Shown here one piece after another: positions 1 through 64,000 of a stretch of 64,000 nt of DNA. The DNA lies in assembly GCF_020745735.1 (NCBI RefSeq), contig NC_083409.1, positions 20,594,098 to 20,658,097 of the forward strand. Direction: 5' to 3'. The translations under genes were made by a program, and so were the position numbers. This DNA comes from Hemiscyllium ocellatum. Its lineage: Eukaryota. Under the pieces are notes generated by a model. It worked only from the letters and a program-made list of their open reading frames with translations. It had not been told where the DNA came from and made no database searches. The stretch's first letter is position 1; every line of letters starts with the position of its first letter.

Positions 1-254
1 GTAAATGAAAAATCTACAGATGAGTTTGTGTTGGCAAGTGAGAGGTTGGATCAAGATAGGATATTTCTTGATTGTGAAAATCAAGAGACAGTGGAGTTCG
101 AAGAAACTTGATGGGGGTGATCCAGCTGTATGTAGTTCATGAAAATGTCACAAACAGGCTCAAAAAAGTGAACAAGGATCAGTGGAATGTTGACATTTAT
201 ATCCAAAGAAGTTGCAAAAGCAAAGGATTAGAAGTCATGCTTCAGCAATTCAAA

Positions 255-441
255 GCTGAAAATGTGTTGCTGGAAAAGCGCAGCAGGTCAGGCAGCGTGC
301 AAGGAACAGGAAATTCGATGTTTCAGGCATAAGCCCTTCATCAGAATTTCCTGTTCCTTGGATGCTGCCTGACCTGCTGCGCTTTTCCAGCAACACATAT
401 TCAGCTCTGATCTCCAGCATCTGCAGACCTCACTTTCTCCT
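255..441. mobile_element. Penelope-like hairpin element with hammerhead core; 15-bp TSD
   Basis: Inverted arms 255-315/345-405; - strand CTGATGA-A-GGGC-TTAT-GCCT-GAAAC-ATC; TSD CTTCAGCAATTCAAA at 240-254 and 442-456; inserted in an old CR1. Confidence 0.8.
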
Positions 442-1248
442 CTTCAGCAATTCAAAACCGAATCAGACCAATCCGTCAGGGCTGGGCACCATGGCTTAAG
501 AAGAGTATCACTCTTAGTGGAAGTGCAATGTAGACTTACTGAAGTGATACTTGGGCTCCGAGGCTTAATTTAAGAAGAGAGATTAAATAGATAACATGTT
601 AGAGTCAGAACATTGAGGTGTGATATTGTGGAACACTTTTACACACAGAAATGGATGAAGTTTGAAACTCCCTTCTACAAACCGTGATTGATTTGAAATC
701 AGTTACAAATTTTAAATCTGAGATTGGTAGATTTTTAACCAAAATGCTGAAGGATTGTGGGACAAAGACAGGGATTTGTCATGATGTTGAAGATTACCAT
801 GATTTGGGTGAATGGTAGAATAGGCTCAAGAAGCTAAGTAGCCACCTCCTGGCTAATGTTGATGTAACCATGACACCTTTATTCTCTGTATGTGCAACTC
901 CTATTCTGTTTTTGGTTATTTATCAGAACCTGGCAGCAAATTAGTAACTGGAGTCTTGACCAGAAAATTATCAGTATGAGGGACTTTGCAAGTCTTAATG
1001 TGTTTCACAGATGATGAAATGAGACAGCCAGCATTTACTCATCCTGATAAATATTGGGATAGTTTGATGGGATCACTTGTGATGCAGCATGATTGGCATA
1101 TCTGATGATGCTCCAACTACTTTTAATTGTTGTTGTTGTCTGCACTCAGTCCTGAGGTTTTGTGGATTGCAGGACAAGTTTTGCTTGGGTCAGGGGAAGC
1201 AGATCACCTCACTCTGTACTGTTTGTCCTCCTGTCTTTCACTGTTCAG

Positions 1249-1436
1249 CATGATTTGAGCATGTCCTTCTCTGGAGGTCAAGACAGTTTCTGTAAATTCA
1301 CCATGGAGATGGTGCGACAATACGTGGAGGAGGAGGAGACGCGTGCACAGCACCAGGTGTCCCTCCTCAAACTGAGAGAACAAGCCATGCAGGAAAAGAC
1401 CAAAGCAGAGCTGGCCTGGTTGGAACACCAGAAAAA
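1249..1436 (+). CDS. CEP350/CCDC187-like exon (HDLSMSFSGGQDSFCKFTMEMVRQY...AELAWLEHQK)
   Basis: ttcag acceptor, gtgagt donor (phase 2); matches CEP350 FSGGQDSFSKFTMEMVRQY...AELAWLEHQKK. Confidence 0.93.
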
Positions 1437-1689
1437 GTGAGTAGCTGACCTATGCAGTGATGGTAAGCTGAATAGCCTTTCAAAAATGCAATGTAAGAAT
1501 GTGCAGATCCTTCCAGTAATCCTTTCCGGAGAAGGGGGAAAGCTAGTGTCTACTCTCATTGCAGTGAGGCTGTTGTGCAGAAGCTAGGTATTCACGTCAT
1601 CTTTCCCCTTATCACTGTTTGAATTGAGTAGAATGAAGCCAATTTTGATTTTTGTTTCAAATTTTTAAGTTTGTTCTTTGAACTTGGGA

Positions 1690-2480
1690 TGTTTGCGGTA
1701 ATGCTGGTATTTATTTGCTATCCCTCATTCTCGGAATGGTCATGGTGTTGAGCTGCCTTGAGCCACTGCAGTCTGCTTAGTCAATATAAATGTATCAACT
1801 CGCAAGTGCTGTTAGGTTTGGAGTTCAAGGCTCTGGAATAGATTGTTCCAAGACTGTTGTCCTCACCCACAGGTCAGGATTTTAAACAAATAATTTCATT
1901 AGACTTCTTCGCTGCTGTTAAGGCCAGTATTGTTGTCCATCCTTCATTGCACTTGGGAAGGTGATAGTGAGCCATTTCCTCAAACATCTGCAGTTCACCT
2001 GCTACAGGTACAACCACGATGCTGACAGGAAAGGAGTACCTGGGATTTTGATCCTATAGCAGTGAAGGAATGATGTATTCCTAAGTCAGGATGGTGTGTG
2101 GCTTGCAGAGGAGCTTACAAGTAATGGTGTTACCATGTTATCTACTACCTGTGTCCTTTTAGATGGTAGAGGTCACAGGCTTTGAAGATGCTATTGAAGG
2201 AATTGAGTGAGTTTCTGCAGTGCATCATATGGTGCACAAAGCTCTCACTGTAGCGAGTTGCTACATCCTATTTGGTGTTATGCATCTTGGGCATGTATTG
2301 GGGAGACAGAAAGTAAGTTACTTAGTGAAGAATTTTCAGCTTCTGACCTGGTTTTGTTGACCCAGTAGTGTATAGCTGATCCACTTCAGTTTCAGGTTGA
2401 GGGTAACTCTAATATGATAATTGTGAGGAAAGCAGTGATGATAATACCACTTCATATCAAAACGATTGCAAGAGATGGTC
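1690..2480 (-). mobile_element. L2/CR1-superclade LINE 3' fragments, old
   Basis: Same family as 19440 copy. Confidence 0.6.
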
Positions 2481-2795
2481 AATGGTTGGTCAGTATGGTG
2501 TGCATGCATCCATGCTTCCGTAATACTGTAGTCACGTATGCCATACTAGTTGTGGGCAAAAGATTTCTTTCAAAGTCCGTCCGTGAATTATTTGGGTTTT
2601 TCCGGCTGCTCAACATCTTTGTGGACAATTTTACTGACACCAACCTTTTATTTCCAGATTTTCTTTCAAAATATCCTTTTTAATTTTGTGAGCATAAACA
2701 CTGTCTTGTTGAAATAAAATTTCTTCAAATTGAGTATGACAAGCATGGAAGGGCATTACAGTTATAAAATATTAAGAAGACTTTGCTGTTTAACT

Positions 2796-3091
2796 GGCAC
2801 GGTGGCACAGTGGTTAGCATTGCTGCCTCACAGCGCCAGGGACCTGGGTTCAATTCCCGCCTCAGGCGACTGACTGTGTGGAGTTTGCACGTTCTCCCCG
2901 TGTCTGCGTGGGTTTCCTCCGGTGCTCCGGTTTCCTCCCACAGTCCAAAAATGTGCGGGTCAGGTGAATTGGCTATGCTAAATTGCCCGTAGTGTTAGGT
3001 AAGGGGTATGGGTGGGTTGCGCTTCGGCGGGTCGGTGTGGACTTGTTGGGCCGAAGGGCCTGTTTCCACACTGTAAGTAATCTAAAAAAAA
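2796..3091 (+). mobile_element. HE1-type tRNA-derived V-SINE, young
   Basis: GGCACGGTGGCACAGTGGTTAGC...GGTTCAATTCCC A/B boxes, V-domain, CR1-like tail. Confidence 0.9.
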
Positions 3092-3299
3092 TCTTAAACC
3101 CTGATCATTCTCTTTCTGGTTTAGTTGCTAATTCAGCAGTGGTGACACTGTGTGATCTACTTGGGCAGATTTACCCAAGTTTGTCTGTAAATTCCAGTAT
3201 CATTATACCATGTGGAGCGAACTGTGGTTTACTAAAGAAGTTGAATCTCTTGTCAAGAGGATGAAGAAAACTTATGTTAGGATAAGATGTGAAGCTCAG

Positions 3300-5185
3300 T
3301 CAGAGTGCTTGAGAGTTACGGGTTAGCCAGGAAAGACCAAAAGAGAGAGCTAAAAAGGGACATGAGAAATCACTGACAGATAGGATCAAGGAAAACCATC
3401 AAGTTTTCTATAAGTATATCAGGAAGAAAAGAATGATAAGAAAGTTTAGGGCCAATCAAGGATAGTTGTGGGATGTTGGACATGGAATCCGAGGAGATGG
3501 GGAAGCACTTAAAGAATATTTTTTGTCCATTTTTACACTGGAAAAAGACAGTGTTGTTAAGGAGAATACTGCGATGCAGGCTATTAGACTAGATGGGATT
3601 GAGGTTAACGAGGAGGTGTTAGCAATTTGAGAAAGTGTGAAAATAGATAAGTCCCCTGGGCCAGATGGGATTAATCCGAGGATTTTCTGAGAAGCCAGGG
3701 AGGAGATTGCAGAACCTTGACCTTTGATCTATATGTCGTCATTGTCTACAGGAACAGTGCTAGAAGACTAGAGGATAACAAATGTTGTCCCCTTGTTTGA
3801 GAAGGGGAGTAAAAACAACCCTGGTATTATAGACGAGTGAGCCTCATTCGGTTCTGCGTAAGATGTTGGAAAAGGTTATAAGAGGTAGGATTTATAATCA
3901 TCAAGAAGGGAATATGTTGATTAGGGATAGTCAACACAGTTTTGTGAAGGGTAGGTCGTGTCTCACAAACCCTATTGAGTTCTTTTGAGAAAGTGACCAA
4001 ACAGATGGATGAGGGTAAAGCAGTTGATGTGGTGTATATGGATTTCAGTAAGGCATTTGATAAATTTCCCACTGTAGGCTATTGCACAAAATACAGAGGC
4101 ATGGGAGTGAGGATGATTTAACTGTTTGGATCAGAAATTGGCTCGCTGAAAGAAGACAGAGTGTAGTAGCTAATGAGAAATGTTTATCCTGGAGTTCAAT
4201 AACGGGTGATGTAACGCAAGGATCTATTTTGGGTGCACTGCTGTTTGTCATTTTTGACTCAGATGAGGACATAGAATGATGGGTGAGTAAATTTGCAGAT
4301 GACAAGAAGGTCAGTGGAGTTGTGTATAATGCTGAAGGGTGTTGCAGGTTACAGAGGGACACAGATAAGCTGCAGAGCTGGGCTGAGAAGTGGCAAATGG
4401 AGTTTAATGCAGAAAAGTATGAGGTGATTCAGTTAGGAAGAAGCAACAAGAATAAGGAATACTGGGCTAACGGTAAGATTCTTGGTAGTGTAGATGAGCA
4501 GAGAGGTCTCGGTGTCCATGTATAGGTCCTTGAAAGTTGCCACCCAGCTTGATAGCATTGTTCCAAAGGCATAGGGTGTATTAGCTTTTATTGGTAGAGG
4601 GATTGAGTTTCAGAGCCACAAGGACATGTTGCAGCTGTACAAAACTCTGGTGTGGCCATACTTGGAGTATAGTGTACAGTTCTAGTCACTGCATTATAGA
4701 AAGGATGTGGAAGCTTTAGAAAGGGTTCAGAAGAGATTTACAAGGATGTTACCTGGTATGGAGGGAAGGTCTTATGAGGAAAGGCTGAGGGACTGACGGC
4801 TGTTTTCATTAGAAAGAAGAAGATAGAGAGGTGATTTAATTGTGACATATAAGATAATCAGAGGGTTAGATAGGGTGGACAGAGAGAGCCTTTTTTCCCA
4901 AATGGCGATGGCTAGCACAACGGGACATAGCTTTAAATTGCAGGAGGATGTACAGATGTCAGAGGTAATTTCTTTAGTCAGAGTGGTAGTGGTGTGGAAC
5001 ACACTGCCTGCAACAGTAGTGGACTCATCAACTTTCAGGGATTTTACATGCTCATTGGATAAACATATGGATGAAAATGGAATAGTGTAGGATAGATGGG
5101 GTTCAAATTGGTTCTACAGGTCAGTGCAACATTGATGGCCAAAGTGCCTGTAGTGTGCTGTAATGCTCTACGTTCTATGTTCATG
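3300..5185 (+). mobile_element. CR1-type LINE, 5'-truncated, decayed RT
   Basis: AVDVVYMDFSKAFDK, SKFADD, QMEFNAEK motifs; ttctatgt tail. Confidence 0.9.
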
Positions 5186-5210
5186 TGACTTTGCCATGTC
5201 CTCTAACCAG

Positions 5211-5298
5211 ATGCCTTCGAGACAATGGAGAAGATGACAAGATGCCGTCCATCCGTAAGAGGCAGCGTGGGCTTCTGCTCAGGCTGCAGCAGGAGCAG
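5211..5298 (+). CDS. CEP350/CCDC187-like exon (CLRDNGEDDKMPSIRKRQRGLLLRLQQEQ)
   Basis: aaccag acceptor, gtatga donor; phase fits previous exon; matches CEP350 LRDKGEDDKMPPLRKKQRGLLLRLQQEK. Confidence 0.93.
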
Positions 5299-6374
5299 GT
5301 ATGACCCACTGAATGCCAGGGAAAATGTTCATACTTCATGAATGAGCATGTTTCCCCAAAGTTCCGATTTGATTTCAAACCTTTTTTTAATGGTGATCCA
5401 GGTTTTCCTTGAAATGCCAATAACAAATGCTACTGAATGTAATGTATATGCTTGGCCTAGGGACAGATTTCCATGCCATGGTGTTTCTGAATGCAGTTTT
5501 TCTACTGGCAATGCCCATGGCAGCACCCTGGGGCTGAAACATCTGGAGTGTTCTTCGGCCAGTAATTAATCTGCATTGTCTCTCCAGGCCAGCAGACATC
5601 TATCTTTGTTCTCCCCTTTTTTTTTGTTTTAAAACAAGTTGCTTTTCAAAGTTCAATTCTCAACTTCAGCTCACAGTTCCAAACCAAAACTGAGAAAAAT
5701 ATAGTGATGGTCTCAACAAGTTGCGGATTTTTGTTGGCGTAGATGTTGCCAATCACGCAGTGTCAGGCAGTATCACGCAGACTTGGAATGTTACGTTATT
5801 TGCTGTTAGACTCACTATAGATTTGCCAGATTCTGTACTCACTCAACCCAGGCACACTTTCCAACTTGCCCAGCAGCAAGAGCTAATACGCAATTCTCGT
5901 GAGTGGAAATCTGCCTATTCATCATCTTTCTCTTCTGCAAAGTACTTGGCAGCTGAGGACAGTTTTTCAGGTTTGGGAACTCAGGTTAACTCACCACAGG
6001 CCAGGAAGCAACCTCCTGAAATAAAATCAGAAATGCTCACTCAAAGTTAGGCATCAGCTGTTGAAAAAGAACGTGAGTAACTCTTTCATGATAATTTTCC
6101 ACCTGGAGTACTTGACTGTTTGAGTTTGTGTTGACAATACATTTTGTCGAAAAAAAACCCACAAGGTTTTCAACAAGATCAAGCATTATAAGTTGTAAAA
6201 GTTGCACAGTGCCACCTGGAAACTGTGCAACTTAGAACTTAATGGGTTATGGAGTTGTGTGCCCTGACTTCATTTTTGTCTGTAGTTTGTCGTCAAAATA
6301 AATTTATTGACGACGTAAAGACGGGTTTGGTTGGTCTCTAACATGGTAATACATTGTATACAATTTCATCACAG

Positions 6375-6521
6375 GCTGAAATCAGGCATCTTCAAAGAGC
6401 CAACAAAGCTGCTCACAGGGAGAGGCAGCTGATCCTGAAACAGCAGGAGGAGATTCAACACATGCTCCAGTCCACCATGGAAATTCAGGAGAGGCTCAAA
6501 TCAGTTGGGGAGAGCAAGTTG
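6375..6521 (+). CDS. CEP350/CCDC187-like exon (AEIRHLQRANKAAHRERQLILKQQEEI...GESKL)
   Basis: cacag acceptor, gttagt donor, 147 bp phase 0-0; matches CEP350 AEIKRLQEANKAARKERQLILKQQEEI. Confidence 0.93.
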
Positions 6522-7364
6522 GTTAGTATCCCACCATTTGCAAACATCTGAACTGATCAATTCAAGGTTACTATTAAAGTAAGGAATTACTTACTCTGCA
6601 GCATGAATGATGGGTGATCAATTTCAATCCAAACTTGCTATCAGCCAGGTTTCTGGTCTATATTATCATTACAATATAAATAAAACTTTTAATATTTTAC
6701 AGAAAAGATGTAAGAATGGTTTGTCTGCCACTGAGAAACATCAACTTAAGCCTCGGTACCTTTATTAAGTTGATAACATGTTCACTTGTTCCCTTATGTA
6801 GAGACCAAAACTCTGCAACCTAAAATACCAGGAATACCTGCTGCTGCCGAGAATACCATCCTTTGTATTCATCGATATCGTGTTTTGTTCTGCATTCTGT
6901 AGAAGTGACAGCACAAGAAATGGAGCTTTCAGCCCAATGTATCTGTGCTTCTGTTCTTTCGCTCCCTGCAATCTGGCTCCGACCTGTTATCAGCATATCC
7001 TACAAAGGGGTCAAAACATTTTTGCACTTGATCATGTGCATAGGAATGGGACTAGGTTGTTGAGCCACTCATCTGTTTGCACTTGCTTCTATTATAATTG
7101 ATCTACATCTCCCTCCCTTAATCTGTTTCCCTGAATAAACATTCCCAACAAACAAAAAAAATCAAACTCACTTTTAAAATGTTCAATTAATTCAAAGCTC
7201 AATTAATTCAAAGCTAATGAAACACTCTGCCTCCTGAAAGGAAATGATGTTGCTTAGTTGCAGAAACCTGTCTTTGAATCTCATCTGTGTTTCACTAATT
7301 CTGGAGCTGTTTCCATTTAGGAGCAAACGTAACTTTCCATGCGCCCATCTTGGTATATTCTCAG

Positions 7365-7552
7365 GTTCCAACTCGACAGGAGCAGCGGAATGCAGAACAA
7401 CCAGAAGTGCAGAATGTTTCCAAAGTGAGCCCCACTTCCACTCTCCTGGAAACAGATACGGAGACGTGGAGTCCCTCCTCTGTTTCGAATTCAGGCAGCG
7501 AGACCAGCAACATCATGCAAAAACAGAAGATGCGCAGTCATGTGGATGAAAA
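7365..7552 (+). CDS. CEP350/CCDC187-like exon (VPTRQEQ...GSETSNIMQKQKMRSHVDEK)
   Basis: tctcag acceptor, gtaata donor (phase 2); C-terminal part matches CEP350 SSETSSIMQKLKKMRSRMDEK. Confidence 0.9.
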
Positions 7553-8106
7553 GTAATATCTCTTATGGCTTCTTATAAGGCATATTGCTGTGAAAGACTG
7601 GCAAGCCAACCAGCTCATTTGTCAGCTGGTGATGTTATGGAGAGGATGAGAAAGAGAGAGACCGAGTGGCTCTGAGCAGAGATAAATATAGGAAGTCCAT
7701 TTCACTGTGCTTTTCAAAGGCAGTGTGTTTGCTGCAAATGGTGTTTCTAATGATCCCACCTGAGGTGTTGTCATGTTTGACCCTGCGAGTGGGGCAGCAA
7801 AACATCAATATGGCCTCACTGCTACTGCTCTCCAAGTAGGGGAGCTTTTTTCTTACCCTCATCTTTTTTATTTACACCCATTGCCCTGGAGTAACCGTCT
7901 CAGAATGGGATTGCACTGTGAAAATTTTCACTCGTGCAAAGCTTGCTTTGCCTTTCAGTGGAGTGTGTTAGGAAACTGGAGGTACATGCAAATGTTGCAG
8001 GAATTCTTTTTCCTGGTGGAATTATCAGCTTGACATCATTGTGTTAGCTTTTTTATCCTATGAAGACAATTGTGTACACTACAGAGGATATAAACAGGTC
8101 TTATTA

Positions 8107-8441
8107 GGGCAGCACCATGGCTCAATTGCAAGCACTGCTGCCTCACAGTGCCAGGAACCCGGGTTCGATTCTACCTTCAGGTGACTGTGTGGAGTTTGCA
8201 CATTCTCCCAATGTCTGCATGGGTTTCCTCCCGCTGTCCACAAATATGCAGGTTAGGTGGATTGGCCATGCTAAATTGCCCATAGTGCCGAGCGATATGC
8301 AGGCGAGGTGAATTAGCCATGGGAAATGCAAAGTTACACTGATAGCTTAGGGGAGTGAGTTTGGGTGGGTTGCTGTGCGAGGGGTTATTATGGACTCAAT
8401 GGGCTGAATGGCCTGTTTCCACACTGAGGGATTCTATGATT
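8107..8441 (+). mobile_element. HE1-type SINE, older
   Basis: Diverged copy of the same consensus. Confidence 0.85.
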
Positions 8442-8959
8442 TGTTCCAATCACTTCACATCAGTGTTACTGCTCCACTTGAGAATCCTGTCACCCTTGCT
8501 CATCTATTACACTGACCCTCTATTCCTTTCTCCCTCTAATCTTGTCTATCCTCCCCTTAAACACCCGTATCATATTTGATTCAACTGCTCCCTGTTCAGT
8601 CTTCATTGGTGTAATCCAATTCTGCAGATCTTCCATATCTCCCTGATGGATTTCTTGGTGACTACTTTGTGACCTCAAGGTAGCTCTTCCCTGTGAAAGG
8701 AAACATTCTGTCTGTATCCAGTCTGCTGAACCCTGTCAACATTTTAAAGACCTCTATTATGTCCCAGTTTGGACTTCTTTCAGAGAAAAGAGACATAGCC
8801 TGTCAACCCTTTCCTGAGATGTGAACCCACACATTCCTGTGACCAACCTTGTCAATCTTGTCTGTGTACCCACTTCAGTTTCTCCTTTTTCTATTTATAG
8901 TATGATGATCAGCCTGCACACAGTATCCAAGTGTGGTTTCAGCAAGGTTTGATTCAGGT

Positions 8960-9600
8960 TTAGCATATTTAATAAATAATTAGATAGGGATGATGTGCTA
9001 AACTACTGGTGTTTTTTTCTGATCTAATTGATTTAAATATATGTGAGGTACTGCATTTTGGTAAGGCAAATCAGGGCAGGACTTAATGGGAAGGTCCTGG
9101 GCAGTGTTGCTGAACAAAGAGACCTTGGGGTGCAGGTTCCTAGTTCCTTGAAGACGGAGTTTCAGTCAGACAGGGTCGTGAAGAAACCGTTTGGTGTGCT
9201 TGCATTTATTGGTCAGTGCATTGATTATAAGAGTTGGGATGTCATGTTATGGTTGTACAGGACGTTGGTGAGGCCACTTTTGGAATAATGCATTCAGTGC
9301 TGGTGTGTTGTCAAACTTGAAAGGATTCAGTAAAGGTTTACAAGGATGTTGCGAGGGTTGAAGGTTTGAGCTATAGGGAGAGGCTGAAGGGTAACCTTAA
9401 AGGTTTATAAAATCATGAGGGGCATGGATAGGGTAAATAGCTATGATCTTTTTTTTCCAGGATAGCGGAGTCAAAAACTAGAGACCATAGAGAAGAAAGG
9501 AAAAATTTAAAAGTTACCTCAGGGGCAACGTTTTCACACAAGTATGGAATGAGCTGCCAGAGTTGGTGGTGAAGGCAGCAATAATTACAACATTAAACAA
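8960..9600 (+). mobile_element. CR1-type LINE 3' fragment
   Basis: GKVLGSVAEQRDLGVQV, YRTLVRPLLE. Confidence 0.85.
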
Positions 9601-10725
9601 ACATCAGATGGGTTTGTAATCTGTGGTTGGACTGTTAGGAAGGCAGTGCTTGAGATTCTCCCACTATCTAAGTCAGAAAGAGAAATGGAGCTGGGGTTGG
9701 TTTTGATGAGCTCTGTTGCCATTTGAAGTTAATGAATCCGAGCAGAAGGGGTTGTGTTGATGTAGAGGTGTAGAGAAGTTGGTTACAAATGTTTTGATTG
9801 AATATTTGTAATTTCTCCTTCATAATGTGAGGTTTTCTTGAGTATCTAAAGATAAAGCAATTTTGGGGAGATACTCAGCTGTTTTGTTTTTCTTGTTTTG
9901 CTCCATTATTTTGTAAACATCGCTCTCCTGACACTACTTCTTCTCTGGCTTTACGTCTCATCACTGGGCTTCTCTCAGTGTCTGTTTTTCCATCCTACAT
10001 CCCAAATTCCAGATGTACATCTACAACCAGCTGGTCAGGTACTGTGCATCCTCTGCTTCTCACTGATCGAGCATTCTCTGTTTCATCACATGCATGTGGA
10101 TGATGTGGGGGGAGGGTCAAGGGGAACGCAATTTTATAGAGAAATGTACATTCCTTTGACTTAGTTTTGGCTTCAAATAGATGCAGCAAGCTGGTAGTTG
10201 GCAATATACTGCAGACTTTATAATTAATCTGGAACGTGGTTTTATAGGGGCATTACTGTGAAAGCAAGAAGTTGAAGTTACACAAACAATCTTGAGCTGC
10301 TCATGCTAACAGGGTACAATAAAGATTGACCTGTTTTACGTTGAGTTGGACTTTTGCAAATTGTCTGGCAGAGTTAGCAGCCCACTAACCTTGATAAATG
10401 TAACTTTAAGAAATCTGAAATTTGAGTTGCAAGGTTGAATTTTCATAAGGCAGTGCTTCTTTAAGAGGGCAAATGTGTCTTTGGTGAACATTTGAGGTAT
10501 TCTTATGGATATGAAAACTTAATTGGTATGTAACCGTCACAGTAGACATGAGTATCTCCAACTACATGCAGCTACATGTTGGCTGTACTACATTCCTGAA
10601 TGAAATTCACCCAAAATTAGTGAAATAATTGAAAAGTATTGCAGAATTAGAAGTGTAAATTATGTTTGTTGTGTGAATGTTGTAATATTGGAAAGCTAAT
10701 AGTAACTAGCACATTCTCCCAAGTT

Positions 10726-11017
10726 GGGCAGCACGGTGGCACAGTGGTTAGCACTGCTGCCTCACAGCGCCAGGGACCTGGGTTCAATTCCCGCCTCAGG
10801 TGACTGTGTGGAGTTTGCACATTCTCCCCGTGTCTGCGTGGGTTTCCTCCGGGTGCTCCGGTTTCCTCCCACATCCAAAGATGTGCGGGTCAGGTGAATT
10901 GACCATGCTAAATTGCCCGTAGTGTTAAGTTAGGGGTATGGGTGGGTTGCGCTTTGGCGGGTCGGTGTGGACTGTTGGGCCGAAGGGCCTGTTTCCACAC
11001 TGTAAGTAATCTAATCT
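10726..11017 (+). mobile_element. HE1-type SINE, young
   Basis: Near-identical to 2796 copy. Confidence 0.9.
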
Positions 11018-11072
11018 GAATTAACTACCACTGGAACTTTGTAATAATTATGCTAGTGTAAAGCTTTAAAGA

Positions 11073-11276
11073 TGAAAATGTGTTGCTGGTCAAAGCACAG
11101 CAGGCCAGGCAGCATCTCAGGAATAGAGAATTCGACGTTTCGAGCATAAGCCCTTCATCAGGATTCCTCGAAATGTCGAATTCTCTATTCCTGAGATGCT
11201 GCCTGGCCTGCTGTGCTTTGACCAGCAACACATTTTCAGCTGTGATCGCCAGCATCTGCAGACCTCATTTTTTACT
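11073..11276. mobile_element. Penelope-like hairpin element with intact hammerhead core; 12-14-bp TSD
   Basis: 72-bp arms 11073-11144/11167-11238 with one mismatch; - strand CTGATGA-A-GGGC-TTAT-GCTC-GAAAC-GTC; TAAAGCTTTAAAGA at 11059-11072 and 11277-11290. Confidence 0.82.
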
Positions 11277-11399
11277 TAAAGCTTTAAAGAGGCTGTAACA
11301 AATAATTAGCTTTTTCTTTTGTGATCCAGATAAGCAATTAACATGTTTTAGAAGTAATTGTATATTTTTCCTGTTTGTAACATGATAAGCAAGATAATA

Positions 11400-12450
11400 A
11401 TAAGCCCCTTGAGCCTGCTCTGTCATTCAGTCTGATCATGACTGATCATCCAACTCCAAACCCTGGTCTCACTTTCTCCCCATACCATTTGATCTCTTTA
11501 CCCCTAACAACTATATCTAACCCTTGAAAATATTCAATGTTTTGTCCTGAAATACACTTTGTGGCAGAATATTTGTTGGTTCAACACTATCTGGATGAAG
11601 AAATTTCTCCTCATCTCAGTTCTGAATAGCCTAACCTATATCCTTTAGACTATGACCACTGGTTCTGGCCTACCCCACCATGAAGGCCAACATACCATTT
11701 GTCTTCACCACCTGCTGCACCTGCATGCTTACTCTCAGTGACTGGTGTACAAAGACACCCTTTGTTGTAACTCTCCCTTTCCTAATCTATTCAGATAATC
11801 TCGCTGTCTGTTTTTGCAACCAAAAATCTCACATTTATCAAAATTATCTTTCATCTGCCATGCATTTTCCTAATCACTCAACTTATGTAAATCACACTTG
11901 AAGCATCTCTGCATCCTCCTCACAGTTTACCTTCCACCCAGCTTTGTGTCACCCACAAACTTAGAAATAGTAATAGTTCCCTCATTTAAATCATTCGTAT
12001 ATATTGTGAATAACTGGGTTTGAACCATTGATCCCTGTAGTACCTCACTGGTCACTGGCTGCCACTCAGAAAATGGCCTGTTTATTCCAGCTCTTTGTTT
12101 CCTGTCTGCCAACTAGCGCTCTGTCCATGCAAATACACTCCCCCCGCCCCCGCCCCCCCCCCCCACCGCCCGATCTCTCACATTATATGCTAATTTCTTA
12201 TGTGGGACCTGATCAAAAGAATTCTGAATTCAAAGTAACACCCACGGGTTGCCCCTTATCAATTCTACTAGGTAGATCCTCAAACTTTCAGTAGATTTGC
12301 TAAGTATGATTCCCCTCTTTTAAATCCATGCCAACTCTGTCCAATCCTGTCACTGTTCAGTAAGAAACTTGACTGTACGCCAATATAGCTTGTAAATGTA
12401 TCTGCTCCCAGAATTTGGAAAGCGGGCACACTGCCCTCCAAAGAAAAATC
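11400..12450 (-). mobile_element. CR1-type LINE fragments
   Basis: WQPVTSEVLQGS...LFTIYTNDL...SKFVGDTKLGG. Confidence 0.8.
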
Positions 12451-13084
12451 TGCTGTCGCAGGCTTCACTCTTATCGCATACATTTATTGTCCAATTCTTT
12501 CATGTGATCATTGATTTTACAAACAATTTCTAAAATTCTTTAAATCCTGAAGAAATGTGATGCTAGCCCTTTGTAGAAGTGAATGGAAAGTGCGATGCTT
12601 GCTTGACCTTTGTCTCTATGGATCAGACCTAACCGAACCTTTAGCAAGGTGTGGGATGTGTCCCACAAACATTTTTTAAAAAGCAAAGATTATTCTCTGA
12701 GATTTAAGTGTTCAATTAGGTATGATCAAAAAACTTCGTAAAAATTGAGAGTTTGTTTTCAGCTCATTTAAAGAGACATGCTCTAGGCCGACAATTTTGT
12801 GACATGTGGTCATTCTTTGATAAAGGTGGCTGTGTCCAACACTACAGGATTTTGTGCAGAAGTGTCTCATTGGCTGGGTGAGCTTTATTACTGGTGTAAC
12901 TTGGCTCATTTTGGGATGGAATGCTACTTTGAATTAAATCGTGTTTTTAAACTGAGGTGACTTTCTGTAACTCAAGTGTGGAAACTACGTTCAAGTTTAC
13001 GCTTTTGTTTCACTTTTGCAGATGAGTATTTTTCCGATCTGTTTTATAAATAAAGTTCAATATTGAAAATGCCAGCAGCATCAC

Positions 13085-13270
13085 TGAACAGAAAAAGACA
13101 TTATATGTTTCAAGTCCAGTGACCTGTTGTCCGTTCAGACGAAGATTTAGTGAACTTAAAACATAACTTGTCTTTTTCTTCACAGATGCTGTCAGACCTG
13201 CTGAGTTTCTCCAGCACTTTGCTTCTTCGGTTCAGATGTTCAGCATCTGCAGTTCTTTGTTTTGTTACAA
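13085..13270. mobile_element. Degenerate related Penelope-like terminal fragment
   Basis: cagatgctgtcagacctgctgagtttctccagcac...cagcatctgcag shared with the other hairpin elements; core decayed; no clear TSD. Confidence 0.5.
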
Positions 13271-13929
13271 ATCCTAATAATTTGACTTGGGGAGTGAGAG
13301 GCAGCAACTGTGATTAACTAGGATAAAAATCCTCCACCATGGCAAAAGAACACATAATTCTTTACACTTTACAAAACACTGTACTGTAAATAGGAAATGC
13401 AGTTGAGCTAAATACAAGAAGGCATAGCACCTGACTTGTCTCAAACCTTTTACCAAACTTTGAGGACCAGGCTATCAGAATTTTGTTTGCACGCTTCCTT
13501 TGAGATCACAGTCCACAAATGTCCCAGTGCCAACCCCTGGGCCGGGCCAGGTTACCAATTGCAGTGGGGTGGGGAAATCTGTGTCAGACTGAAGTTTTAT
13601 TTAAGAGCAGCATTGCAGATTGAAGTTGTTGGTTTTGACTAATATTGCGTCAGCAAACTTGGAGGAAATCCTTCTGAATGTGTTGATTAACTGCACTGAG
13701 CCTATTTACATGCAGTAGTGCTACAATGTTCTAGGATGTGTGAAGGGGCCAAGGAGACATTGCCCTGAATTTTGTTTGTGTTGTGAAACTATCACCCAAA
13801 CAGTGTTGAATTTCAAAAGTAAGAATTATACATTTTGAGCTGCAGGTTAATGTCCAATTTTAGAAATGAATATCAGCGCTAGCTGACACTTTCTTTCGCT
13901 CTCCCCCGTCCTGCTTGCATGTCCATCAG

Positions 13930-14126
13930 GTTCCTCACTAAACGGGAGCAGAAACTAATGCATCGGCGACGGCGTGCGGAGGAGCTGCTGGAGTGGAAGC
14001 GGCGGCTCGATGCCGAGGAAGCTGCGATCCAGCAAATGGAAGAACAGGCTCAGGCTGCTTGGGACAAGCAGCTCAAAACAAACATGATAAAGAGAGAGAC
14101 AAGCAAGAAGATTCCCGAATTGAACG
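13930..14126 (+). CDS. CEP350/CCDC187-like exon (FLTKREQKLMHRRRRAEELLEWKRRLDAEEA...)
   Basis: catcag acceptor, gtaatg donor (phase 1); matches CEP350 FLTKREQKLMQRRQHAEELLEWKRRLDAEEA. Confidence 0.94.
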
Positions 14127-14964
14127 GTAATGTTAGCCTCTGTTTCTTGTTTGTTTGTTTTTCTTCAAGACAGTAATGCATTTACTGTGGTTCTGACTGC
14201 TTTCAAGTGCACTTTGGTATGGCTGATTGTCATGGCACGTGTGATGTGATATATTGATGTGTAAATGTCATCAGTCTGCATTAATGCAGAAGAAGCAAGG
14301 TGTAAACCTGGCCTTTTATTTTGCCTGTCTCATTCATTCAAGGAAATCACATTTCCCAAGCATCTGCCGTGATGCATTTAAACAGCATAGGTCAGATGTT
14401 GGAATTATCATCTTTCTCAATGGTACCTTGAAACGATAGCTCAGTGCAGTTTCCCACTCACCCTCTCGAGGGAGACTGAAGTTTCAGATTTTAATTCCTT
14501 TCACTGCTGGTGGTTGCGTATCACTTGCAGAGTTGAGAAGCAGCAAAAGTTGTAATCAGTGTGAGAGCTTGGATGTTGTTTATACAAGACTATGTGGCCA
14601 CTTTGTTCACACGGAAAAATCTAATTTTCTTTGCAATATTGACAATTAATTTCATTCCTCACCATTAGCAGCAACATGAAACTATCTCCAGGACTGCACA
14701 GAATGTTGTATCGGAGTATTTTGACGATGAGCAGATATGTCTGATAGTATCTGAGTTGGCTCAAGGTGCTTTTCATTAGTGACCTGTGCATACTTAACTT
14801 TCTCTGGTTAACTGTTTCTAACCTACTCCCCTTATGATACTGTTACATGCATCTGAAGTAAAGAATATATTGAAAGGAGGATGAAGTTGTAAGACAGTCA
14901 TACTGAATTGTGCATCTCACTTTAAGCGCTGTATAAATGTCCTAAGTATTGTTATTTTCTGTAG

Positions 14965-15167
14965 ACACAGGCAGTGAGGAAGAATGTCCTGTGCCGCCTT
15001 GCTCCCAGCCCCACAGGGACAGTTCAGTTCCTGAGGAAGTTAGAATTTCACCTGCTCAGTCACTGGAATCACCATCAGCAGCCCTTCGGATGACCACCAG
15101 TCCTGACCATCCTATTTTCACGGATGGTGTTTATTCCCAGGATTTTGTCACAACACACAGTAAAATG
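14965..15167 (+). CDS. CEP350/CCDC187-like exon (DTGSEEECPVP...SPDHPIFTDGVYSQDF); 3' end 15159 or 15167
   Basis: ctgtag acceptor in correct phase; resembles CEP350 SEEESPVP...SPDHSIL...CSQE; two gtaaaa donors at 15160 and 15168. Confidence 0.8.
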
Positions 15168-15289
15168 GTAAAAGATGTTTTGCATTGTCTTTTTAACAAA
15201 AACTGTTTCTAATGAGTAAAGAATGTCATATAAGGCTGCAGAGAATAGCAAATCCTTGGCTTTGCTCAAAATCAGTCCCAGGGAAACAG

Positions 15290-15570
15290 GAAGTGGAGAG
15301 AATGGGAAACAGTATGAGGAGGGGGGTGGGAGATCTGAGGGAATGGAAGTTCTGAGAATGAATGGAAAATATAAGTGTGGGGGGAATGGGAATTCTGAGT
15401 GGGGTTGGGAAACATGGGAGTGGGATGAAATGGAAATTCTGAGAGGGAATTTGAAACGGGAGTGGCAGAGAATGGGAATTCTGAGGGGGAATGAGAAATG
15501 TAATGTGGGAAAGAATAGGAATTTTGTGAAGGCATGGGAAATATGTGCGGGCTCGGTGGATTAACAATGG
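15290..15570. repeat. Purine-rich degenerate tandem repeat (gaatgggaattctgag-like)
   Basis: Motif recurs about five times. Confidence 0.7.
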
Positions 15571-16907
15571 GAAATCCAGGTGGGGGAGGGGGCTCTGGGT
15601 GGGCTGGTCCTCAGGGGGTTGATGTGGACTTAAAAGCCCAAATGACCTGCTCCGACACTTTACGGAATCTCTGATTATCTGTCTCTGTCCCACCTCCGTT
15701 CTTCCACTGCAGAAACCTCGTCAATGTCTGTCTTACTTCCAGACTTGATGATTGTATTATACTACTTGTTCTATTCCAGAAAGCCGATTGGTGAAGGATA
15801 ATACCAGAACCAGTCTTTGCACCATTTAAATTAATTTATATGATTATATATTGCAGGCAAGCTATTTGTATTCCTTTAATTAAATCTTTGCGAATTTCAC
15901 TTTCAATTGCTCCATTAATGGAAAAGCCTTCAGTTACTAAGACAGTGACCTCTTTAATCCCCTCCCTGAACTTTACTTCTGTCTATGTCACTTTCCTCCT
16001 ACAAGACACTCGAACTGTATGACAGATTTCACATCTGCCCTTGGATCTCTGTGAGGCTCAGTATCATGTTTTATTCTATTTCTGTGAAGCTACTTGATTT
16101 GTTTTATCATATGAAAGATTTGTTATAAATGCAAGTTTTTAAAGATAAAACAGGAAGAAAACAGGTAACTGTGAAATAAAGCATCAGAGCAGATTTCAAA
16201 AGTGATGACTGTGCTTAAAAAAGCCTCAACTTTCAGATGTGGAGGTATGATGGGTGGGTACATGCACTTTTTTAAAAAAAAACATTTGACAACGTGTCAT
16301 ACATGAGATTAATTGGCAAGGAATTAAGGCAGGGATAGCAAACGGGATTTAAACAGATAAACGGTGGAAATATAGAAAAGGACTTGGGGAAGTTCCAGAG
16401 TGGTTCAAGAAAGTCGTGGTTTCTGGCTTTGCTTCTGGGGGCACTTTTATTTCCGGTGTTCATTTCATAATTTGATTATGTGCTAAGAGCGTGTGGTGTT
16501 GAAATTCAAAGTATTGTAAAATAAGAAGAATGATGAGTGTTTTGGAAAAGTTAAGGAAGCTGTGAGGGGTTTTGAGAAGAAGCTTAAAAAGGAGTAGAAA
16601 GCTTTTGTTTTCACTCCATCAAGTAAATTTTGTATTGAGTTTGAGTACTCAGTCTTAAAAAATATACTGTTTAATGATCTGGATCTCACTCCATGTGGAA
16701 ACCTTGACTTTCATTACATGGCTGAGAATAAATTGGAAATGAATTCCAGCCTGTGTCTGATTTGTCAGACATATTCTGAGATATAAAACAAAGGTTGTCG
16801 TTTGTTTGTCTCCTGTTTTCATGCTTTGATTTCACAGTTTATTAAAACCATGTATTGTTCATTAATGTTTTGAAATGAATTCCATCATTTTTGTTCCTGA
16901 CCTTCAG

Positions 16908-17185
16908 TATCTAGATTGACCAACAGTATGTGTACTTTGCAACAGGGCAGCCCAGTGCAGGAGCCCCAGTCCCGAAAAGATGTGCCCCGAAAAATCCAAG
17001 GGGAAATTAACTTTGCTTTTGCTGAAGATGCAGTCGAGATTGTGACACTGGTTCATGGAGCGGCTGAGGAGCTGTACAAATGGCAGGAACTTGGCCATGA
17101 TTTGGGGGATTTGCAAATACCCCCAGACTTTGTGAATTATAAATGGAAGGATGATGAGAGTGTCAGCAGAAGAGCTTATTGTGAG
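16908..17185 (+). CDS. CEP350/CCDC187-like exon (...EIVTLVHGAAEELYKWQELGHDL...SVSRRAYCE); 5' end uncertain
   Basis: ccttcag acceptor, gtgaga donor; matches CEP350 EVEILVHNAAEELWKWKELGHDL...STSKRVYKQ. Confidence 0.85.
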
Positions 17186-18947
17186 GTGAGACCCAGATTT
17201 TGCATTTGAAAACAAAATTATTTTTTCTTTGTTAAGCAAGAAACGTATGGGTTAAGAGTGCTCCATTGCAGCTCTGATTGATGATATGTATAACAGAGCA
17301 TGTTAAAAACATTATCTCGATCCTGATGACTGCATTGAATTCAATTTACCATTTTGCCCCTTCCCTAAAAATCCAAAGCCCCTTTCTCCTCCACTGTTTG
17401 TACTCTCCCATTATTAATTTATCATCCTCATCATCATCATACTGTTATCCGTTAAATCCCATCTGTCATAACTTTGCCCAGTCTGACAATCTGTAGATTC
17501 CGTTTCTATTTACATAATATATAGTGTCCCTTCCAGCCACTCTGTTTTTTTTTCAAATTCTTCTCTATCGTTTCTGTCTTTCTATTGCTGTTTCCATTGG
17601 TTGATAATACAATATTTGATTATTATTCACCTTCTTAAAACTCTCTAGAATCTTGATCTAGAAGCTAGAATCACAGGTCATTCCGTAACTTTCAGATAAA
17701 GAAAGCCTGAAAGGTTGAACTTCTCAATCTGTGATCATGTCTGTACCTCTTTTCCTGATAACATCTTGAGAATTTGCACGATGTTGAGATTCCCAAAGTG
17801 GACCAAAGTATTCTAAGATCTTATGCAGCTTAACGTGGCTGTAATTGTTTGTGTCTATGTGGCCTTTGCTCTCATCTGATTAGGATCTTACCATTTCAGG
17901 TGTAATTCCTTTTCTTATCCACACAATGTATTACTTCATCCCACTCTTAACTTCAATTCCATCTTCCGGTAAATATTCTTCTGTAACTGTCACTGCAGTA
18001 CAGTTCCATCTCTGTCCCTTCAACCCAAGTTGGAATCATTTGATTCCTTTCTCTTAAATTCCCAAGTCAAGATTGTGTTTATTACGATAACAATTAAGGA
18101 CGATCTGAGTATGGGCTCCTGTGGACCCCTTCCATTCTCCACACCTTTCTTGTGTGAAATCTTTATTTTACCCTGACCTGCATTTTCCCAACTACCTCTA
18201 TTCACTTGACTGTGCTCCCCTTCATTTGAGGTGCCCCTGAGTTTTGCCTTTGGTCTTCTCAGAGGTAACTACTTGAAATAATTTCTGAAAATCCATGTAA
18301 ACCATGTACACTTTTTTCCCACTAATCTGCTCCTTTACTAATACAGCCTTGTCAAATCGCTTGCTAGTTCACAACCTGCTAATTAGAAATTCATGCTAAT
18401 TGCTATTGTCTCTTTAACTGCCCGTCTTTCACTCCATATTGTTAACTCTGAATTTACCAACAAATGACACAAAACTAACTGATTGAGAAATTCCTGTTTT
18501 TCTTCTTATTGAATGAGGAGTTAGCTGCCCTCCAATCCTCTGGTCAAATTTTAGGAGGTAATAATTGGAGCCATGATAGTTTGTTTTCTATTTACAGCAT
18601 GTCCCACAGATGTCATTCATTTTGTTTCAAAGATTTGCCCGCTTTTATGTTGTGGTGCCTTCCTTAGTATTATGTAGGTAATCTTGTCTAATACATCTGC
18701 ACCTAGCCTTGGTAGTTCTGCAATCCTTTTAAACCCCTTCTGTCATCTCTCTTTTGCCTTCTCTACTGCAATCAATGAAATTCTAAATTTATCCTTGATT
18801 CAGATCATGAATCAAACAGTTGTTATTTTATATTTTTGAACAGTATTCCCTTTTATTTTCACTGTCGTGATCTAACAAGATTTTTTTTTGGGTGGAGAGG
18901 ATGTATCTAATATAATATTTTCTTTGTTACTCTTTTACTACTTCCAG

Positions 18948-19094
18948 CTTATCTTTAATGTGACAAGGGAAATCTTTGCTGACATCTTTTCTGATGACCT
19001 CCATGCCAGCCCAGCCCCGTGGATGAAGCCAAGCCAAATTAGCTCTTTGTTCTTCAAACGAGCGAGGAACCCACAGAATTTAAATGAAGTGAAG
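18948..19094 (+). CDS. CEP350/CCDC187-like exon (LIFNVTREIFADIF...PWMKPSQI...NLNEVK)
   Basis: ttccag acceptor, gtaata donor, 147 bp; matches CEP350 AVFDLTKEIFEEIF...VWMKPCRI...NLDEIK. Confidence 0.92.
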
Positions 19095-19439
19095 GTAATA
19101 ACTCCATGTAATCCTTTTTTCCTATTTGTCAGTAATAATGTGACAAATGTGATGCTGGTTGGAGTTAAAGTATGTAGATTGAGTAAGTGAGTGACTCAAC
19201 TTGTAAACAGTGGTCACTATCCTGACTTGGAAATCTGTCACTGCTTCTTGGAAGTCCCTCCCTAATGAGATTGTGGGTCTAGCTCAGCACCATCTTCTCA
19301 AGGACAACCAGGAACGTGCAATAAGTGCTGGCCAGGCAGTGACATCCACATTTCATGAATGAAAAAAAAAATTCCTCTATGCTCATTGAGTACCAAGGAA
19401 CTCCATTTTAATTCTAAACTCCTCAATGACCATTTTTTA

Positions 19440-20135
19440 AATGACTCAGAGGGTCTGGGCATCGCCGGCTGGCCAGCATTTATTGACCGATCCTAGTTGC
19501 TTTTGAGAACCTGGTAAGCTGTCTTTTGTAACCATTGCAGTCCATGAGCTGTAGGTAGACCCACAATGCCCTTCAGGAGGGAATTCCCAGAATTTGATAC
19601 AGCAATCCTGAAGAAACAATTATATTTTTCGAAGTCAGAATGATGAGTGGCTTGGAGGGGAACTTGCAGGTTGCGGTCTGCTGGTCGTGTCCTTCTTGAT
19701 CTAAATGGTCACAGATTTGGGAGGATCTGGCTAAAGATCTCTGAATTTCTGCAATGCATCTTGTAGATTGTACACACTGCTGCTACTGAGTGGAATGTGG
19801 TGGAGGGCATGTCTGCTTGCGGATGTGGTGCCAATCAAGTGGGCTGTTTTGCCTTGGATGTGGCGAGCTTTTTGTGTGTTACTGGAGCTGCACTCATTCA
19901 GGCAAGTGGGGCGTATTCCATCAGACTCCTGACTTGTGCTTTGTACTCGGTGGATTTGCTATGGGAAATTAGGAAGTGAGTTATACACCCCAGTATTCCA
20001 AGCCTCTGACCTGCCCTTGTAGCCCAAAGTATTTATATAATGAGTCCAAATGAGTTTCTGGTCCATGATGTTCATTGTGGAAGATTCAGTGATGGTAATA
20101 CCATTGAATGTCAAGGGCCATTGGTTAAATTGTCT
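19440..20135 (-). mobile_element. L2/CR1-superclade LINE 3' end (gggcaataaatgctgg-type UTR family)
   Basis: Shared with 1690-2480 (-), 19200-19370 (+), 30480-30865 (-) and 37480-37975 (+). Confidence 0.7.
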
Positions 20136-20139
20136 CTTA

Positions 20140-21140
20140 GAGTCGTAGAGATGGACAGCTCAGAAACAGACCCTTCGGTTCAACTTGTCCATACAGACCA
20201 GTTATCCGAGATAAAATCTAGTCCCATTTGCCAGCATTTGGTCCATTTCCTCTTTAACCCTTCCTATTCATATACACCACCAGATGCCTTTTAAATATCG
20301 CCATTATGCCAGCTGCCTCCACTTCCTCTGGCAACTCATTCCATGTACACACCACCCCCTGCATGAAACAGTAACCTGTTACGTACCTTTTAAATGTTTC
20401 CCTCTCACCTATGCCCTCTATTTTTGGAATTGCCTTCACCAGGGAAAAGACTTGTCTATTTACCCTGTCCATACCACTCATAATTTTATAAATCTTTTCA
20501 CATTCGCCTCTCAGCCTCTGGTGCTCCAGGGAATGTAACCCCAACCAATTCATTCTCTTCCTATACCAGAACCCCCCCACCCAGGCAACACCCTTGTAAA
20601 TCTTTGCATAACCCTTTCAAGATTCACAACATCCTTCCAAGAGCAGGGAGTCCAGAATTGCACAGAATATTCTAAAAGAGGCCTGATCAGTGTCCTATTC
20701 AGCTGCAACATGACCTCCCAACTCCTGTACTCAATGCTCTGACCAATAAAGGCAAACATACCAAACACCACCTTCACTATCCTGTTTACTTGTGACTCCA
20801 CTTTCAAGGAACTATGAACCTGCACTCCAAGGTCTCTTTGCTCAGCAACACTCCCCAGGACTTTACCATTGAGTGTATAAGTCCTGCCCTTATTTGCCTT
20901 TCCAAAATGCAGCACCTCACATTTATGTAAACTAAACTTCATCTGCCACTCCTCAGCCCATCTGAACAAGATCCTGTTGTATTCTGAACCTTCTTCACTG
21001 TCCACTGCACCTTCAATTTTGGTGTTATCTGCAAACTTACTAACCATACTATGTTCCATGTTCACATCCAAATCATTTATGTAAATGACGAAAAGCAGTG
21101 AACCCAGCACCGATCCTTGTGGCACACCACTGGTCACAGG
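20140..21140 (-). mobile_element. CR1-type LINE 3' ~1 kb
   Basis: ORF 20550-21137: VTSGVPQGSVLGSLLFVIYINDLD...SKFADNTK. Confidence 0.92.
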
Positions 21141-21419
21141 CCTCCTACTGGGAATGGTCAGTGACTGGCAGTTTTGTTCCGAATATTATTTGCCTCTTGC
21201 CAGTCCAAACCCACATATTGTCCAGATCCTGTTGCCTTTGAACATAACTCCTCAGATATTGAAACAGTCTATGAATGGTACTGAATATTGTGCGATCATC
21301 CGCACTTCTGACCTTAAGATGGAAGTAAGGTCAGGAACTGAGGAACCCCATTTTATTCTGATCCTCGAGGAAGCTCATTTTACTCCAAACTGGAGACACA
21401 ATGTAATAGCTCTGAGTGT

Positions 21420-21810
21420 TAGCTATGGCTCAGTGGCACTCTTCCTCAGTCATGAGGGGATTAAGCAAACGCTGAAGTGAAGTCCTGGATGACAGTCCTG
21501 GTGCAGTACTGAAGTATTGTTTTCAAAGTGAGGCCCCATTTTCCCCCTTGGGTGAGTTTTTTTTAAAAAAAGATTTTTAGTGCTACTTTGAAGAGGAGTG
21601 AAGTTCTCCCTCATCAACCTGGTCAATCATGAGTCATTATGGCTAAACGTTTACTGAACCATTTCTATAATTTGTGGGAACTTGCTGTGTGAAAGTTTGT
21701 TGCAGCTTTTGATGATATTATAATAGTGGCTGTACTTCAAAGGTTGGGAACAACATGGTACAAGTGAGATAAGTGATATGCTGTTTTTGACAATTTGAGG
21801 TTAAGGTGGG
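21420..21810 (+). mobile_element. Deu-domain SINE (SacSINE1-like), old
   Basis: gtgcagtactga...gtgaggcccc...gaagaggag...gttctccc...tttgtgggaacttgctgtg resembles remembered consensus. Confidence 0.6.
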
Positions 21811-22873
21811 TGACTTGAGCATTGGTTACAAAGTATTGTCCAGCACGAAGACCAAGTTCTTTACAATTCCAACAATGCAACTTCTCTTTTCTTGTGGCAC
21901 TGACATTGAAGTGTACACTGGATGACTCCTTCCAGTAGCGCAGACTTGCAACACTGCAATGTGAACTTTTTACCACAGTCTAAAGTCGACATCAACCTAC
22001 TCATTGTCTGACTTCCCTTTGTGCACAGTTTGTGAAGTGTTGCACTTTGCCAGGGACTGAGAATGGGCATGTGTAAATCAGCTTTTCATCCACACAGCAA
22101 ATTTGGAACTGTTCATTTCCTTTGCTTTGTCTTTATAACTCGACTCAAATGTATCTTCAGTCTGAACTGTTTCACACACCAACATTTCTGTGCATGTTAC
22201 TTGCCTTTGATGGTGTTAGCCGAGAAACCTATCAAAATCTTCCTGCCTGGAGCCATGTGAGGCAGTGGTCAGTGGCTAGGTCATATAGCTTTGAAGCACT
22301 CATCTGTTAAATTGAGAATGATTTGACCATCCTGAAATGCTGGGAGTGCTGTATGAATCCATGTCAGCCCCAATATTTATTGTGAGACTTCCCACAGCGC
22401 TGATCTTCAGTTGGCTGCCTACAGACGATTAAAGGCAGAACATTTTTGGAATTTGACGAAGCAGAGGCTTCTTCGAAGATGCTGTAGGCAAAGTGCTGAA
22501 CCATGTAATGCAGTGAATAATTCATCATTTCTCAGCCGAGGTCTTAGGCAAAGGAACATTTCAAACCTTCTTTCAATTTGGGAGCATCGCATGTTACCTT
22601 AAAGTTGTATTGTCTGTGCTTTTGGATCTCACTAATGTTATTCATTTCAGTTATAATTAAGTTTTAAAGCATTTAGCAGATTTTTGTTTCATTGAACATG
22701 CTTTGAGTTCCATCCAATTTTACATAATTCTGAATGGGGGAAGAATCAGAAGGTCGAAGCATCAAAGTCTTCGTTGAGCAGTTTTAGGGAAGAATAATGG
22801 ATTGGGAGTGGGTTTGTCTGTGTATTTAGGGTGTGTGCAACAGCTGCCATTTCTCCTGTGCTTCTACCCACAG

Positions 22874-22996
22874 ATCTTCATTTCTAATGAAGTTTTGAAG
22901 TTATTTGGGTTGAATGAAGAGCAACATCAGAAGACGACTTGGCAGAAGTTGAAGAAATTTGGCACCAAACAACGTGATCGGGTGCACCATATTTTG
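22874..22996 (+). CDS. CEP350/CCDC187-like exon (IFISNEVLKLFGL...WQKLKKFGTKQRDRVHHIL)
   Basis: ccacag acceptor, gtaggt donor, 123 bp; matches CEP350 FIASEVLKLF...WQKMMKFGRKKRDRVDHIL. Confidence 0.93.
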
Positions 22997-23251
22997 GTAG
23001 GTGCTTCAGTTTAGGAACTGTTCAGTTTTATATTGTACCATTGTATCACAATTACGAAACCTCATTGTACATCTGAATTTTCTATTATTTTAAATGACAA
23101 AGGCTTTATCTGTCTTTGGCTGACCTGTCTGGCTATCCTGCATTTGTCCAGAAAATGCTTCAACTTTCTGACTGAATTGAAAACTTGGCCCTTGCTGGAG
23201 TAATTTGCTGAAATTCATTAGTTGTCACAAAAGATTCAAAGAATTAAACTT

Positions 23252-23566
23252 GGGCGGCACGGTGGCACAGTGGTTAGCACTGCTGCCTCACAGCGCCTGA
23301 AGACCCGGGTTCAATTCCCGACTCAGGCGACTGACTGTGTGGAGTTTGCACGTTCTCCCCGTGTCTGCGTGGGTTTCCTCCGGGTGCTCCGGTTTCCTCC
23401 CACACTCCAAAGATGTGCGGGTCAGGTGAATTGGCAGTGCTAAATTGTCCGTAGTGTTAGTAAGGGGTAATGTAGGGGTATGGGTGGGTTTCGCTTCGGC
23501 GGGTCGGTGTGGACTTGTTGGGCCGAAGGGCCTGTTTCCACACTGTAAGTCTAATCTAAAAAAAAA
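23252..23566 (+). mobile_element. HE1-type SINE, young
   Basis: Near-identical to 2796 and 56290 copies. Confidence 0.9.
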
Positions 23567-23597
23567 TTCAGAAGTACATTGAATTCCTCACTCACCT

Positions 23598-23782
23598 AAT
23601 GAAAGCAAATTACTGCAGATGCAGGAATCTGAAACCAGAAGAGAAAATACTGGAAAATCTCAGTAGGTCTGGCAGCATCTGTAAGGAGAGAAAAGAATCA
23701 GTTAGACTCGAAATGTCAGCTCTTTTCTCTCCTTACAGATGCTGCCAGACCTGCTGAGATTGTCCAGCATTTTCTCTTTTAG
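23598..23782. mobile_element. Related hairpin element, 14-bp TSD
   Basis: Inverted arms around 23705; TTCCTCACT(C/T)ACCT at 23584-23597 and 23783-23796. Confidence 0.7.
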
Positions 23783-23809
23783 TTCCTCACTTACCTGTCT
23801 TTTAGACCC

Positions 23810-24560
23810 AGTTTTACAGAAAGTACAGGTCAGGGTTCTTTGCTTAACAAGAGTTACAGTTTGTTACAAAAAAATGCAAACAATTACCAACCACTGGCAT
23901 ATAACTACTAACTAAAACTAACAACCCCTCCCACATGCATTCCTCATTACACATACACAGATAGAAAAACAGGGACAAAGTGCACTGGGTGTTTTGCATA
24001 AAGAGAAAGACTGGGAACGTACTTCCATGGTACCTATTGATGGCTTTTCTTGAGATAATCCTTGTGCTGATCAGAATGCTGTTCCTTGATCTTCCTTCTC
24101 CAGATGCTTCCATTTGTTTTCAGGAGGCACAGGGTGACTAGTTCACACGTGTACAAGTCTGTAACTTCTCAATTAATAGCCACAGCTTACAGCAAGTGCT
24201 GAAGGGAAAAGAAGCTGGTTTTCTTCAGGCTTTTCACTGCGGAGACAGATCCTCAACTTGTGGAGATCTGGTGATTTCTCAATTCACTTGTATACAGCCT
24301 CGGCTGATCAGCTACCTGGGAGCCAATCTCCGTTTTTGTCTGAAGGATATTTGTCTGTGGCCTAGTGACTAGTTAGCTACTTACTATTGACTGAAGCTCC
24401 CATTGAACACAGCCCTTGGCTGGAGCTTGTCTGAAAGTGAGTAGCACTTAGTGTGTGTCAGGGAACTTGCTACTGAAAAGTGCCAGCAATCCCTGAACAA
24501 TCCTTGAGTTTTAAAATTGCTTTATCCCCATTTGAGTCCAAAATCAAAAGTATAGAAAAA
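23810..24560 (-). mobile_element. Possible solo LTR
   Basis: Composition and layout resemble a reversed Gypsy-type LTR; termini and TSD not identified. Confidence 0.25.
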
Positions 24561-25996
24561 TTAGAAGACAGTTTTTTCAGACCTTTCCATTCCTTCCCAT
24601 GTGTTGGTGTGTCACAGCACAACATGTGTCAGCAGATTGATGAGTTTAACAGGTCTGTAAGAACACCGTTATCTTCAGGCCAAACCACCACCTTGTCTTG
24701 GTCAGATATCACCTTTCCTTTTATATTTACATGGTTAATCTCCTGGAATCCCTGAGCTTGCAGTGCTGTGGGAGTACCTTCAACACGCAGGCTGTAGCAC
24801 TTCAAGATAAATACCTTTCCAAAGAGAAATGGTGTGTGGGTTGGAGGGGGGGGTGGGGAGGGGGAGGGGGGGGTGGTGGTGGCAACATGCATCCCAACAC
24901 TGAAGTTTTAAAAAATTGGGTGCTTGGTTTGCCAAAAATTTCAAATCATTGCTTTTTTTCCCTCTTTGGATCAAAAATTTCCAGCTGATAGTGTGTGTCC
25001 ATTAGGCAAGGGTTGGAAGTCTCTGCTCTGCACCAGCTCAAGTAGTGATACCGTCAGGCCACAGCTACACCAGGGCAGAGGGCCAGCCTAAAGTTAAAAC
25101 GTGTAATTCAGTTACACTCACCAGCTCTTTCCTTGTGGTGGGTATTCCTTTCTGGTTGTGCATACTGAGTAAAACATCTCCACTCGTTTATTATGTAACT
25201 GGCAATATTGGTGATTGATCTCACTGGTTTGAGGAGTTGTGGCATTGGAATCAAATTCAAAACCAGGTAGGAACAGGATTAAGCCAGCAGCACCCTTCAG
25301 TCTGTCCCCGTACTCCTAATCATAGCTGATTTGTATCTACCTCTGTATATTGATCTTCTAATTTTTCCGAACTGTTTTTTGACCTTACAAATATCTGTCA
25401 ACACTCGTATTGAAATGCTGTAACAGTCACAATAGTTTTTAAGGCTGGAAGGAACCAGATTATTTTAGTATTGTTTGTGTGACAATAGGCTTCTTCACAT
25501 CATCCCCCTAATCAACCTAAGTCTTATTTTTCTGCATGCCCTATTTCTGGCATGCCTCGCCAAAGGAACTAGTTTCTCACTTCCTTCGCTGTCAAATCGT
25601 TTAATCATCTCAGTCACTTCTATAGATCCATCCCCTAGTCATCTTTACTCAAGAGAATGCAGGCCTCGTTTATCAAATAAAAGTAAAAAATGCTGGAAAT
25701 ATTCAGGTCAGACCTAATTTATGTAGCCAGTCCTTAACCTTCTCAGACTTGGTATTGTTTTGTACAAGAATAACTAGTGACTCTCCATTGATCTCGCAGT
25801 GAGCCCTCCAGAACTCCTGTCCAAGCTCCACTTGCTGTGTGGGAATAGCCACTTGTGTGATACTGGACACAAGGAAAGTGGGAGGCCTGTAGTCTGAGTG
25901 ATTTCAGGGCAAACGCTGCTCAGTACGAGAGGAAAGAGCTGTAACAAATAAATCTTGATATAAAAACAATAACACCCCCTCTGTTTTTTCTGGCAG

Positions 25997-26161
25997 GTTC
26001 AAGAGCTTTATGAGGAGGAAGCCCAATGGGTGAATTATGATGAGGATGAGCTTTGTGTGAAGATGCAGTTGGCAGATTATATTTTTGAAGTTCTGATAAA
26101 AGACACAATAAATGTACTGAATCAGATTCAGGGGCAACAGTTAAGACTCATGTTATCCTAA
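25997..26161 (+). CDS. CEP350/CCDC187-like terminal coding exon (VQELYEEEAQWVNYDEDELCVKMQLAD...LMLS*)
   Basis: ggcag acceptor, 55 codons to TAA; near-identical to CEP350 C-terminus VQELHEEEAQWVNYDEDELCVKMQLAD; not in ORF track. Confidence 0.95.
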   Translation, partial: VQELYEEEAQWVNYDEDELCVKMQLADYIFEVLIKDTINVLNQIQGQQLRLMLS

Positions 26162-27002
26162 CATGGGCCATGCCATCGGCCAACTTGTGGACTCCAGAAA
26201 AAAACCAAACCTCATGACCCGAGCAGAGGAGAATCCACCTCGGCCTCTAAACTCCTCTCTCTGATTGAGTTTTGACATCTGGCATAGAATTTCCTCAATA
26301 AGTAGGTGGTTTGGGATATCGATCCTTACTGGAGTCAGCCGACTGGCAGAATGTGGATACCAAAAATGCCAACCTTTCTCCTGTCCTATTTATATACAAC
26401 CCGATCCCATTTATTTATCCAAACTGTAGCATGGACTTGAATTCAAAGAAGATTGCACATTTAATTTTGTTATTGTATTTACACCTACGTTTACCTTTTT
26501 AAAAAGTATATCTAGTGGTGCGATGATATGTGTTTGGTGTATGTTAGCTCTGAGACTCTGAACAATGGCTGATACCAGACACTGAATACTCCCTCTGAGT
26601 GAGGAGGACTATATCTGCATGACTGAAGTGGAAGGCAGAAGTATTGAGGATTTTAAATACTTGCACTTACTTCATTATAAGTCTTGATTTTATTTTTTGG
26701 TTTTAAATTATTTCAGAAAGGACAATTGATTTTTATTCATGTAAATGGACTGTATTTGTGATTTTCAGGAAAACGTTGAAAACTTTGAGCAGCTTTTGAG
26801 ATCACTTGCACTAATTCAGAACTCTCTCTCTCTCTATCTCATTCAGAACTCTCTCTCTCTCCCCTTCAGAACTCATTCTCTTTTGCTCTCTCTCTCTCTC
26901 TCTCCATACTACAGGAATCTCTTTTTCTCCCTCCTTTCTCACCACTCTTGATCATTTCTATTGCATGGTGCTTCTGTCTGTTAATTTTCTCGAATGTTCC
27001 TC

Positions 27003-29215
27003 TTTTTTTAGTAAATATTTATTGATAATATATAATATATATTATAATACAGTAATGTGAATAAACCGCCGGCTACTGTTCAAGATACAGTTGTCTCATA
27101 TTTTGCTTAACTTAAAACAAATCAGCACAAACTCAAATTAAATAAAATAACACTAAATTTAAGTACAATCCATTAAAATTAAATTGCACTACTTGTACTA
27201 TATTACACGACTCCACTCGCCGCACTCTCCATCAAAGCTCCTGTCCACAGGAACAACAGTGATTATACCCATATTTATGAGACCACCCACCAAATCCCCG
27301 TGATCCCCGGACCACCACATACAGCCCTCGTGCCTCTATAAAGGCCCTAATCAGTACTGCCGACAGATCCATGTTGATGTAAATTAGAAAGGGCCGCCAT
27401 GTCTTATAAAATTGCTCCATTCCGTGGTGCCCCATACTGTCAGGTAATCTTGAGGGACGTGCTCCATCACAAGTCTGTGCCACCTTGAAAGACCTGGAGG
27501 CTTTGCTGATATTCAATTCATTAGGATGTCCTTCCTCACACAATGTGTAAGAATGTTGAATAACCTCTTCCCGTGCTCACCCAAAGAGGGAAGTTTTGGT
27601 CGTTCCCAAAAGGAGAGACACCAGATCCTCCCAAACTTCCATTCCCAGGATTGTCTCCAGTTCATTCACTTTGCCCCCCCCAGGATTCACGGATCTTGTA
27701 ACAGGACCAAAAGCAATGTGTAAGGATGTCAATACTGTTTTTACATTTGGGACATTTCGGGGAAGACCCTTTCTTAAACTTTGCTAACCTCTCTGGCTCC
27801 ATTTGGGTCCTGGGGAGGATCTTCAATTGCATTGCTTGTGCCTTATTGTAGATTGAATTTTTTTTTACATTCCCTCATACATTGTCCCACATTTCTGATG
27901 AGATTTCTTCCCTTACCTCCTGATTCCAAATCTCCCTGACTCTCTCCAATTCCCCCAAGGCATTCCCTCTCTGCAGATGATATGAGGTACTAACTGAAAG
28001 AGCGCCCCCTCATCGGAGCACTCTTCATTCTATATCCGACTTGTTGGGCTGGGTCAAAAACGTAGTCTTCTTCTGTATGTAATCCCTAACCTGGAAATAT
28101 CGGAAAAGATCCCAATTAGGGATTTCGTATTTCTGACCTAATTGGCGAAAAGACATCAAGACCCCTCAGTCAAATAAATGTCCCAGACAGGGGATTCGAT
28201 TATGCTCCCATGCTCTGAAGCTGGAGTCCTTTGATCCCAGTCTAAATCCTGGGGCCCCCACTAACGGGGTAACTACAAATAGTCTCCACCCTGCCGCATT
28301 ATCCTCCATCTTTACCGTATTTATGATAATCAGACTTTCACAATGCGCACCTACCGATCTCATCTTGTCCATGAACAGTACGTTTCTAAAGGGACATCTC
28401 ACCTGCGAGGCCTCTGCATCAAGCCACATCGACTTTGAGTCATTACGCACCCATTCACCTACATAGCAACAGGGTGCTGCTTTGATACTCTTCAGATTTG
28501 GGAGGTCCACCACCCACCCTCCATATCCTGCGGAAGTTGCAACTTGGTAAATTTAATTAAGTTGTGCCGACAGCACCAAATAAATGACCCAAGCCATCCC
28601 GCAAACCTCCGCAGCACCTGGTTGGGTAATAACAAAGGGAGCATCCTCACAGGATATAACAACCAAGGAACAACATTCACTTTAATCAAGGCTATACGGC
28701 CGAGCCATGATCTGGGTATTCCCTCCCATCGCTGCAAGTCCTGCTTTACCCTCTCAAACAGCGACACAAGGTTAGCTCCATACAGTTGCGGGAAGTGAGG
28801 GGTAATAAAAATTCCCAGATAGGGAAAACCTTTCTGTGACCATCTAAAAGGAAACTCCATTCCGTCCTCCAGCTTCAGTACCTGCACCAATCCCCCCACA
28901 GGCAGGACTTCAGAATTTGGAAAATTTATTCTGTATCCTGAAAAGTTGACGAATAATTTAATGTTTTTTTATTAGCCAGGGTATGGACTTTTCAGAGTTA
29001 GCTAAAAACAGGAGGACGTTGTCCGTATAGAGAGTGATTTTTGTTTCCACAACTCCCACCTTCGGTGCCGTTATTTCAGGGTCTTTTCAGACAGTCCCTG
29101 CCAGTGGTTCAAGTACCAAGGTAAACAGTAGGGGCAACAGGGAACATCCCTGTCAGCTGCCCCTCCCCACACCAAAATTACTCAATTTCATATTATTCGC
29201 GATAACGCCATCCAG
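27003..29215 (-). mobile_element. L1-clade LINE, 5'-truncated, frameshifted ORF2 with 3' UTR
   Basis: QGCSLLPLLFTL, LYTDNVLLFL, YLGIFIT, WLGRIALIKVNVVPWLLY; AATAAA and A-rich tail near 27003-27023 on - strand. Confidence 0.88.
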
Positions 29216-29345
29216 ATTCATCTCTCCCATCAACCAATCAGGTCATACTCTCTACCTTTCTCAACCTATCCTCACCTCACCACACAGCTCCCCCAACACC
29301 CACCCTGAGTCCTGAAGAAGGGTTACACCTGAAATGACGACTCCT
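29215..29345 (+). mobile_element. Penelope-like terminal fragment with degenerate hammerhead core (family 3)
   Basis: CTGAAGA-A-GGGT-TAC-ACCT-GAAAT-GAC at 29312-29338 after a C-rich tract. Confidence 0.5.
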
Positions 29346-30479
29346 GAAGAGGTTAGACAGAGAAGGGTGGATTGCAACAAGAGTCACAGGTACTTCATAT
29401 CTCATCTCATTGAATCAAACCATCGAGCCCATCAATCCTGAAAACAGATTCCAACATTGAAGTCCCATTTGCTGGTTGCACATGTAATGTCTCTCTCAGG
29501 CTGAAGAAAGGAAGCTCTCGACTGAGAAATTAGTGAGCTTAACCCAGATCCAGCACAACAGAATGGAGTGATATAAATCAGAAACAGAATAAATACAGGG
29601 CAGCCTTAATACTGCAGCTAGCACTGAGTGCAGCCAACACAGAGGGGAATGCTGGGAAGTTTGCTCAGTGTGGAAGTTCGGAGAATTCGGGGACGGAGCC
29701 TACCTTTGCTTTTCCAAACTGATTTGGAACTGTCACTTCAGCTGCTGGGAGGCTGCACATGCACTTGGTTTGAATGAAACAAAATGATAAACAAGAGAAT
29801 AGGAGTCTGGTAAGCAGATCAGCTGGGAATTGTTCAGTATGAGGGACTGTCTAAATAGATTGCTTCAGGACATGTCCATTAGGGAAGGTTTATAAATTGA
29901 AAGTACTGAAACTTCAAAACAGAGATTGAAGACAATTACTGATCCAATGAAGGAATGGATATTTTTCATTTGTAAGTGAGCTCAATATATTTATTAAATT
30001 GAAATGATTCAGCGTAAATACATGTGTAGTATATGTACTATATATATGTACTACCGGAACTCCCACTTGGAGGCTGAGTTGAAGAAAATGATACATTCGG
30101 GAGGGGCGGAGATACCCGGAGACTTTGTTCCAGAAGGAAGTTATAGGCCTCAGGACAGCACAGTTCAATAAGATATGACCCATGAGGGAGGCAGATAGGG
30201 AGTTGGAGAATACTGTGGGATAGGAAAACCCTTCACTCTTCTAAACTCCACTGAGAACAAGACCAGTCTTTCCAACCTTTCCTCATCACACAGCCCACTC
30301 ATTCCAGGGATCAATCGAGTAAAACTCCTCTGAAACACCTCCAATGCATTTATATTTTTCCTTCAATAAGGAGATCAAACTACCCTCAGTATTTGAGATG
30401 TGGTCACACCAATGTTCAGGAAAAACTGAAACATCACAGTCTCACTTTCTGGTCCTTAAGCACGCCTACTCTTACTTTT

Positions 30480-30865
30480 CCCAGCCTTTTTACTGTCCAT
30501 GTATAATTGCCCTGAACAAGGTGGTGATTAGCTGCCTTCTTGAACCCCTGCAGTCTGTGTGCTGTAGGTATATCCACAATGCATTTAGGAAGGGAATTCC
30601 AGGATTCTGACCAAGTGACAATGTAGGAACAGTGTTATAATTCCAAGTCAATCTAGTGAATGGCTTGGGGGGAACTTGTTGGGGTGATGTTCCCATTGTA
30701 TCTGCTGCCTTTGTCCTTGATTTAAGTAATCATGACTTTGGAAGATGTTGTCTTAGGATTTTTGGTGAATCTCTGCAGTGCATCTTGTAAATAGTACACA
30801 GAGCCGTTACTGAGCGTCGGTGTGGAGGGAATGGATGTGTGTGGATGTGGTACCAATCAAGCAGG
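30480..30865 (-). mobile_element. L2/CR1-superclade LINE 3' end
   Basis: Same family as 19440 copy. Confidence 0.7.
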
Positions 30866-31049
30866 CTAATTTTTTTTCAACGAGATTTAAATAAAATAAT
30901 GTAAGACAACTTAAAATAAAATAAAATAAAAATGTGCTGCCTTTTTGATAAAACAAAAAATTAACTCCTCCTCTCCCCACAGAGGCTGCACCTGTTGCCT
31001 TTCTCCAGCATCGATCTTCTATTTGAGATTTGCAGTATTTTATTTATGT

Positions 31050-31275
31050 ATCTGTTTTAATGCCATTGGTTATAAGAGAAGCATTACTCAGCACACTGGG
31101 GAGATTTTCCCTGAGATGGTCACAAAGCCCTTATATTCACATTGACCTGAGAGGGCAGTGGTTTAACCGATCATCCAGCAGATGGCATCTTTGCCTTTGC
31201 CAGCCTCAGGATAGTGCCCCAGTGTCTGGAGTGGGGCTTGAAACCTGCAGGTTCAGGTGACGGTGCTATCACTGA
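31050..31275 (-). mobile_element. Deu-domain SINE fragment
   Basis: Reverse-complement similarity to the 21420 and 50585 copies. Confidence 0.5.
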
Positions 31276-31429
31276 GGTTGGGATGAGGGTGTCACTGGCA
31301 AGACGAGCATTTGTTCTCCATCCCAAACTGCCCTGAAATTGAGTGGCTTACTCAAATGGCAGGTAAGGGTCAGCCACATTGCTGGAGTCCTCGCAGAGTC
31401 AGACATCTACAACAGGTCTACAAGAACAA

Positions 31430-32200
31430 GGCTCTTCGGTCCAAGAGCCAAAGCCAGTCAAAACAATCACCTCACTATTCTAATTCCATGTTCCAGCACT
31501 TGGCCTGTAGCCCTGTATACCTTGGCATCATAGTTGCACATCAAAGTACATCAATGTTATGGGAGAGCTTCTGCCTCCCTTACAGGGAGTGAGTCCCAGA
31601 CTGCCACCACCCTCCGGGCGAAAACGCTTTCCTTATGTTCCCTCTTAGCCTTTGGCCATTTATCTTTAATCTGTACCAAAACCCAATCAATCCTACCTGC
31701 CACCACCCGGCCCATATCCCACCAAACCCTTCCTATTCATATACCCATCCAGGTGCCTCTTAAATGTTGCAATTGTACCAGCCTCCATTACTTCCTCTGG
31801 CAGCTCATTCCATACACATCCCACCCTCTGTGTGAAAGATTTGCCCCTTTGGTCTCTTTTATATCTTTCCCCTCTCACCCTAAACCTATGCCCATTCATT
31901 CTGGATTACCCGACACCCGGGAAAAGACTTTGCCAATTTATCCTATCCAAACCCCTCATAATTTTGTAAACCTTTATAAGGTCACCCCGCAGCCTCCAAC
32001 GCTCCAGGGAAAACAGCCCCAGCCTGTCCAGCCTCTCCCTGTAGCTCAAATCCTCCAACCCTGGCAACATCCTTGTAAATCTTTCCTGAACCCTTTCAAG
32101 TTTCACAACATCTTTCCAATAGGAAGAGACGAGAATTGCACACAATATTCCAACAGTGGCCTGTACAACTGCTACATGACCTCCCAACTCCTGTACAGAA
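31430..32200 (-). mobile_element. CR1-type LINE 3' fragment
   Basis: LERVQERFTRMLPGLEDLSYRERLDRLGLFSLE. Confidence 0.9.
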
Positions 32201-33191
32201 TGGGATCTTGTCAAGTTCCCTGTTGTGGTGGTGGAGCCTCAAATGATGGTGCCAGAGACTGTGCAACTTCCAGCAGTGCACCACAGTCTCAGCCTGGATT
32301 CTGTGTTCTCATTTCTGAGGTGGCTTTCAATCTGATTATCTTTTGACTATGAGGCAGGAACATTGCCCATGGAGCCACGGTCAGTAACAATGTAACCTGT
32401 GTGGCTCTGAAGGCCTGAGTTTGCATCTCAGCTCGGGAGGATATCAGCTCATTCATCAAATCTGTTTCTGCCCCTCTGCAGGCTGACCAGGCTGCTGGTG
32501 CCTTTCCAACAATTCCACGTTTCCTCTTGTGTCACAGCTCATTCTCCTGAGGGATAGTTGTGCTCAGAGTCAAAACGTGTGCCGCTGGAAAAGCACAGCA
32601 GGTCAGGCAGTTGTGCTCAGGCCGAGGACATGACCTTGTCCCTCTGTCAGATCCTCTTCGAGAAATTCATGGCTCACCACTGCCCTCTCCAGGACAGTTA
32701 GGGAAGGGCAACAAGCAAGGATGGAGATGGGGACGCGAAGCCTAAAGTGCTGTTCTCTGCAGATTGGGACACGCTTTGATAGCCATTTATTAGATCTTTG
32801 AGTGTAATTCAGTTTTTGCTGATCCCAGTGCCAATCTGAAGGAAACTCCACCTTCCTGTCTGACAAACCAGGTTCACCCATGTCATGGCTCTATTTCTGG
32901 CCGAGACTCCAATCTTTCAAAGAGATGAATTCAAGCCTCACCAGTTTGATCATTTGAATTATACGCCATTTATTTTGATTTCTCCTGGGATGTGGGGGGA
33001 GGCGTTGATGTGTCAGTCCTTCCCTAATTGCCCTGGAGAGAATGGTGGTGAATCAAGTAATATCGAGGAAGCAACTGACAGGTTGCACTGAAATCCAATG
33101 GGGTGACTGTGGGTTTGTTCATGGCCAATGGATGGAGTAATTACCCACAATCCTCAGTTGCAGTGCAGCTGTTTCACGATGCCCGAACAAT

Positions 33192-33282
33192 AAAAAGTCA
33201 GAAGTCACACAACACCAGGCTCTAGCCCAACAGGTTCATTTGAAATCACAAGTTTTCGAAGCGCTGCTCCTTCATCAGGATA
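33192..33282 (-). mobile_element. Penelope-like terminal fragment with hammerhead-like core (family 2)
   Basis: - strand CTGATGA-A-GGAGC-AGC-GCTTC-GAAAACTT; related copies at ~35880-35955 (-) and 46060-46146 (+). Confidence 0.55.
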
Positions 33283-33789
33283 ACCCCAGCCCCCCATCGG
33301 AATCCCCACATTACTGAACAGTACAAATAAACTGGGGCTCTGTGAGGATCTTTGGACCATGATATTGATCACACCACAATAAAAATGTCCTGCATGCTAT
33401 GGTTTTTCAAAAAAAGAAGTGCTTTGATAAGACTTTTGATTGTCTTCACGGTGTGCTGTTTTGTTCATTCTGTGATATGGATGGACAATGTCAGTATTGG
33501 GTATCACAAAGAATGGATCCTCCATCAAACACTTTCCAGCACACTCTCTCCATCTTGCTTTACTCCTTATCGTCTTTTTGACATTGTCCCTGTTCCCTCA
33601 CCCCGTCCCGGTCCCAGAGGGATTGATGGCTGGAGTTCATGACCTCACTCTGTGTGAAGGTTGGTGTGAAGTGAGGCCAGTGTGTTGGAGCTTGGGCCCC
33701 TGCCTCACGCCCAGGTGTAGGGGCCTGTTCAACAATCTGCACAATGTCCTTTTTCTCTTTCTGAATGAACTGGATCAAGTTGCAGTAAC

Positions 33790-34915
33790 GAGCTGGCAAC
33801 AAGGTGTCTTGTCTAAAATGTTCCCAGCATTGGATACAGAACTGGCTGAGTCAGAGGAAACAGAGGGCAGTGATGGGAGGATGGTTTTCAGAATGGAGGG
33901 CTGTGATTCCTAGTGTCCTACAGGGATCAGTGGTGGGAACTCTGCTGTATGTGGTCTACATAAATGATTTAGAGGAAAGTGTAGCCGGTCTAATTAAATG
34001 TTTACAGTTGATACAAAGATTGGTAGAGTTACAGATAATGAGAAGGATTGTCAGAGGGCACAGCAGGATATAGATCAGTTGGATGCATGGACAGATAAAT
34101 GGCAGATGTAGTTTAATCCAGACAAATGTAAGGTGATGCATTTTGAAAGGTGATGTACGGGTGGGAATTATACAGTGAATGTCAGAATCCTTTGGAGTAT
34201 TGATATGCAGAGGGTGTGTATGTTCACAGGTCACTGAGGGTGGCAGCTCAGGGAGGTAAGGTCGTGAAAAAGGCTTATGGCCTGCTTGCCTTCATTGGAA
34301 GAGGCATTAAGTATAAGGATAGACAAGTTATGCTGCAGCTTGTTGAACATTAGTTAGGCCACACTTGGAATATTGTATACAGTTCTGCTTGCCACACCAT
34401 CAGAAGGATGTGGATGTTTTGAAGATGGTGCAGAAAATGTTTACCAGAATATTGTCTGGTATGGGGGATTTTAGTTCTGAAGAAATGTTGGATAGACTGG
34501 GTTTGTTTTCACCAGAATGAGGGAAAATTAGGTGTGACCTCATAGAAGTTTATTAAGTTTTGAATGGCATAGGTAGGGTGGAAACTATGAAGCTTTTTCC
34601 CAGGATGGAGGGGTCACTTACTCGGGGACAGAGGTTCAAGGTGTGGGGGTAGGGGGGAATTTAAAAGAGATGTGCGAGGCTAGAATTTCACACAAAGGGA
34701 GTTGAGTACCTGGAACACACTACCATAGGAGGGGGTGGAAACAGACATGATAGAAGTATTCAAGAAATACCTGCACTAATGCATGAATAGGAAGGGAATA
34801 GAGGGATACAAATCCTGTAGGTGAAGATAGTTTCAGTATGGAAGGGCCAAATGTATCAGCACAGGCTTGAAGGGCTGAAGGACCTGTTCCTGTGCTGTAT
34901 TGTTCCTTGTTCTTT
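33790..34915 (+). mobile_element. CR1-type LINE 3' ~1.1 kb, abutting the ankyrin remnant
   Basis: WIQNWLSQRKQRAV, QGSVVGTLLYVVYINDL; CR1 tail. Confidence 0.88.
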
Positions 34916-34924
34916 GGTCCCTGC

Positions 34925-35295
34925 TGTTGAATTGGATTCTCGGGAGCCAGCTCCATATGAAGAGCCTGTTCTCATTCTTTTGTTGGAGTTCATGGGGCAG
35001 CTGCTGCTTCCTTGCTACGTCACTGATCAAACCAACAATGGGGAAAGACTCGTGATATTTTAAATACAGTCTGCAGGAAAATGTTTGGCCAAGGTTTTAA
35101 TATTGCTTAATAAGATAATGATGTCAAAACACCAGTGTTGTTTGCAGCTGAGAACAGTTAATATCATGGTCCAAGTTTTAAATGGACCCTCACTCGTGAT
35201 AATACAGTTTTCAATATTTCTCTCCCCTTACGTGTTGTGAAGAGGTTTGCAAACATGTTTTGATGAGGACAGTGCATCTTCAACACCGTATGACG
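34925..35295 (+). pseudogene. RNase L-like pseudogene: frameshifted ankyrin-repeat remnant (last repeats)
   Basis: Joining frames gives ILLLE-HGA...QWGKT...FNIA**DNDVKTPVLFAAEN...VL*RG...YD, aligning with remembered RNase L LLLDHGA...ERGKT...[20 protein letters not shown]...LCKRG...YD; stops and frameshifts throughout. Confidence 0.6.
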
Positions 35296-35546
35296 GAGCG
35301 GGCGGCTGTTTCAATTCTCACTTGTGATAATACAGTTTTAAATATGTCAGTGTTACTCTCTGGGGGAGTGTCACTGTCACTATCCCCACCTTTCATTCTC
35401 AGGGTGATATCATTTTTGGTATCCTTTCTGTCTGAGGATGTCCCTGTTCTTGTCCCCCACTCTCTCAGGGATGGGATGGGTATTTCACACGCACCTGGTT
35501 TGTTAGTTCCATTTGCTCTCTTGTGAAATGGGTAATCTCTGTTTTA

Positions 35547-35696
35547 GTAAAAAGTGAGGTCTGCAGATGCTGGAGATCAGAGCTGAAAATGTGTTGCCGG
35601 TTAAAGTACAGCAGGTTAGGCAGCATCCAAGGAACAGGAAATTCGACGTTTCGGGCCAGAGCACTTCATCAGGATGGCCCGAAGCATCGAATTTGC
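35547..35696. mobile_element. Penelope-like element with hammerhead core and short inverted tail, 14-bp TSD
   Basis: - strand CTGATGA-A-GTGC-TCTG-GCCC-GAAAC-GTC; TAATC(T/A)CTGTTTTA at 35533-35546 and 35697-35710. Confidence 0.78.
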
Positions 35697-36021
35697 TAAT
35701 CACTGTTTTACTCTGGTAACAGTGAGTTAAAGCCCAGTAGAGTTCACCCTTCATCTCTATCATATCTCAGGGCCTAAGGTTGGTCAGCACTGTCACGCTC
35801 CAGTACATCCCACCACTTCTCGCAATTTTCTCTCTTTCCTATCTTTACTGAACACCTTGTTTCCAGGAATCCCCAAGGCCAAAAATCATACGACACCAGA
35901 TTATAGTCCAACAGGTTTATTATAAGACACAAGCCTCGCCCCTTCTTCGGGTGAGCAGAGGAGCAAACAAGGTGAATTCAATCAACAGAGAAAACAAACT
36001 CTGTTGTTTGTTTCCTTCTCG

Positions 36022-36146
36022 GTTGACTCCGTTCTCCTAAATGACATGAACAAGAGACAAGGCAAGAATAAAGAATATAAGGACACCACCAGTGACGGCC
36101 TGAAATTCATAAGAAACCTCATCCAGCACTTTGATGAATAGAAAGA
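36022..36146 (+). pseudogene. RNASEL: RNase L-like pseudogene: KEN ribonuclease exon (VDSVLLNDMNKRQGKNKEYKDTTSDGLKFIRNLIQHFDE*K)
   Basis: Aligns with remembered human INECVMKKMNK...[23 protein letters not shown]; KFIRN is RNase L-like rather than IRE1-like; TAG at 36139-36141; pyrimidine tract ends in cg instead of ag; gtatgt donor in phase 2. Confidence 0.85.
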
Positions 36147-36542
36147 GTATGTGAACAATAGTTGCTGGCAATATTTTCCTGCTTTTTCAACTTTTAGCAT
36201 TGATTCAAAGCAGAAAGAGCCTTTCTTTCTCTTTCCCTCCTTGAAACTCTTACTGAGATGATCAAACCCAGCAACAGTTCATGTGACAGGTTGAGAGGAT
36301 TGTCTCGGGATCAAGAGGGGGACTGGGTGAGGAACGGGATTTATCCTCAGATTCTCTGGGAAGCTAGGAGGAGATTGCAGATCTCATCCCTGGAATTTAG
36401 AAGGTTGGGAGGAGATTTCACTGAAACATGTCAAATTCTCCAGGGACCTGACAGGACAGATTTTGGGAGGATCTGTCCCTACTTGGGAATTCTAAAGCAG
36501 AGACCCAGTCTGGGAATAAGGGGTTAGACGTTTGGCTCTCTG

Positions 36543-36820
36543 ATGTGGAATGGGTATCACAGTAGCTAGCACCACTGCCTGACAACACCAGGGACCTGGG
36601 TTCGATTCCACCCTCAGGCAACTGTCTGTGTGCAGTTTGCATGTTCTCCCCATGTCTGCGGGGGGTTCCTCTCTCAGTCCAAAGATGTGCAGGTTAGGTG
36701 GATCAGCCATGGGACATGTAAGGCTCCAGGGATAGGAGAGGGAGATGGCTGTGGGTGAGATGCTGCTTTGCCTTGATGGGCTGAACAGCCTTCTTCCACA
36801 CAGTAGGGATTTAATGATTC
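36543..36820 (+). mobile_element. HE1-type SINE, diverged
   Basis: B box GGTTCGATTCC and V-domain. Confidence 0.8.
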
Positions 36821-37169
36821 TTCATTGCTGTGGTCTGGAGTGATATGTTAGTTAGTATGACACCAGGACAGCAGTGTAAAGGACATTAGTGGGTTCGATG
36901 GGACTCTCCCCAAACAATTGTCATTATTAGAATCTTAATTTGAGATGTTAAAATTTGAATTCCACTTCGTGCCATTGCCAGGATTTGAACCCAGGTCCCC
37001 CAGAACATGACTTGGCTCGCTAGATTAACAATCTCGTGATGATACCACTAGGCCACTGCCTCCCCCCATGCAGGTGATCTCAATCTTGAATTTATTCAAA
37101 TTACTAAGTACTGACTAAGTATCTGGGAATGAGTATTCCAAAGATTCACAATCCACTGAGTGAAGAAAT

Positions 37170-37446
37170 CAATAGAATCCCTACAATGTGGAAACAGGCC
37201 ATTCAGCCCATACCGCCTCTCCAAAGAGCATCCCAACCAGACCCACTCCCCTATAACCTTGCATTGCCCATGGCCATTCCAACGATCCCACACATTTTGG
37301 ACTGTGGGAGGAAACCAGATCACCTGGAGGGAACCCAGGCAGACACAGGAGAATATGTAAACACCACAAAATCAGCTGCCTGAGGGTGGAATCGAACTCA
37401 GGTCCCTACGCTGTGAGGCAACAGTGCTAGTCTCTGTGCCACCCCA
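37170..37446 (-). mobile_element. HE1-type SINE
   Basis: Reverse complement of consensus. Confidence 0.8.
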
Positions 37447-37479
37447 CTTGATTCTGGGCAAAAAATGCTGGCATACCAT

Positions 37480-37975
37480 GTGATGCCCAAACCTGTAAAT
37501 AAATTAAGAAAAGATCAGTAAAGCTTTGAATAGGAGTGTGATGGGTTACTCCCCACATGCCTGGATGGGCGCAGCTCCAAAAACAGTCAAGAAGCTTGAT
37601 ATCATCCAGTACAAAGCAGCCTGTTTGATTGGCACTACATCTACAAACATTCACTCCCTCCACCACTGATGCTCAGTAGCAGCCGCGTGCACCATCGACA
37701 AGATGCACTGCAGAAATCCACCAAGTCTCCTGAGACAGCACCTTCCAAACCCAAGGCCATTCCCATTTGAAGGACAAGGGCAGCAGATACACAGAATACC
37801 ACCACTCTCAAGTTCCACTCTAATCAATATAGCATCCTGATTTCAAAATATACTACTGTTCCTTCAGTGTCGCTGGGTCAAAATCCTGGACTACCCTCCC
37901 TTAGGGCATTGTGGGTTTATCTACAGCACATGGACTGCAGCGGTTCAAGAAGGCAACTCACGACCACCTTGCAAA
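37480..37975 (+). mobile_element. L2/CR1-superclade LINE 3' end
   Basis: IQYKAACLIGTTSTNIHSLHH*CSVAAACTIDKMHCRN. Confidence 0.72.
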
Positions 37976-37983
37976 GGGCAGCA

Positions 37984-38310
37984 TTGTGGGTCAGTGGTTA
38001 GTGCTGCTCCCTCGCAGCGCCAGGAACCTGGGTTCAATTCCACCCTGGGATGATGTCTGTCTGGAGTTTACACATTTTCCCCATGTCTGAGTGAGTTTCC
38101 TCCACACAATCCATAGATGTGTAGGTTTGGTGGATTAGCCATGCTAAATTGCACGTAGTGTCCAGGGATGTGCAGGCAGGGTGGATTAGCCATGGGAAAT
38201 GCAGCATTACAGGGATGGGGCTGATCTAGATGGGATGCTGTTTGGTCGGATGCTGTGAAGTTGATGGGCTGAATGGTCTGCTTCCACACCATATAATGAT
38301 TCTATGATTC
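37984..38310 (+). mobile_element. HE1-type SINE, diverged
   Basis: Consensus match. Confidence 0.8.
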
Positions 38311-38419
38311 TCAAGGGCAACTAGGAATCTGACCCATGTCCTCCAAGTGAGTTTTAAACAAAAACACCATCTTCACCACTTACTATTCCATCAGTCTTTG
38401 TGTCAATGTGGAACTATGA

Positions 38420-39330
38420 TTCTCATTAATAAATACAGTAAGTAGTTAAGGCCTCACCACAGAATCCTTGTGGAACACCACTCGTCACTTTCTTTCTCTG
38501 TTATCTATCACTAAACCAGCCTCCGAACCAAGTCAAACATTCATCTTCAATCCCATGGGTTTTAACTTTGGTCAGCAGACTGTTTTGTGGTAAATGATCG
38601 AGTACTTTTGAAAGTTGATAAGCCTATACATCCGATCAACTATTTTATTTAATGCATTTGGTTTGTTAGTTAGAACTTACCCATCACAAATCTACATGGG
38701 CTATTTCCGATTCTCTACATGTTGATTCTCTCGGCTGTTAATTATAGATTCCAATGAAACCCCTAAAAGAGATGTTAGATTGACCAGGATATAATTTCCT
38801 TGGTTCCCTCTCTCATCTTTCTTCAACCCGTGGTGTTACAGCAAGACATTTTCCAAACTAAAGGAATCGTTATTGCTTTGGAACCTGATGGGAAAAAAAC
38901 CTCTGAAACTTTCTCCCCCCCTTCCTTTAAACCCCTAAGGTCCTGGAGATCTGTCAGCCTTTAGAGCCGCTCATTTTCCAATGTTGTTTCATGGCAAGTA
39001 TCAAGTTTCGTGAATTCCAGTCTTCCATTCATTATTAACCTCCCTGGAATGGAAGCTGCATTATCCCGTTCCTTGACTGTAAAGACTGACACAACTAATT
39101 ATTGTACGTATCGGCCATTCCCTTTGTCTCATTCATGGAATTCCCAGTTTGTTTTTAAAGGGCTCACATTGCACTGGAGCCTCCTTGATTTTCTAATTTT
39201 CGTGTAAAGCATTTGTGTTATTCTTGTGACCCCTTGCAGGTCTCTTTCTCAATCACCTTTTTGTACCTCTTTTTTCCTTTCTGTCTTCCTTTGCAGTTCT
39301 TCATATCTTCCTTCAGTTGCCTGAATTCTC
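38420..39330 (-). mobile_element. Old CR1-type LINE fragment
   Basis: gtgacgagtggtgttccacaagg on - strand, decayed. Confidence 0.6.
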
Positions 39331-39879
39331 ACTGATATTCCCACATTTGAGTGTTCTCGTTGTTAGTTTTCTGTGTTCTCCCCTTATTTTGTCAGTGATG
39401 ATGTGTTAACAAGTGGGGACCTGTTCCATACTGAGCTGAATACACTTTAACCATCTCCCCATCTCATTGGGAGTCTGATCTGACAAATGTGGCTGACATC
39501 AATCTCTGTTGCATTCTGTTTTCTGGGAGGTGGGTGTCACTGGCGTAGATCAGCATTTGTTACCCTAGACTAATTGCCCTTGAACTGCTGGCCTTGCTGT
39601 GGCCTCTCAGAAGGCACCTGAGAGTTAACCAGATTGCTGTGGGGCTGGAGTCACATGAAGTCCAGACTGGGTAAGGCTGAGGCTGGACAGCATTCAGGGA
39701 TCATTATCGTGGTCACCATTAATGAGGCTTGCTTTGTGATTTGAATTCAAATTCCAGCATTTGTCACTGGAGGAGATAGTACAGTTTGATAGATTGTGGC
39801 AGGACCTCTGTTTTGTATCTCACCTGAAAGACAACAGCTCCCTCAGTTTTGCAGTGTCAGCCTTGACTGTGTGCTCAAC

Positions 39880-41400
39880 ATAGGAATTAGGAGCGGGAGG
39901 AGGCAATTCAGCCCTTCGACCCCGCTCCGCCATTTAACAGGACCATGGCTGATCTTATCCTGGTCTCAACTCCACTCTCCTGCCTGCTTCCCATTGTTCT
40001 TTATCTCATGTTTAATCAGAAACACATCGTTCTTGAACCTGTTGATTGATTCTGCCTCCACTGCACTCTGGGGCATTGAGTTTCACAGATTCACAACCCT
40101 CTGGGAGAAGTAGTTTCTCCTCAGCTCAGTTTTGAACCGACCTCCTCTCACTCGATATCGATCCCCTCTTGTTCCAGACTGTCCCACAAGGGGGAGCATC
40201 TATTCAATATCCACCTTCTCAATCCCCTTTCACATTTTCTATCCCTCAATCAGATCCCTCCTCATTCTTTTAAACTCCAGTGAGTCCAAGCCCAAGCTGT
40301 TTAACTGCTCCTCGTGGGACAGCCCTTTCATCCCTGGAATCAGTCTGGGGAACATCCTCGGAACGGCCTCCAGTGCCACCACATCCTTCCTCAAATGGTG
40401 TTAGGTATAAGGGAATGGGTTTGTGTGGTTTGCTCTTGGGAGGGTCAGTGTGGACTTGTTGGATCGAGGGGCCTGTTTCCATACTGTAAGTAATCTAATC
40501 TAATAAGCAGACCACAATTGGACACAAGACTGCAGTTGTGTCTCACCAATGCCTTCCATATGTTCCAGTTTGTAATGTATGATAAATGCGTGTTCAGATG
40601 GGCCAATGGACAAGGAGTGGGAGATGGAGTTTAATTTAGATAAGTGTAAGGCATTGCTTTTTGGGAAGGCAAATCAGGGCAGGTTCCTGGAGAGTGTTGC
40701 TCAGCAACGAAATCTTGGAGTGCAGGCTCCCAGTTCCTTGAAAGCCATGGATAGACAGGGTAGTGACGAAGGTGATTGGTACGCTTGCCTTTATTGGTCT
40801 GTGCATTGAGTATAGGAGTTGGGATGTCATGTTCTGGCTGTCCACCAAAGTGGCCATTGGTGAGGACACCTTGAGAATACAGGGCTCAGTTCGGGTCTTC
40901 CTGCGAAAGGAATAATGTTTTTAAACTTGAAAGGGGACAAAAAAAGATTTGCAAGGATGTTGCTGGGGTTGGAGGGTTTGAGCTACAGGGAGAGGCTGAA
41001 TAGATTGGGGCTACTTTCCCTGGAGTGTTGGAGGTTGAGGGGTGAACTTATGGAGGTTTATAAAATCATGAGGGGCATCGATAAGGTGAACATCCAAGGT
41101 CTTTTTCCCAGGGTATGTCAGTCCAAAACTAGAGGATATAGGTTTAAGGTAATAGAGGAAGAATTTGTAAGGGAACTAAGGGGCAACTTTTCATGCAGAG
41201 GATGGTGCATGCACGGAATGAGCTGCCAGGGGAAGTGGTGGAAGCTGGTACAATTACATCATTTATATGGGTCCATGAATAGGAAGGGTTTAGAGGGATA
41301 TGGACCAAATCATGGCAAATGGAACTAGATTAGGATGTCTGGTTGGCACGGATGAGTTGAACCGAAGGGTCTGTTTCGTGCTGAATGACTCTCTGAGTAA
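39880..41400. mobile_element. Two adjacent CR1 3' fragments (- then +)
   Basis: RT C-terminal motifs on both strands. Confidence 0.8.
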
Positions 41401-41716
41401 GACATTATTTTAAATAGTCAAAGCTTCTGAGACAGAGGTGACAGTGCTCCCACTGACCAGGTTCCAGTTTGTACAGGGCTCCGCTCTCAGCTGGATGGTT
41501 GGGAGTTGGAGCTGATTTTAAGCTGTATTTTGGAGAGGAGTAAGCAACCTTTTTGATCAAAGCCTCCTGAAATGTGAAGGTGACATTTATGAGCAATTCA
41601 GAGCAATGATCTACTCGGTTATTTTGACTCCTGGGGCCTGCTGAGTACTAAAACTCAGCATTTAGGGATTGCTGAGAAATATCTTCATTGACTTGGACGT
41701 TAATTGTACTTTTCAG

Positions 41717-41837
41717 GTTCCACAGTTTAATGAAGAGTCCAGAAGATTATAGCTTTGGGTTATTTCCCGATCTCATTGTTGCTGTCTACAAGGCTGTGAA
41801 GGACACAGAGTGGAAGAAGTACTTTCCAAAAGAATAG
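41717..41837 (+). pseudogene. RNASEL: RNase L-like pseudogene: terminal exon (FHSLMKSPEDYSFGLFPDLIVAVYKAVKDTEWKKYFPKE*)
   Basis: tttcag acceptor in the phase required by the 36146 donor; aligns with remembered [31 protein letters not shown]; frame open to TAG. Confidence 0.85.
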
Positions 41838-41934
41838 AGGCTGCTCCTGTCTTCAAAGGGTTGCCATCTCTTGAGTGGATATGAGACAGAACCACATGCT
41901 TCAGGGCTAGAATGGAAAGAAGGAACTTACATTT

Positions 41935-42266
41935 GTATCACAGAATCCCTATAGTGTGGAAGTAGGTCATTCAGCCTATCGAGTCCACACCACCCCTCCA
42001 AAGAACATTCCATCCAGACCCCGATGCTATCCCTGTATTTTCCAATGGCTAATCCACCTAGCCTGCTCATTCCTGGACACTATAGGCAATTTAGCATGGC
42101 CAGTTTACCAGCCTGCAGATCTTTAGGACCGTGGGAGGAAACCAGAGCACCCGGGGGAAGCCCACACAGACACAGGGAGAACGTGCAAACTCCACACAGA
42201 CCTGTCTGAGGCGGGTCCCTGACGCTGTGAGGCAGCAGTGCCAACCACTGAGCCATCGTGCCACCC
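41935..42266 (-). mobile_element. HE1-type SINE
   Basis: Reverse complement of consensus. Confidence 0.82.
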
Positions 42267-42554
42267 CAAATGTATTGCACATTTTGTCACCAGAGGATGT
42301 TCCAAAGCATTTTACTGATAGAGATGTGGGTTTGGAACATGAATAAGGTTACATTTGTGCCACACAGCTGCCAGGCAATGACTGTCTCCAACAAGAGAGA
42401 ATGTAACTATCTTGCCTTGATGTTCAGTAGCTGTGTGCTGTGTGAACACATTACCTTTAAGAAAATCCACCCCTGTGTATGTACGGTGTTGAACTCTACC
42501 CACCAGTTAGTCATCTGTGAGCCTGCAAGCTGCACAGACCAAGATCAATTCGCT

Positions 42555-42862
42555 GAATCCCTACAGTGTGGAAATAGGCCTCCACACTGACCCTCCAAAG
42601 AGCATCCCACTCCCCCACCCCATTACTCTACATATTCCCTGACTACTGCACCTAATCCACACACCCCTGAACACCATGGACAATTTAGTTTGGCCAATTC
42701 ACCGAACCTGCACATCTTTTGACTGTGGGAAGAAACCGGAGCATCCAGGGGAAACCCACAGAGACACGGGGAGAATGTGCAAACTCCAAACAGACAGTTG
42801 CCCGAGGCTGGAACGAACCTGGGTCCCTGGTGCTGTGGGACAGCAGTGCTGACCACTGAGCC
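42555..42862 (-). mobile_element. HE1-type SINE
   Basis: Reverse complement of consensus. Confidence 0.82.
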
Positions 42863-43099
42863 TCAGTGCAGTCCATTCTTGCTTGCTGTAATGTCTGCTT
42901 CATGATTTGTAATGTGTTTTATTGCTTTAACTAAATTAACTTACAAAGTTAATGGATTGATTATGGGACCATTATCTTAACCATATCATGGTGAAAGGCT
43001 GGAGAAAACACTGTACAGATGAGGCCTATTGCACAAGCAGCTTAATCTGCAGGTAGAAAATACAAATGACAGTCTTCGATTGTGTGAAAGTGTATGAGG

Positions 43100-43600
43100 C
43101 AACATATGGGCAAGGAACAAAAGTAGGCCACTCGGTCCTTATGGCTGATCTGATTTTAACCTCAACTCTACATTCTCTGATAACATTTCATCCCTTCAGT
43201 CATCAAGAATCTATCTATGGTCATGGCTGAACATTGAGCACTACACTGTAATCCCTCCCTACCCCATATCCCTTGAATCTTTAGCCACAAGAGCTATCTC
43301 TACCCTCTTCTTGAAAACATAATGTTTTGGCCTCAACAACTTTCTGTGACAGCGAATTCCATAGGCTCACCACTTTTTTCCTCATCTCTGTCCTATAGAG
43401 TTTACCCCTTAACCTTAAACTATGAGCCCTGGTTCTGGACTTCCCCACCATTTGGAACATCCTTCCTCCATCTAACATGTCTCGTCCTGTTCCAATTTTA
43501 TAGCTTTCTACAAGATTCCCTTCCTTCATTCTTCTAAACTCCAATGAACACAATCCTCACCAACTCAACCTCTCTTTATACATCAGTCCTGCCATCACAG
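43100..43600 (-). mobile_element. CR1-type LINE 3' fragment
   Basis: SLEFRRMKEGNL...YRTEMRKKVVSLWNSL. Confidence 0.8.
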
Positions 43601-44544
43601 AAATCAAATGGCATTCAGTAATTAACATTAATCACCTCATTATGGAAGACAGACTTTGAAGGTCAGGGTGAGAGGACAATCATTGCCAGTTCTAAAATTC
43701 AGGCTTCTGTTGCCGTAAGCTCAATGGAATCATTGTATACAATCTGACAACAGCAGAAAGATGGGAGGTGTGGATGGAGGGTGCAGACAGCGGTGTAGAC
43801 AGTGGGTTTGGACACAGGGTGTAAACGGAGGGTGCAGACGGTGTGTATAGACAGTGGCATCGACAGAAGATGCAGATGCTGGGTGCAGACTGTGCTGCAG
43901 CCAGTAGTATAAACATGAGCAAAACTTTGCGTGGTGACCAGACGAGTGGCTGTGTGGAATCACACAGAGAGCAGTCAGTGAGCCTGACACAGTCAGGGAC
44001 ACCTGCTGGTGCTGAAGGCCATGCTGCTGCTGGCAAAGGTCGCATTTCATCTGAAACTGTACTCGCTCCCTACACACTCCCCTCTTGTCCCCATATGCCT
44101 CACTACAACCCCTGGAGATGCCAACCAGCACTCTGTGCCCTCACTCAGTCTCCATTGGCCTTGTCTCCATTAGCCTTGACGCTCCTCCCAAGCTCCTACT
44201 TGGGCCACCACTGAAGCTTGAACCATTTCCTCTGACCCTTGATCATGCATTTGCCACCTTCGACAGGCTATACTAATCACCATTAACCTGCACAGCCCTC
44301 TCAGCATGGATACAGCATAGAAAAGGCCCTTCGGCCCATTGAGTCTGCATGAACATAATTACAACTGAAGGCACTTTCATCCCAATTTCCTGCCGTTGTC
44401 CCAAATCCATGAATGTTATGATATTCAAGGGTTGTAAGGTATCTACCCTCCACTACCTTCCCTGACAGAGGGTTGTGAGTTTATAGTTTGTATCACATCA
44501 GACTCATGGAGCTGAATGAAAGCTCAACTCTTTGGGCTTTTTTA

Positions 44545-44884
44545 TGGGTGGCATGGTGGCTCAGTGGTTAGTACTGCTGTCTCACAGCACTAGGGACCCG
44601 GGTCGATTCCAGCCCCACGTATCTGTGTGGAGTTTGCACATTCTCCCCGTGTCTGTGTGTTTTTCCTCTGTATGCCCCAGTTTCCTCCCACAATCCAAAG
44701 ATGTGCAGCTTAGGTGAATTGGCCATGCTAAAATTGCCCATAGTGTTCAGGGATGTGTTAGTTAGGTGTGTTAGTCAGGGGAAATAGCCAAGGGGAGTGG
44801 ATCTAGGGTGAATTTCTCTTCAGAGGATTGGTCGGGACTTGTTGCACCAAATGGCCTGTTTCCACACTGTAGGGATTCTATGAC
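44545..44884 (+). mobile_element. HE1-type SINE
   Basis: Consensus match. Confidence 0.82.
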
Positions 44885-45292
44885 AGTCCATTCCAGATTC
44901 CCACCACAGTCTGAGTGAAAGAGGTTCTTTCCCAAATCTCATTTGCGATGTTCGTAAAGGAATCTTTCAAACCATTCATATTGTTCAGTGTCCTTTAGCT
45001 CTTGCACGCCTTGTTCGATAAAGTGTTTTTTTTTTTATGATAAAATATGAGTTCCCTGATGGGGTTTAACCTTGTCCAATCAGGGAGCCCCGGCTGACAG
45101 ATAAAAAGGGGAGTGTCAGAAGGACTGATACTCTGGTACCTGACTCTGAATAACAACCTGCCAACCATCCCCCTCCTTCTGTCACCCTCAATCTCCTCAT
45201 GCTTACTCTTGATACCCCTTCAATCCAGCTTGTGCTGCCTTTGGGAGAAGTTGACCTTCCCTCCATCACCCAGCAACGTGGTCATCATCCCT

Positions 45293-45598
45293 GCTAGCAC
45301 TGCTGCCTCACAGCGCCAGGTTCCCAGGTTCGATTCCAGCCTCGGGTGAATGTCTGTGTGGAGTTTGCACATTCTCCCTGTGTCTGCCTGGGTTTCCTCC
45401 GGGTGCCCTGGTTTCCTCCCACAGTCCAAAAATGCGCAAATCAGGTGAATTGGCCATGCTAAATTGCCCATAGTGTTAGGTGCATTAGTCAGAGGGAAAT
45501 GGGTCGGGTGGGTTTCTGTTTGGAGGGTCGGTGTGGATTGGTTGGGTCGAAAGGCCTGTTTCCACACTGTAGGTAATCTAATCTAATCTAATCTAATC
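45293..45598 (+). mobile_element. HE1-type SINE with (AATCT)n tail
   Basis: Consensus match, head slightly truncated. Confidence 0.85.
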
Positions 45599-46059
45599 CC
45601 AGAAGAGCATAGTCCCACTCACTCATTACAGACAGAGCCAAATGGTGGTGAGTTTAATCCAAGGGTCACCACAGCTGAGGCAGGGGGAGAGAAGGTGGCA
45701 CCTTCATGTTAGTCGTACCCTTCATTAATCCACTGCAACCCCCCTTGGGGCTGCAAGAATTCAACCACCCTCGTTCAGACAGCTCCCCTCTCTGTAAGGT
45801 AATATTACTGCACATAGTGTAGAGCTAATTGACCATTGAAATATGACTATGGGTAGTCAGCACTGGCTGGGCAGGCAGCCACTACTGCAATGACCCTGGA
45901 TCCAGAAAATCCCCTTGTAATCAGGCAACACATTAGGGAGCACAGTGCCCACTGCCTTTGAAATCCCTCCCTTACTGAGAACACACTCTCAATATTCACC
46001 TTTCTCAGTTGCCATCTCAATTTCACTGTAAATTCTGTCAACTATGATCCTGCCCCACT

Positions 46060-46146
46060 AGCTGCCTGATGAAGGAGCTCTGAAAGCGTGTACTTCCAAA
46101 GAAACCTGTTGGACTATAACCTGGTGTTGTGTGATTTTTAACTTTG
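46060..46146 (+). mobile_element. Penelope-like terminal fragment (family 2), degenerate core
   Basis: CTGATGAAGGAGCTCTGAAAGC...aaacctgttggactataacctggtgttgtgtga. Confidence 0.55.
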
Positions 46147-46279
46147 GCCATCTCACTGAGGCGCCATTTCAGACTGAACTGTTTTTCATTCATGATTTGA
46201 GACGATTAAAGCCAAATCTTCAATTCCCATCACAAAGCCCATTCTCTATCCATCACTCAGAGACAAATACCTCAGAGAC

Positions 46280-46790
46280 ACCGACAGAGAGCACAGAGTA
46301 ACACATTCACACTCAATGAGATACTGACAGGCAGTACAGAATAACACACACACTCAGAGAGATATCTACAGGCAACACTGAGTAACACACACTCAGAGTG
46401 CCAGGCAGCACTCAGTAACACACACACTCAGAATGCCAGGCAGCACTGAGTAACACACACACTGAGAGTGCCAGGCAGCACTGAGTAACAAGGCAAAAGT
46501 GAGGACTGCAGATGCTGGAGCTTAGAGTCGAGAGCGTGGTACTGGAAAAGCACAGCAGGTCAGACAGCATCTGAGCAGCAGCAAAATCAACGCTTTAGAC
46601 ATCGTGATGAAGGAATTCTCCTGATGAAGGCATTGATTCTCCTGCTCCTCGGATGTTGCCTGACCTGCTATGCTTTTCCACCACCACACTCTGAGTACTG
46701 AGTAACATGCTCACAGTCCATGCTGCCTGGAGGTGTCTCTCTGAGTGTGAACATGTTACTCAGTGCTGCATGTTGATGTCTCTGAATAAC
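46280..46790. repeat. 32-35-bp minisatellite (cactgagtaacacacactcagagtgccaggcag) with one inverted unit
   Basis: Unit starts at 46377, 46409, 46444, 46479; inverted copy ~46730-46780. Confidence 0.75.
46491..46696. mobile_element. Related hairpin element in a minisatellite, 11-bp TSD
   Basis: Inverted arms, CCTGATGAAGG remnant; ACTGAGTAACA at 46480-46490 and 46697-46707. Confidence 0.7.
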
Positions 46791-47775
46791 ACACCCACAC
46801 TCACACTGACACCTTAGGTAGCATTATGTAATACACGCACACTCACACTCATACTCAGAGAGACACACAGCCTCCATTCTCAGTGACTGGCCTTAGAACA
46901 TTACAGGTAATATCCAGCATGCAGCAAAGAACGCACAGTACTATCCCAGCAACTCTACCTGGATCAAAAGAGTTAAGGCGGAATGCCTCAGATTGTAATT
47001 ACTGAGTCCCAACAGCTTTCAGTTTCTGTTCTGTTTGGAAACTTGTTAACTCCACAGTTTCCAGATCAAGGGGATCATTTGAAAATGATTGATGATTGGC
47101 TGTCAGTCCATACTACAACGAAAGTCTTACTGATTGACAGACCAAACAGCTAATTGTGACAATGCTATGCTGAAATGCATCCAATCAGCTGAAGGGAGTG
47201 GTCCATTTCCAAAGCACACAGAAACAGAGACTGAATCTTCTTCAACTTTAATCCGTTTCGATTGACTTTGGGAGAATAAACACTAAAATTAACAGCCCAG
47301 ACAGAGGAAGCTGCTCAAATTCACAGCCACAATGGTGCTTGAGGAAAACACTTGTGGAGGTTTTCTCAGTAACATGAGAATCCTGTCCCTTTAAACAGTG
47401 ACAAAACCTTAAATTGGAACTGGTGGCTGAGCAGGAAGGAGATCTGGTTTACTGAAGCAGAGACTTCTGAGGTTCACATTGTTTTGTACAGCTGACAGTT
47501 TTCAGCATCTTCAAGAGATTTTACTTAGCATCACAAGTCAACCCTGACCCATCAAACACTCCCAGGACAAGGACAGCATGAGGTTTTACATAGGGTAAAA
47601 CTCTCTCTACGCTGTCCCAATGAACTACCTTAACTCCAAAACCTCAGAAGTGTCCCCTCGTTCAGTCCTGAGAAGAAGGAGCGTTGACATTTAGTGCTGA
47701 CAATGACCTTTGTCCTGCCAGCTCAGCCCTGTTCTATTTAAAGTTGTGTCTCCTCCGTAGACTGTCTTGAACACT

Positions 47776-48104
47776 CTACACACATTCTGATCTCCTTATG
47801 CTCTTGCTGAGGGGAGAGGGGAGGGTCACGTGGGTGAGGGCACAGGAGAAGCGAGCGTTGGACTCCCAGTCAGACCCAGAGAGGGTCAGCAGGCTGCTGA
47901 CACTGTAGGTGCTGTCCGAAGCTCGCAGGTAGTTGCTGGTCTGAACCCCGTCCGAAATGACTGCACCGTCCTTCTTCCACTGCACCTCCAGCTCATCGGG
48001 ATAGAAGTGATTGGCAAGGCACACCAGGGTGGCAGTGCCCTTGGCATTGACCTGCTCCAGGGAGGGGGGCAGCAGGGTCAGCTTGGGCTGAGAGTTCTCA
48101 CGGC
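47776..48104 (-). pseudogene. Ig light-chain constant exon, shark type I/NS5 (sigma-cart) class; ORF intact, splice acceptor mutated
   Basis: RENSQPKLTLLPPSLEQVNAKGTATLVCLANHFYPDELEVQWKKDG...YSVSSLLTL...FSCALTH...SECV*; pyrimidine tract ends tttctG|GC (TG instead of AG). Confidence 0.93.
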
Positions 48105-48779
48105 CAGAAAGACAAAAGAAACAATTTTAATCCCTGCCATTTGAAGAAACTTCAACTCTCAGAACATTCACTGGTAAAATGTTTGAACATTTGTATCCAA
48201 TACCTACCAAACCCGACAAAAAAAAACAAGTATTGTTTAAATTGTTTCTTGGGAGTGAGTGTCACGAGCAGGGCCAGCATTTATTTCTCATCCGTAATTG
48301 CCCTGAAAAGGTGATGGGGAAAGACAAGGAACAGTTTTGGACTCTTGTTTAGGAAATGAATGTGGGCAGCTGGAAGGGCTCTCAATGGGGGACCAGTTTA
48401 GTGACAGTGATCAGAACTCAGTGAGATTGAGAGTAGGGATGGAAATGGAGAACCATGCAGCAAGTGTTAACGTTTTCACTTGGGAATGAATTATTTTACT
48501 AAACTGTGCGATAATTTAGTAAAAGTGGACTGGAACCAACGCCATCATGTGAAATCAGTGTCAGGGCAGTGGGATCCCTCAAAAGAAAAGACAGAGATTG
48601 TTCAGAATCTGTTCCCACAATGAGTAAGGGTGGGACTCCCTAATCTAGACTCTCAGCCTGGGATGTCAAAAGGCAGCCAGAGTAGGGAAGACCAAACAGG
48701 GAAGGTGATGTTGGTTATCTGGAGTTATCTGCAGAAAGCCCAGAGGAGGATTGGAAATGCAGGGGTGGCATTGAACAGG

Positions 48780-51510
48780 ATCTGAGGAAGGCAAAGACAG
48801 GATTAACTATGTCCAACTAAATCAAAGAAATCCCAACAAACAAGAGGATTGGGGTCATGTACTGACATGGATTGAGAACTGGTTGGCAGACAGGACAGGA
48901 AGAGCGAGTCTTTTTCTGAATGGCAGATATTTCCCAGTTGGGGTACCACAGGGATCAGTCCTTGGTACCCAGTTATTCATATTTAATAATAGAGTCAGAG
49001 TCAGAGCGACCCAAAAGGCCCAACGGATCATTGTGTCAAAAAACAACTCAATACTTCTCATCAATTTACCAGCATGAGGGAATTAGATGCGGTATGTGTT
49101 CAAGAAGGAATTAGATACAGTTCTTAAGATTAATGAGTTCAAAGAATGTGGGGAGCAAGCAGGAACAGGGGACAGTGTTGCCTGATCGGCCATGATCATA
49201 TTGAATGGTGGAGCAGGCCTGAGGGGCCGAATGGCCTACTGCTGCTCCTGTGTTTAATATTTCTCAGATAATGAAGGAATGTCTCTCGTCAGCTTGAGGC
49301 TGGAAGTCAGATGTGTGTGGAGGTGGAAGATGTGGCCATGGTGATTAATGAATGCAGGTCAGTGAGGTGGTTCAGAAGACACATGGGATAAACAGTTTTT
49401 CTTTTTCCATTGACAGAATGAGGGCATTGCTGGATCGGCAGCATTTATTGCCCATCCCTAATCTCCAGAGGGCATTTTAGAGTCAACTACATTGCTGGGG
49501 GTCTGGTGTCACATGGTAAAGATGACAGTTTCCTTCCCTAAAGGGCATTAGGAAATCAGATGGCTTTTTCCTGACAATCAACGATGGTTTCATGGTCATC
49601 TTAGATTCTTAATTCCAGATTTTTTTATTGAATTCAAATTCCACCATCTGCTGTGGCAGGATTCTAACCCGGGTCCCCAGAATATTATCTGGATCTCTGG
49701 ATTAACAGTTCAGCAATAATACTATTAGACCATCACCTCCCTTGTCTCCTTTTTGGTTGAGAGCGAAAGCAAGAAATTTGTTTATTCTGGAACTGTATAA
49801 AACCCCAGTTAGGGCGCAGTGAGAGAACAGTGTACTGTTCTGGTCACCACATTACAGGAAGGATATGTTCCCCCTAGTGATGGGGACAGTGGAGGATTTT
49901 GTCAGGAATGGGGAGTTTTAGCTTTGAGGAATGATTGGTTTGGCTGGGACTGTTTTCTTTGGAACAGAGAAGGCTGAGGGGAGATTTGATCAAGGCGTGT
50001 AAAATGATGAGGGCCGAGATGGAAATCAGTCCTTCCTGCCAATTCTATCAGCAGAGAGGGCAATAACCATGGGGAGAGATTGAAATGAATTGGGGACAGG
50101 GTTCGGGGGGAATTGAGGAGTAATTGTTTTCACCCAGAGGCTGATGGGATCTGGGACTCACTGTCTGAAAGGGTGGGAGAGGCAGAAACCCTCATCACAT
50201 TGATAAAACACTTCGATATTCACTTAGAACATCAAAACCTCCAGAGCTATGGAGCAAGAGCTAAAAAGTGGGATGGAGCTCGATCCCTCTTTAACAAACC
50301 TCGGATTACCCACAGATGAGGAGAACTTTATCCGAGAACATTGGAGCAGACTTGGATCCAAACATTTCAGGAAGGAGTCACATTGGGGTGTCTGTGTAGA
50401 ATGTTCCAGAATACATTTCAAACCTTGCTGCACACCACACTGGGCTGAGATCAAGGGTGAAGCTGCAAAGAGTCTCAGTGTCCCGGGGTCAGGCAGGGTC
50501 ACTGCTCCTAATGACCACATGCCTCCTGGAAGGTGAGAGTGCGCAGACAATGGGAGAGGTTCAGGATCAGGAGACTCTAACCTTAAAGAAAGACCTGCAT
50601 TTGTGTAGCACCTGTCCCCAACTCAGGATGTCCCAATGGCTCTTTCCAGCAGACTTTGCACAATGAGATCCCAAACACAGTATGATAATTAGCAGAGAAA
50701 TAGATTTTTAGTGATTTTTATTGGGGGATAAATATTGACCAGGACACCAGAAGGAACTGCCTGCTCTTCATCCAACAGTGCCATGGAATGGCACCTTTCA
50801 CATCCGAAAGACTCCCAGTTCAATCAAAAAAAAATGTTCCTTGAAAGTGAAGTTGCAGGTAGGTAGGGGAGTGACGAAGTAACTTGGGATGGTTTCCTTT
50901 ATTGGGCAGTGCATTGAGTATTGGAGTTGGGAACTGTTGTGGTTGTGTCAGACATTGGTTAGGTCACTTTTGGAATACGGTGTGTAATTCTGGTTTCCCT
51001 GCTGTAGGAAAAATATTGTGAACCTTAAAATGCTTCAGAAAAGTTTTATAAGGGTGTTGCCAAAGTTGGAGAGTTTGAGCTATCGGAGGAAGATGAATAG
51101 ACTGAGACTATTTTCCCTGGATTGTTGGAGGCTGAGGGGTGACCACACAGTGGTTTATAAAATCTTGAGGGGAATAGATATGGTGAATAGAGTAGATCTT
51201 TTCTTCAGAGTTGGGGAGTCCAGAACTAGAGGGCATAGATTGAACGTGACAGAAGAAAGATTTAAAAGGGACCTTAAGATGCAGTGTTTTCATGTAGAGG
51301 GTGGTGCATTTTTGGAATGAGCTGCCAGAGGGAGTGGTGGGGCTGGTATGATTACAATATTTAAAAAGCCATCTGGATGGGTATATGAATAGGAAGGGTT
51401 GAGAGCGACATGGGCCTCATGCTGGCAAATGGGACTAGATTAATTTAGGGTATCTGGTCAGGATGGATGACTTGGACTGAAGGGTCAGTTTCCGTGCTGT
51501 ACATCTCCAT
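48780..51510 (+). mobile_element. Cluster of CR1 3' fragments and SINE pieces in the J-C intron
   Basis: GVPQGSVLG, RLRGDHTVVYKIL motifs. Confidence 0.75.
50585..50830 (-). mobile_element. Deu-domain SINE (SacSINE1-like)
   Basis: ggataaatattgaccaggacacc...ctgctcttc...agtgccatgg. Confidence 0.65.
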
Positions 51511-51539
51511 AACTGTAATTGTATTTCAATCGAGCCCCT

Positions 51540-51715
51540 AACACCTCAGGCTCTCCCAAAGTCATTTACATTTTGTTCTAAAACAAGTCACTGTTGCAAT
51601 GTCAGGAAAGGGACAGCCAGTTTCTTCACAGCAAGATCCCACTAGAAGCAATGAGGTCAAAGAGCATTCTTCACGATGTTGGTCCACGGATAAATATTGT
51701 CCTGAACTCAACCCA
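51540..51715 (-). mobile_element. Deu-domain SINE fragment
   Basis: cacagcaagatcccac...ggataaatattg. Confidence 0.6.
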
Positions 51716-51849
51716 AAGAGAAAGGAATTTGGTTCAGTTGGATGGAAAATGAGAAAATGGAAGGTAAAGGAGAAGGTAGGATTGCTGGTTACGGATGGGA
51801 TTGATTGTTATCAGAAAATAAAAGGAAGGGATACAATTTTTGAGTATTA

Positions 51850-54800
51850 AAGGAACCGTAAAAGTGCAGGGAAAATCAATGATAGAACAAACTTAAAGGG
51901 TTTGTATCTAAATGCACGAAGCATTCCGAGTAAGGTAGACAAAGTGATGCCATAAATCGAGGTAAATTGAGTTTCCAAGGAATTTAAACTAGTTAAAGTG
52001 GAGGAGGGCTCCAGAGAGGTTATTCAAGTTTCTATAAGACATACTACAACAGAGAGTACAGAAAGGAACAAGAGTCGAGCATCAAGCACAGCAGATAAGA
52101 GGATAATGATGAGAAGGAAGGCAGTCAATGCAGGGCTGAATGTGTTGTACATAAAAGCACACAGTATACGCAATGAGCTGGTAGTGCAGATTGAATCTGG
52201 CAGGTACGATGTCGTGGGTATCACAGAGACATGGATGTAAGGGGATCTGGGCTGGGAACTAAATATCCAAGAATACATGTCCTATGAAAAGGAGAGGTAG
52301 ATGGGTTGACGGGCAAGAGTTGCCTTGTTAGTACGAAATTAAATTAAATCAAAGCAAGAAGTGATTTTGAGTCAGAAGGTGTAGAATCTGTGTGGGTAGA
52401 GTTGAGGAACCGCCAGAAATGAAGAATCTGATGCAAGTTATGTCCAGGTCTCCAAGCAGTAATCAGGGTGTGGGGAAGGAAATCAATCAGGAGACAGAAA
52501 AGCCGCATACAAAATGTCAGGGCAGACTTCAATGGATAGGTGGACTGGGTAGCGCGTCTCAAGATAAAAATTTCATGGATGTCTACGAGATGGTTTTTGG
52601 AGCAGCTTGTGGTTGAGCCATTATGGAACAGGCAGGTCTGGATTCAGTTATGTGGAATGAGGCAAACTTAATTAATGAGCTGAAGGTTAAAGTATCCCTC
52701 TGGATAAGTGACCATAATATGATAGAAATCCGGCTGTAGTTTGAGAGGGAGAAGCTGCAATCAGATGGATCAGTATTTCAGTTGAGTAAAGGTAACGACA
52801 AAGACATGAGGAAGGAGCTGGCCAGAGTTGATTGGAAGGGGAGCCACGCAGGTAAAATGGTGGGGCAGCAAACAGCAGAGTTTCTGGTGGTAATTCAGGA
52901 AGCAGAGTAGGAATTCATCCCAAAAAAGAAGAAACATACTAAGGGGAGGACAAGGCAACCATGGCTGGTGAGGGAAGTCACGGACAGCATAAAAGCAAAA
53001 GAAAAAAACACGCAATGTGATAGAGAAAAGTGGGAAGCCAGAGGGTTAAAAGCCTTTAAAAACCTGGAGAGGATAAATAAAAAAGCATTAAAGGTGGAGA
53101 GGGGGAAATGTGGGGGTAAGTTAGCCAGTAATACAAAAGAAGATTGCACGAGTTTTATCAGATGTATAAAAAGCAAGAGGAAGACAAAAATAGACATTGG
53201 ATCGCCGGAAAATGAGGCTGGAGAAAGTATTATAGGAAGTGAAGAAATAGCAGAGGAATTGAATCAAAGCTGAAAGGTTGAATGTGGATAAATCACCCAG
53301 ACTAGATGAACTACATGAGTGTGTTCTGAAGGAGATCACTGAGTAAATTATGGAGGTATTGGAGATGATCTTTCAGGAATCAATGGAGTCAGGGTATGAC
53401 AGTGTGGTGGGCAGGGATTTGATGGGGGCAAGGGACTGGAAAGTGGCTCACATAGCAGCCCTGTTTAAGAAGGAAGGGAGGGAGGGAGGGAGAAGATGGG
53501 AAATTATTGGCCAGTTAGCCTGGACTCAGTTGTTGGTAAGGGTTTAGACTTCAATTTAAGGATGAAATTGCAGAGGACTTGGAGGTGCAAGTGTAAACTA
53601 GGGCTTCATCAAGGGGAGGTCATGCCTGGCAAATCTGTTAGAATTCTTTGAGAACGCAATGAGCCATTCACACAAAGGAGAGTCAAAGGAAGTAATGTAT
53701 TTGGATTTCTAGAAGGCTTTTGACATTAGATAAGAGCATAAAGTGTGAGGGCCGAGGCACTGGCATGGACTGAGGACTGGCAGGTTGGCATAAAGCAGAG
53801 AGTGAGGACAAATGGCCGTTGGTGACTGGTAGAGTCATGTAGGGGTCAATATTGGGACCTTAATATTCACGTTATACATTAACAATCTGGATGAAGGAAG
53901 TGAAGACATTGTTGCTAAGTTTGCAGGTGACATGAGATAGGTGGAGGGACAGATAGTGTTGAGGAAGTGGGAAGGCTCTAAAAGGTCCTGGATCGACTCG
54001 GAGAGTGGGCAAAGAAGTGGCAGATAGAATATAATGTGTGACAGTATGAGGGTATGCACTTTGGGAGGAAGAAGAGATGCAAAGACTGTTTACTAAATAA
54101 GAAAAGCTTTTGGAAATCTAAAGCACGAACCTCATTCAGGTTTCTCTTCAGGTTAACAGGCAGGTCCAGTTTGTGCTTGGGAAGGCAAATGAAATGATAG
54201 CATTCATTTCAATAGGGCCAGAATACAAGAGCAGAGATGTACTGCTGAGGCTGTGTAAGGCTCTGGTCAGACTGCATTTGGAATATTGTGGACAGATTTT
54301 GGATCCATATTCTAAGAAACCATGGGCTGGCATTGGAGGGGTTTACAAGAATGATCCAGGCGATGAAGGACTTATCATATCAGGCGTGCTCGGGGACTCT
54401 GGGTCTGTACTCGCTGGAGTTTAGAAGGATGAGGAGGGATCTTATTGAAATTTACAGAATACTGATAGGCCTTTTTAGAGTGGATGGGGAGAAGATGTTT
54501 CCAAAAACAGGAGAGACTCGGTAACTAAGGCACAGCCTCAGAATGAAGGGCCAGCCCTTTCGAGCTGAAATGAGGAGGAATTTCTTCAGCCAGAGGGTGG
54601 TGAATCTGTGGAACTCATTGTTACAGAGGGCAGTGGAAGCCAAGTCACTGAGTGTATTTAAGACAGAGATAGATAGGTTCGTGAGAGTTAAGGGGATCGA
54701 ACGTTCCTGTGGAGTAGGCAGGAGAATGGGGTTGAGAAGCATATCTGCCAAGATCAAATGGCAGAGCAGATTCAATGGGCTGAATGGCTGATTTCTGCTC
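51850..54800 (+). mobile_element. CR1-type LINE, endonuclease to 3' end, decayed
   Basis: LNARSI / YDVVGITETW endonuclease motifs, RT motifs, CR1 tail. Confidence 0.9.
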
Positions 54801-54829
54801 CTATTTCTTAAAGTCTTCTGGAGAGTTTC

Positions 54830-57280
54830 CCCAAAACCCTGGAACACTGAACCCAGTGGACTGTGAGCCCTACTGGAGCTGTTTGTCATCAGAACTTTGC
54901 CAAGAGATGATCAAAGGGTGAAGAGAGTGTGCATTTAGGTGGGAACTTCAGAATGCTTCCTAGCTCCTGGAATACCATAAGTGCAGGAAATGTGGTCAGT
55001 GACAGCAGTTGGAACTCCGGGTTCCGGAGCTTGACCAGTAGCTGGTGTCAGTGCGGAGCGTCCGTGAGGCTGAGAGCTCCGTGGAGAACATGTTTCTATA
55101 CGTGGTCACTCTACAGTTTCAGAATATGCAGGGAGAGAGGGAATGGGGGAGCAATAGACAGTCCAAAAGGACCAGGCAGGTAGTAGAGGAATCCCCTGAG
55201 TGCATCACACACTCCAACTGGGATTCAGTTCAGAATCCTGATGAGAATGATGATTCATCTCTGATGTGCAGCCAGAGCCAAGTCCCTGGCACCAAGGTGG
55301 AGGGTTCCGCTGTACGGGGGGGCACAAGGAAGAAGGATAGCGAGAGGAGATTCAAGAGTGAGGGCAATCGATAGGTGTTTCTGCAGTTATAGATGGGAAT
55401 CCAGGATGGTGTGTTGTCCCTCTGGTGCCAGGGTCAAGGATGTCTCTGAGCGGCTGCAGAGCACCCTGAGGGGAGAGGGGGAACAGTCAGCAGTCATGGT
55501 CAACATCAGTGCCAATGACAGAGGGAGGAAAGGGATGTGGTCCTGCATTCAGAATTTAGGGGGCTCTGGAGGGAATGAGCACTGGGAGCTCAAAAGTTGG
55601 AATCTCCGGATTGCTCCCAGTGCCCGATCCAAGTGAGAATAGGAACAGGAGGATAACACAGGTGAATGTGAAGCTTGAAAGAGGATCCAGGTTGGAGGAC
55701 TTTAGATTCTTGGGACATTGAGACGGGGTCTGGGGGAGATGGGACCTGGACAGACCAGACAGTGTTGTTCCTGAACCGAGCTGGGACTGAGTTCCTTTGG
55801 GGTGATTTACTAGTGCTGTTGGCGAGGGTTTAAACTAACTTGGCAGGTCTGTGGGAGCCAGGAGGGAATAACAGAGAGGAACACCAAGGACCACAGAATC
55901 TTCACTGCAGTCAATAAGTCACCACCCAATGGGAAGGATGCAGAGGAATACAAATGCAAGGAATTTGCAGATACTTGCAAATGCGATAGAGTCATTATAA
56001 ATGGCTCTTTAATTTTTGAATATAGACTGGGGTAATAGCAATGTAACAGGCAGGAGGGGCCAGAATTGTGAAAGTATGTTCAGATAAATTTTCAGGTGGC
56101 ATTGTGGCCAGTGAAGAAGGCTGTCTAAGAGTACAATGGGATCTTGACCAACTGGGCCAGTGGGCTGAGGAATAGCAGATGGAGTTTAATTCAATAAATG
56201 TGAGTGCTGTACTTTGCAAAGCCAAACCAGGGCAGGACTATTACGGTTAATGGTAGGGACCCGTGGAGTGTTGCTCAACAAAGCAACATGGGCGGCACGG
56301 TGGCACAGTGGTTAACACTGCTGTCTCACAGCGCCTGAGACCCGGGTTCAATTCCCGACTCAGGCGACTGACTGTGTGGAGTTTGCACGTTCTCCCCGTG
56401 TCTGCGTGGGTTTCCTCCCACAGTCCAAAGATGTGCTGGTCAGGTGAATTGGCCATGCGAAATTGCCCGTAGTGTTAGGTAAGGGGCAAATGTAGGGTAT
56501 GGGTGGGTTGCGCTTCGGCAGGTCGGTGTGGACTTGTTGGGCCGAAGGGCCTGTTTCCGCACTGTAAGTAATCTAATCTAAAGAGAGCGAGGGGTGAAGG
56601 TGCAGGTGCATTATTCCTTGACAGTGGAGTCACAGGTAGACAGGGAGATGAAGAAGGTGTTGGGTATGCTTATTTTTATTGGTCACTGCATTGAGTATAG
56701 GAGTTGTGACATCATGTTGCAGCTGTACAGCAGTTGGTGAGGCCACTTTCGGAATAATGTGAACAATTCTGATCATCCTGAGATAGGAAGGATGTTGTTA
56801 AACTTAAAAGGCAGCGGAAAAGATTTACAAGGATGTGGCCAGGAATTGGAGAGTTTCAGCTTGTCGGGAGAGGCTGAAGAAATGGGCCTATTTTCCCTGC
56901 AGCGTCTAAGGCCTCGGGGTGACCTTATGGATGTGCAGAAAATCATGAAGGGCATGGACAAGGTGTATATCCAAGGTCTTTTCCTTGGTTAGGGGAGTCC
57001 AAAACAAGAGGGCATAGGTTTAAGGTGAGAGGCAAAAGATTCAAAAGGGACCCGAGCGGTAACTTGTCACACAGAGGGTGGTATGTGTCTGGATCGAGCT
57101 GCTAGAGAAAGCGTCGGAGGCGGATAAAATTACAACATTGGGATGGGAACATGGATAGGAAGGGTTTAGAGGGATGTAAGCCAAATGCTGGCAAATGGGA
57201 TGAGGTCATTTAGGAGATCTGGTTAACTCAGGCAAGTTGGACTGTAATGTCTGTTTCCACGCTGTATGACTCCATGACTA
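54830..57280 (+). mobile_element. CR1-type LINE retaining ORF1 esterase, with a large internal ORF2 deletion
   Basis: RMVCCPSGARVKDVSERLQSTLRGEGEQSAVMVNISAND (SGNH-esterase-like); jump from endonuclease to RT C-terminus near 56095. Confidence 0.82.
56290..56580 (+). mobile_element. HE1-type SINE, young, nested in a CR1
   Basis: Near-identical to 23252 copy; interrupts CR1 RT sequence. Confidence 0.9.
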
Positions 57281-57900
57281 TGAGGGGCTGGAAAAGCTGA
57301 GACTGTTTTCCCTCAAGTGTAAGAGTCTGAGGGGTGACAATACAGAGGTTAATAAAATCATGAGGGACATAGATAATGTGAATCATTCAGGAAGCAGGTG
57401 AAATTTTGTAGAAATGGCAAAAAATGTTCCCAAAGATCATTCCAGGGGTGAGGAATATCAGTTATTAAGATAGTTTGGAGAATTTGGGACTGACTTCTTT
57501 GGAGAAGGCTGAGAGGAGATTTCTTCGAGGAATTAAAATCCGGAGGGGCCTGGATACAGTAAATTGGAAGAAAATGTTCCCAATTGAGAAAGGATTGAGA
57601 CTGAGAGACCACAGATTGAAGGCAATTGGGAAAAGTCACAAAAGTGAGATGGGGAACAACATTTTGGCCAGTGAGTGGTTAAGGTGTGGAGTGCACTGCC
57701 TGATAGTGTGGTGGAGGCAACTTCAATTAAAACATTCCGAAGGGAATGAGACTGATATTTGAAAAGCAACAATGTTCAGGGTGACAGGGAGGAGGCAGGA
57801 GAATGACACTCAGTGAATTGCTCATTCGGAGAGCCAGTTCAGACAGGATGGGCAGAATGGCCTCCTCGTGCAATGTGACAATTCTGTGATTATGTGATTG
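57280..57900 (+). mobile_element. CR1 3' fragments
   Basis: RT C-terminal and tail sequence. Confidence 0.7.
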
Positions 57901-58316
57901 AGCAGAGTTAAAGCTGGGGGAGGTAGGAGCTCGGTGTCTTACTGTGCTGCTGCTGAGGTCAGTGGGATCAGAGACTGGGACAGGGAGCCAGAGCTCACAT
58001 TAAAATCTGCCCTGTGTCTGTCACACGGAGAGTGGCAGGAGGCTACTCACTGATTTCATTCCATGCTGCAGGAATGGGACCACAGGCTGCAAATGGACAG
58101 AGCTCCTCCACACGGTGAGTAAAACTTACTGACTTATATCTTGCTTTTTAATGGGGTTATAGGACTAAAGAAATACAGGTGTACACCGTATGGGATGCAG
58201 TGTTCCTCAATCAAACATTTCCATCACTGCAACACTTCAACAATTCAGTATTTGTGTTTTATAAATTGTATTTCAGTATTGACAGGGTTAATAACAGAGG
58301 ATTGAGGTTTACTTAC

Positions 58317-58351
58317 TCAGTCTGAGCTTGGTTCCATTACAGAACGTAAGC
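58317..58351 (-). pseudogene. Ig light-chain J segment (LTFCNGTKLRL), FGxG motif altered
   Basis: 35 bp between heptamer and gtaagt donor; FCNG in place of FGxG. Confidence 0.92.
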
Positions 58352-58390
58352 CACAGTGAGAGCTCCCAGTGCAGAGGCTGTACAAAAACC
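58352..58390 (-). other. J recombination signal sequence, 23-bp spacer, perfect consensus
   Basis: + strand CACAGTG (58352-58358), 23 bp, ACAAAAACC (58382-58390). Confidence 0.97.
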
Positions 58391-58784
58391 TCAGCTCTCT
58401 GCTTCCCTCCATCACTCTCAACCGCTCCTTCTCTCTCTCTCTGTCTCTTACTTAGTCTCACCCTCTCCCTGCCCTCCCTCTGTCTCTCTCGGTAGTGTTC
58501 AGCTGGGCTTGTGCAGTTTGTGAACTTTATTTTTCGATGTTAAATCTTGCAGCTGCCCTTCACATGTGGCCATGGAATGCAAGAGGGAAACTTGAGGCCT
58601 TCAGTGAGCGGTGGACACCACAGGGACTGGAGTGTGTCATGTACAGTGACAATCCCGGTATGGGGTAATTTGTTCAATTTCATTTACATATAACTGTGGA
58701 TGTGTCAGTGCAGGAGGTGGAACTGTGTATATGTCACAAAAATGTGGAATGTGGTAGTACAGGTGGTGGTGCTGTGCATATTGA

Positions 58785-58812
58785 GATTTTTGGATGGCTC
58801 TGTATCACCGTT
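58785..58812 (-). other. V recombination signal sequence, 12-bp spacer, degenerate
   Basis: - strand AACGGTG / ATACAGAGCCAT / CCAAAAATC; two mismatches each in heptamer and nonamer, including the first C of CAC. Confidence 0.88.
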
Positions 58813-59100
58813 AAGGCCAGCTGTAATGCTGCTGACAGTCATAGTCAGCAACATTCTCATTCTGAATGTTGCTGATTGTCAGGGTGAAACTGGTCCCTGA
58901 TCCACTGCCGGTGAATTGCTCGGAGACTCCTGTGAGTTGAGTTGCTGCATTGTAGATCGGGAGAGAGGGTTTCTGACCTTCTCGCTACTGGTACCAAGCA
59001 AGGTAGCTGCTCATGGCCGTACAGATGATGGTTACGGTTTGTCCCAGTCCGACTGACAGCAGTGGGGGAGACTGGGTCATGATGATGTCCTCACTGATAC
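58813..59100 (-). pseudogene. Ig light-chain V exon, type I/NS5 class, premature stop
   Basis: [48 protein letters not shown]...[34 protein letters not shown]; TAG at 58985-58987; CDR1 about 3 codons short; ccctcag acceptor. Confidence 0.95.
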
Positions 59101-59286
59101 CTGAGGGCTCAGAGAGAAACACAGTGAAGTCAGAACTTTCACAGAAAGAGCCTGTCAAATGAGAGATTGTTGGAGACACTGAGCATTCCTCTGGTTTCAG
59201 CATTTTCCCTTCAATCACAAGTCAGTGGAATTGGAGTGAAATGGAGAGCAGCGAAAGATTCAAGGTGGAAGGAGAGAGATTTGTAC

Positions 59287-59335
59287 CTGCGACACAGAAT
59301 TCCAGGGGCCAGATCAGCTGGATGTGCGAAATCAT
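59287..59335 (-). pseudogene. Ig light-chain leader exon (MISHIQLIWPLEFCVAG)
   Basis: ATG at 59335, 49 bp, gtacaa donor in phase 1 matching V acceptor; 186-bp intron. Confidence 0.9.
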
Positions 59336-59395
59336 GGTGTGTGCTCCTGTCCCTGTGCCTGGTACCTGATAAACTCTCCCTTCACTGGGCTCTGC

Positions 59396-59492
59396 TTTAT
59401 AAAGCTGCAGCCTGTGAGAGTCTGACTGGGTGTTCCTCAGTATGTAAATGGCATCAGGCAGAGACAACCACGTCAGCCCCTCACACTTCCTC
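59396..59492 (-). promoter_or_regulatory. V-gene promoter: TATA, octamer variant, CRE-like and Ets/PU.1 motifs
   Basis: TTTATAAA 59396-59403; ATTTACAT 59442-59449 (consensus ATTTGCAT); TGACGTGG 59468-59475; GAGGAAGTG 59484-59492. Confidence 0.7.
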
Positions 59493-59519
59493 TTCTCTCT
59501 CTCTCTCTATCTCTATCTC

Positions 59520-60470
59520 TCTCTGTCTCAGAGAATCATTGATGTGGACAGCACTGAATGAGGCCAGTTGGCCCATTGTGTCTGTGCTGTTAAACAAAGA
59601 TCTGATGATCCTCCAGCTCTTGGCCCATTACCCTGGAGCCTACAGCAACACAAAGGAATATCTAAACACTGCTCCAATGTCACGAGAGTTTGTGACTCAA
59701 CCAGCCTTTCAAGCAGTGAGTTCCAGACTCCCACCACCCTCTGAGTGAAAACATTTCTCCCTAACTCTCCTCTCACTCTCCAACTCGATTGGGCCTGGAC
59801 TCAGAAGGATAAGAGGGGATCTGATTGAAATGTATAATATTCTAACAGGGCTGGGCAGGGAGGAGGTTTCCCCTGGTTGGAGAGTCTGGAACCGGGGGGT
59901 ACAGTCTCAGGGGGATATGGGGAAGACCATTTCAGACTGAGATGAGGAAACATTTCTTCATTCAGAGGATGGTCGATCTGTGGAATTATCTTCCAGTGAA
60001 GGTTATGGAGGACAAGGAACTCAATATATTCAAGAGAAAGAGAGAGATATTGGTTTTGCATTTTAACAGCATGAAGGGAATGGGGAGAAAGTAGGAAGGT
60101 GAATTCAAGAGAGAGGATCAGCCATGATCATACTGAATGACAGAACAGTTTCAAAGGGCCGAATGGCCTACTCCTGCCGCAGTTTTTTTGTGTCCATGTC
60201 TATTTTTCCTTCAATCTCTGTCCCTGGTTATTGAGTCCTTGACTCTTGTAAAAAGTGCCTTTCTACTCACCCTATCACTGCCCTGAATAATCTTATCCCC
60301 CTCTAACAGGTCCCCTCTCAGCCTTCACTGCTACAAGGAAAACAACCCCAACCTTTCCAATCCTTCCCCACAGCTGACCCTCCATCCCAGGCAGCATCCT
60401 GGTGAATCTCTGCACCCTCTCAAGTACAATCACATCCTTCCAAGAATGTTGTGACCAGGACTTGTCCCTC
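59520..60470. mobile_element. Three CR1 3' fragments upstream of the V promoter
   Basis: FTQRVVGVWNSL, HSWKDVIVLERVQRFTRMLPG. Confidence 0.75.
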
Positions 60471-61020
60471 TGTCTCTCTGTGTCTCTCACTCTTTCTCTC
60501 TCACTCTGTCTCAAAGCCACTCTCTCCAACTTACATTTCCTCACTCCGTCTCATAATCTCTATTTCTGCATCTTTCTCTCTCACCATCACTCGCTCCATT
60601 GCTCACTTCAATTGAAAACCTCCAAATGTTAATTGCCCCTCTCTATTCCTCTCTCTGTCTATCCCTCCCTCTCTGCATCCCAATCTACAGTCTCTCTCCC
60701 TCCATCTCTGTCATTCTGTCTCTTACCATACTCATGTCTCTCTCTCTCTCACACACACTCAACCCTACCCACTCTCTCTTGATTCCCTTCACTCTTGGTA
60801 TCACACCCATCCTATCTCTTTTTCTCTATCCATCCCGATCAATCACATCTTGTTTTTCTCTCCCTCTCTCTATCCCTCAATCACACCACTTCTACCTCTC
60901 TCTTGGCCCCTTCACATATCTCACACTGTCTCAGATGCCCCTCCCTCTATCGCTCGATCACACACACAATTTGCCTTTTCCTCTCTCTTTGTCTTGTTTC
61001 TCTGTCTTTCTCACAGTGTC
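60470..61020. repeat. CT-rich low-complexity tract
   Basis: Degenerate (CT)n. Confidence 0.85.
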
Positions 61021-61489
61021 CCAGGTGGTGACAGTTGAATTCAGGATAAATCTTCCTCTGCTCTGCCCCACTAATGGATGTTAACCCTTGACCCAAAAAC
61101 ATGTCTTTTCCTGGAGTAACTCCCCACTTCTCACACTGACCAGGGTTTGACCTCATTCAGGACGACGGACAGATTCTTGTCAAATGAAAGGCAGTTCTGT
61201 TCTGTTGCCCTATTCTCACTAGGGACTGGTTTGGACCTCATTCCATGAAGGCCCAGCAGAGAGAGGAGATCCTCAGGCCATCAGTGTGAGCTGGAGAGAA
61301 AATGACATTTTCTGACCCAGTGATCCAGCCTGTCCATCCACAACATGTTCCAATCCTTTTCCCTTTCCTTCCCCTTCCATGATCAGTCTCTGAATCAGGC
61401 TGTTTGACTGGGATGAGGGCTGGAGCATCACACAGTTACAACAGAAAGGAACTGACCCCACGCCCACCATGTGTTCATGACGTACTAGA

Positions 61490-63120
61490 CTCTCCAACAG
61501 AGTCCACTAAACATGGAATTCAGTTCACAAGGCTGCTCGATAGAGAGACATGGGTTTCCTTCCACTGAAGTTCCCAGAAGAGACCAGTAAATATGGGCTT
61601 CTTCCTGCTGGAACCTCCAACAGAAACCAGTGAACATTGGCCTACTTCTGATTTGATCCTCCAAGAGAAATCCGTAAACATGGGCCTCCTATTCATTGCA
61701 CTTTCCAATTCAGACAAGTAGATGACTGAGTTTTTGAAGAAGTAATCACAAACCTAGATAAAGGTAGAGCAGTACACTATGTTTACTTGGACTTTAGCAA
61801 GGCCTTAGACAAGGTTCCTCATGGTAGAATGCTCAGTAAGATTATATCACATAGGATCCAAGGAGAGCTCGCCAATTGGATATAAAATTGGCCTGATGAT
61901 AGGAGGCAGAGGCTGGTGAAAGAGGCTCGTTCTTCAGACTGGAGGCCAGTGACCAGCCGTCTGCCACAAGAATCGATCCTGGATCCACTGTTGTTCATCA
62001 TTTATATGAACTATTTGGAGACAAAATAGCAGGAACGGTCAGGAAATTTTTGGCTGACATTAAAATTGTTGGCATAGTGGACAGGGAAGAAGGTTATCCA
62101 AAAGTGCAATGTCATCTTGATCAACTGGGCCAGTGAGTCAACAAATCCAGATGGAAATTTTGATAGATAGAAGGAGTTGCATTTTGGTAAGACAAACCAG
62201 GGCAGGAATTACACAATTAATGGTAGAGCCATGGGGAGTGTTGTTGAACAGAGAGACCGAGGGGTACAGGTACTTAGTTCCTTGAAAATGGTGTCACAGG
62301 TAGACAGGGTGATGAAGAAGGTATTTGGCACGCTCACCTTCACTGGTCAAAGGAGGGAGTACAGGAGCTGGGACATCATGTTACAGCTGTACAAGGCATT
62401 GGGAAGGCCACGTTTGGTCACTGTGTACTTTTCTGCTCACCCTGCTATAGGAAGGAAGTTATGACAGTGGTTTGAATAAAAGAAAGATCAACAGGGATGT
62501 TACCAAGATTGGAGGGCTTGAATTATAAGGCGAGGATGGATATGCAAGATGTTTTTCCAGGGAATGCAGGAGATTTAGGGGTGACCTTATATAGGGTTAT
62601 TGAATCATGAGAGTCATAGATAAGGTAAATAGCCAAAGTCTTTTCCCCAGGGTAGGAGAATCCAGTACTAGAAGGAATAGGTTTAAGTTGAGGGGGGAAA
62701 GAATTAGAAGGAAACTGAGAGCGAACCTTTTCACACAGAGGTTGGTGTGTATGTGCAATGAGCTGCCAGAGGAAGTGGTAGAGGGGAGTACAGTTACTAC
62801 ATTTCAAGGAGATTTTTACAGCAACATGGATAGGAAGGATTCAGAGCGATTTGGGCCAAACACAGCCAAATGGGATTAGTACAGTTTTGGAAACTTGGTG
62901 GGCATGGATGAGTTGGGCTGAAGGGCCTGATTCCATGCTGTAAACCTCTATGACTCTATGATGATGTATACATGAGCTACCTTCCCACAGGACCAGTAAA
63001 CATGGACTTCTGACCCACTGGAACCTCCAACAGACACCAATAAACATGAACCACCTTCTCACTGGATGCTTCAGGAGAGACCAGTAAACATGGGCCTACT
63101 TCCCACTGGACTGTCCAGTA
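61490..63120. repeat. 43-44-bp minisatellite split by a CR1 insertion
   Basis: accagtaaacatgg...ccactggaacctccaacaga units at 61583, 61626, 61670 and 62992, 63036, 63080. Confidence 0.75.
61740..62970 (+). mobile_element. CR1-type LINE 3' ~1.2 kb
   Basis: VYLDFSKALDKVPHGR, HFGKTNQGRNYTING; CR1 tail. Confidence 0.88.
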
Positions 63121-64000
63121 CTTGAGCTGCAAACCCCAAATCCACTCCATCATGAAGTTCTCTTATTTCAGTCTCAACAACACTGTCTGTCTCTGCACGA
63201 CTTCAGTCCCCTGGCCACAGAAACACTAATTCCTGCTTGTCCTAACTATTGATTCCAATGTCCTCTCCCAGCTTCCTGAAGTCACATTCCATAAACCCCA
63301 ACTTGTCTGATATGGAGTGGTCCGTTCCTTGTCTGACATCTGAAGTCGTTCAAGAATGAACTCACTGCCAGCCAATTGCCTCCATGGCCTCCCTCCTCCC
63401 TCAATCTGTGTCCTGCTGCAGACTCACATTCCCTCCCTCCCCCTTCCATCTTCTGTCTCTGGTCTCCTGTCCATTGCTGCTTCCTCCATCCCACCATTGA
63501 CAGCAGAGCCTTCAGGCCCCCTACAGTGTGCTCTCTGACCTCCTGCCCTTCATCCCTCCTCCTCTCGATTGGTGTGCTATTGAATATATTGTTCAGTCCC
63601 ATTGCTTTTGGTTTACTGTTCCCTTGTCATTGATTAGCTGACTTACTCTAGTAAATCTAGTCTGGGCCTGTTCCCTGAGTTGGTTCAAGTGTGTTTGAGA
63701 AAGCATTCTTCTGTAAATTGGGTTGTCTGTTTCTCCCAGTCTTTGTGTAAAGGTGAGACTAAGTGTATGTAAGTTCTTATACAGCACAGACAGAGGTCAC
63801 TGGGCCTATTGTGACTGTTAGTCAAATTAATCCAATGAGTCCTATTTACCCAGCCCTTCCTGTATAATCTTGTAATTGTTTCCTTTACAGCTATTTCTCC
63901 AAACGCCCTTTTAAAAGTTGCTGTTGAATCCACTTCCACTCACCTTGCAGACAGACATCATGAACTCGCTGGATAAAAAATGTTCCTATCTTCTCTTTTG

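Follow-up and report, generated by a model that had tools for sequence, protein, structure and literature searches.

A 64,000-nucleotide stretch of the Hemiscyllium ocellatum genome (the window) contains, side by side, exons derived from CEP350, exons from the end of an RNase L gene, and an immunoglobulin light-chain minicluster. We think that the window is probably one unit of an amplicon from the kappa array of hemiscylliid sharks, together with passenger fragments of other genes, and not the relic of an ancient immune block. None of the three neighbors is an ancestral gene: all of them are secondary copies.

The original prediction, which was made by reading the DNA itself, placed these three loci within 60 kb of each other; all are present at those places, and the matches are far beyond chance (Table 1). 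The CEP350-derived and RNase L exons are on the forward strand, and the V-J-C minicluster is on the reverse strand. As had also been proposed, the RNase L piece and the minicluster lie tail to tail, with their stop codons (41835-41837 and 47776-47778) 5.9 kb apart. We found no other genes in the 64,000 nucleotides (only reverse-transcriptase debris) and no second copy of any CEP350, RNase L, or kappa exon within the window. Overall, the interpretation that accompanied the prediction is partly supported.

Table 1. Positions of the features in the window.
Feature	Position	Strand	Evidence or detail
CEP350-derived exons (mini-CEP350)	1234-26161	+	n = 11
Exons 1-4	1234-1436, 5211-5298, 6375-6521, 7365-7552	+	
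Exons 5-8	9979-10038, 13930-14126, 14965-15167, 16946-17185	+	
Exons 9-11	18948-19094, 22874-22996, 25997-26161 (stop included)	+	
Deletion junction of mini-CEP350	15168-16945	+	single 1.8-kb intron (1778 nt)
RNase L KEN-domain exons	36022-36146, 41717-41837	+	n = 2
KEN exon A (penultimate coding exon)	36022-36146	+	PDB and Pfam Ribonuc_2-5A
KEN exon B (last coding exon), stop TAG 41835-41837	41717-41837	+	PDB and Pfam Ribonuc_2-5A
V-J-C light-chain minicluster	59335-47776	-	
Octamer with one mismatch, ATTTACAT, upstream of leader	59449-59442	-	
TATA-like box upstream of leader	~59401	-	
Kappa leader exon, ATG 59335-59333	59287-59335	-	82% to leader of Scyliorhinus torazame light-chain model P0228
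Kappa V exon	59100-58814	-	64% identity to P0228
Kappa V RSS, 12-spacer	58812-58785	-	directly read
J segment, coding 58351-58317, then GTAAGT donor	58317-58390	-	
J RSS, 23-spacer	nonamer GGTTTTTGT 58390-58382, heptamer CACTGTG 58358-58352	-	
Kappa C exon, open frame, ends RSECV and stop	47776-48104	-	Pfam C1-set, E 8.8e-22

A recent, internally deleted copy of CEP350

With Narcine and Hemiscyllium CEP350 as tblastn queries, we found 11 segments that are collinear with elasmobranch CEP350 (E values down to 5e-31). The exons match CEP350 residues 1656-2040 plus the C-terminus, and the last exon stops at the natural stop codon (26159-26161). Parent residue ~2040 is joined to residue ~3067 across one intron, so that the copy has lost ~1,026 codons, with the CAP-Gly region among them. 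At this junction, both candidate donors (gt following 15167 or 15176) and the acceptor (ag preceding 16946) are in phase 0, and with this junction included, 10 of 10 junctions have in-phase GT-AG pairs.

From these observations, the exons make up the 3' part of a CEP350 duplicate that has an internal deletion; we call it mini-CEP350. The original prediction of a CEP350-family gene had the family right, as the conserved C-terminal exon and the collinear coiled-coil exons are present, but the locus is not a full-length CEP350 (about 3,100-3,300 residues with CAP-Gly). The real CEP350 of H. ocellatum lies elsewhere: it spans 130 kb of a 116.5-Mb record and encodes 3,289 residues. A CAP_GLY match was found in the product of that gene and in no piece of the window. 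Mini-CEP350 resembles CEP350 in its 11 collinear exons, its highly conserved last exon, and its introns, and it differs in the missing codons, in a very long branch, and in being a young paralogue instead of the orthologue. Because the introns were kept, retroposition is ruled out. The copy extends upstream, beyond the start of the window.

To place the duplication, we compared mini-CEP350 with other CEP350 proteins. It is 75% identical to CEP350 from the same species, compared with 96% identity between orthologues within the family. In the tree, it falls inside the clade of Hemiscyllium and Chiloscyllium CEP350 (support 100/100) as the sister of H. ocellatum CEP350. An AU test rejected a position outside the four orectolobiform CEP350s (p = 0.002). 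The branch to mini-CEP350 is about 19 times longer than that to its parent (0.38 versus 0.02). An orthologue should have both the tree position and an orthologue-like branch, and the branch length of mini-CEP350 does not fit, besides which a separate CEP350 exists. We conclude from the alignments and the tree that mini-CEP350 is a young, lineage-specific duplicate that arose within hemiscylliid sharks.

The original prediction had also raised the idea that the first gene is CCDC187, the paralogue in 9q34, and that the RNase L remnant represents a second, ohnologous RNase L lineage. A superficial point in its favor is that, with the CAP-Gly-containing middle missing, the copy is shorter than CEP350. 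But its exons align with residues 1656-2040 of CEP350 and also with the C-terminus, and the identity of its last exon is 89% with H. ocellatum CEP350 versus 54% with an amphibian relative of ~1,260 residues. Because mini-CEP350 nests within hemiscylliid CEP350 and the AU test rejects an older origin, it is not CCDC187 or any ohnologue, and we consider the idea next to impossible. (CCDC187 is ruled out here by tree position and the AU test, in a comparison set that had no protein named CCDC187.)

The reading frame of mini-CEP350 has been kept surprisingly well for a copy that would be a passenger. The spliced frame has 586 codons and no stop before the natural one, and all of the indels relative to the parent are in frame. 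Simulated neutral decay gave a mean of 8.7 stops, and none of 500 runs was stop-free. Because of this discrepancy, "passenger debris" may be the wrong description of mini-CEP350, whose decay is unlike that of a passenger.

Mini-CEP350 could instead be a working new gene, from a selected family of paralogues that lack CAP-Gly, in which case the immune pieces are just its neighbors. This would account for a frame that is open despite 25% protein divergence and that no neutral simulation reproduced, for indels that are all in frame, and for splice sites that are every one intact and in phase, even across the deletion. On the other hand, the long branch fits strongly relaxed constraint, the last exon was not clearly present in any RNA run, and gene conversion among many copies could hold frames open without function. 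Also, the integrity of the frame was read for the 3' part, as the 5' part is outside the window. On balance, we view a working gene as rather unlikely.

The RNase L tail and the kappa minicluster

Exons A and B each have a weak match to Pfam's Ribonuc_2-5A: 17.4 bits (E 0.0049) at profile positions 42-78 of 127 for exon A, and 14.3 bits (E 0.046) at positions 96-125 for exon B. Singly, each is below the cut-off of 23.3 bits. Among all solved structures, RNase L (pig 4o1o and human 4oau) is the only match for the two exons. In the protein, exon A corresponds to residues ~616-668 and exon B to the adjacent residues 667-711; for exon B, the matches to pig and human RNase L cover residues 675-711 and 667-698. 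The splice phases of the two exons fit together (2 bases plus 1 base) across an intron of 5.6 kb. Taken together, the two matches are convincing as the probable end of an RNase L gene, since they share a strand, follow directly on each other as in the protein, and are joined in matching phases.

This piece appears to be the tail of a gene rather than a gene, and a dead one. An RNase L gene would have an open frame and usable splice sites, and the window piece does not: exon A has an in-frame TAG (36139-36141) and has CG where the AG of the acceptor should be. The "RNase L-like gene" of the original prediction comes down to these last two exons, and "ankyrin remnants" did not turn up, as the forward-strand pieces from 26.2 to 41.6 kb have no match to Ank, and a crude scan with a consensus found none either. 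Similarly, Pkinase (for the pseudokinase) has no match in those pieces or in the rest of the window. In cartilaginous fish, RNase L is functional in Callorhinchus milii (PMC10400998). Like RNase L, the two KEN exons in the window keep the Arg and the His of the FIRNL..H motif, but the piece is without the ankyrin repeats, the pseudokinase, and the start of the KEN domain, and it has the stop codon and the damaged acceptor.

The type names and copy numbers of shark light chains have been described (PMC5192425). The light chain in the window had been called type I, and its closest relatives show instead that it is kappa (type III). The C exon is 85% identical to a cDNA-like shark light-chain protein (P0225), among single domains it matches human kappa C best (85.9 bits versus 71.7 for lambda), and its C-terminus is of the R-x-EC form. 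FR1 of the V exon is of the DIxMTQSP type, and although V-set of Pfam matches the V exon weakly and only in its 3' half, the solved structures closest to it are kappa V domains. As in the kappa (type III, or NS4) miniclusters of sharks, there is a split leader, the RSS spacer is 12 nt at V and 23 nt at J, the closest relatives of both V and C are kappa chains, V and J are ~460 bp apart, and the minicluster has a single J and a single C. We rejected type I (sigma-2 or sigma-cart) because all of the nearest relatives found are kappa-like, in a one-sided comparison made without a named sigma-2 reference.

Unlike those miniclusters, the copy in the window has a J-C intron of 10.2 kb, stretched by inserted retroelements, and it is dead. 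With at least four lesions, it is predicted to be unable to rearrange and be expressed. In V, there is an in-frame TAG in FR2 (58987-58985), DYDC replaces DYYC, and the RSS heptamer is AACGGTG; in J, the FGxG motif reads FCNG (compare FTFGKGTKLRL in P0225); and the 5' edge of the C exon has no AG acceptor, as the intron ends in ...ctttctg. CDR1 of V is also three residues shorter than in relatives. That both immune genes are dead, as originally proposed, is borne out by these lesions in kappa V, its RSS, J, and the C acceptor and by those in the RNase L tail (the TAG and the acceptor).

How the three pieces came together

We propose that lineage-specific duplication at the DNA level (segmental duplication) expanded an array of kappa (type III) miniclusters in a hemiscylliid shark. 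In the amplicon unit, a kappa V-J-C minicluster would have been accompanied by parts of two ordinary genes as passengers. One is the final pair of RNase L exons, which lies tail to tail with kappa C, and the other is an intron-containing copy of CEP350 minus ~1,026 internal codons. The founder kappa cluster would once have directly adjoined an intact RNase L gene. In the present unit, the kappa and RNase L pieces are both dead, and the frame of mini-CEP350 is still open and spliceable. A decaying, co-duplicated cassette of RNase L and light chain had been the fallback of the original prediction, and it is the reading that the evidence favors. As with passenger fragments in segmental duplications elsewhere, the window has partial, intron-containing copies beside a member of an amplified gene family, and passengers have decayed; the difference is that the frame of mini-CEP350 is kept far better than neutral decay predicts. 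The spacer between RNase L and kappa is at least 24% repeat, and a second species shares 0.23 of its 31-letter words, which shared transposons alone could explain.

The main proposal of the original prediction, which the window does not support, was that an MHC paralogon directly links an antigen receptor to RNase L and that this linkage is ancient. In human, CEP350 and RNASEL are both in 1q25, a region that is usually counted as MHC-paralogous, and this co-location is one reason to read the adjacency of kappa, RNase L, and CEP350 as what is left of a primordial immune block on a 1q25-type MHC paralogon. Also, the tail-to-tail arrangement of RNase L and kappa C implies that a kappa cluster was once beside a real RNase L gene. 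Human IGK, though, is at 2p11, and the window has no 1q25 anchor gene. A primordial block would link ancestral genes and not secondary copies, and each of the three partners in the window is a secondary copy. Because the CEP350 piece arose within hemiscylliid sharks, its adjacency to RNase L and kappa can be no older; and with a young duplicate of CEP350 next to a two-exon tail of RNase L, the adjacency is secondary.

There is a precedent for linkage of antigen-receptor loci to paralogons, since a shark lambda cluster has been reported in the chromosome-9 MHC paralogue, and IgH and some IgL near TCR alpha/delta (PMC12227049). The window is like these loci in having a light-chain locus on a chromosome with genes whose human orthologues are in MHC-paralogous 1q25. 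However, the published linkage is based on marker genes and on synteny that is conserved among several species, whereas the neighbors in the window are young duplicates. Our literature search found no report of kappa beside RNASEL or CEP350. We regard an ancient block as quite improbable and prefer the kappa-array amplicon.

Another reading is an assembly misjoin, in which the three pieces are not truly adjacent in the genome. The region is rich in repeats and would be part of an array with many copies, the kind of place where assemblies most often fail. But within each part, the intron phases and the order of the exons are coherent, and H. ocellatum runs that come from two studies each contain about half of the sampled words from the spacer between RNase L and kappa. 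We consider a misjoin very unlikely.

The window and its three loci

The window is vertebrate DNA of roughly 42-48% G+C, and LINE and SINE debris is abundant in it. We translated all six frames from stop to stop and examined the relevant pieces with Pfam, the sequences of solved structures, protein searches, and local tblastn. We found all three loci of the original prediction where it had placed them: one derived from CEP350 (the window copy), one from RNase L, and one from an immunoglobulin light chain (see the table). The RNase L and light-chain loci do lie tail to tail, with the RNase L stop and the stop of the C exon facing each other 5.9 kb apart. When the window was compared with itself (with 42161-42202 masked), each exon was found to be single-copy.

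Coordinates of the three loci and of the individual RNase L and kappa elements
Feature	Position	Strand	Evidence
CEP350-derived exons	1234-26161	+	
RNase L exon A	36022-36146	+	Ribonuc_2-5A profile positions 42-78 of 127
RNase L exon B	41717-41837	+	Ribonuc_2-5A profile positions 96-125 of 127
Kappa leader	ATG 59335	-	Read directly
Kappa V	59100-58814	-	Read directly; 12-spacer RSS
Kappa J	58351-58317	-	Read directly; 23-spacer RSS
Kappa C	48104-47776	-	Read directly; C1-set E 8.8e-22

One stop-to-stop piece of 150 gave a Pfam match to SNAPC3 (E 1.5e-4). It falls outside the ten longest pieces and may be a small pseudogene fragment or a chance match.

A shortened duplicate of CEP350

Eleven segments on the plus strand are collinear with the CEP350 of elasmobranchs (lowest E value 5e-31, against CEP350 from Narcine bancroftii), and the natural stop at 26159-26161 closes the last exon. 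A search with the last exon against 1.84 billion representatives gave CEP350 from many vertebrates as the best full-length matches, at 76-79% identity, and a search with a snake CEP350 as the protein query returned sauropsid CEP350s only. Short fragments of the last exon are also encoded on contigs from unrelated vertebrates, and on these contigs we found no kappa or RNase L pieces.

The closest relative of the CEP350-derived exons is the CEP350 of H. ocellatum itself. This parent gene lies elsewhere, on a 116.5-Mb record; it spans 130 kb and encodes 3,289 residues, with the CAP-Gly region present. Compared to the isoforms of the parent, the copy covers residues ~1656-2040 and then ~3067-3289. 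About 1,026 codons, including those of the CAP-Gly region, are absent across a single intron of 1.8 kb (15168-16945; 1778 nt). Over ~600 aligned residues, the copy and the CEP350 of the same species are 75% identical, versus 96% identity in the same columns between the orthologous CEP350s of Hemiscyllium and Chiloscyllium.

It had been suggested that the first gene might be CCDC187, in which case the RNase L remnant could belong to a second, ohnologous lineage of RNase L. In a maximum-likelihood tree of 19 sequences (556 columns; LG+C20+F+G4), the window copy falls inside the clade of Hemiscyllium and Chiloscyllium (support 100/100), and its sister is the H. ocellatum CEP350 (support 93/90). 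The branch leading to the copy is ~19 times longer than that of the parent (0.38 versus 0.02), which is a caveat to its placement, yet the clade that holds the copy is fully supported and an approximately unbiased (AU) test agrees. In this test, an origin of the copy predating the divergence from Stegostoma and Rhincodon was rejected (p = 0.002), and an origin before the split of Hemiscyllium from Chiloscyllium was not (p = 0.09). The nesting of the copy among hemiscylliid CEP350s, together with the AU result, excludes CCDC187 or any other ohnologue from the 2R duplications, and the proposed second RNase L lineage of ohnologous origin falls with it. Judging from these comparisons, the gene is best described as a recent CEP350 duplicate with an internal deletion, whose origin falls within one shark family.

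The CEP350 copy is not decaying in the way that the two immune pieces are. In-phase GT-AG pairs are present at 10 of the 10 exon junctions (the deletion junction included), the spliced frame runs uninterrupted for 586 codons to the natural stop, and every insertion or deletion relative to the parent is in frame. When we simulated neutral evolution to the observed protein divergence of 24.7%, the mean number of stops was 8.7, and none of the 500 runs was free of stops. The open frame implies that it is maintained by selection or, alternatively, by frequent gene conversion between copies. If it holds across copies, then a structural centrosome gene would have yielded a family of shortened, amplified paralogues. 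In sequencing runs that we guessed to be RNA, the word shares of the copy were small (up to 0.12) and are not usable as a sign of transcription.

One intron of the copy contains a fragment of a LINE reverse transcriptase (RVT_1; 20553-21185, minus strand, E 4e-11). LINE tail fragments similar to this piece (with the motif LERVQ...RMLPG...YKIM) are found at about 12 places, on both strands.

Two decayed immune pieces

A functional RNase L has been described in the cartilaginous fish Callorhinchus milii (PMC10400998). Among all solved structures, exons A and B of the window match only pig and human RNase L, and they correspond to consecutive stretches of the KEN domain. The splice phase also fits, as the last two bases of exon A begin a codon that exon B completes. 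Each match is weak when taken singly; the shared strand, the exon order, the neighboring positions in the protein, and the splice phase together make a chance origin very unlikely. The prediction of an RNase L-like gene holds for the identity of the sequence and not for a gene: just the tail, in the form of two KEN exons, is present. The ankyrin remnants that had also been described were not confirmed. We found no ankyrin or protein-kinase match among plus-strand pieces of at least 45 residues from 26.2 to 36 kb, nor among plus-strand pieces of at least 22 residues (mostly at least 29) from 33.7 to 41.6 kb, and a scan with a crude ankyrin consensus was empty. Because a 5.6-kb intron separates exons A and B, we rejected a processed pseudogene as the source of the RNase L piece, which is therefore a DNA-level copy of the 3' end of an RNase L gene.

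The light chain had been called type I. In the shark nomenclature, type I corresponds to sigma-2 (or sigma-cart) and kappa corresponds to type III (or NS4) (PMC5192425), and the V exon, the C exon, and the arrangement of the RSSs all identify this light chain as kappa. The best single-domain match of the C exon is human kappa C, at 85.9 bits versus 71.7 for lambda, and the end of the exon (R-S-E-C-V) resembles the R-G-E-C of kappa. The V exon begins with DIIMTQSP and matches kappa V domains.

As had been proposed, both immune pieces are dead. Exon A of RNase L has an in-frame TAG (36139-36141) and has CG at the acceptor position. The kappa cluster has multiple lesions: in V, a TAG in FR2 (58987-58985), DYDC in place of DYYC, and the heptamer AACGGTG; in J, the motif FCNG instead of FGxG; and no AG acceptor ahead of the C exon, which is otherwise open. 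Upstream of the V leader, the octamer at 59442-59449 (minus strand) is ATTTACAT, one mismatch away from ATTTGCAT. This mismatch could be one more lesion in the inactive cluster, or else a variant that is tolerated.

The intron between J and C is 10.2 kb long (48127-58316, minus strand) and contains pieces of retroelements; LINE-like open frames are seen on the plus strand within this span, at ~52.9-55.7 kb. A protein search with the C exon gave four matches, two of which are shark sequences under bacterial names. These are light-chain fragments filed as Aeromonas veronii (P0225; 85% identity to the C exon) and as Salmonella enterica (P0226; 79%), and their filing looks like contamination of bacterial assemblies.

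Adjacency within a probable light-chain array

All three neighbors are secondary copies. Since the CEP350 piece is also dated to within one family, their adjacency here is no relic of a primordial immune block. An ancient linkage of an antigen receptor and RNase L on an MHC paralogon, which was the main reading of the original prediction, is thus unsupported by the window, whose partners are secondary and whose CEP350 piece is young. We favor its fallback, a co-duplicated cassette of RNase L and light chain, because the window resembles a unit of segmental duplication. Such a unit would consist of an amplified family member (the kappa minicluster) along with pieces of the founder's neighbors. 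Retroposition of the two passengers (the CEP350 copy and the RNase L tail) was rejected because both of them keep introns. Our favored reading is that the window is an example of passenger fragments in an amplified array of shark light chains.

In sharks, TCR alpha/delta has the IgH loci and some of the light-chain loci nearby, and the chromosome-9 paralogue of the MHC contains a lambda cluster; the genomic distribution of the miniclusters was described as "not well known," and neither the location of kappa nor chromosome 1 was mentioned (PMC12227049). A literature search found no published link of shark kappa to RNASEL or CEP350. It is conceivable, and we consider it improbable, that the kappa array of hemiscylliids (perhaps of all sharks) was seeded beside the real RNASEL in a region orthologous to human 1q25, and that CEP350 copies lacking CAP-Gly were amplified with the array, maybe as a new gene family that was kept by selection. 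No publication in our literature search describes such a founding site for the kappa array. If it was seeded there, then kappa would join lambda, already reported on the chromosome-9 paralogue, as a light-chain isotype located in an MHC-paralogous region.

Under the favored reading of passenger fragments, a caution for studies of synteny follows: neighboring "genes" in multi-copy arrays of antigen receptors can be young passenger fragments, and only when the partners are shown to be the ancestral genes does adjacency within such arrays bear on ancient linkage. The RNase L tail and the deletion junction of the CEP350 copy are shared scars that could serve as markers for the history of the kappa array's expansion, its timing, and its founder site.

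Separating the RNase L tail from the kappa C exon is a spacer with a tandem array at 46274-46490 (units of 35 or 41 bases, 4.5-4.9 copies, 77-83% matches). At least 24% of the spacer is interspersed repeat, and 42161-42202 lies within that part. In sequencing runs from a second species, we found 0.23 of the sampled spacer words, a share that may reflect transposon sequence only.

What the first reader, a model, noticed from the sequence alone, without database searches (positions are those of the whole stretch)
34925..41837. Hidden RNase L-like pseudogene: two KEN-ribonuclease exons in matching phase plus ankyrin remnants
Seen: exon 36022-36146 encodes YKDTTSDGLKFIRNLIQH and joins in phase 2 to exon 41717-41837 (LFPDLIVAVYKAVKDTEWKKYFP*). 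Frameshifted ankyrin motifs lie at 34925-35295. None of this is in the ORF track. Known: these match the RNase L nuclease domain, including positions equivalent to D661, R667 and H672, and as I recall the last two introns of human RNASEL have the same positions and phases; RNase L is the OAS/2-5A antiviral effector, reported in chondrichthyans and tetrapods but not teleosts. Inference: a formerly functional shark RNase L-family gene, now dead (TAG at 36139, acceptor ag>cg). The open last exon suggests the loss is not ancient.
Basis: partly seen in the sequence, partly recalled or inferred. Interest (0 to 1): 0.8.

Follow-up and report, generated by a model that had tools for sequence, protein, structure and literature searches.

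The report
Dead RNase L tail fragment
The two exons are real leftovers of the shark antiviral RNase L gene, but only the last two exons and the downstream DNA were copied, next to an antibody light-chain gene, so this is an ordinary dead gene fragment.

Summary
The two exons exist exactly where stated. Window 36022-36146 and 41717-41837 (+) match the last two coding exons of bamboo-shark RNase L base for base (78/80 residues vs Chiloscyllium punctatum, 79/80 vs C. plagiosum). Their intron positions and phases also match a mammalian RNASEL. The lesions are real: acceptor AG>CG at 36020, Leu>Gly beside the catalytic Asp, and AAG>TAG at 36139.

The "ankyrin remnants" at 34925-35295 are not supported by Pfam, tblastn or DNA similarity to the ankyrin exon.

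Homology to the C. punctatum RNase L locus begins inside intron 5, at window 35807. It runs through both exons and at least 4 kb of 3' flank. Nothing of exons 1-5 lies in the 35.8 kb upstream. The tail faces an open Ig light-chain C exon (47779-48126, minus strand) 5.9 kb away.

C. punctatum carries another, shorter RNase L tail fragment. This scan has already noted about a dozen such tails on other DNA of the same chromosome, and follow-ups read them as hitch-hikers of duplicated Ig light-chain clusters.

So this is a truncated duplicate, most likely dead from birth, not a formerly complete gene. The open last exon says nothing about age. Ordinary; low interest.

The parts
35807..36021 (+). 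Remnant of the 3' part of RNase L intron 5. Homology to the parent locus begins here. It ends in CG (36020-36021) where the functional gene has the AG acceptor.
   Evidence: blastn: window 35807-35873 matches L001 36714-36780 (91%), and 35874 onward matches L001 37241 onward. L001 has TCTAG|GTTGAC where the window has TCTCG|GTTGAC.
36022..36146 (+). Copy of the penultimate coding exon of RNase L (KEN domain, with the catalytic Asp/Arg/His motif). Lesions: CTC>GGC (Leu>Gly) at 36097-36098, and AAG>TAG in-frame stop at 36139-36141. The donor GTATGT at 36147 is intact.
   Evidence: Pfam PF06479 positions 44-78; PDB RNase L only; tblastn P0081 E 1.8e-18; 4 of 125 nt differ from L001 37398-37522.
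36147..41716 (+). Retained last intron (5570 bp), with SINE and LINE fragments. The polypyrimidine tract and AG acceptor at 41715-41716 are intact.
   Evidence: Collinear blastn blocks to the last intron of L001 on both sides of its N gap; LINE-type ORF at 40864-41325.
41717..41837 (+). Copy of the last coding exon of RNase L. It is open, ends in the native TAG stop (41835-41837), and its protein sequence is identical to the C. plagiosum RNase L tail.
   Evidence: Pfam PF06479 positions 96-125; PDB RNase L E 0.0024; best of 1.84 billion representatives is Mustelus RNase L, E 1.6e-11; tblastn P0081 E 2.8e-19; tails compared.
41838..45954 (+). 3' UTR and 3' flank co-duplicated with the exons. 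Homology continues to the very end of the comparison locus, so the true end of the copied unit is unknown.
   Evidence: blastn: window 41104-45111 matches L001 42275-46215 (84.3%), and 45100-45954 matches L001 49916-50766 (89.1%). Substitution-only divergence is 10-11%.
47779..48126 (-). Open Ig light-chain constant (C1-set) exon. It is convergent (tail-to-tail) with the RNase L tail, 5.9 kb from its stop codon, and is the likely partner in the duplicated unit.
   Evidence: Pfam C1-set E 8.8e-22; antibody chains in the PDB. The cassette idea comes from scan notes. The geometry was tested here; joint duplication is inferred.

Best explanation
This is an unprocessed, truncated duplicate of the 3' end of the hemiscylliid (bamboo/epaulette shark) RNase L gene. 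It holds the end of intron 5, the last two coding exons with their intron, and at least 4 kb of 3' flank. It lies tail-to-tail with an Ig light-chain cluster. It was most likely copied as a passenger when the neighbouring light-chain cluster was duplicated. Lacking a promoter, ankyrin repeats, pseudokinase and the first third of the KEN domain, it could never make an RNase L. It has since drifted (acceptor AG>CG, Leu>Gly, Lys>stop).

Shown: identity and borders of the exons, the lesions, the homology boundary, the absence of upstream exons, and the convergent Ig C exon.

Inferred: co-duplication with the Ig cluster, and that the copy was truncated at birth rather than later.
For: Exon identity:
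- Exon identity and borders were set.
- The tail nests inside the hemiscylliid RNase L clade (98/96 support) with a 0.013 end branch.
- Identity is 78/80 to C. punctatum and 79/80 to C. plagiosum.

Truncation:
- Homology to the functional C. punctatum locus L001 starts at window 35807, inside intron 5, and runs to the end of L001.
- No hit to exons 1-5 or their introns appears anywhere in the window, by tblastn or sensitive blastn.
- Intact hemiscylliid RNase L genes span only 20-33 kb.

Paralogy rather than an allele: flanks differ by 8-16% (non-CpG), exons by about 2%.

Other fragments:
- C. punctatum contig L002 carries a last-exon-only copy. It is 89.8% identical to the window and 87.2% to L001, and its homology starts 165 bp before the exon.
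- Scan notes list about a dozen RNase L tails among Ig light-chain clusters on this chromosome.
- Here the tail faces an Ig C1-set exon 5.9 kb away.
Against: - The exons and their near flanks (3-7%) are less diverged from the functional gene than the distal flanks (8-16%). That could mean past constraint or gene conversion. But the two dead copies (window and L002) show the same low divergence around the last exon: 4.75% against 16% in the adjacent SINE. Local rate differences therefore suffice.
- The species of the window is coded, so paralogy to L001 rests on the scan notes, on L002, and on intact RNase L being annotated in all three hemiscylliids.
- The 3' end of the copied unit and its junction with the Ig cluster could not be checked, because L001 ends 7.8 kb past the stop.
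Confidence: 0.85

Rival explanations
1. One reading: a once complete and functional RNase L paralogue that later lost its 5' exons by deletion or rearrangement, and then picked up the stop and the splice-site change.
For: Exons differ from the functional gene by about 2-3% against 8-16% in the distal flanks. The donor, branch region and last acceptor are intact. The last exon has no change of its own relative to the inferred ancestral protein.
Against: There is no trace of exons 1-5 or the ankyrin exon in 35.8 kb upstream, and the ankyrin claim failed. Low divergence around the last exon is also seen between two dead copies. An open 39-codon exon is expected by chance. Many similarly truncated tails are reported on the chromosome, and one exists in C. 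punctatum.
Confidence: 0.08
2. The fragment is still used: either transcribed as part of a non-coding or chimeric RNA, or kept as a donor or recipient of gene conversion with the functional RNase L gene.
For: There is a low-divergence island of about 500 bp around the last exon (41421-41950, 3.5% against 11-16% on either side). L002 shares the C. punctatum-specific Asn codon with that species' functional gene. RNA-like runs hold 11-19% of the words of 41600-42500.
Against: The words held by RNA-like runs can come from the functional gene's mRNA (68-76-nt perfect stretches) or from the SINE. The low-divergence island is explained by unique versus SINE DNA rates. No promoter or upstream exon is in sight. 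Nothing was laid.
Confidence: 0.05
3. It is the orthologue of the functional RNase L in an orectolobiform species outside the Hemiscylliidae, where the gene has died (species-level loss of RNase L).
For: The species of the window is coded. No whale-shark or zebra-shark RNase L appeared among the 75 homologues. 8-16% flank divergence could be an inter-family distance.
Against: The tail protein is 99% identical to C. plagiosum, and the end branch sits inside the hemiscylliid clade. About a dozen tails are reported on the same chromosome, so most must be paralogues. The run pattern of organism A fits the epaulette-shark pedigree data set, and that species has an intact RNase L.
Confidence: 0.02

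Closest known systems
RNase L (2-5A-dependent ribonuclease) of hemiscylliid sharks, e.g. C. punctatum XP_072429490 / GCC19658 and C. plagiosum XP_043555869
   Same: The last two coding exons are 97-99% identical in protein. The exon borders, intron phase, stop codon, and the 3' UTR and flank are the same.
   Different: It lacks exons 1-5 (ankyrin repeats, pseudokinase, first third of KEN). It carries a premature stop, a Leu>Gly change next to the catalytic Asp, and a lost acceptor.
C. punctatum contig BEZZ01055574.1 (hypothetical protein chiPu_0025276, partial): another RNase L tail fragment
   Same: It is a truncated copy of the RNase L 3' end, outside the functional gene, at about 10% DNA divergence.
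   Different: It holds only the last exon (homology starts 165 bp upstream of it). Its exon is open but has FP>TA and D>N changes.
RNase L tail / Ig light-chain cluster cassettes noted elsewhere on this chromosome by this scan (s1-228436, s1-213621, s1-213623, s1-228427 and others)
   Same: The last exon or exons of RNase L are cut off from the rest of the gene, broken, and lie beside or convergent with an Ig light-chain C exon.
   Different: Those stretches could not be read here, so identity, breakpoints and copy relationships are untested. In this copy the neighbouring C exon is open.
IRE1 (ERN1/ERN2) KEN domain
   Same: It belongs to the same Pfam family, PF06479.
   Different: IRE1 did not appear among the PDB matches at E up to 10, whereas RNase L did. 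The copy sits inside the shark RNase L clade.

Membership tests
RNase L (functional gene) | N-terminal ankyrin repeats that bind 2-5A | tested here: not met
   No ankyrin hit in Pfam for 34800-35420 on either strand. No tblastn or blastn match to the ankyrin exon anywhere in the window.
RNase L (functional gene) | Pseudokinase domain | tested here: not met
   tblastn with P0001 and P0081 finds no kinase-region match at E up to 10.
RNase L (functional gene) | Complete KEN (PF06479) domain in an open frame | tested here: not met
   Only profile positions 44-125 of 127 are present. There is an in-frame TAG at 36139.
RNase L (by descent) | Closer to RNase L than to IRE1 or other KEN proteins | tested here: met
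   PDB matches are RNase L only. Identity to hemiscylliid RNase L is 97-99%. Clade support is 98/96.
RNase L (by descent) | Conserved positions and phases of the last two introns | tested here: met
   Phase 0 before VDSV and phase 2 inside the Glu codon, identical to C. punctatum L001 and to colugo RNASEL L003.
Unprocessed duplicated pseudogene fragment | Introns and flanks of the parent gene retained; intact parent known; disabling lesions; truncation | tested here: met
   Collinear intron and flank homology at 84-90%. The parent gene is intact in three hemiscylliids. Lesions are shown. The homology boundary is at 35807.
RNase L tail / Ig light-chain cluster cassette (scan notes) | Tail-to-tail arrangement with an Ig light-chain C exon | tested here: met
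   The RNase L stop is at 41835-41837 (+). The C1-set exon is at 47779-48126 (-), E 8.8e-22.
RNase L tail / Ig light-chain cluster cassette (scan notes) | Many copies sharing one breakpoint, in several species | tested here: inconclusive
   One further copy was found in C. punctatum, with a different breakpoint. Other copies are known only from unchecked scan notes. No shark genome could be searched.

The most novel reading that the evidence does not exclude
The dozen or more RNase L tail copies scattered through the Ig light-chain array are not inert. They may exchange sequence with the functional RNase L gene by gene conversion. Hints are the low-divergence island around the last exon, and the species-specific Asn codon shared by the functional gene and a dead fragment in C. 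punctatum. If so, they would form a reservoir of KEN-domain variants for an antiviral gene under arms-race selection.
Probability: 0.05. Interest if true: 0.5.

Novelty: new member of a known kind. Interest (0 to 1): 0.15.

Why it matters
It matters little by itself. It removes a false lead: there is no hidden or recently lost RNase L gene here, and no ankyrin remnant. It adds one well-mapped copy, with exact breakpoints and lesions, to a family of RNase L tail fragments that hitch-hiked with shark Ig light-chain cluster duplications. Such fragments can mislead gene counts and presence/absence calls for the OAS-RNase L pathway in cartilaginous fishes. They could also serve as markers for dating light-chain cluster duplications.

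Tried and rejected
There is therefore no read-level check of the stop codon, of expression, or of the lesions in related species.
- The species could not be named. Run organisms are coded. An Ig C-exon protein search gave only mislabelled or distant hits.
- Exact-protein look-ups of window ORFs (the exon 6 ORF, the exon 7 ORF, a LINE ORF) found nothing on record.
- The supplement of the OAS-RNase L evolution paper is not held.
- I first read the 2-3% exon divergence against 8-16% flank divergence as evidence for long constraint or gene conversion. I rejected this as unproven after the three-way comparison showed the same pattern between two dead copies.
- Chance match, IRE1 origin, transposon protein and processed retrocopy were all rejected (the intron is retained).
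Full report
**Observation.** Window 36022-36146 (+) reads VDSVLLNDMNKRQGKNKEYKDTTSDGLKFIRNLIQHFDE, then TAG, then AAA GA. It is followed by a good donor (GTATGT). Window 41717-41837 (+) follows a pyrimidine tract and AG. With the leading G completing the split codon, it reads FHSLMKSPEDYSFGLFPDLIVAVYKAVKDTEWKKYFPKE, then TAG.

Each piece alone hits only Pfam PF06479 (Ribonuc_2-5A), at collinear profile positions 44-78 and 96-125 of 127. In the PDB each piece matches RNase L and nothing else of note, and no IRE1. A search of 1.84 billion representative proteins with the last exon returned one real relative: the C-terminus of an 811-aa protein (E 1.6e-11). Its source names it 2-5A-dependent ribonuclease-like of Mustelus asterias.

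**Closest relatives.** Among 75 RNase L homologues, the window's 80 residues are 78/80 identical to Chiloscyllium punctatum RNase L. Identity is 80% to Heterodontus, about 70% to carcharhiniform and lamniform sharks, about 52% to rays, and about 40% to chimaera and tetrapods. The 90% cluster holds C. punctatum, C. plagiosum and Hemiscyllium ocellatum. The C. plagiosum tail differs from the window only at the Leu>Gly site and the stop. In a maximum-likelihood tree the window sits inside this hemiscylliid clade (98/96) with an end branch of 0.013. The RNase L origin is secure.

**Gene structure.** Genomic DNA of the functional C. punctatum gene was obtained (L001, contig BEZZ01001581.1). Exact spliced mapping gives introns at TNVLR|D (phase 1), KADVQ|A (0), LWKNL|D (2), KWTEK|V (0) and FDEKK|E (2). 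Colugo RNASEL (L003) has introns at the homologous places with the same phases. The window's exons equal L001 37398-37522 and 42896-43016 to the base.

Against L001 the window has:
- A>C at 36020, which destroys the acceptor AG
- a synonymous CTC>CTA at 36039
- CTC>GGC (Leu>Gly, next to the catalytic Asp) at 36097-36098
- AAG>TAG at 36139
- in the last exon, AGT for AAT (the window keeps the Ser seen in other sharks; Asn is specific to C. punctatum)
- two synonymous differences in the last exon

**The ankyrin claim.** The "ankyrin remnants" failed every test.
- Pfam found no ankyrin family in any stop-free piece of at least 20 aa from 34800-35420, on either strand, at E up to 10.
- tblastn with Mustelus and Chiloscyllium RNase L at E up to 10 found only the two exons.
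- Sensitive blastn found no similarity in the window to the 1.7-kb ankyrin/kinase exon of L001, nor to exons 3-5 and the unique parts of their introns.

Since the rest of the copy is 84-90% identical to L001, a co-derived ankyrin exon would have been seen.

**Extent of the copy.** Collinear homology to L001 begins at window 35807 (L001 36714, inside intron 5). It skips a 460-bp stretch present only in L001, then covers exon 6 and the intron up to L001's N gap. It resumes at 41104, covers the last exon, and continues through the 3' flank to the very end of L001 (window about 45954). The 35.8 kb upstream holds LINE and SINE debris and nothing of RNase L. Intact hemiscylliid RNase L genes span only 20-33 kb. 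The copy is thus a 3' fragment. It is unprocessed, because the intron is retained.

**Divergence.** Excluding CpG contexts, the window differs from L001 as follows:
- about 2% in the exons
- 3-7% within a few hundred bases of them
- 8-16% further out, mostly in SINE/LINE-derived DNA

I first took this for long-lasting constraint or gene conversion. A second C. punctatum contig then turned up (L002, annotated chiPu_0025276). It carries only the last exon, with homology starting 165 bp upstream. It is 89.8% identical to the window and 87.2% to L001. In the three-way alignment, the unique DNA around the last exon is little diverged for every pair, including the two dead copies (window-L002 4.75%). 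The adjacent SINE is 14-18% diverged for every pair. Local rate differences (decayed CpGs in repeats) therefore explain most of the pattern, and no past function of this copy needs to be assumed. An open 39-codon exon is expected by chance with P = 0.68-0.93, so it does not date the loss.

**Context.** This scan has already found the same thing on other DNA of this genome. About a dozen notes place RNase L tails between 14.9 Mb before and 3.6 Mb beyond this window. Four follow-ups read them as the last exon or exons of RNase L, carried along when a neighbouring Ig light-chain cluster was duplicated. These notes are unchecked leads.

What I could test here fits them. The RNase L tail (+) faces an open Ig C1-set exon on the minus strand at 47779-48126 (Pfam E 8.8e-22), 5.9 kb beyond its stop. 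The DNA homologous to the RNase L 3' flank runs towards that exon. The existence of L002 shows independently that tail fragments occur outside the functional gene in a related species.

**Species.** Run organisms are coded. The protein tree points to a hemiscylliid. The pattern of runs for organism A (one genome sample plus several resequenced individuals in 2023) fits the epaulette-shark pedigree study, but this is circumstantial. All three hemiscylliids with annotation have an intact RNase L, so the pathway itself is not lost in this group. RNase L is known from cartilaginous fishes and tetrapods and is absent from ray-finned fishes, and chimaera RNase L is functionally coupled to OAS (PMC10400998).

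**Mechanism and verdict.** The most likely history is as follows. The functional RNase L gene lies (or lay) convergent with an Ig light-chain cluster. Duplication units of that cluster reached into the RNase L gene as far as intron 5. The copied tail had no promoter and no upstream exons, and it has drifted, collecting a splice-site change, a missense change and a nonsense change.

I give this 0.85. The alternatives are:
- a once complete paralogue that lost its 5' part: 0.08
- residual use (RNA, or gene conversion partner): 0.05
- a species-level loss in a non-hemiscylliid: 0.02

**Not done.** The finding is real but ordinary.

Noticed in passing
window 47779-48126 (-), 58814-59221 (-): There is an open Ig light-chain C1-set exon (Pfam E 8.8e-22). 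About 10.7 kb upstream on the same strand are V-exon pieces (weak V-set hit, with a stop between two pieces). This is the cluster of scan note s1-237831. Other notes call the neighbouring clusters kappa, while that note calls this one sigma-cart; the isotype was not checked.
   Followed up: partly
proteins P0086, P0087: The closest database proteins to the window's Ig C exon (85% and 79% identity) are filed as Aeromonas veronii and Salmonella enterica proteins on contigs of 507 and 990 bp. This is almost certainly shark DNA contaminating bacterial assemblies.
   Followed up: no
L002:211-331 (C. punctatum BEZZ01055574.1): This last-exon-only RNase L fragment is annotated as a hypothetical protein. 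It shares the Asn codon (AAT) otherwise specific to the C. punctatum functional gene, whereas C. plagiosum, H. ocellatum and the window have Ser. That hints at gene conversion or parallel change.
   Followed up: partly
(homologue list): No RNase L protein of whale shark or zebra shark appeared among the 75 homologues, although many other annotated elasmobranchs did. This could be an annotation gap or a real loss in that clade.
   Followed up: no
window 35873/35874 vs L001:36781-37240: A 460-bp stretch of unique sequence in intron 5 of the functional C. punctatum gene is absent from the window copy. Whether it is a deletion here or an insertion there is unknown.
   Followed up: no
window 20553-21185 (-), 33789-34520 (+), 40864-41325 (+): These are LINE reverse-transcriptase / C-terminal fragments with the recurrent LERVQ..FTR..PG...YRERL..LGL.SLE.RR.RGDL motif. 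The third lies in the last RNase L intron and is shared with L001, so it predates the duplication.
   Followed up: partly
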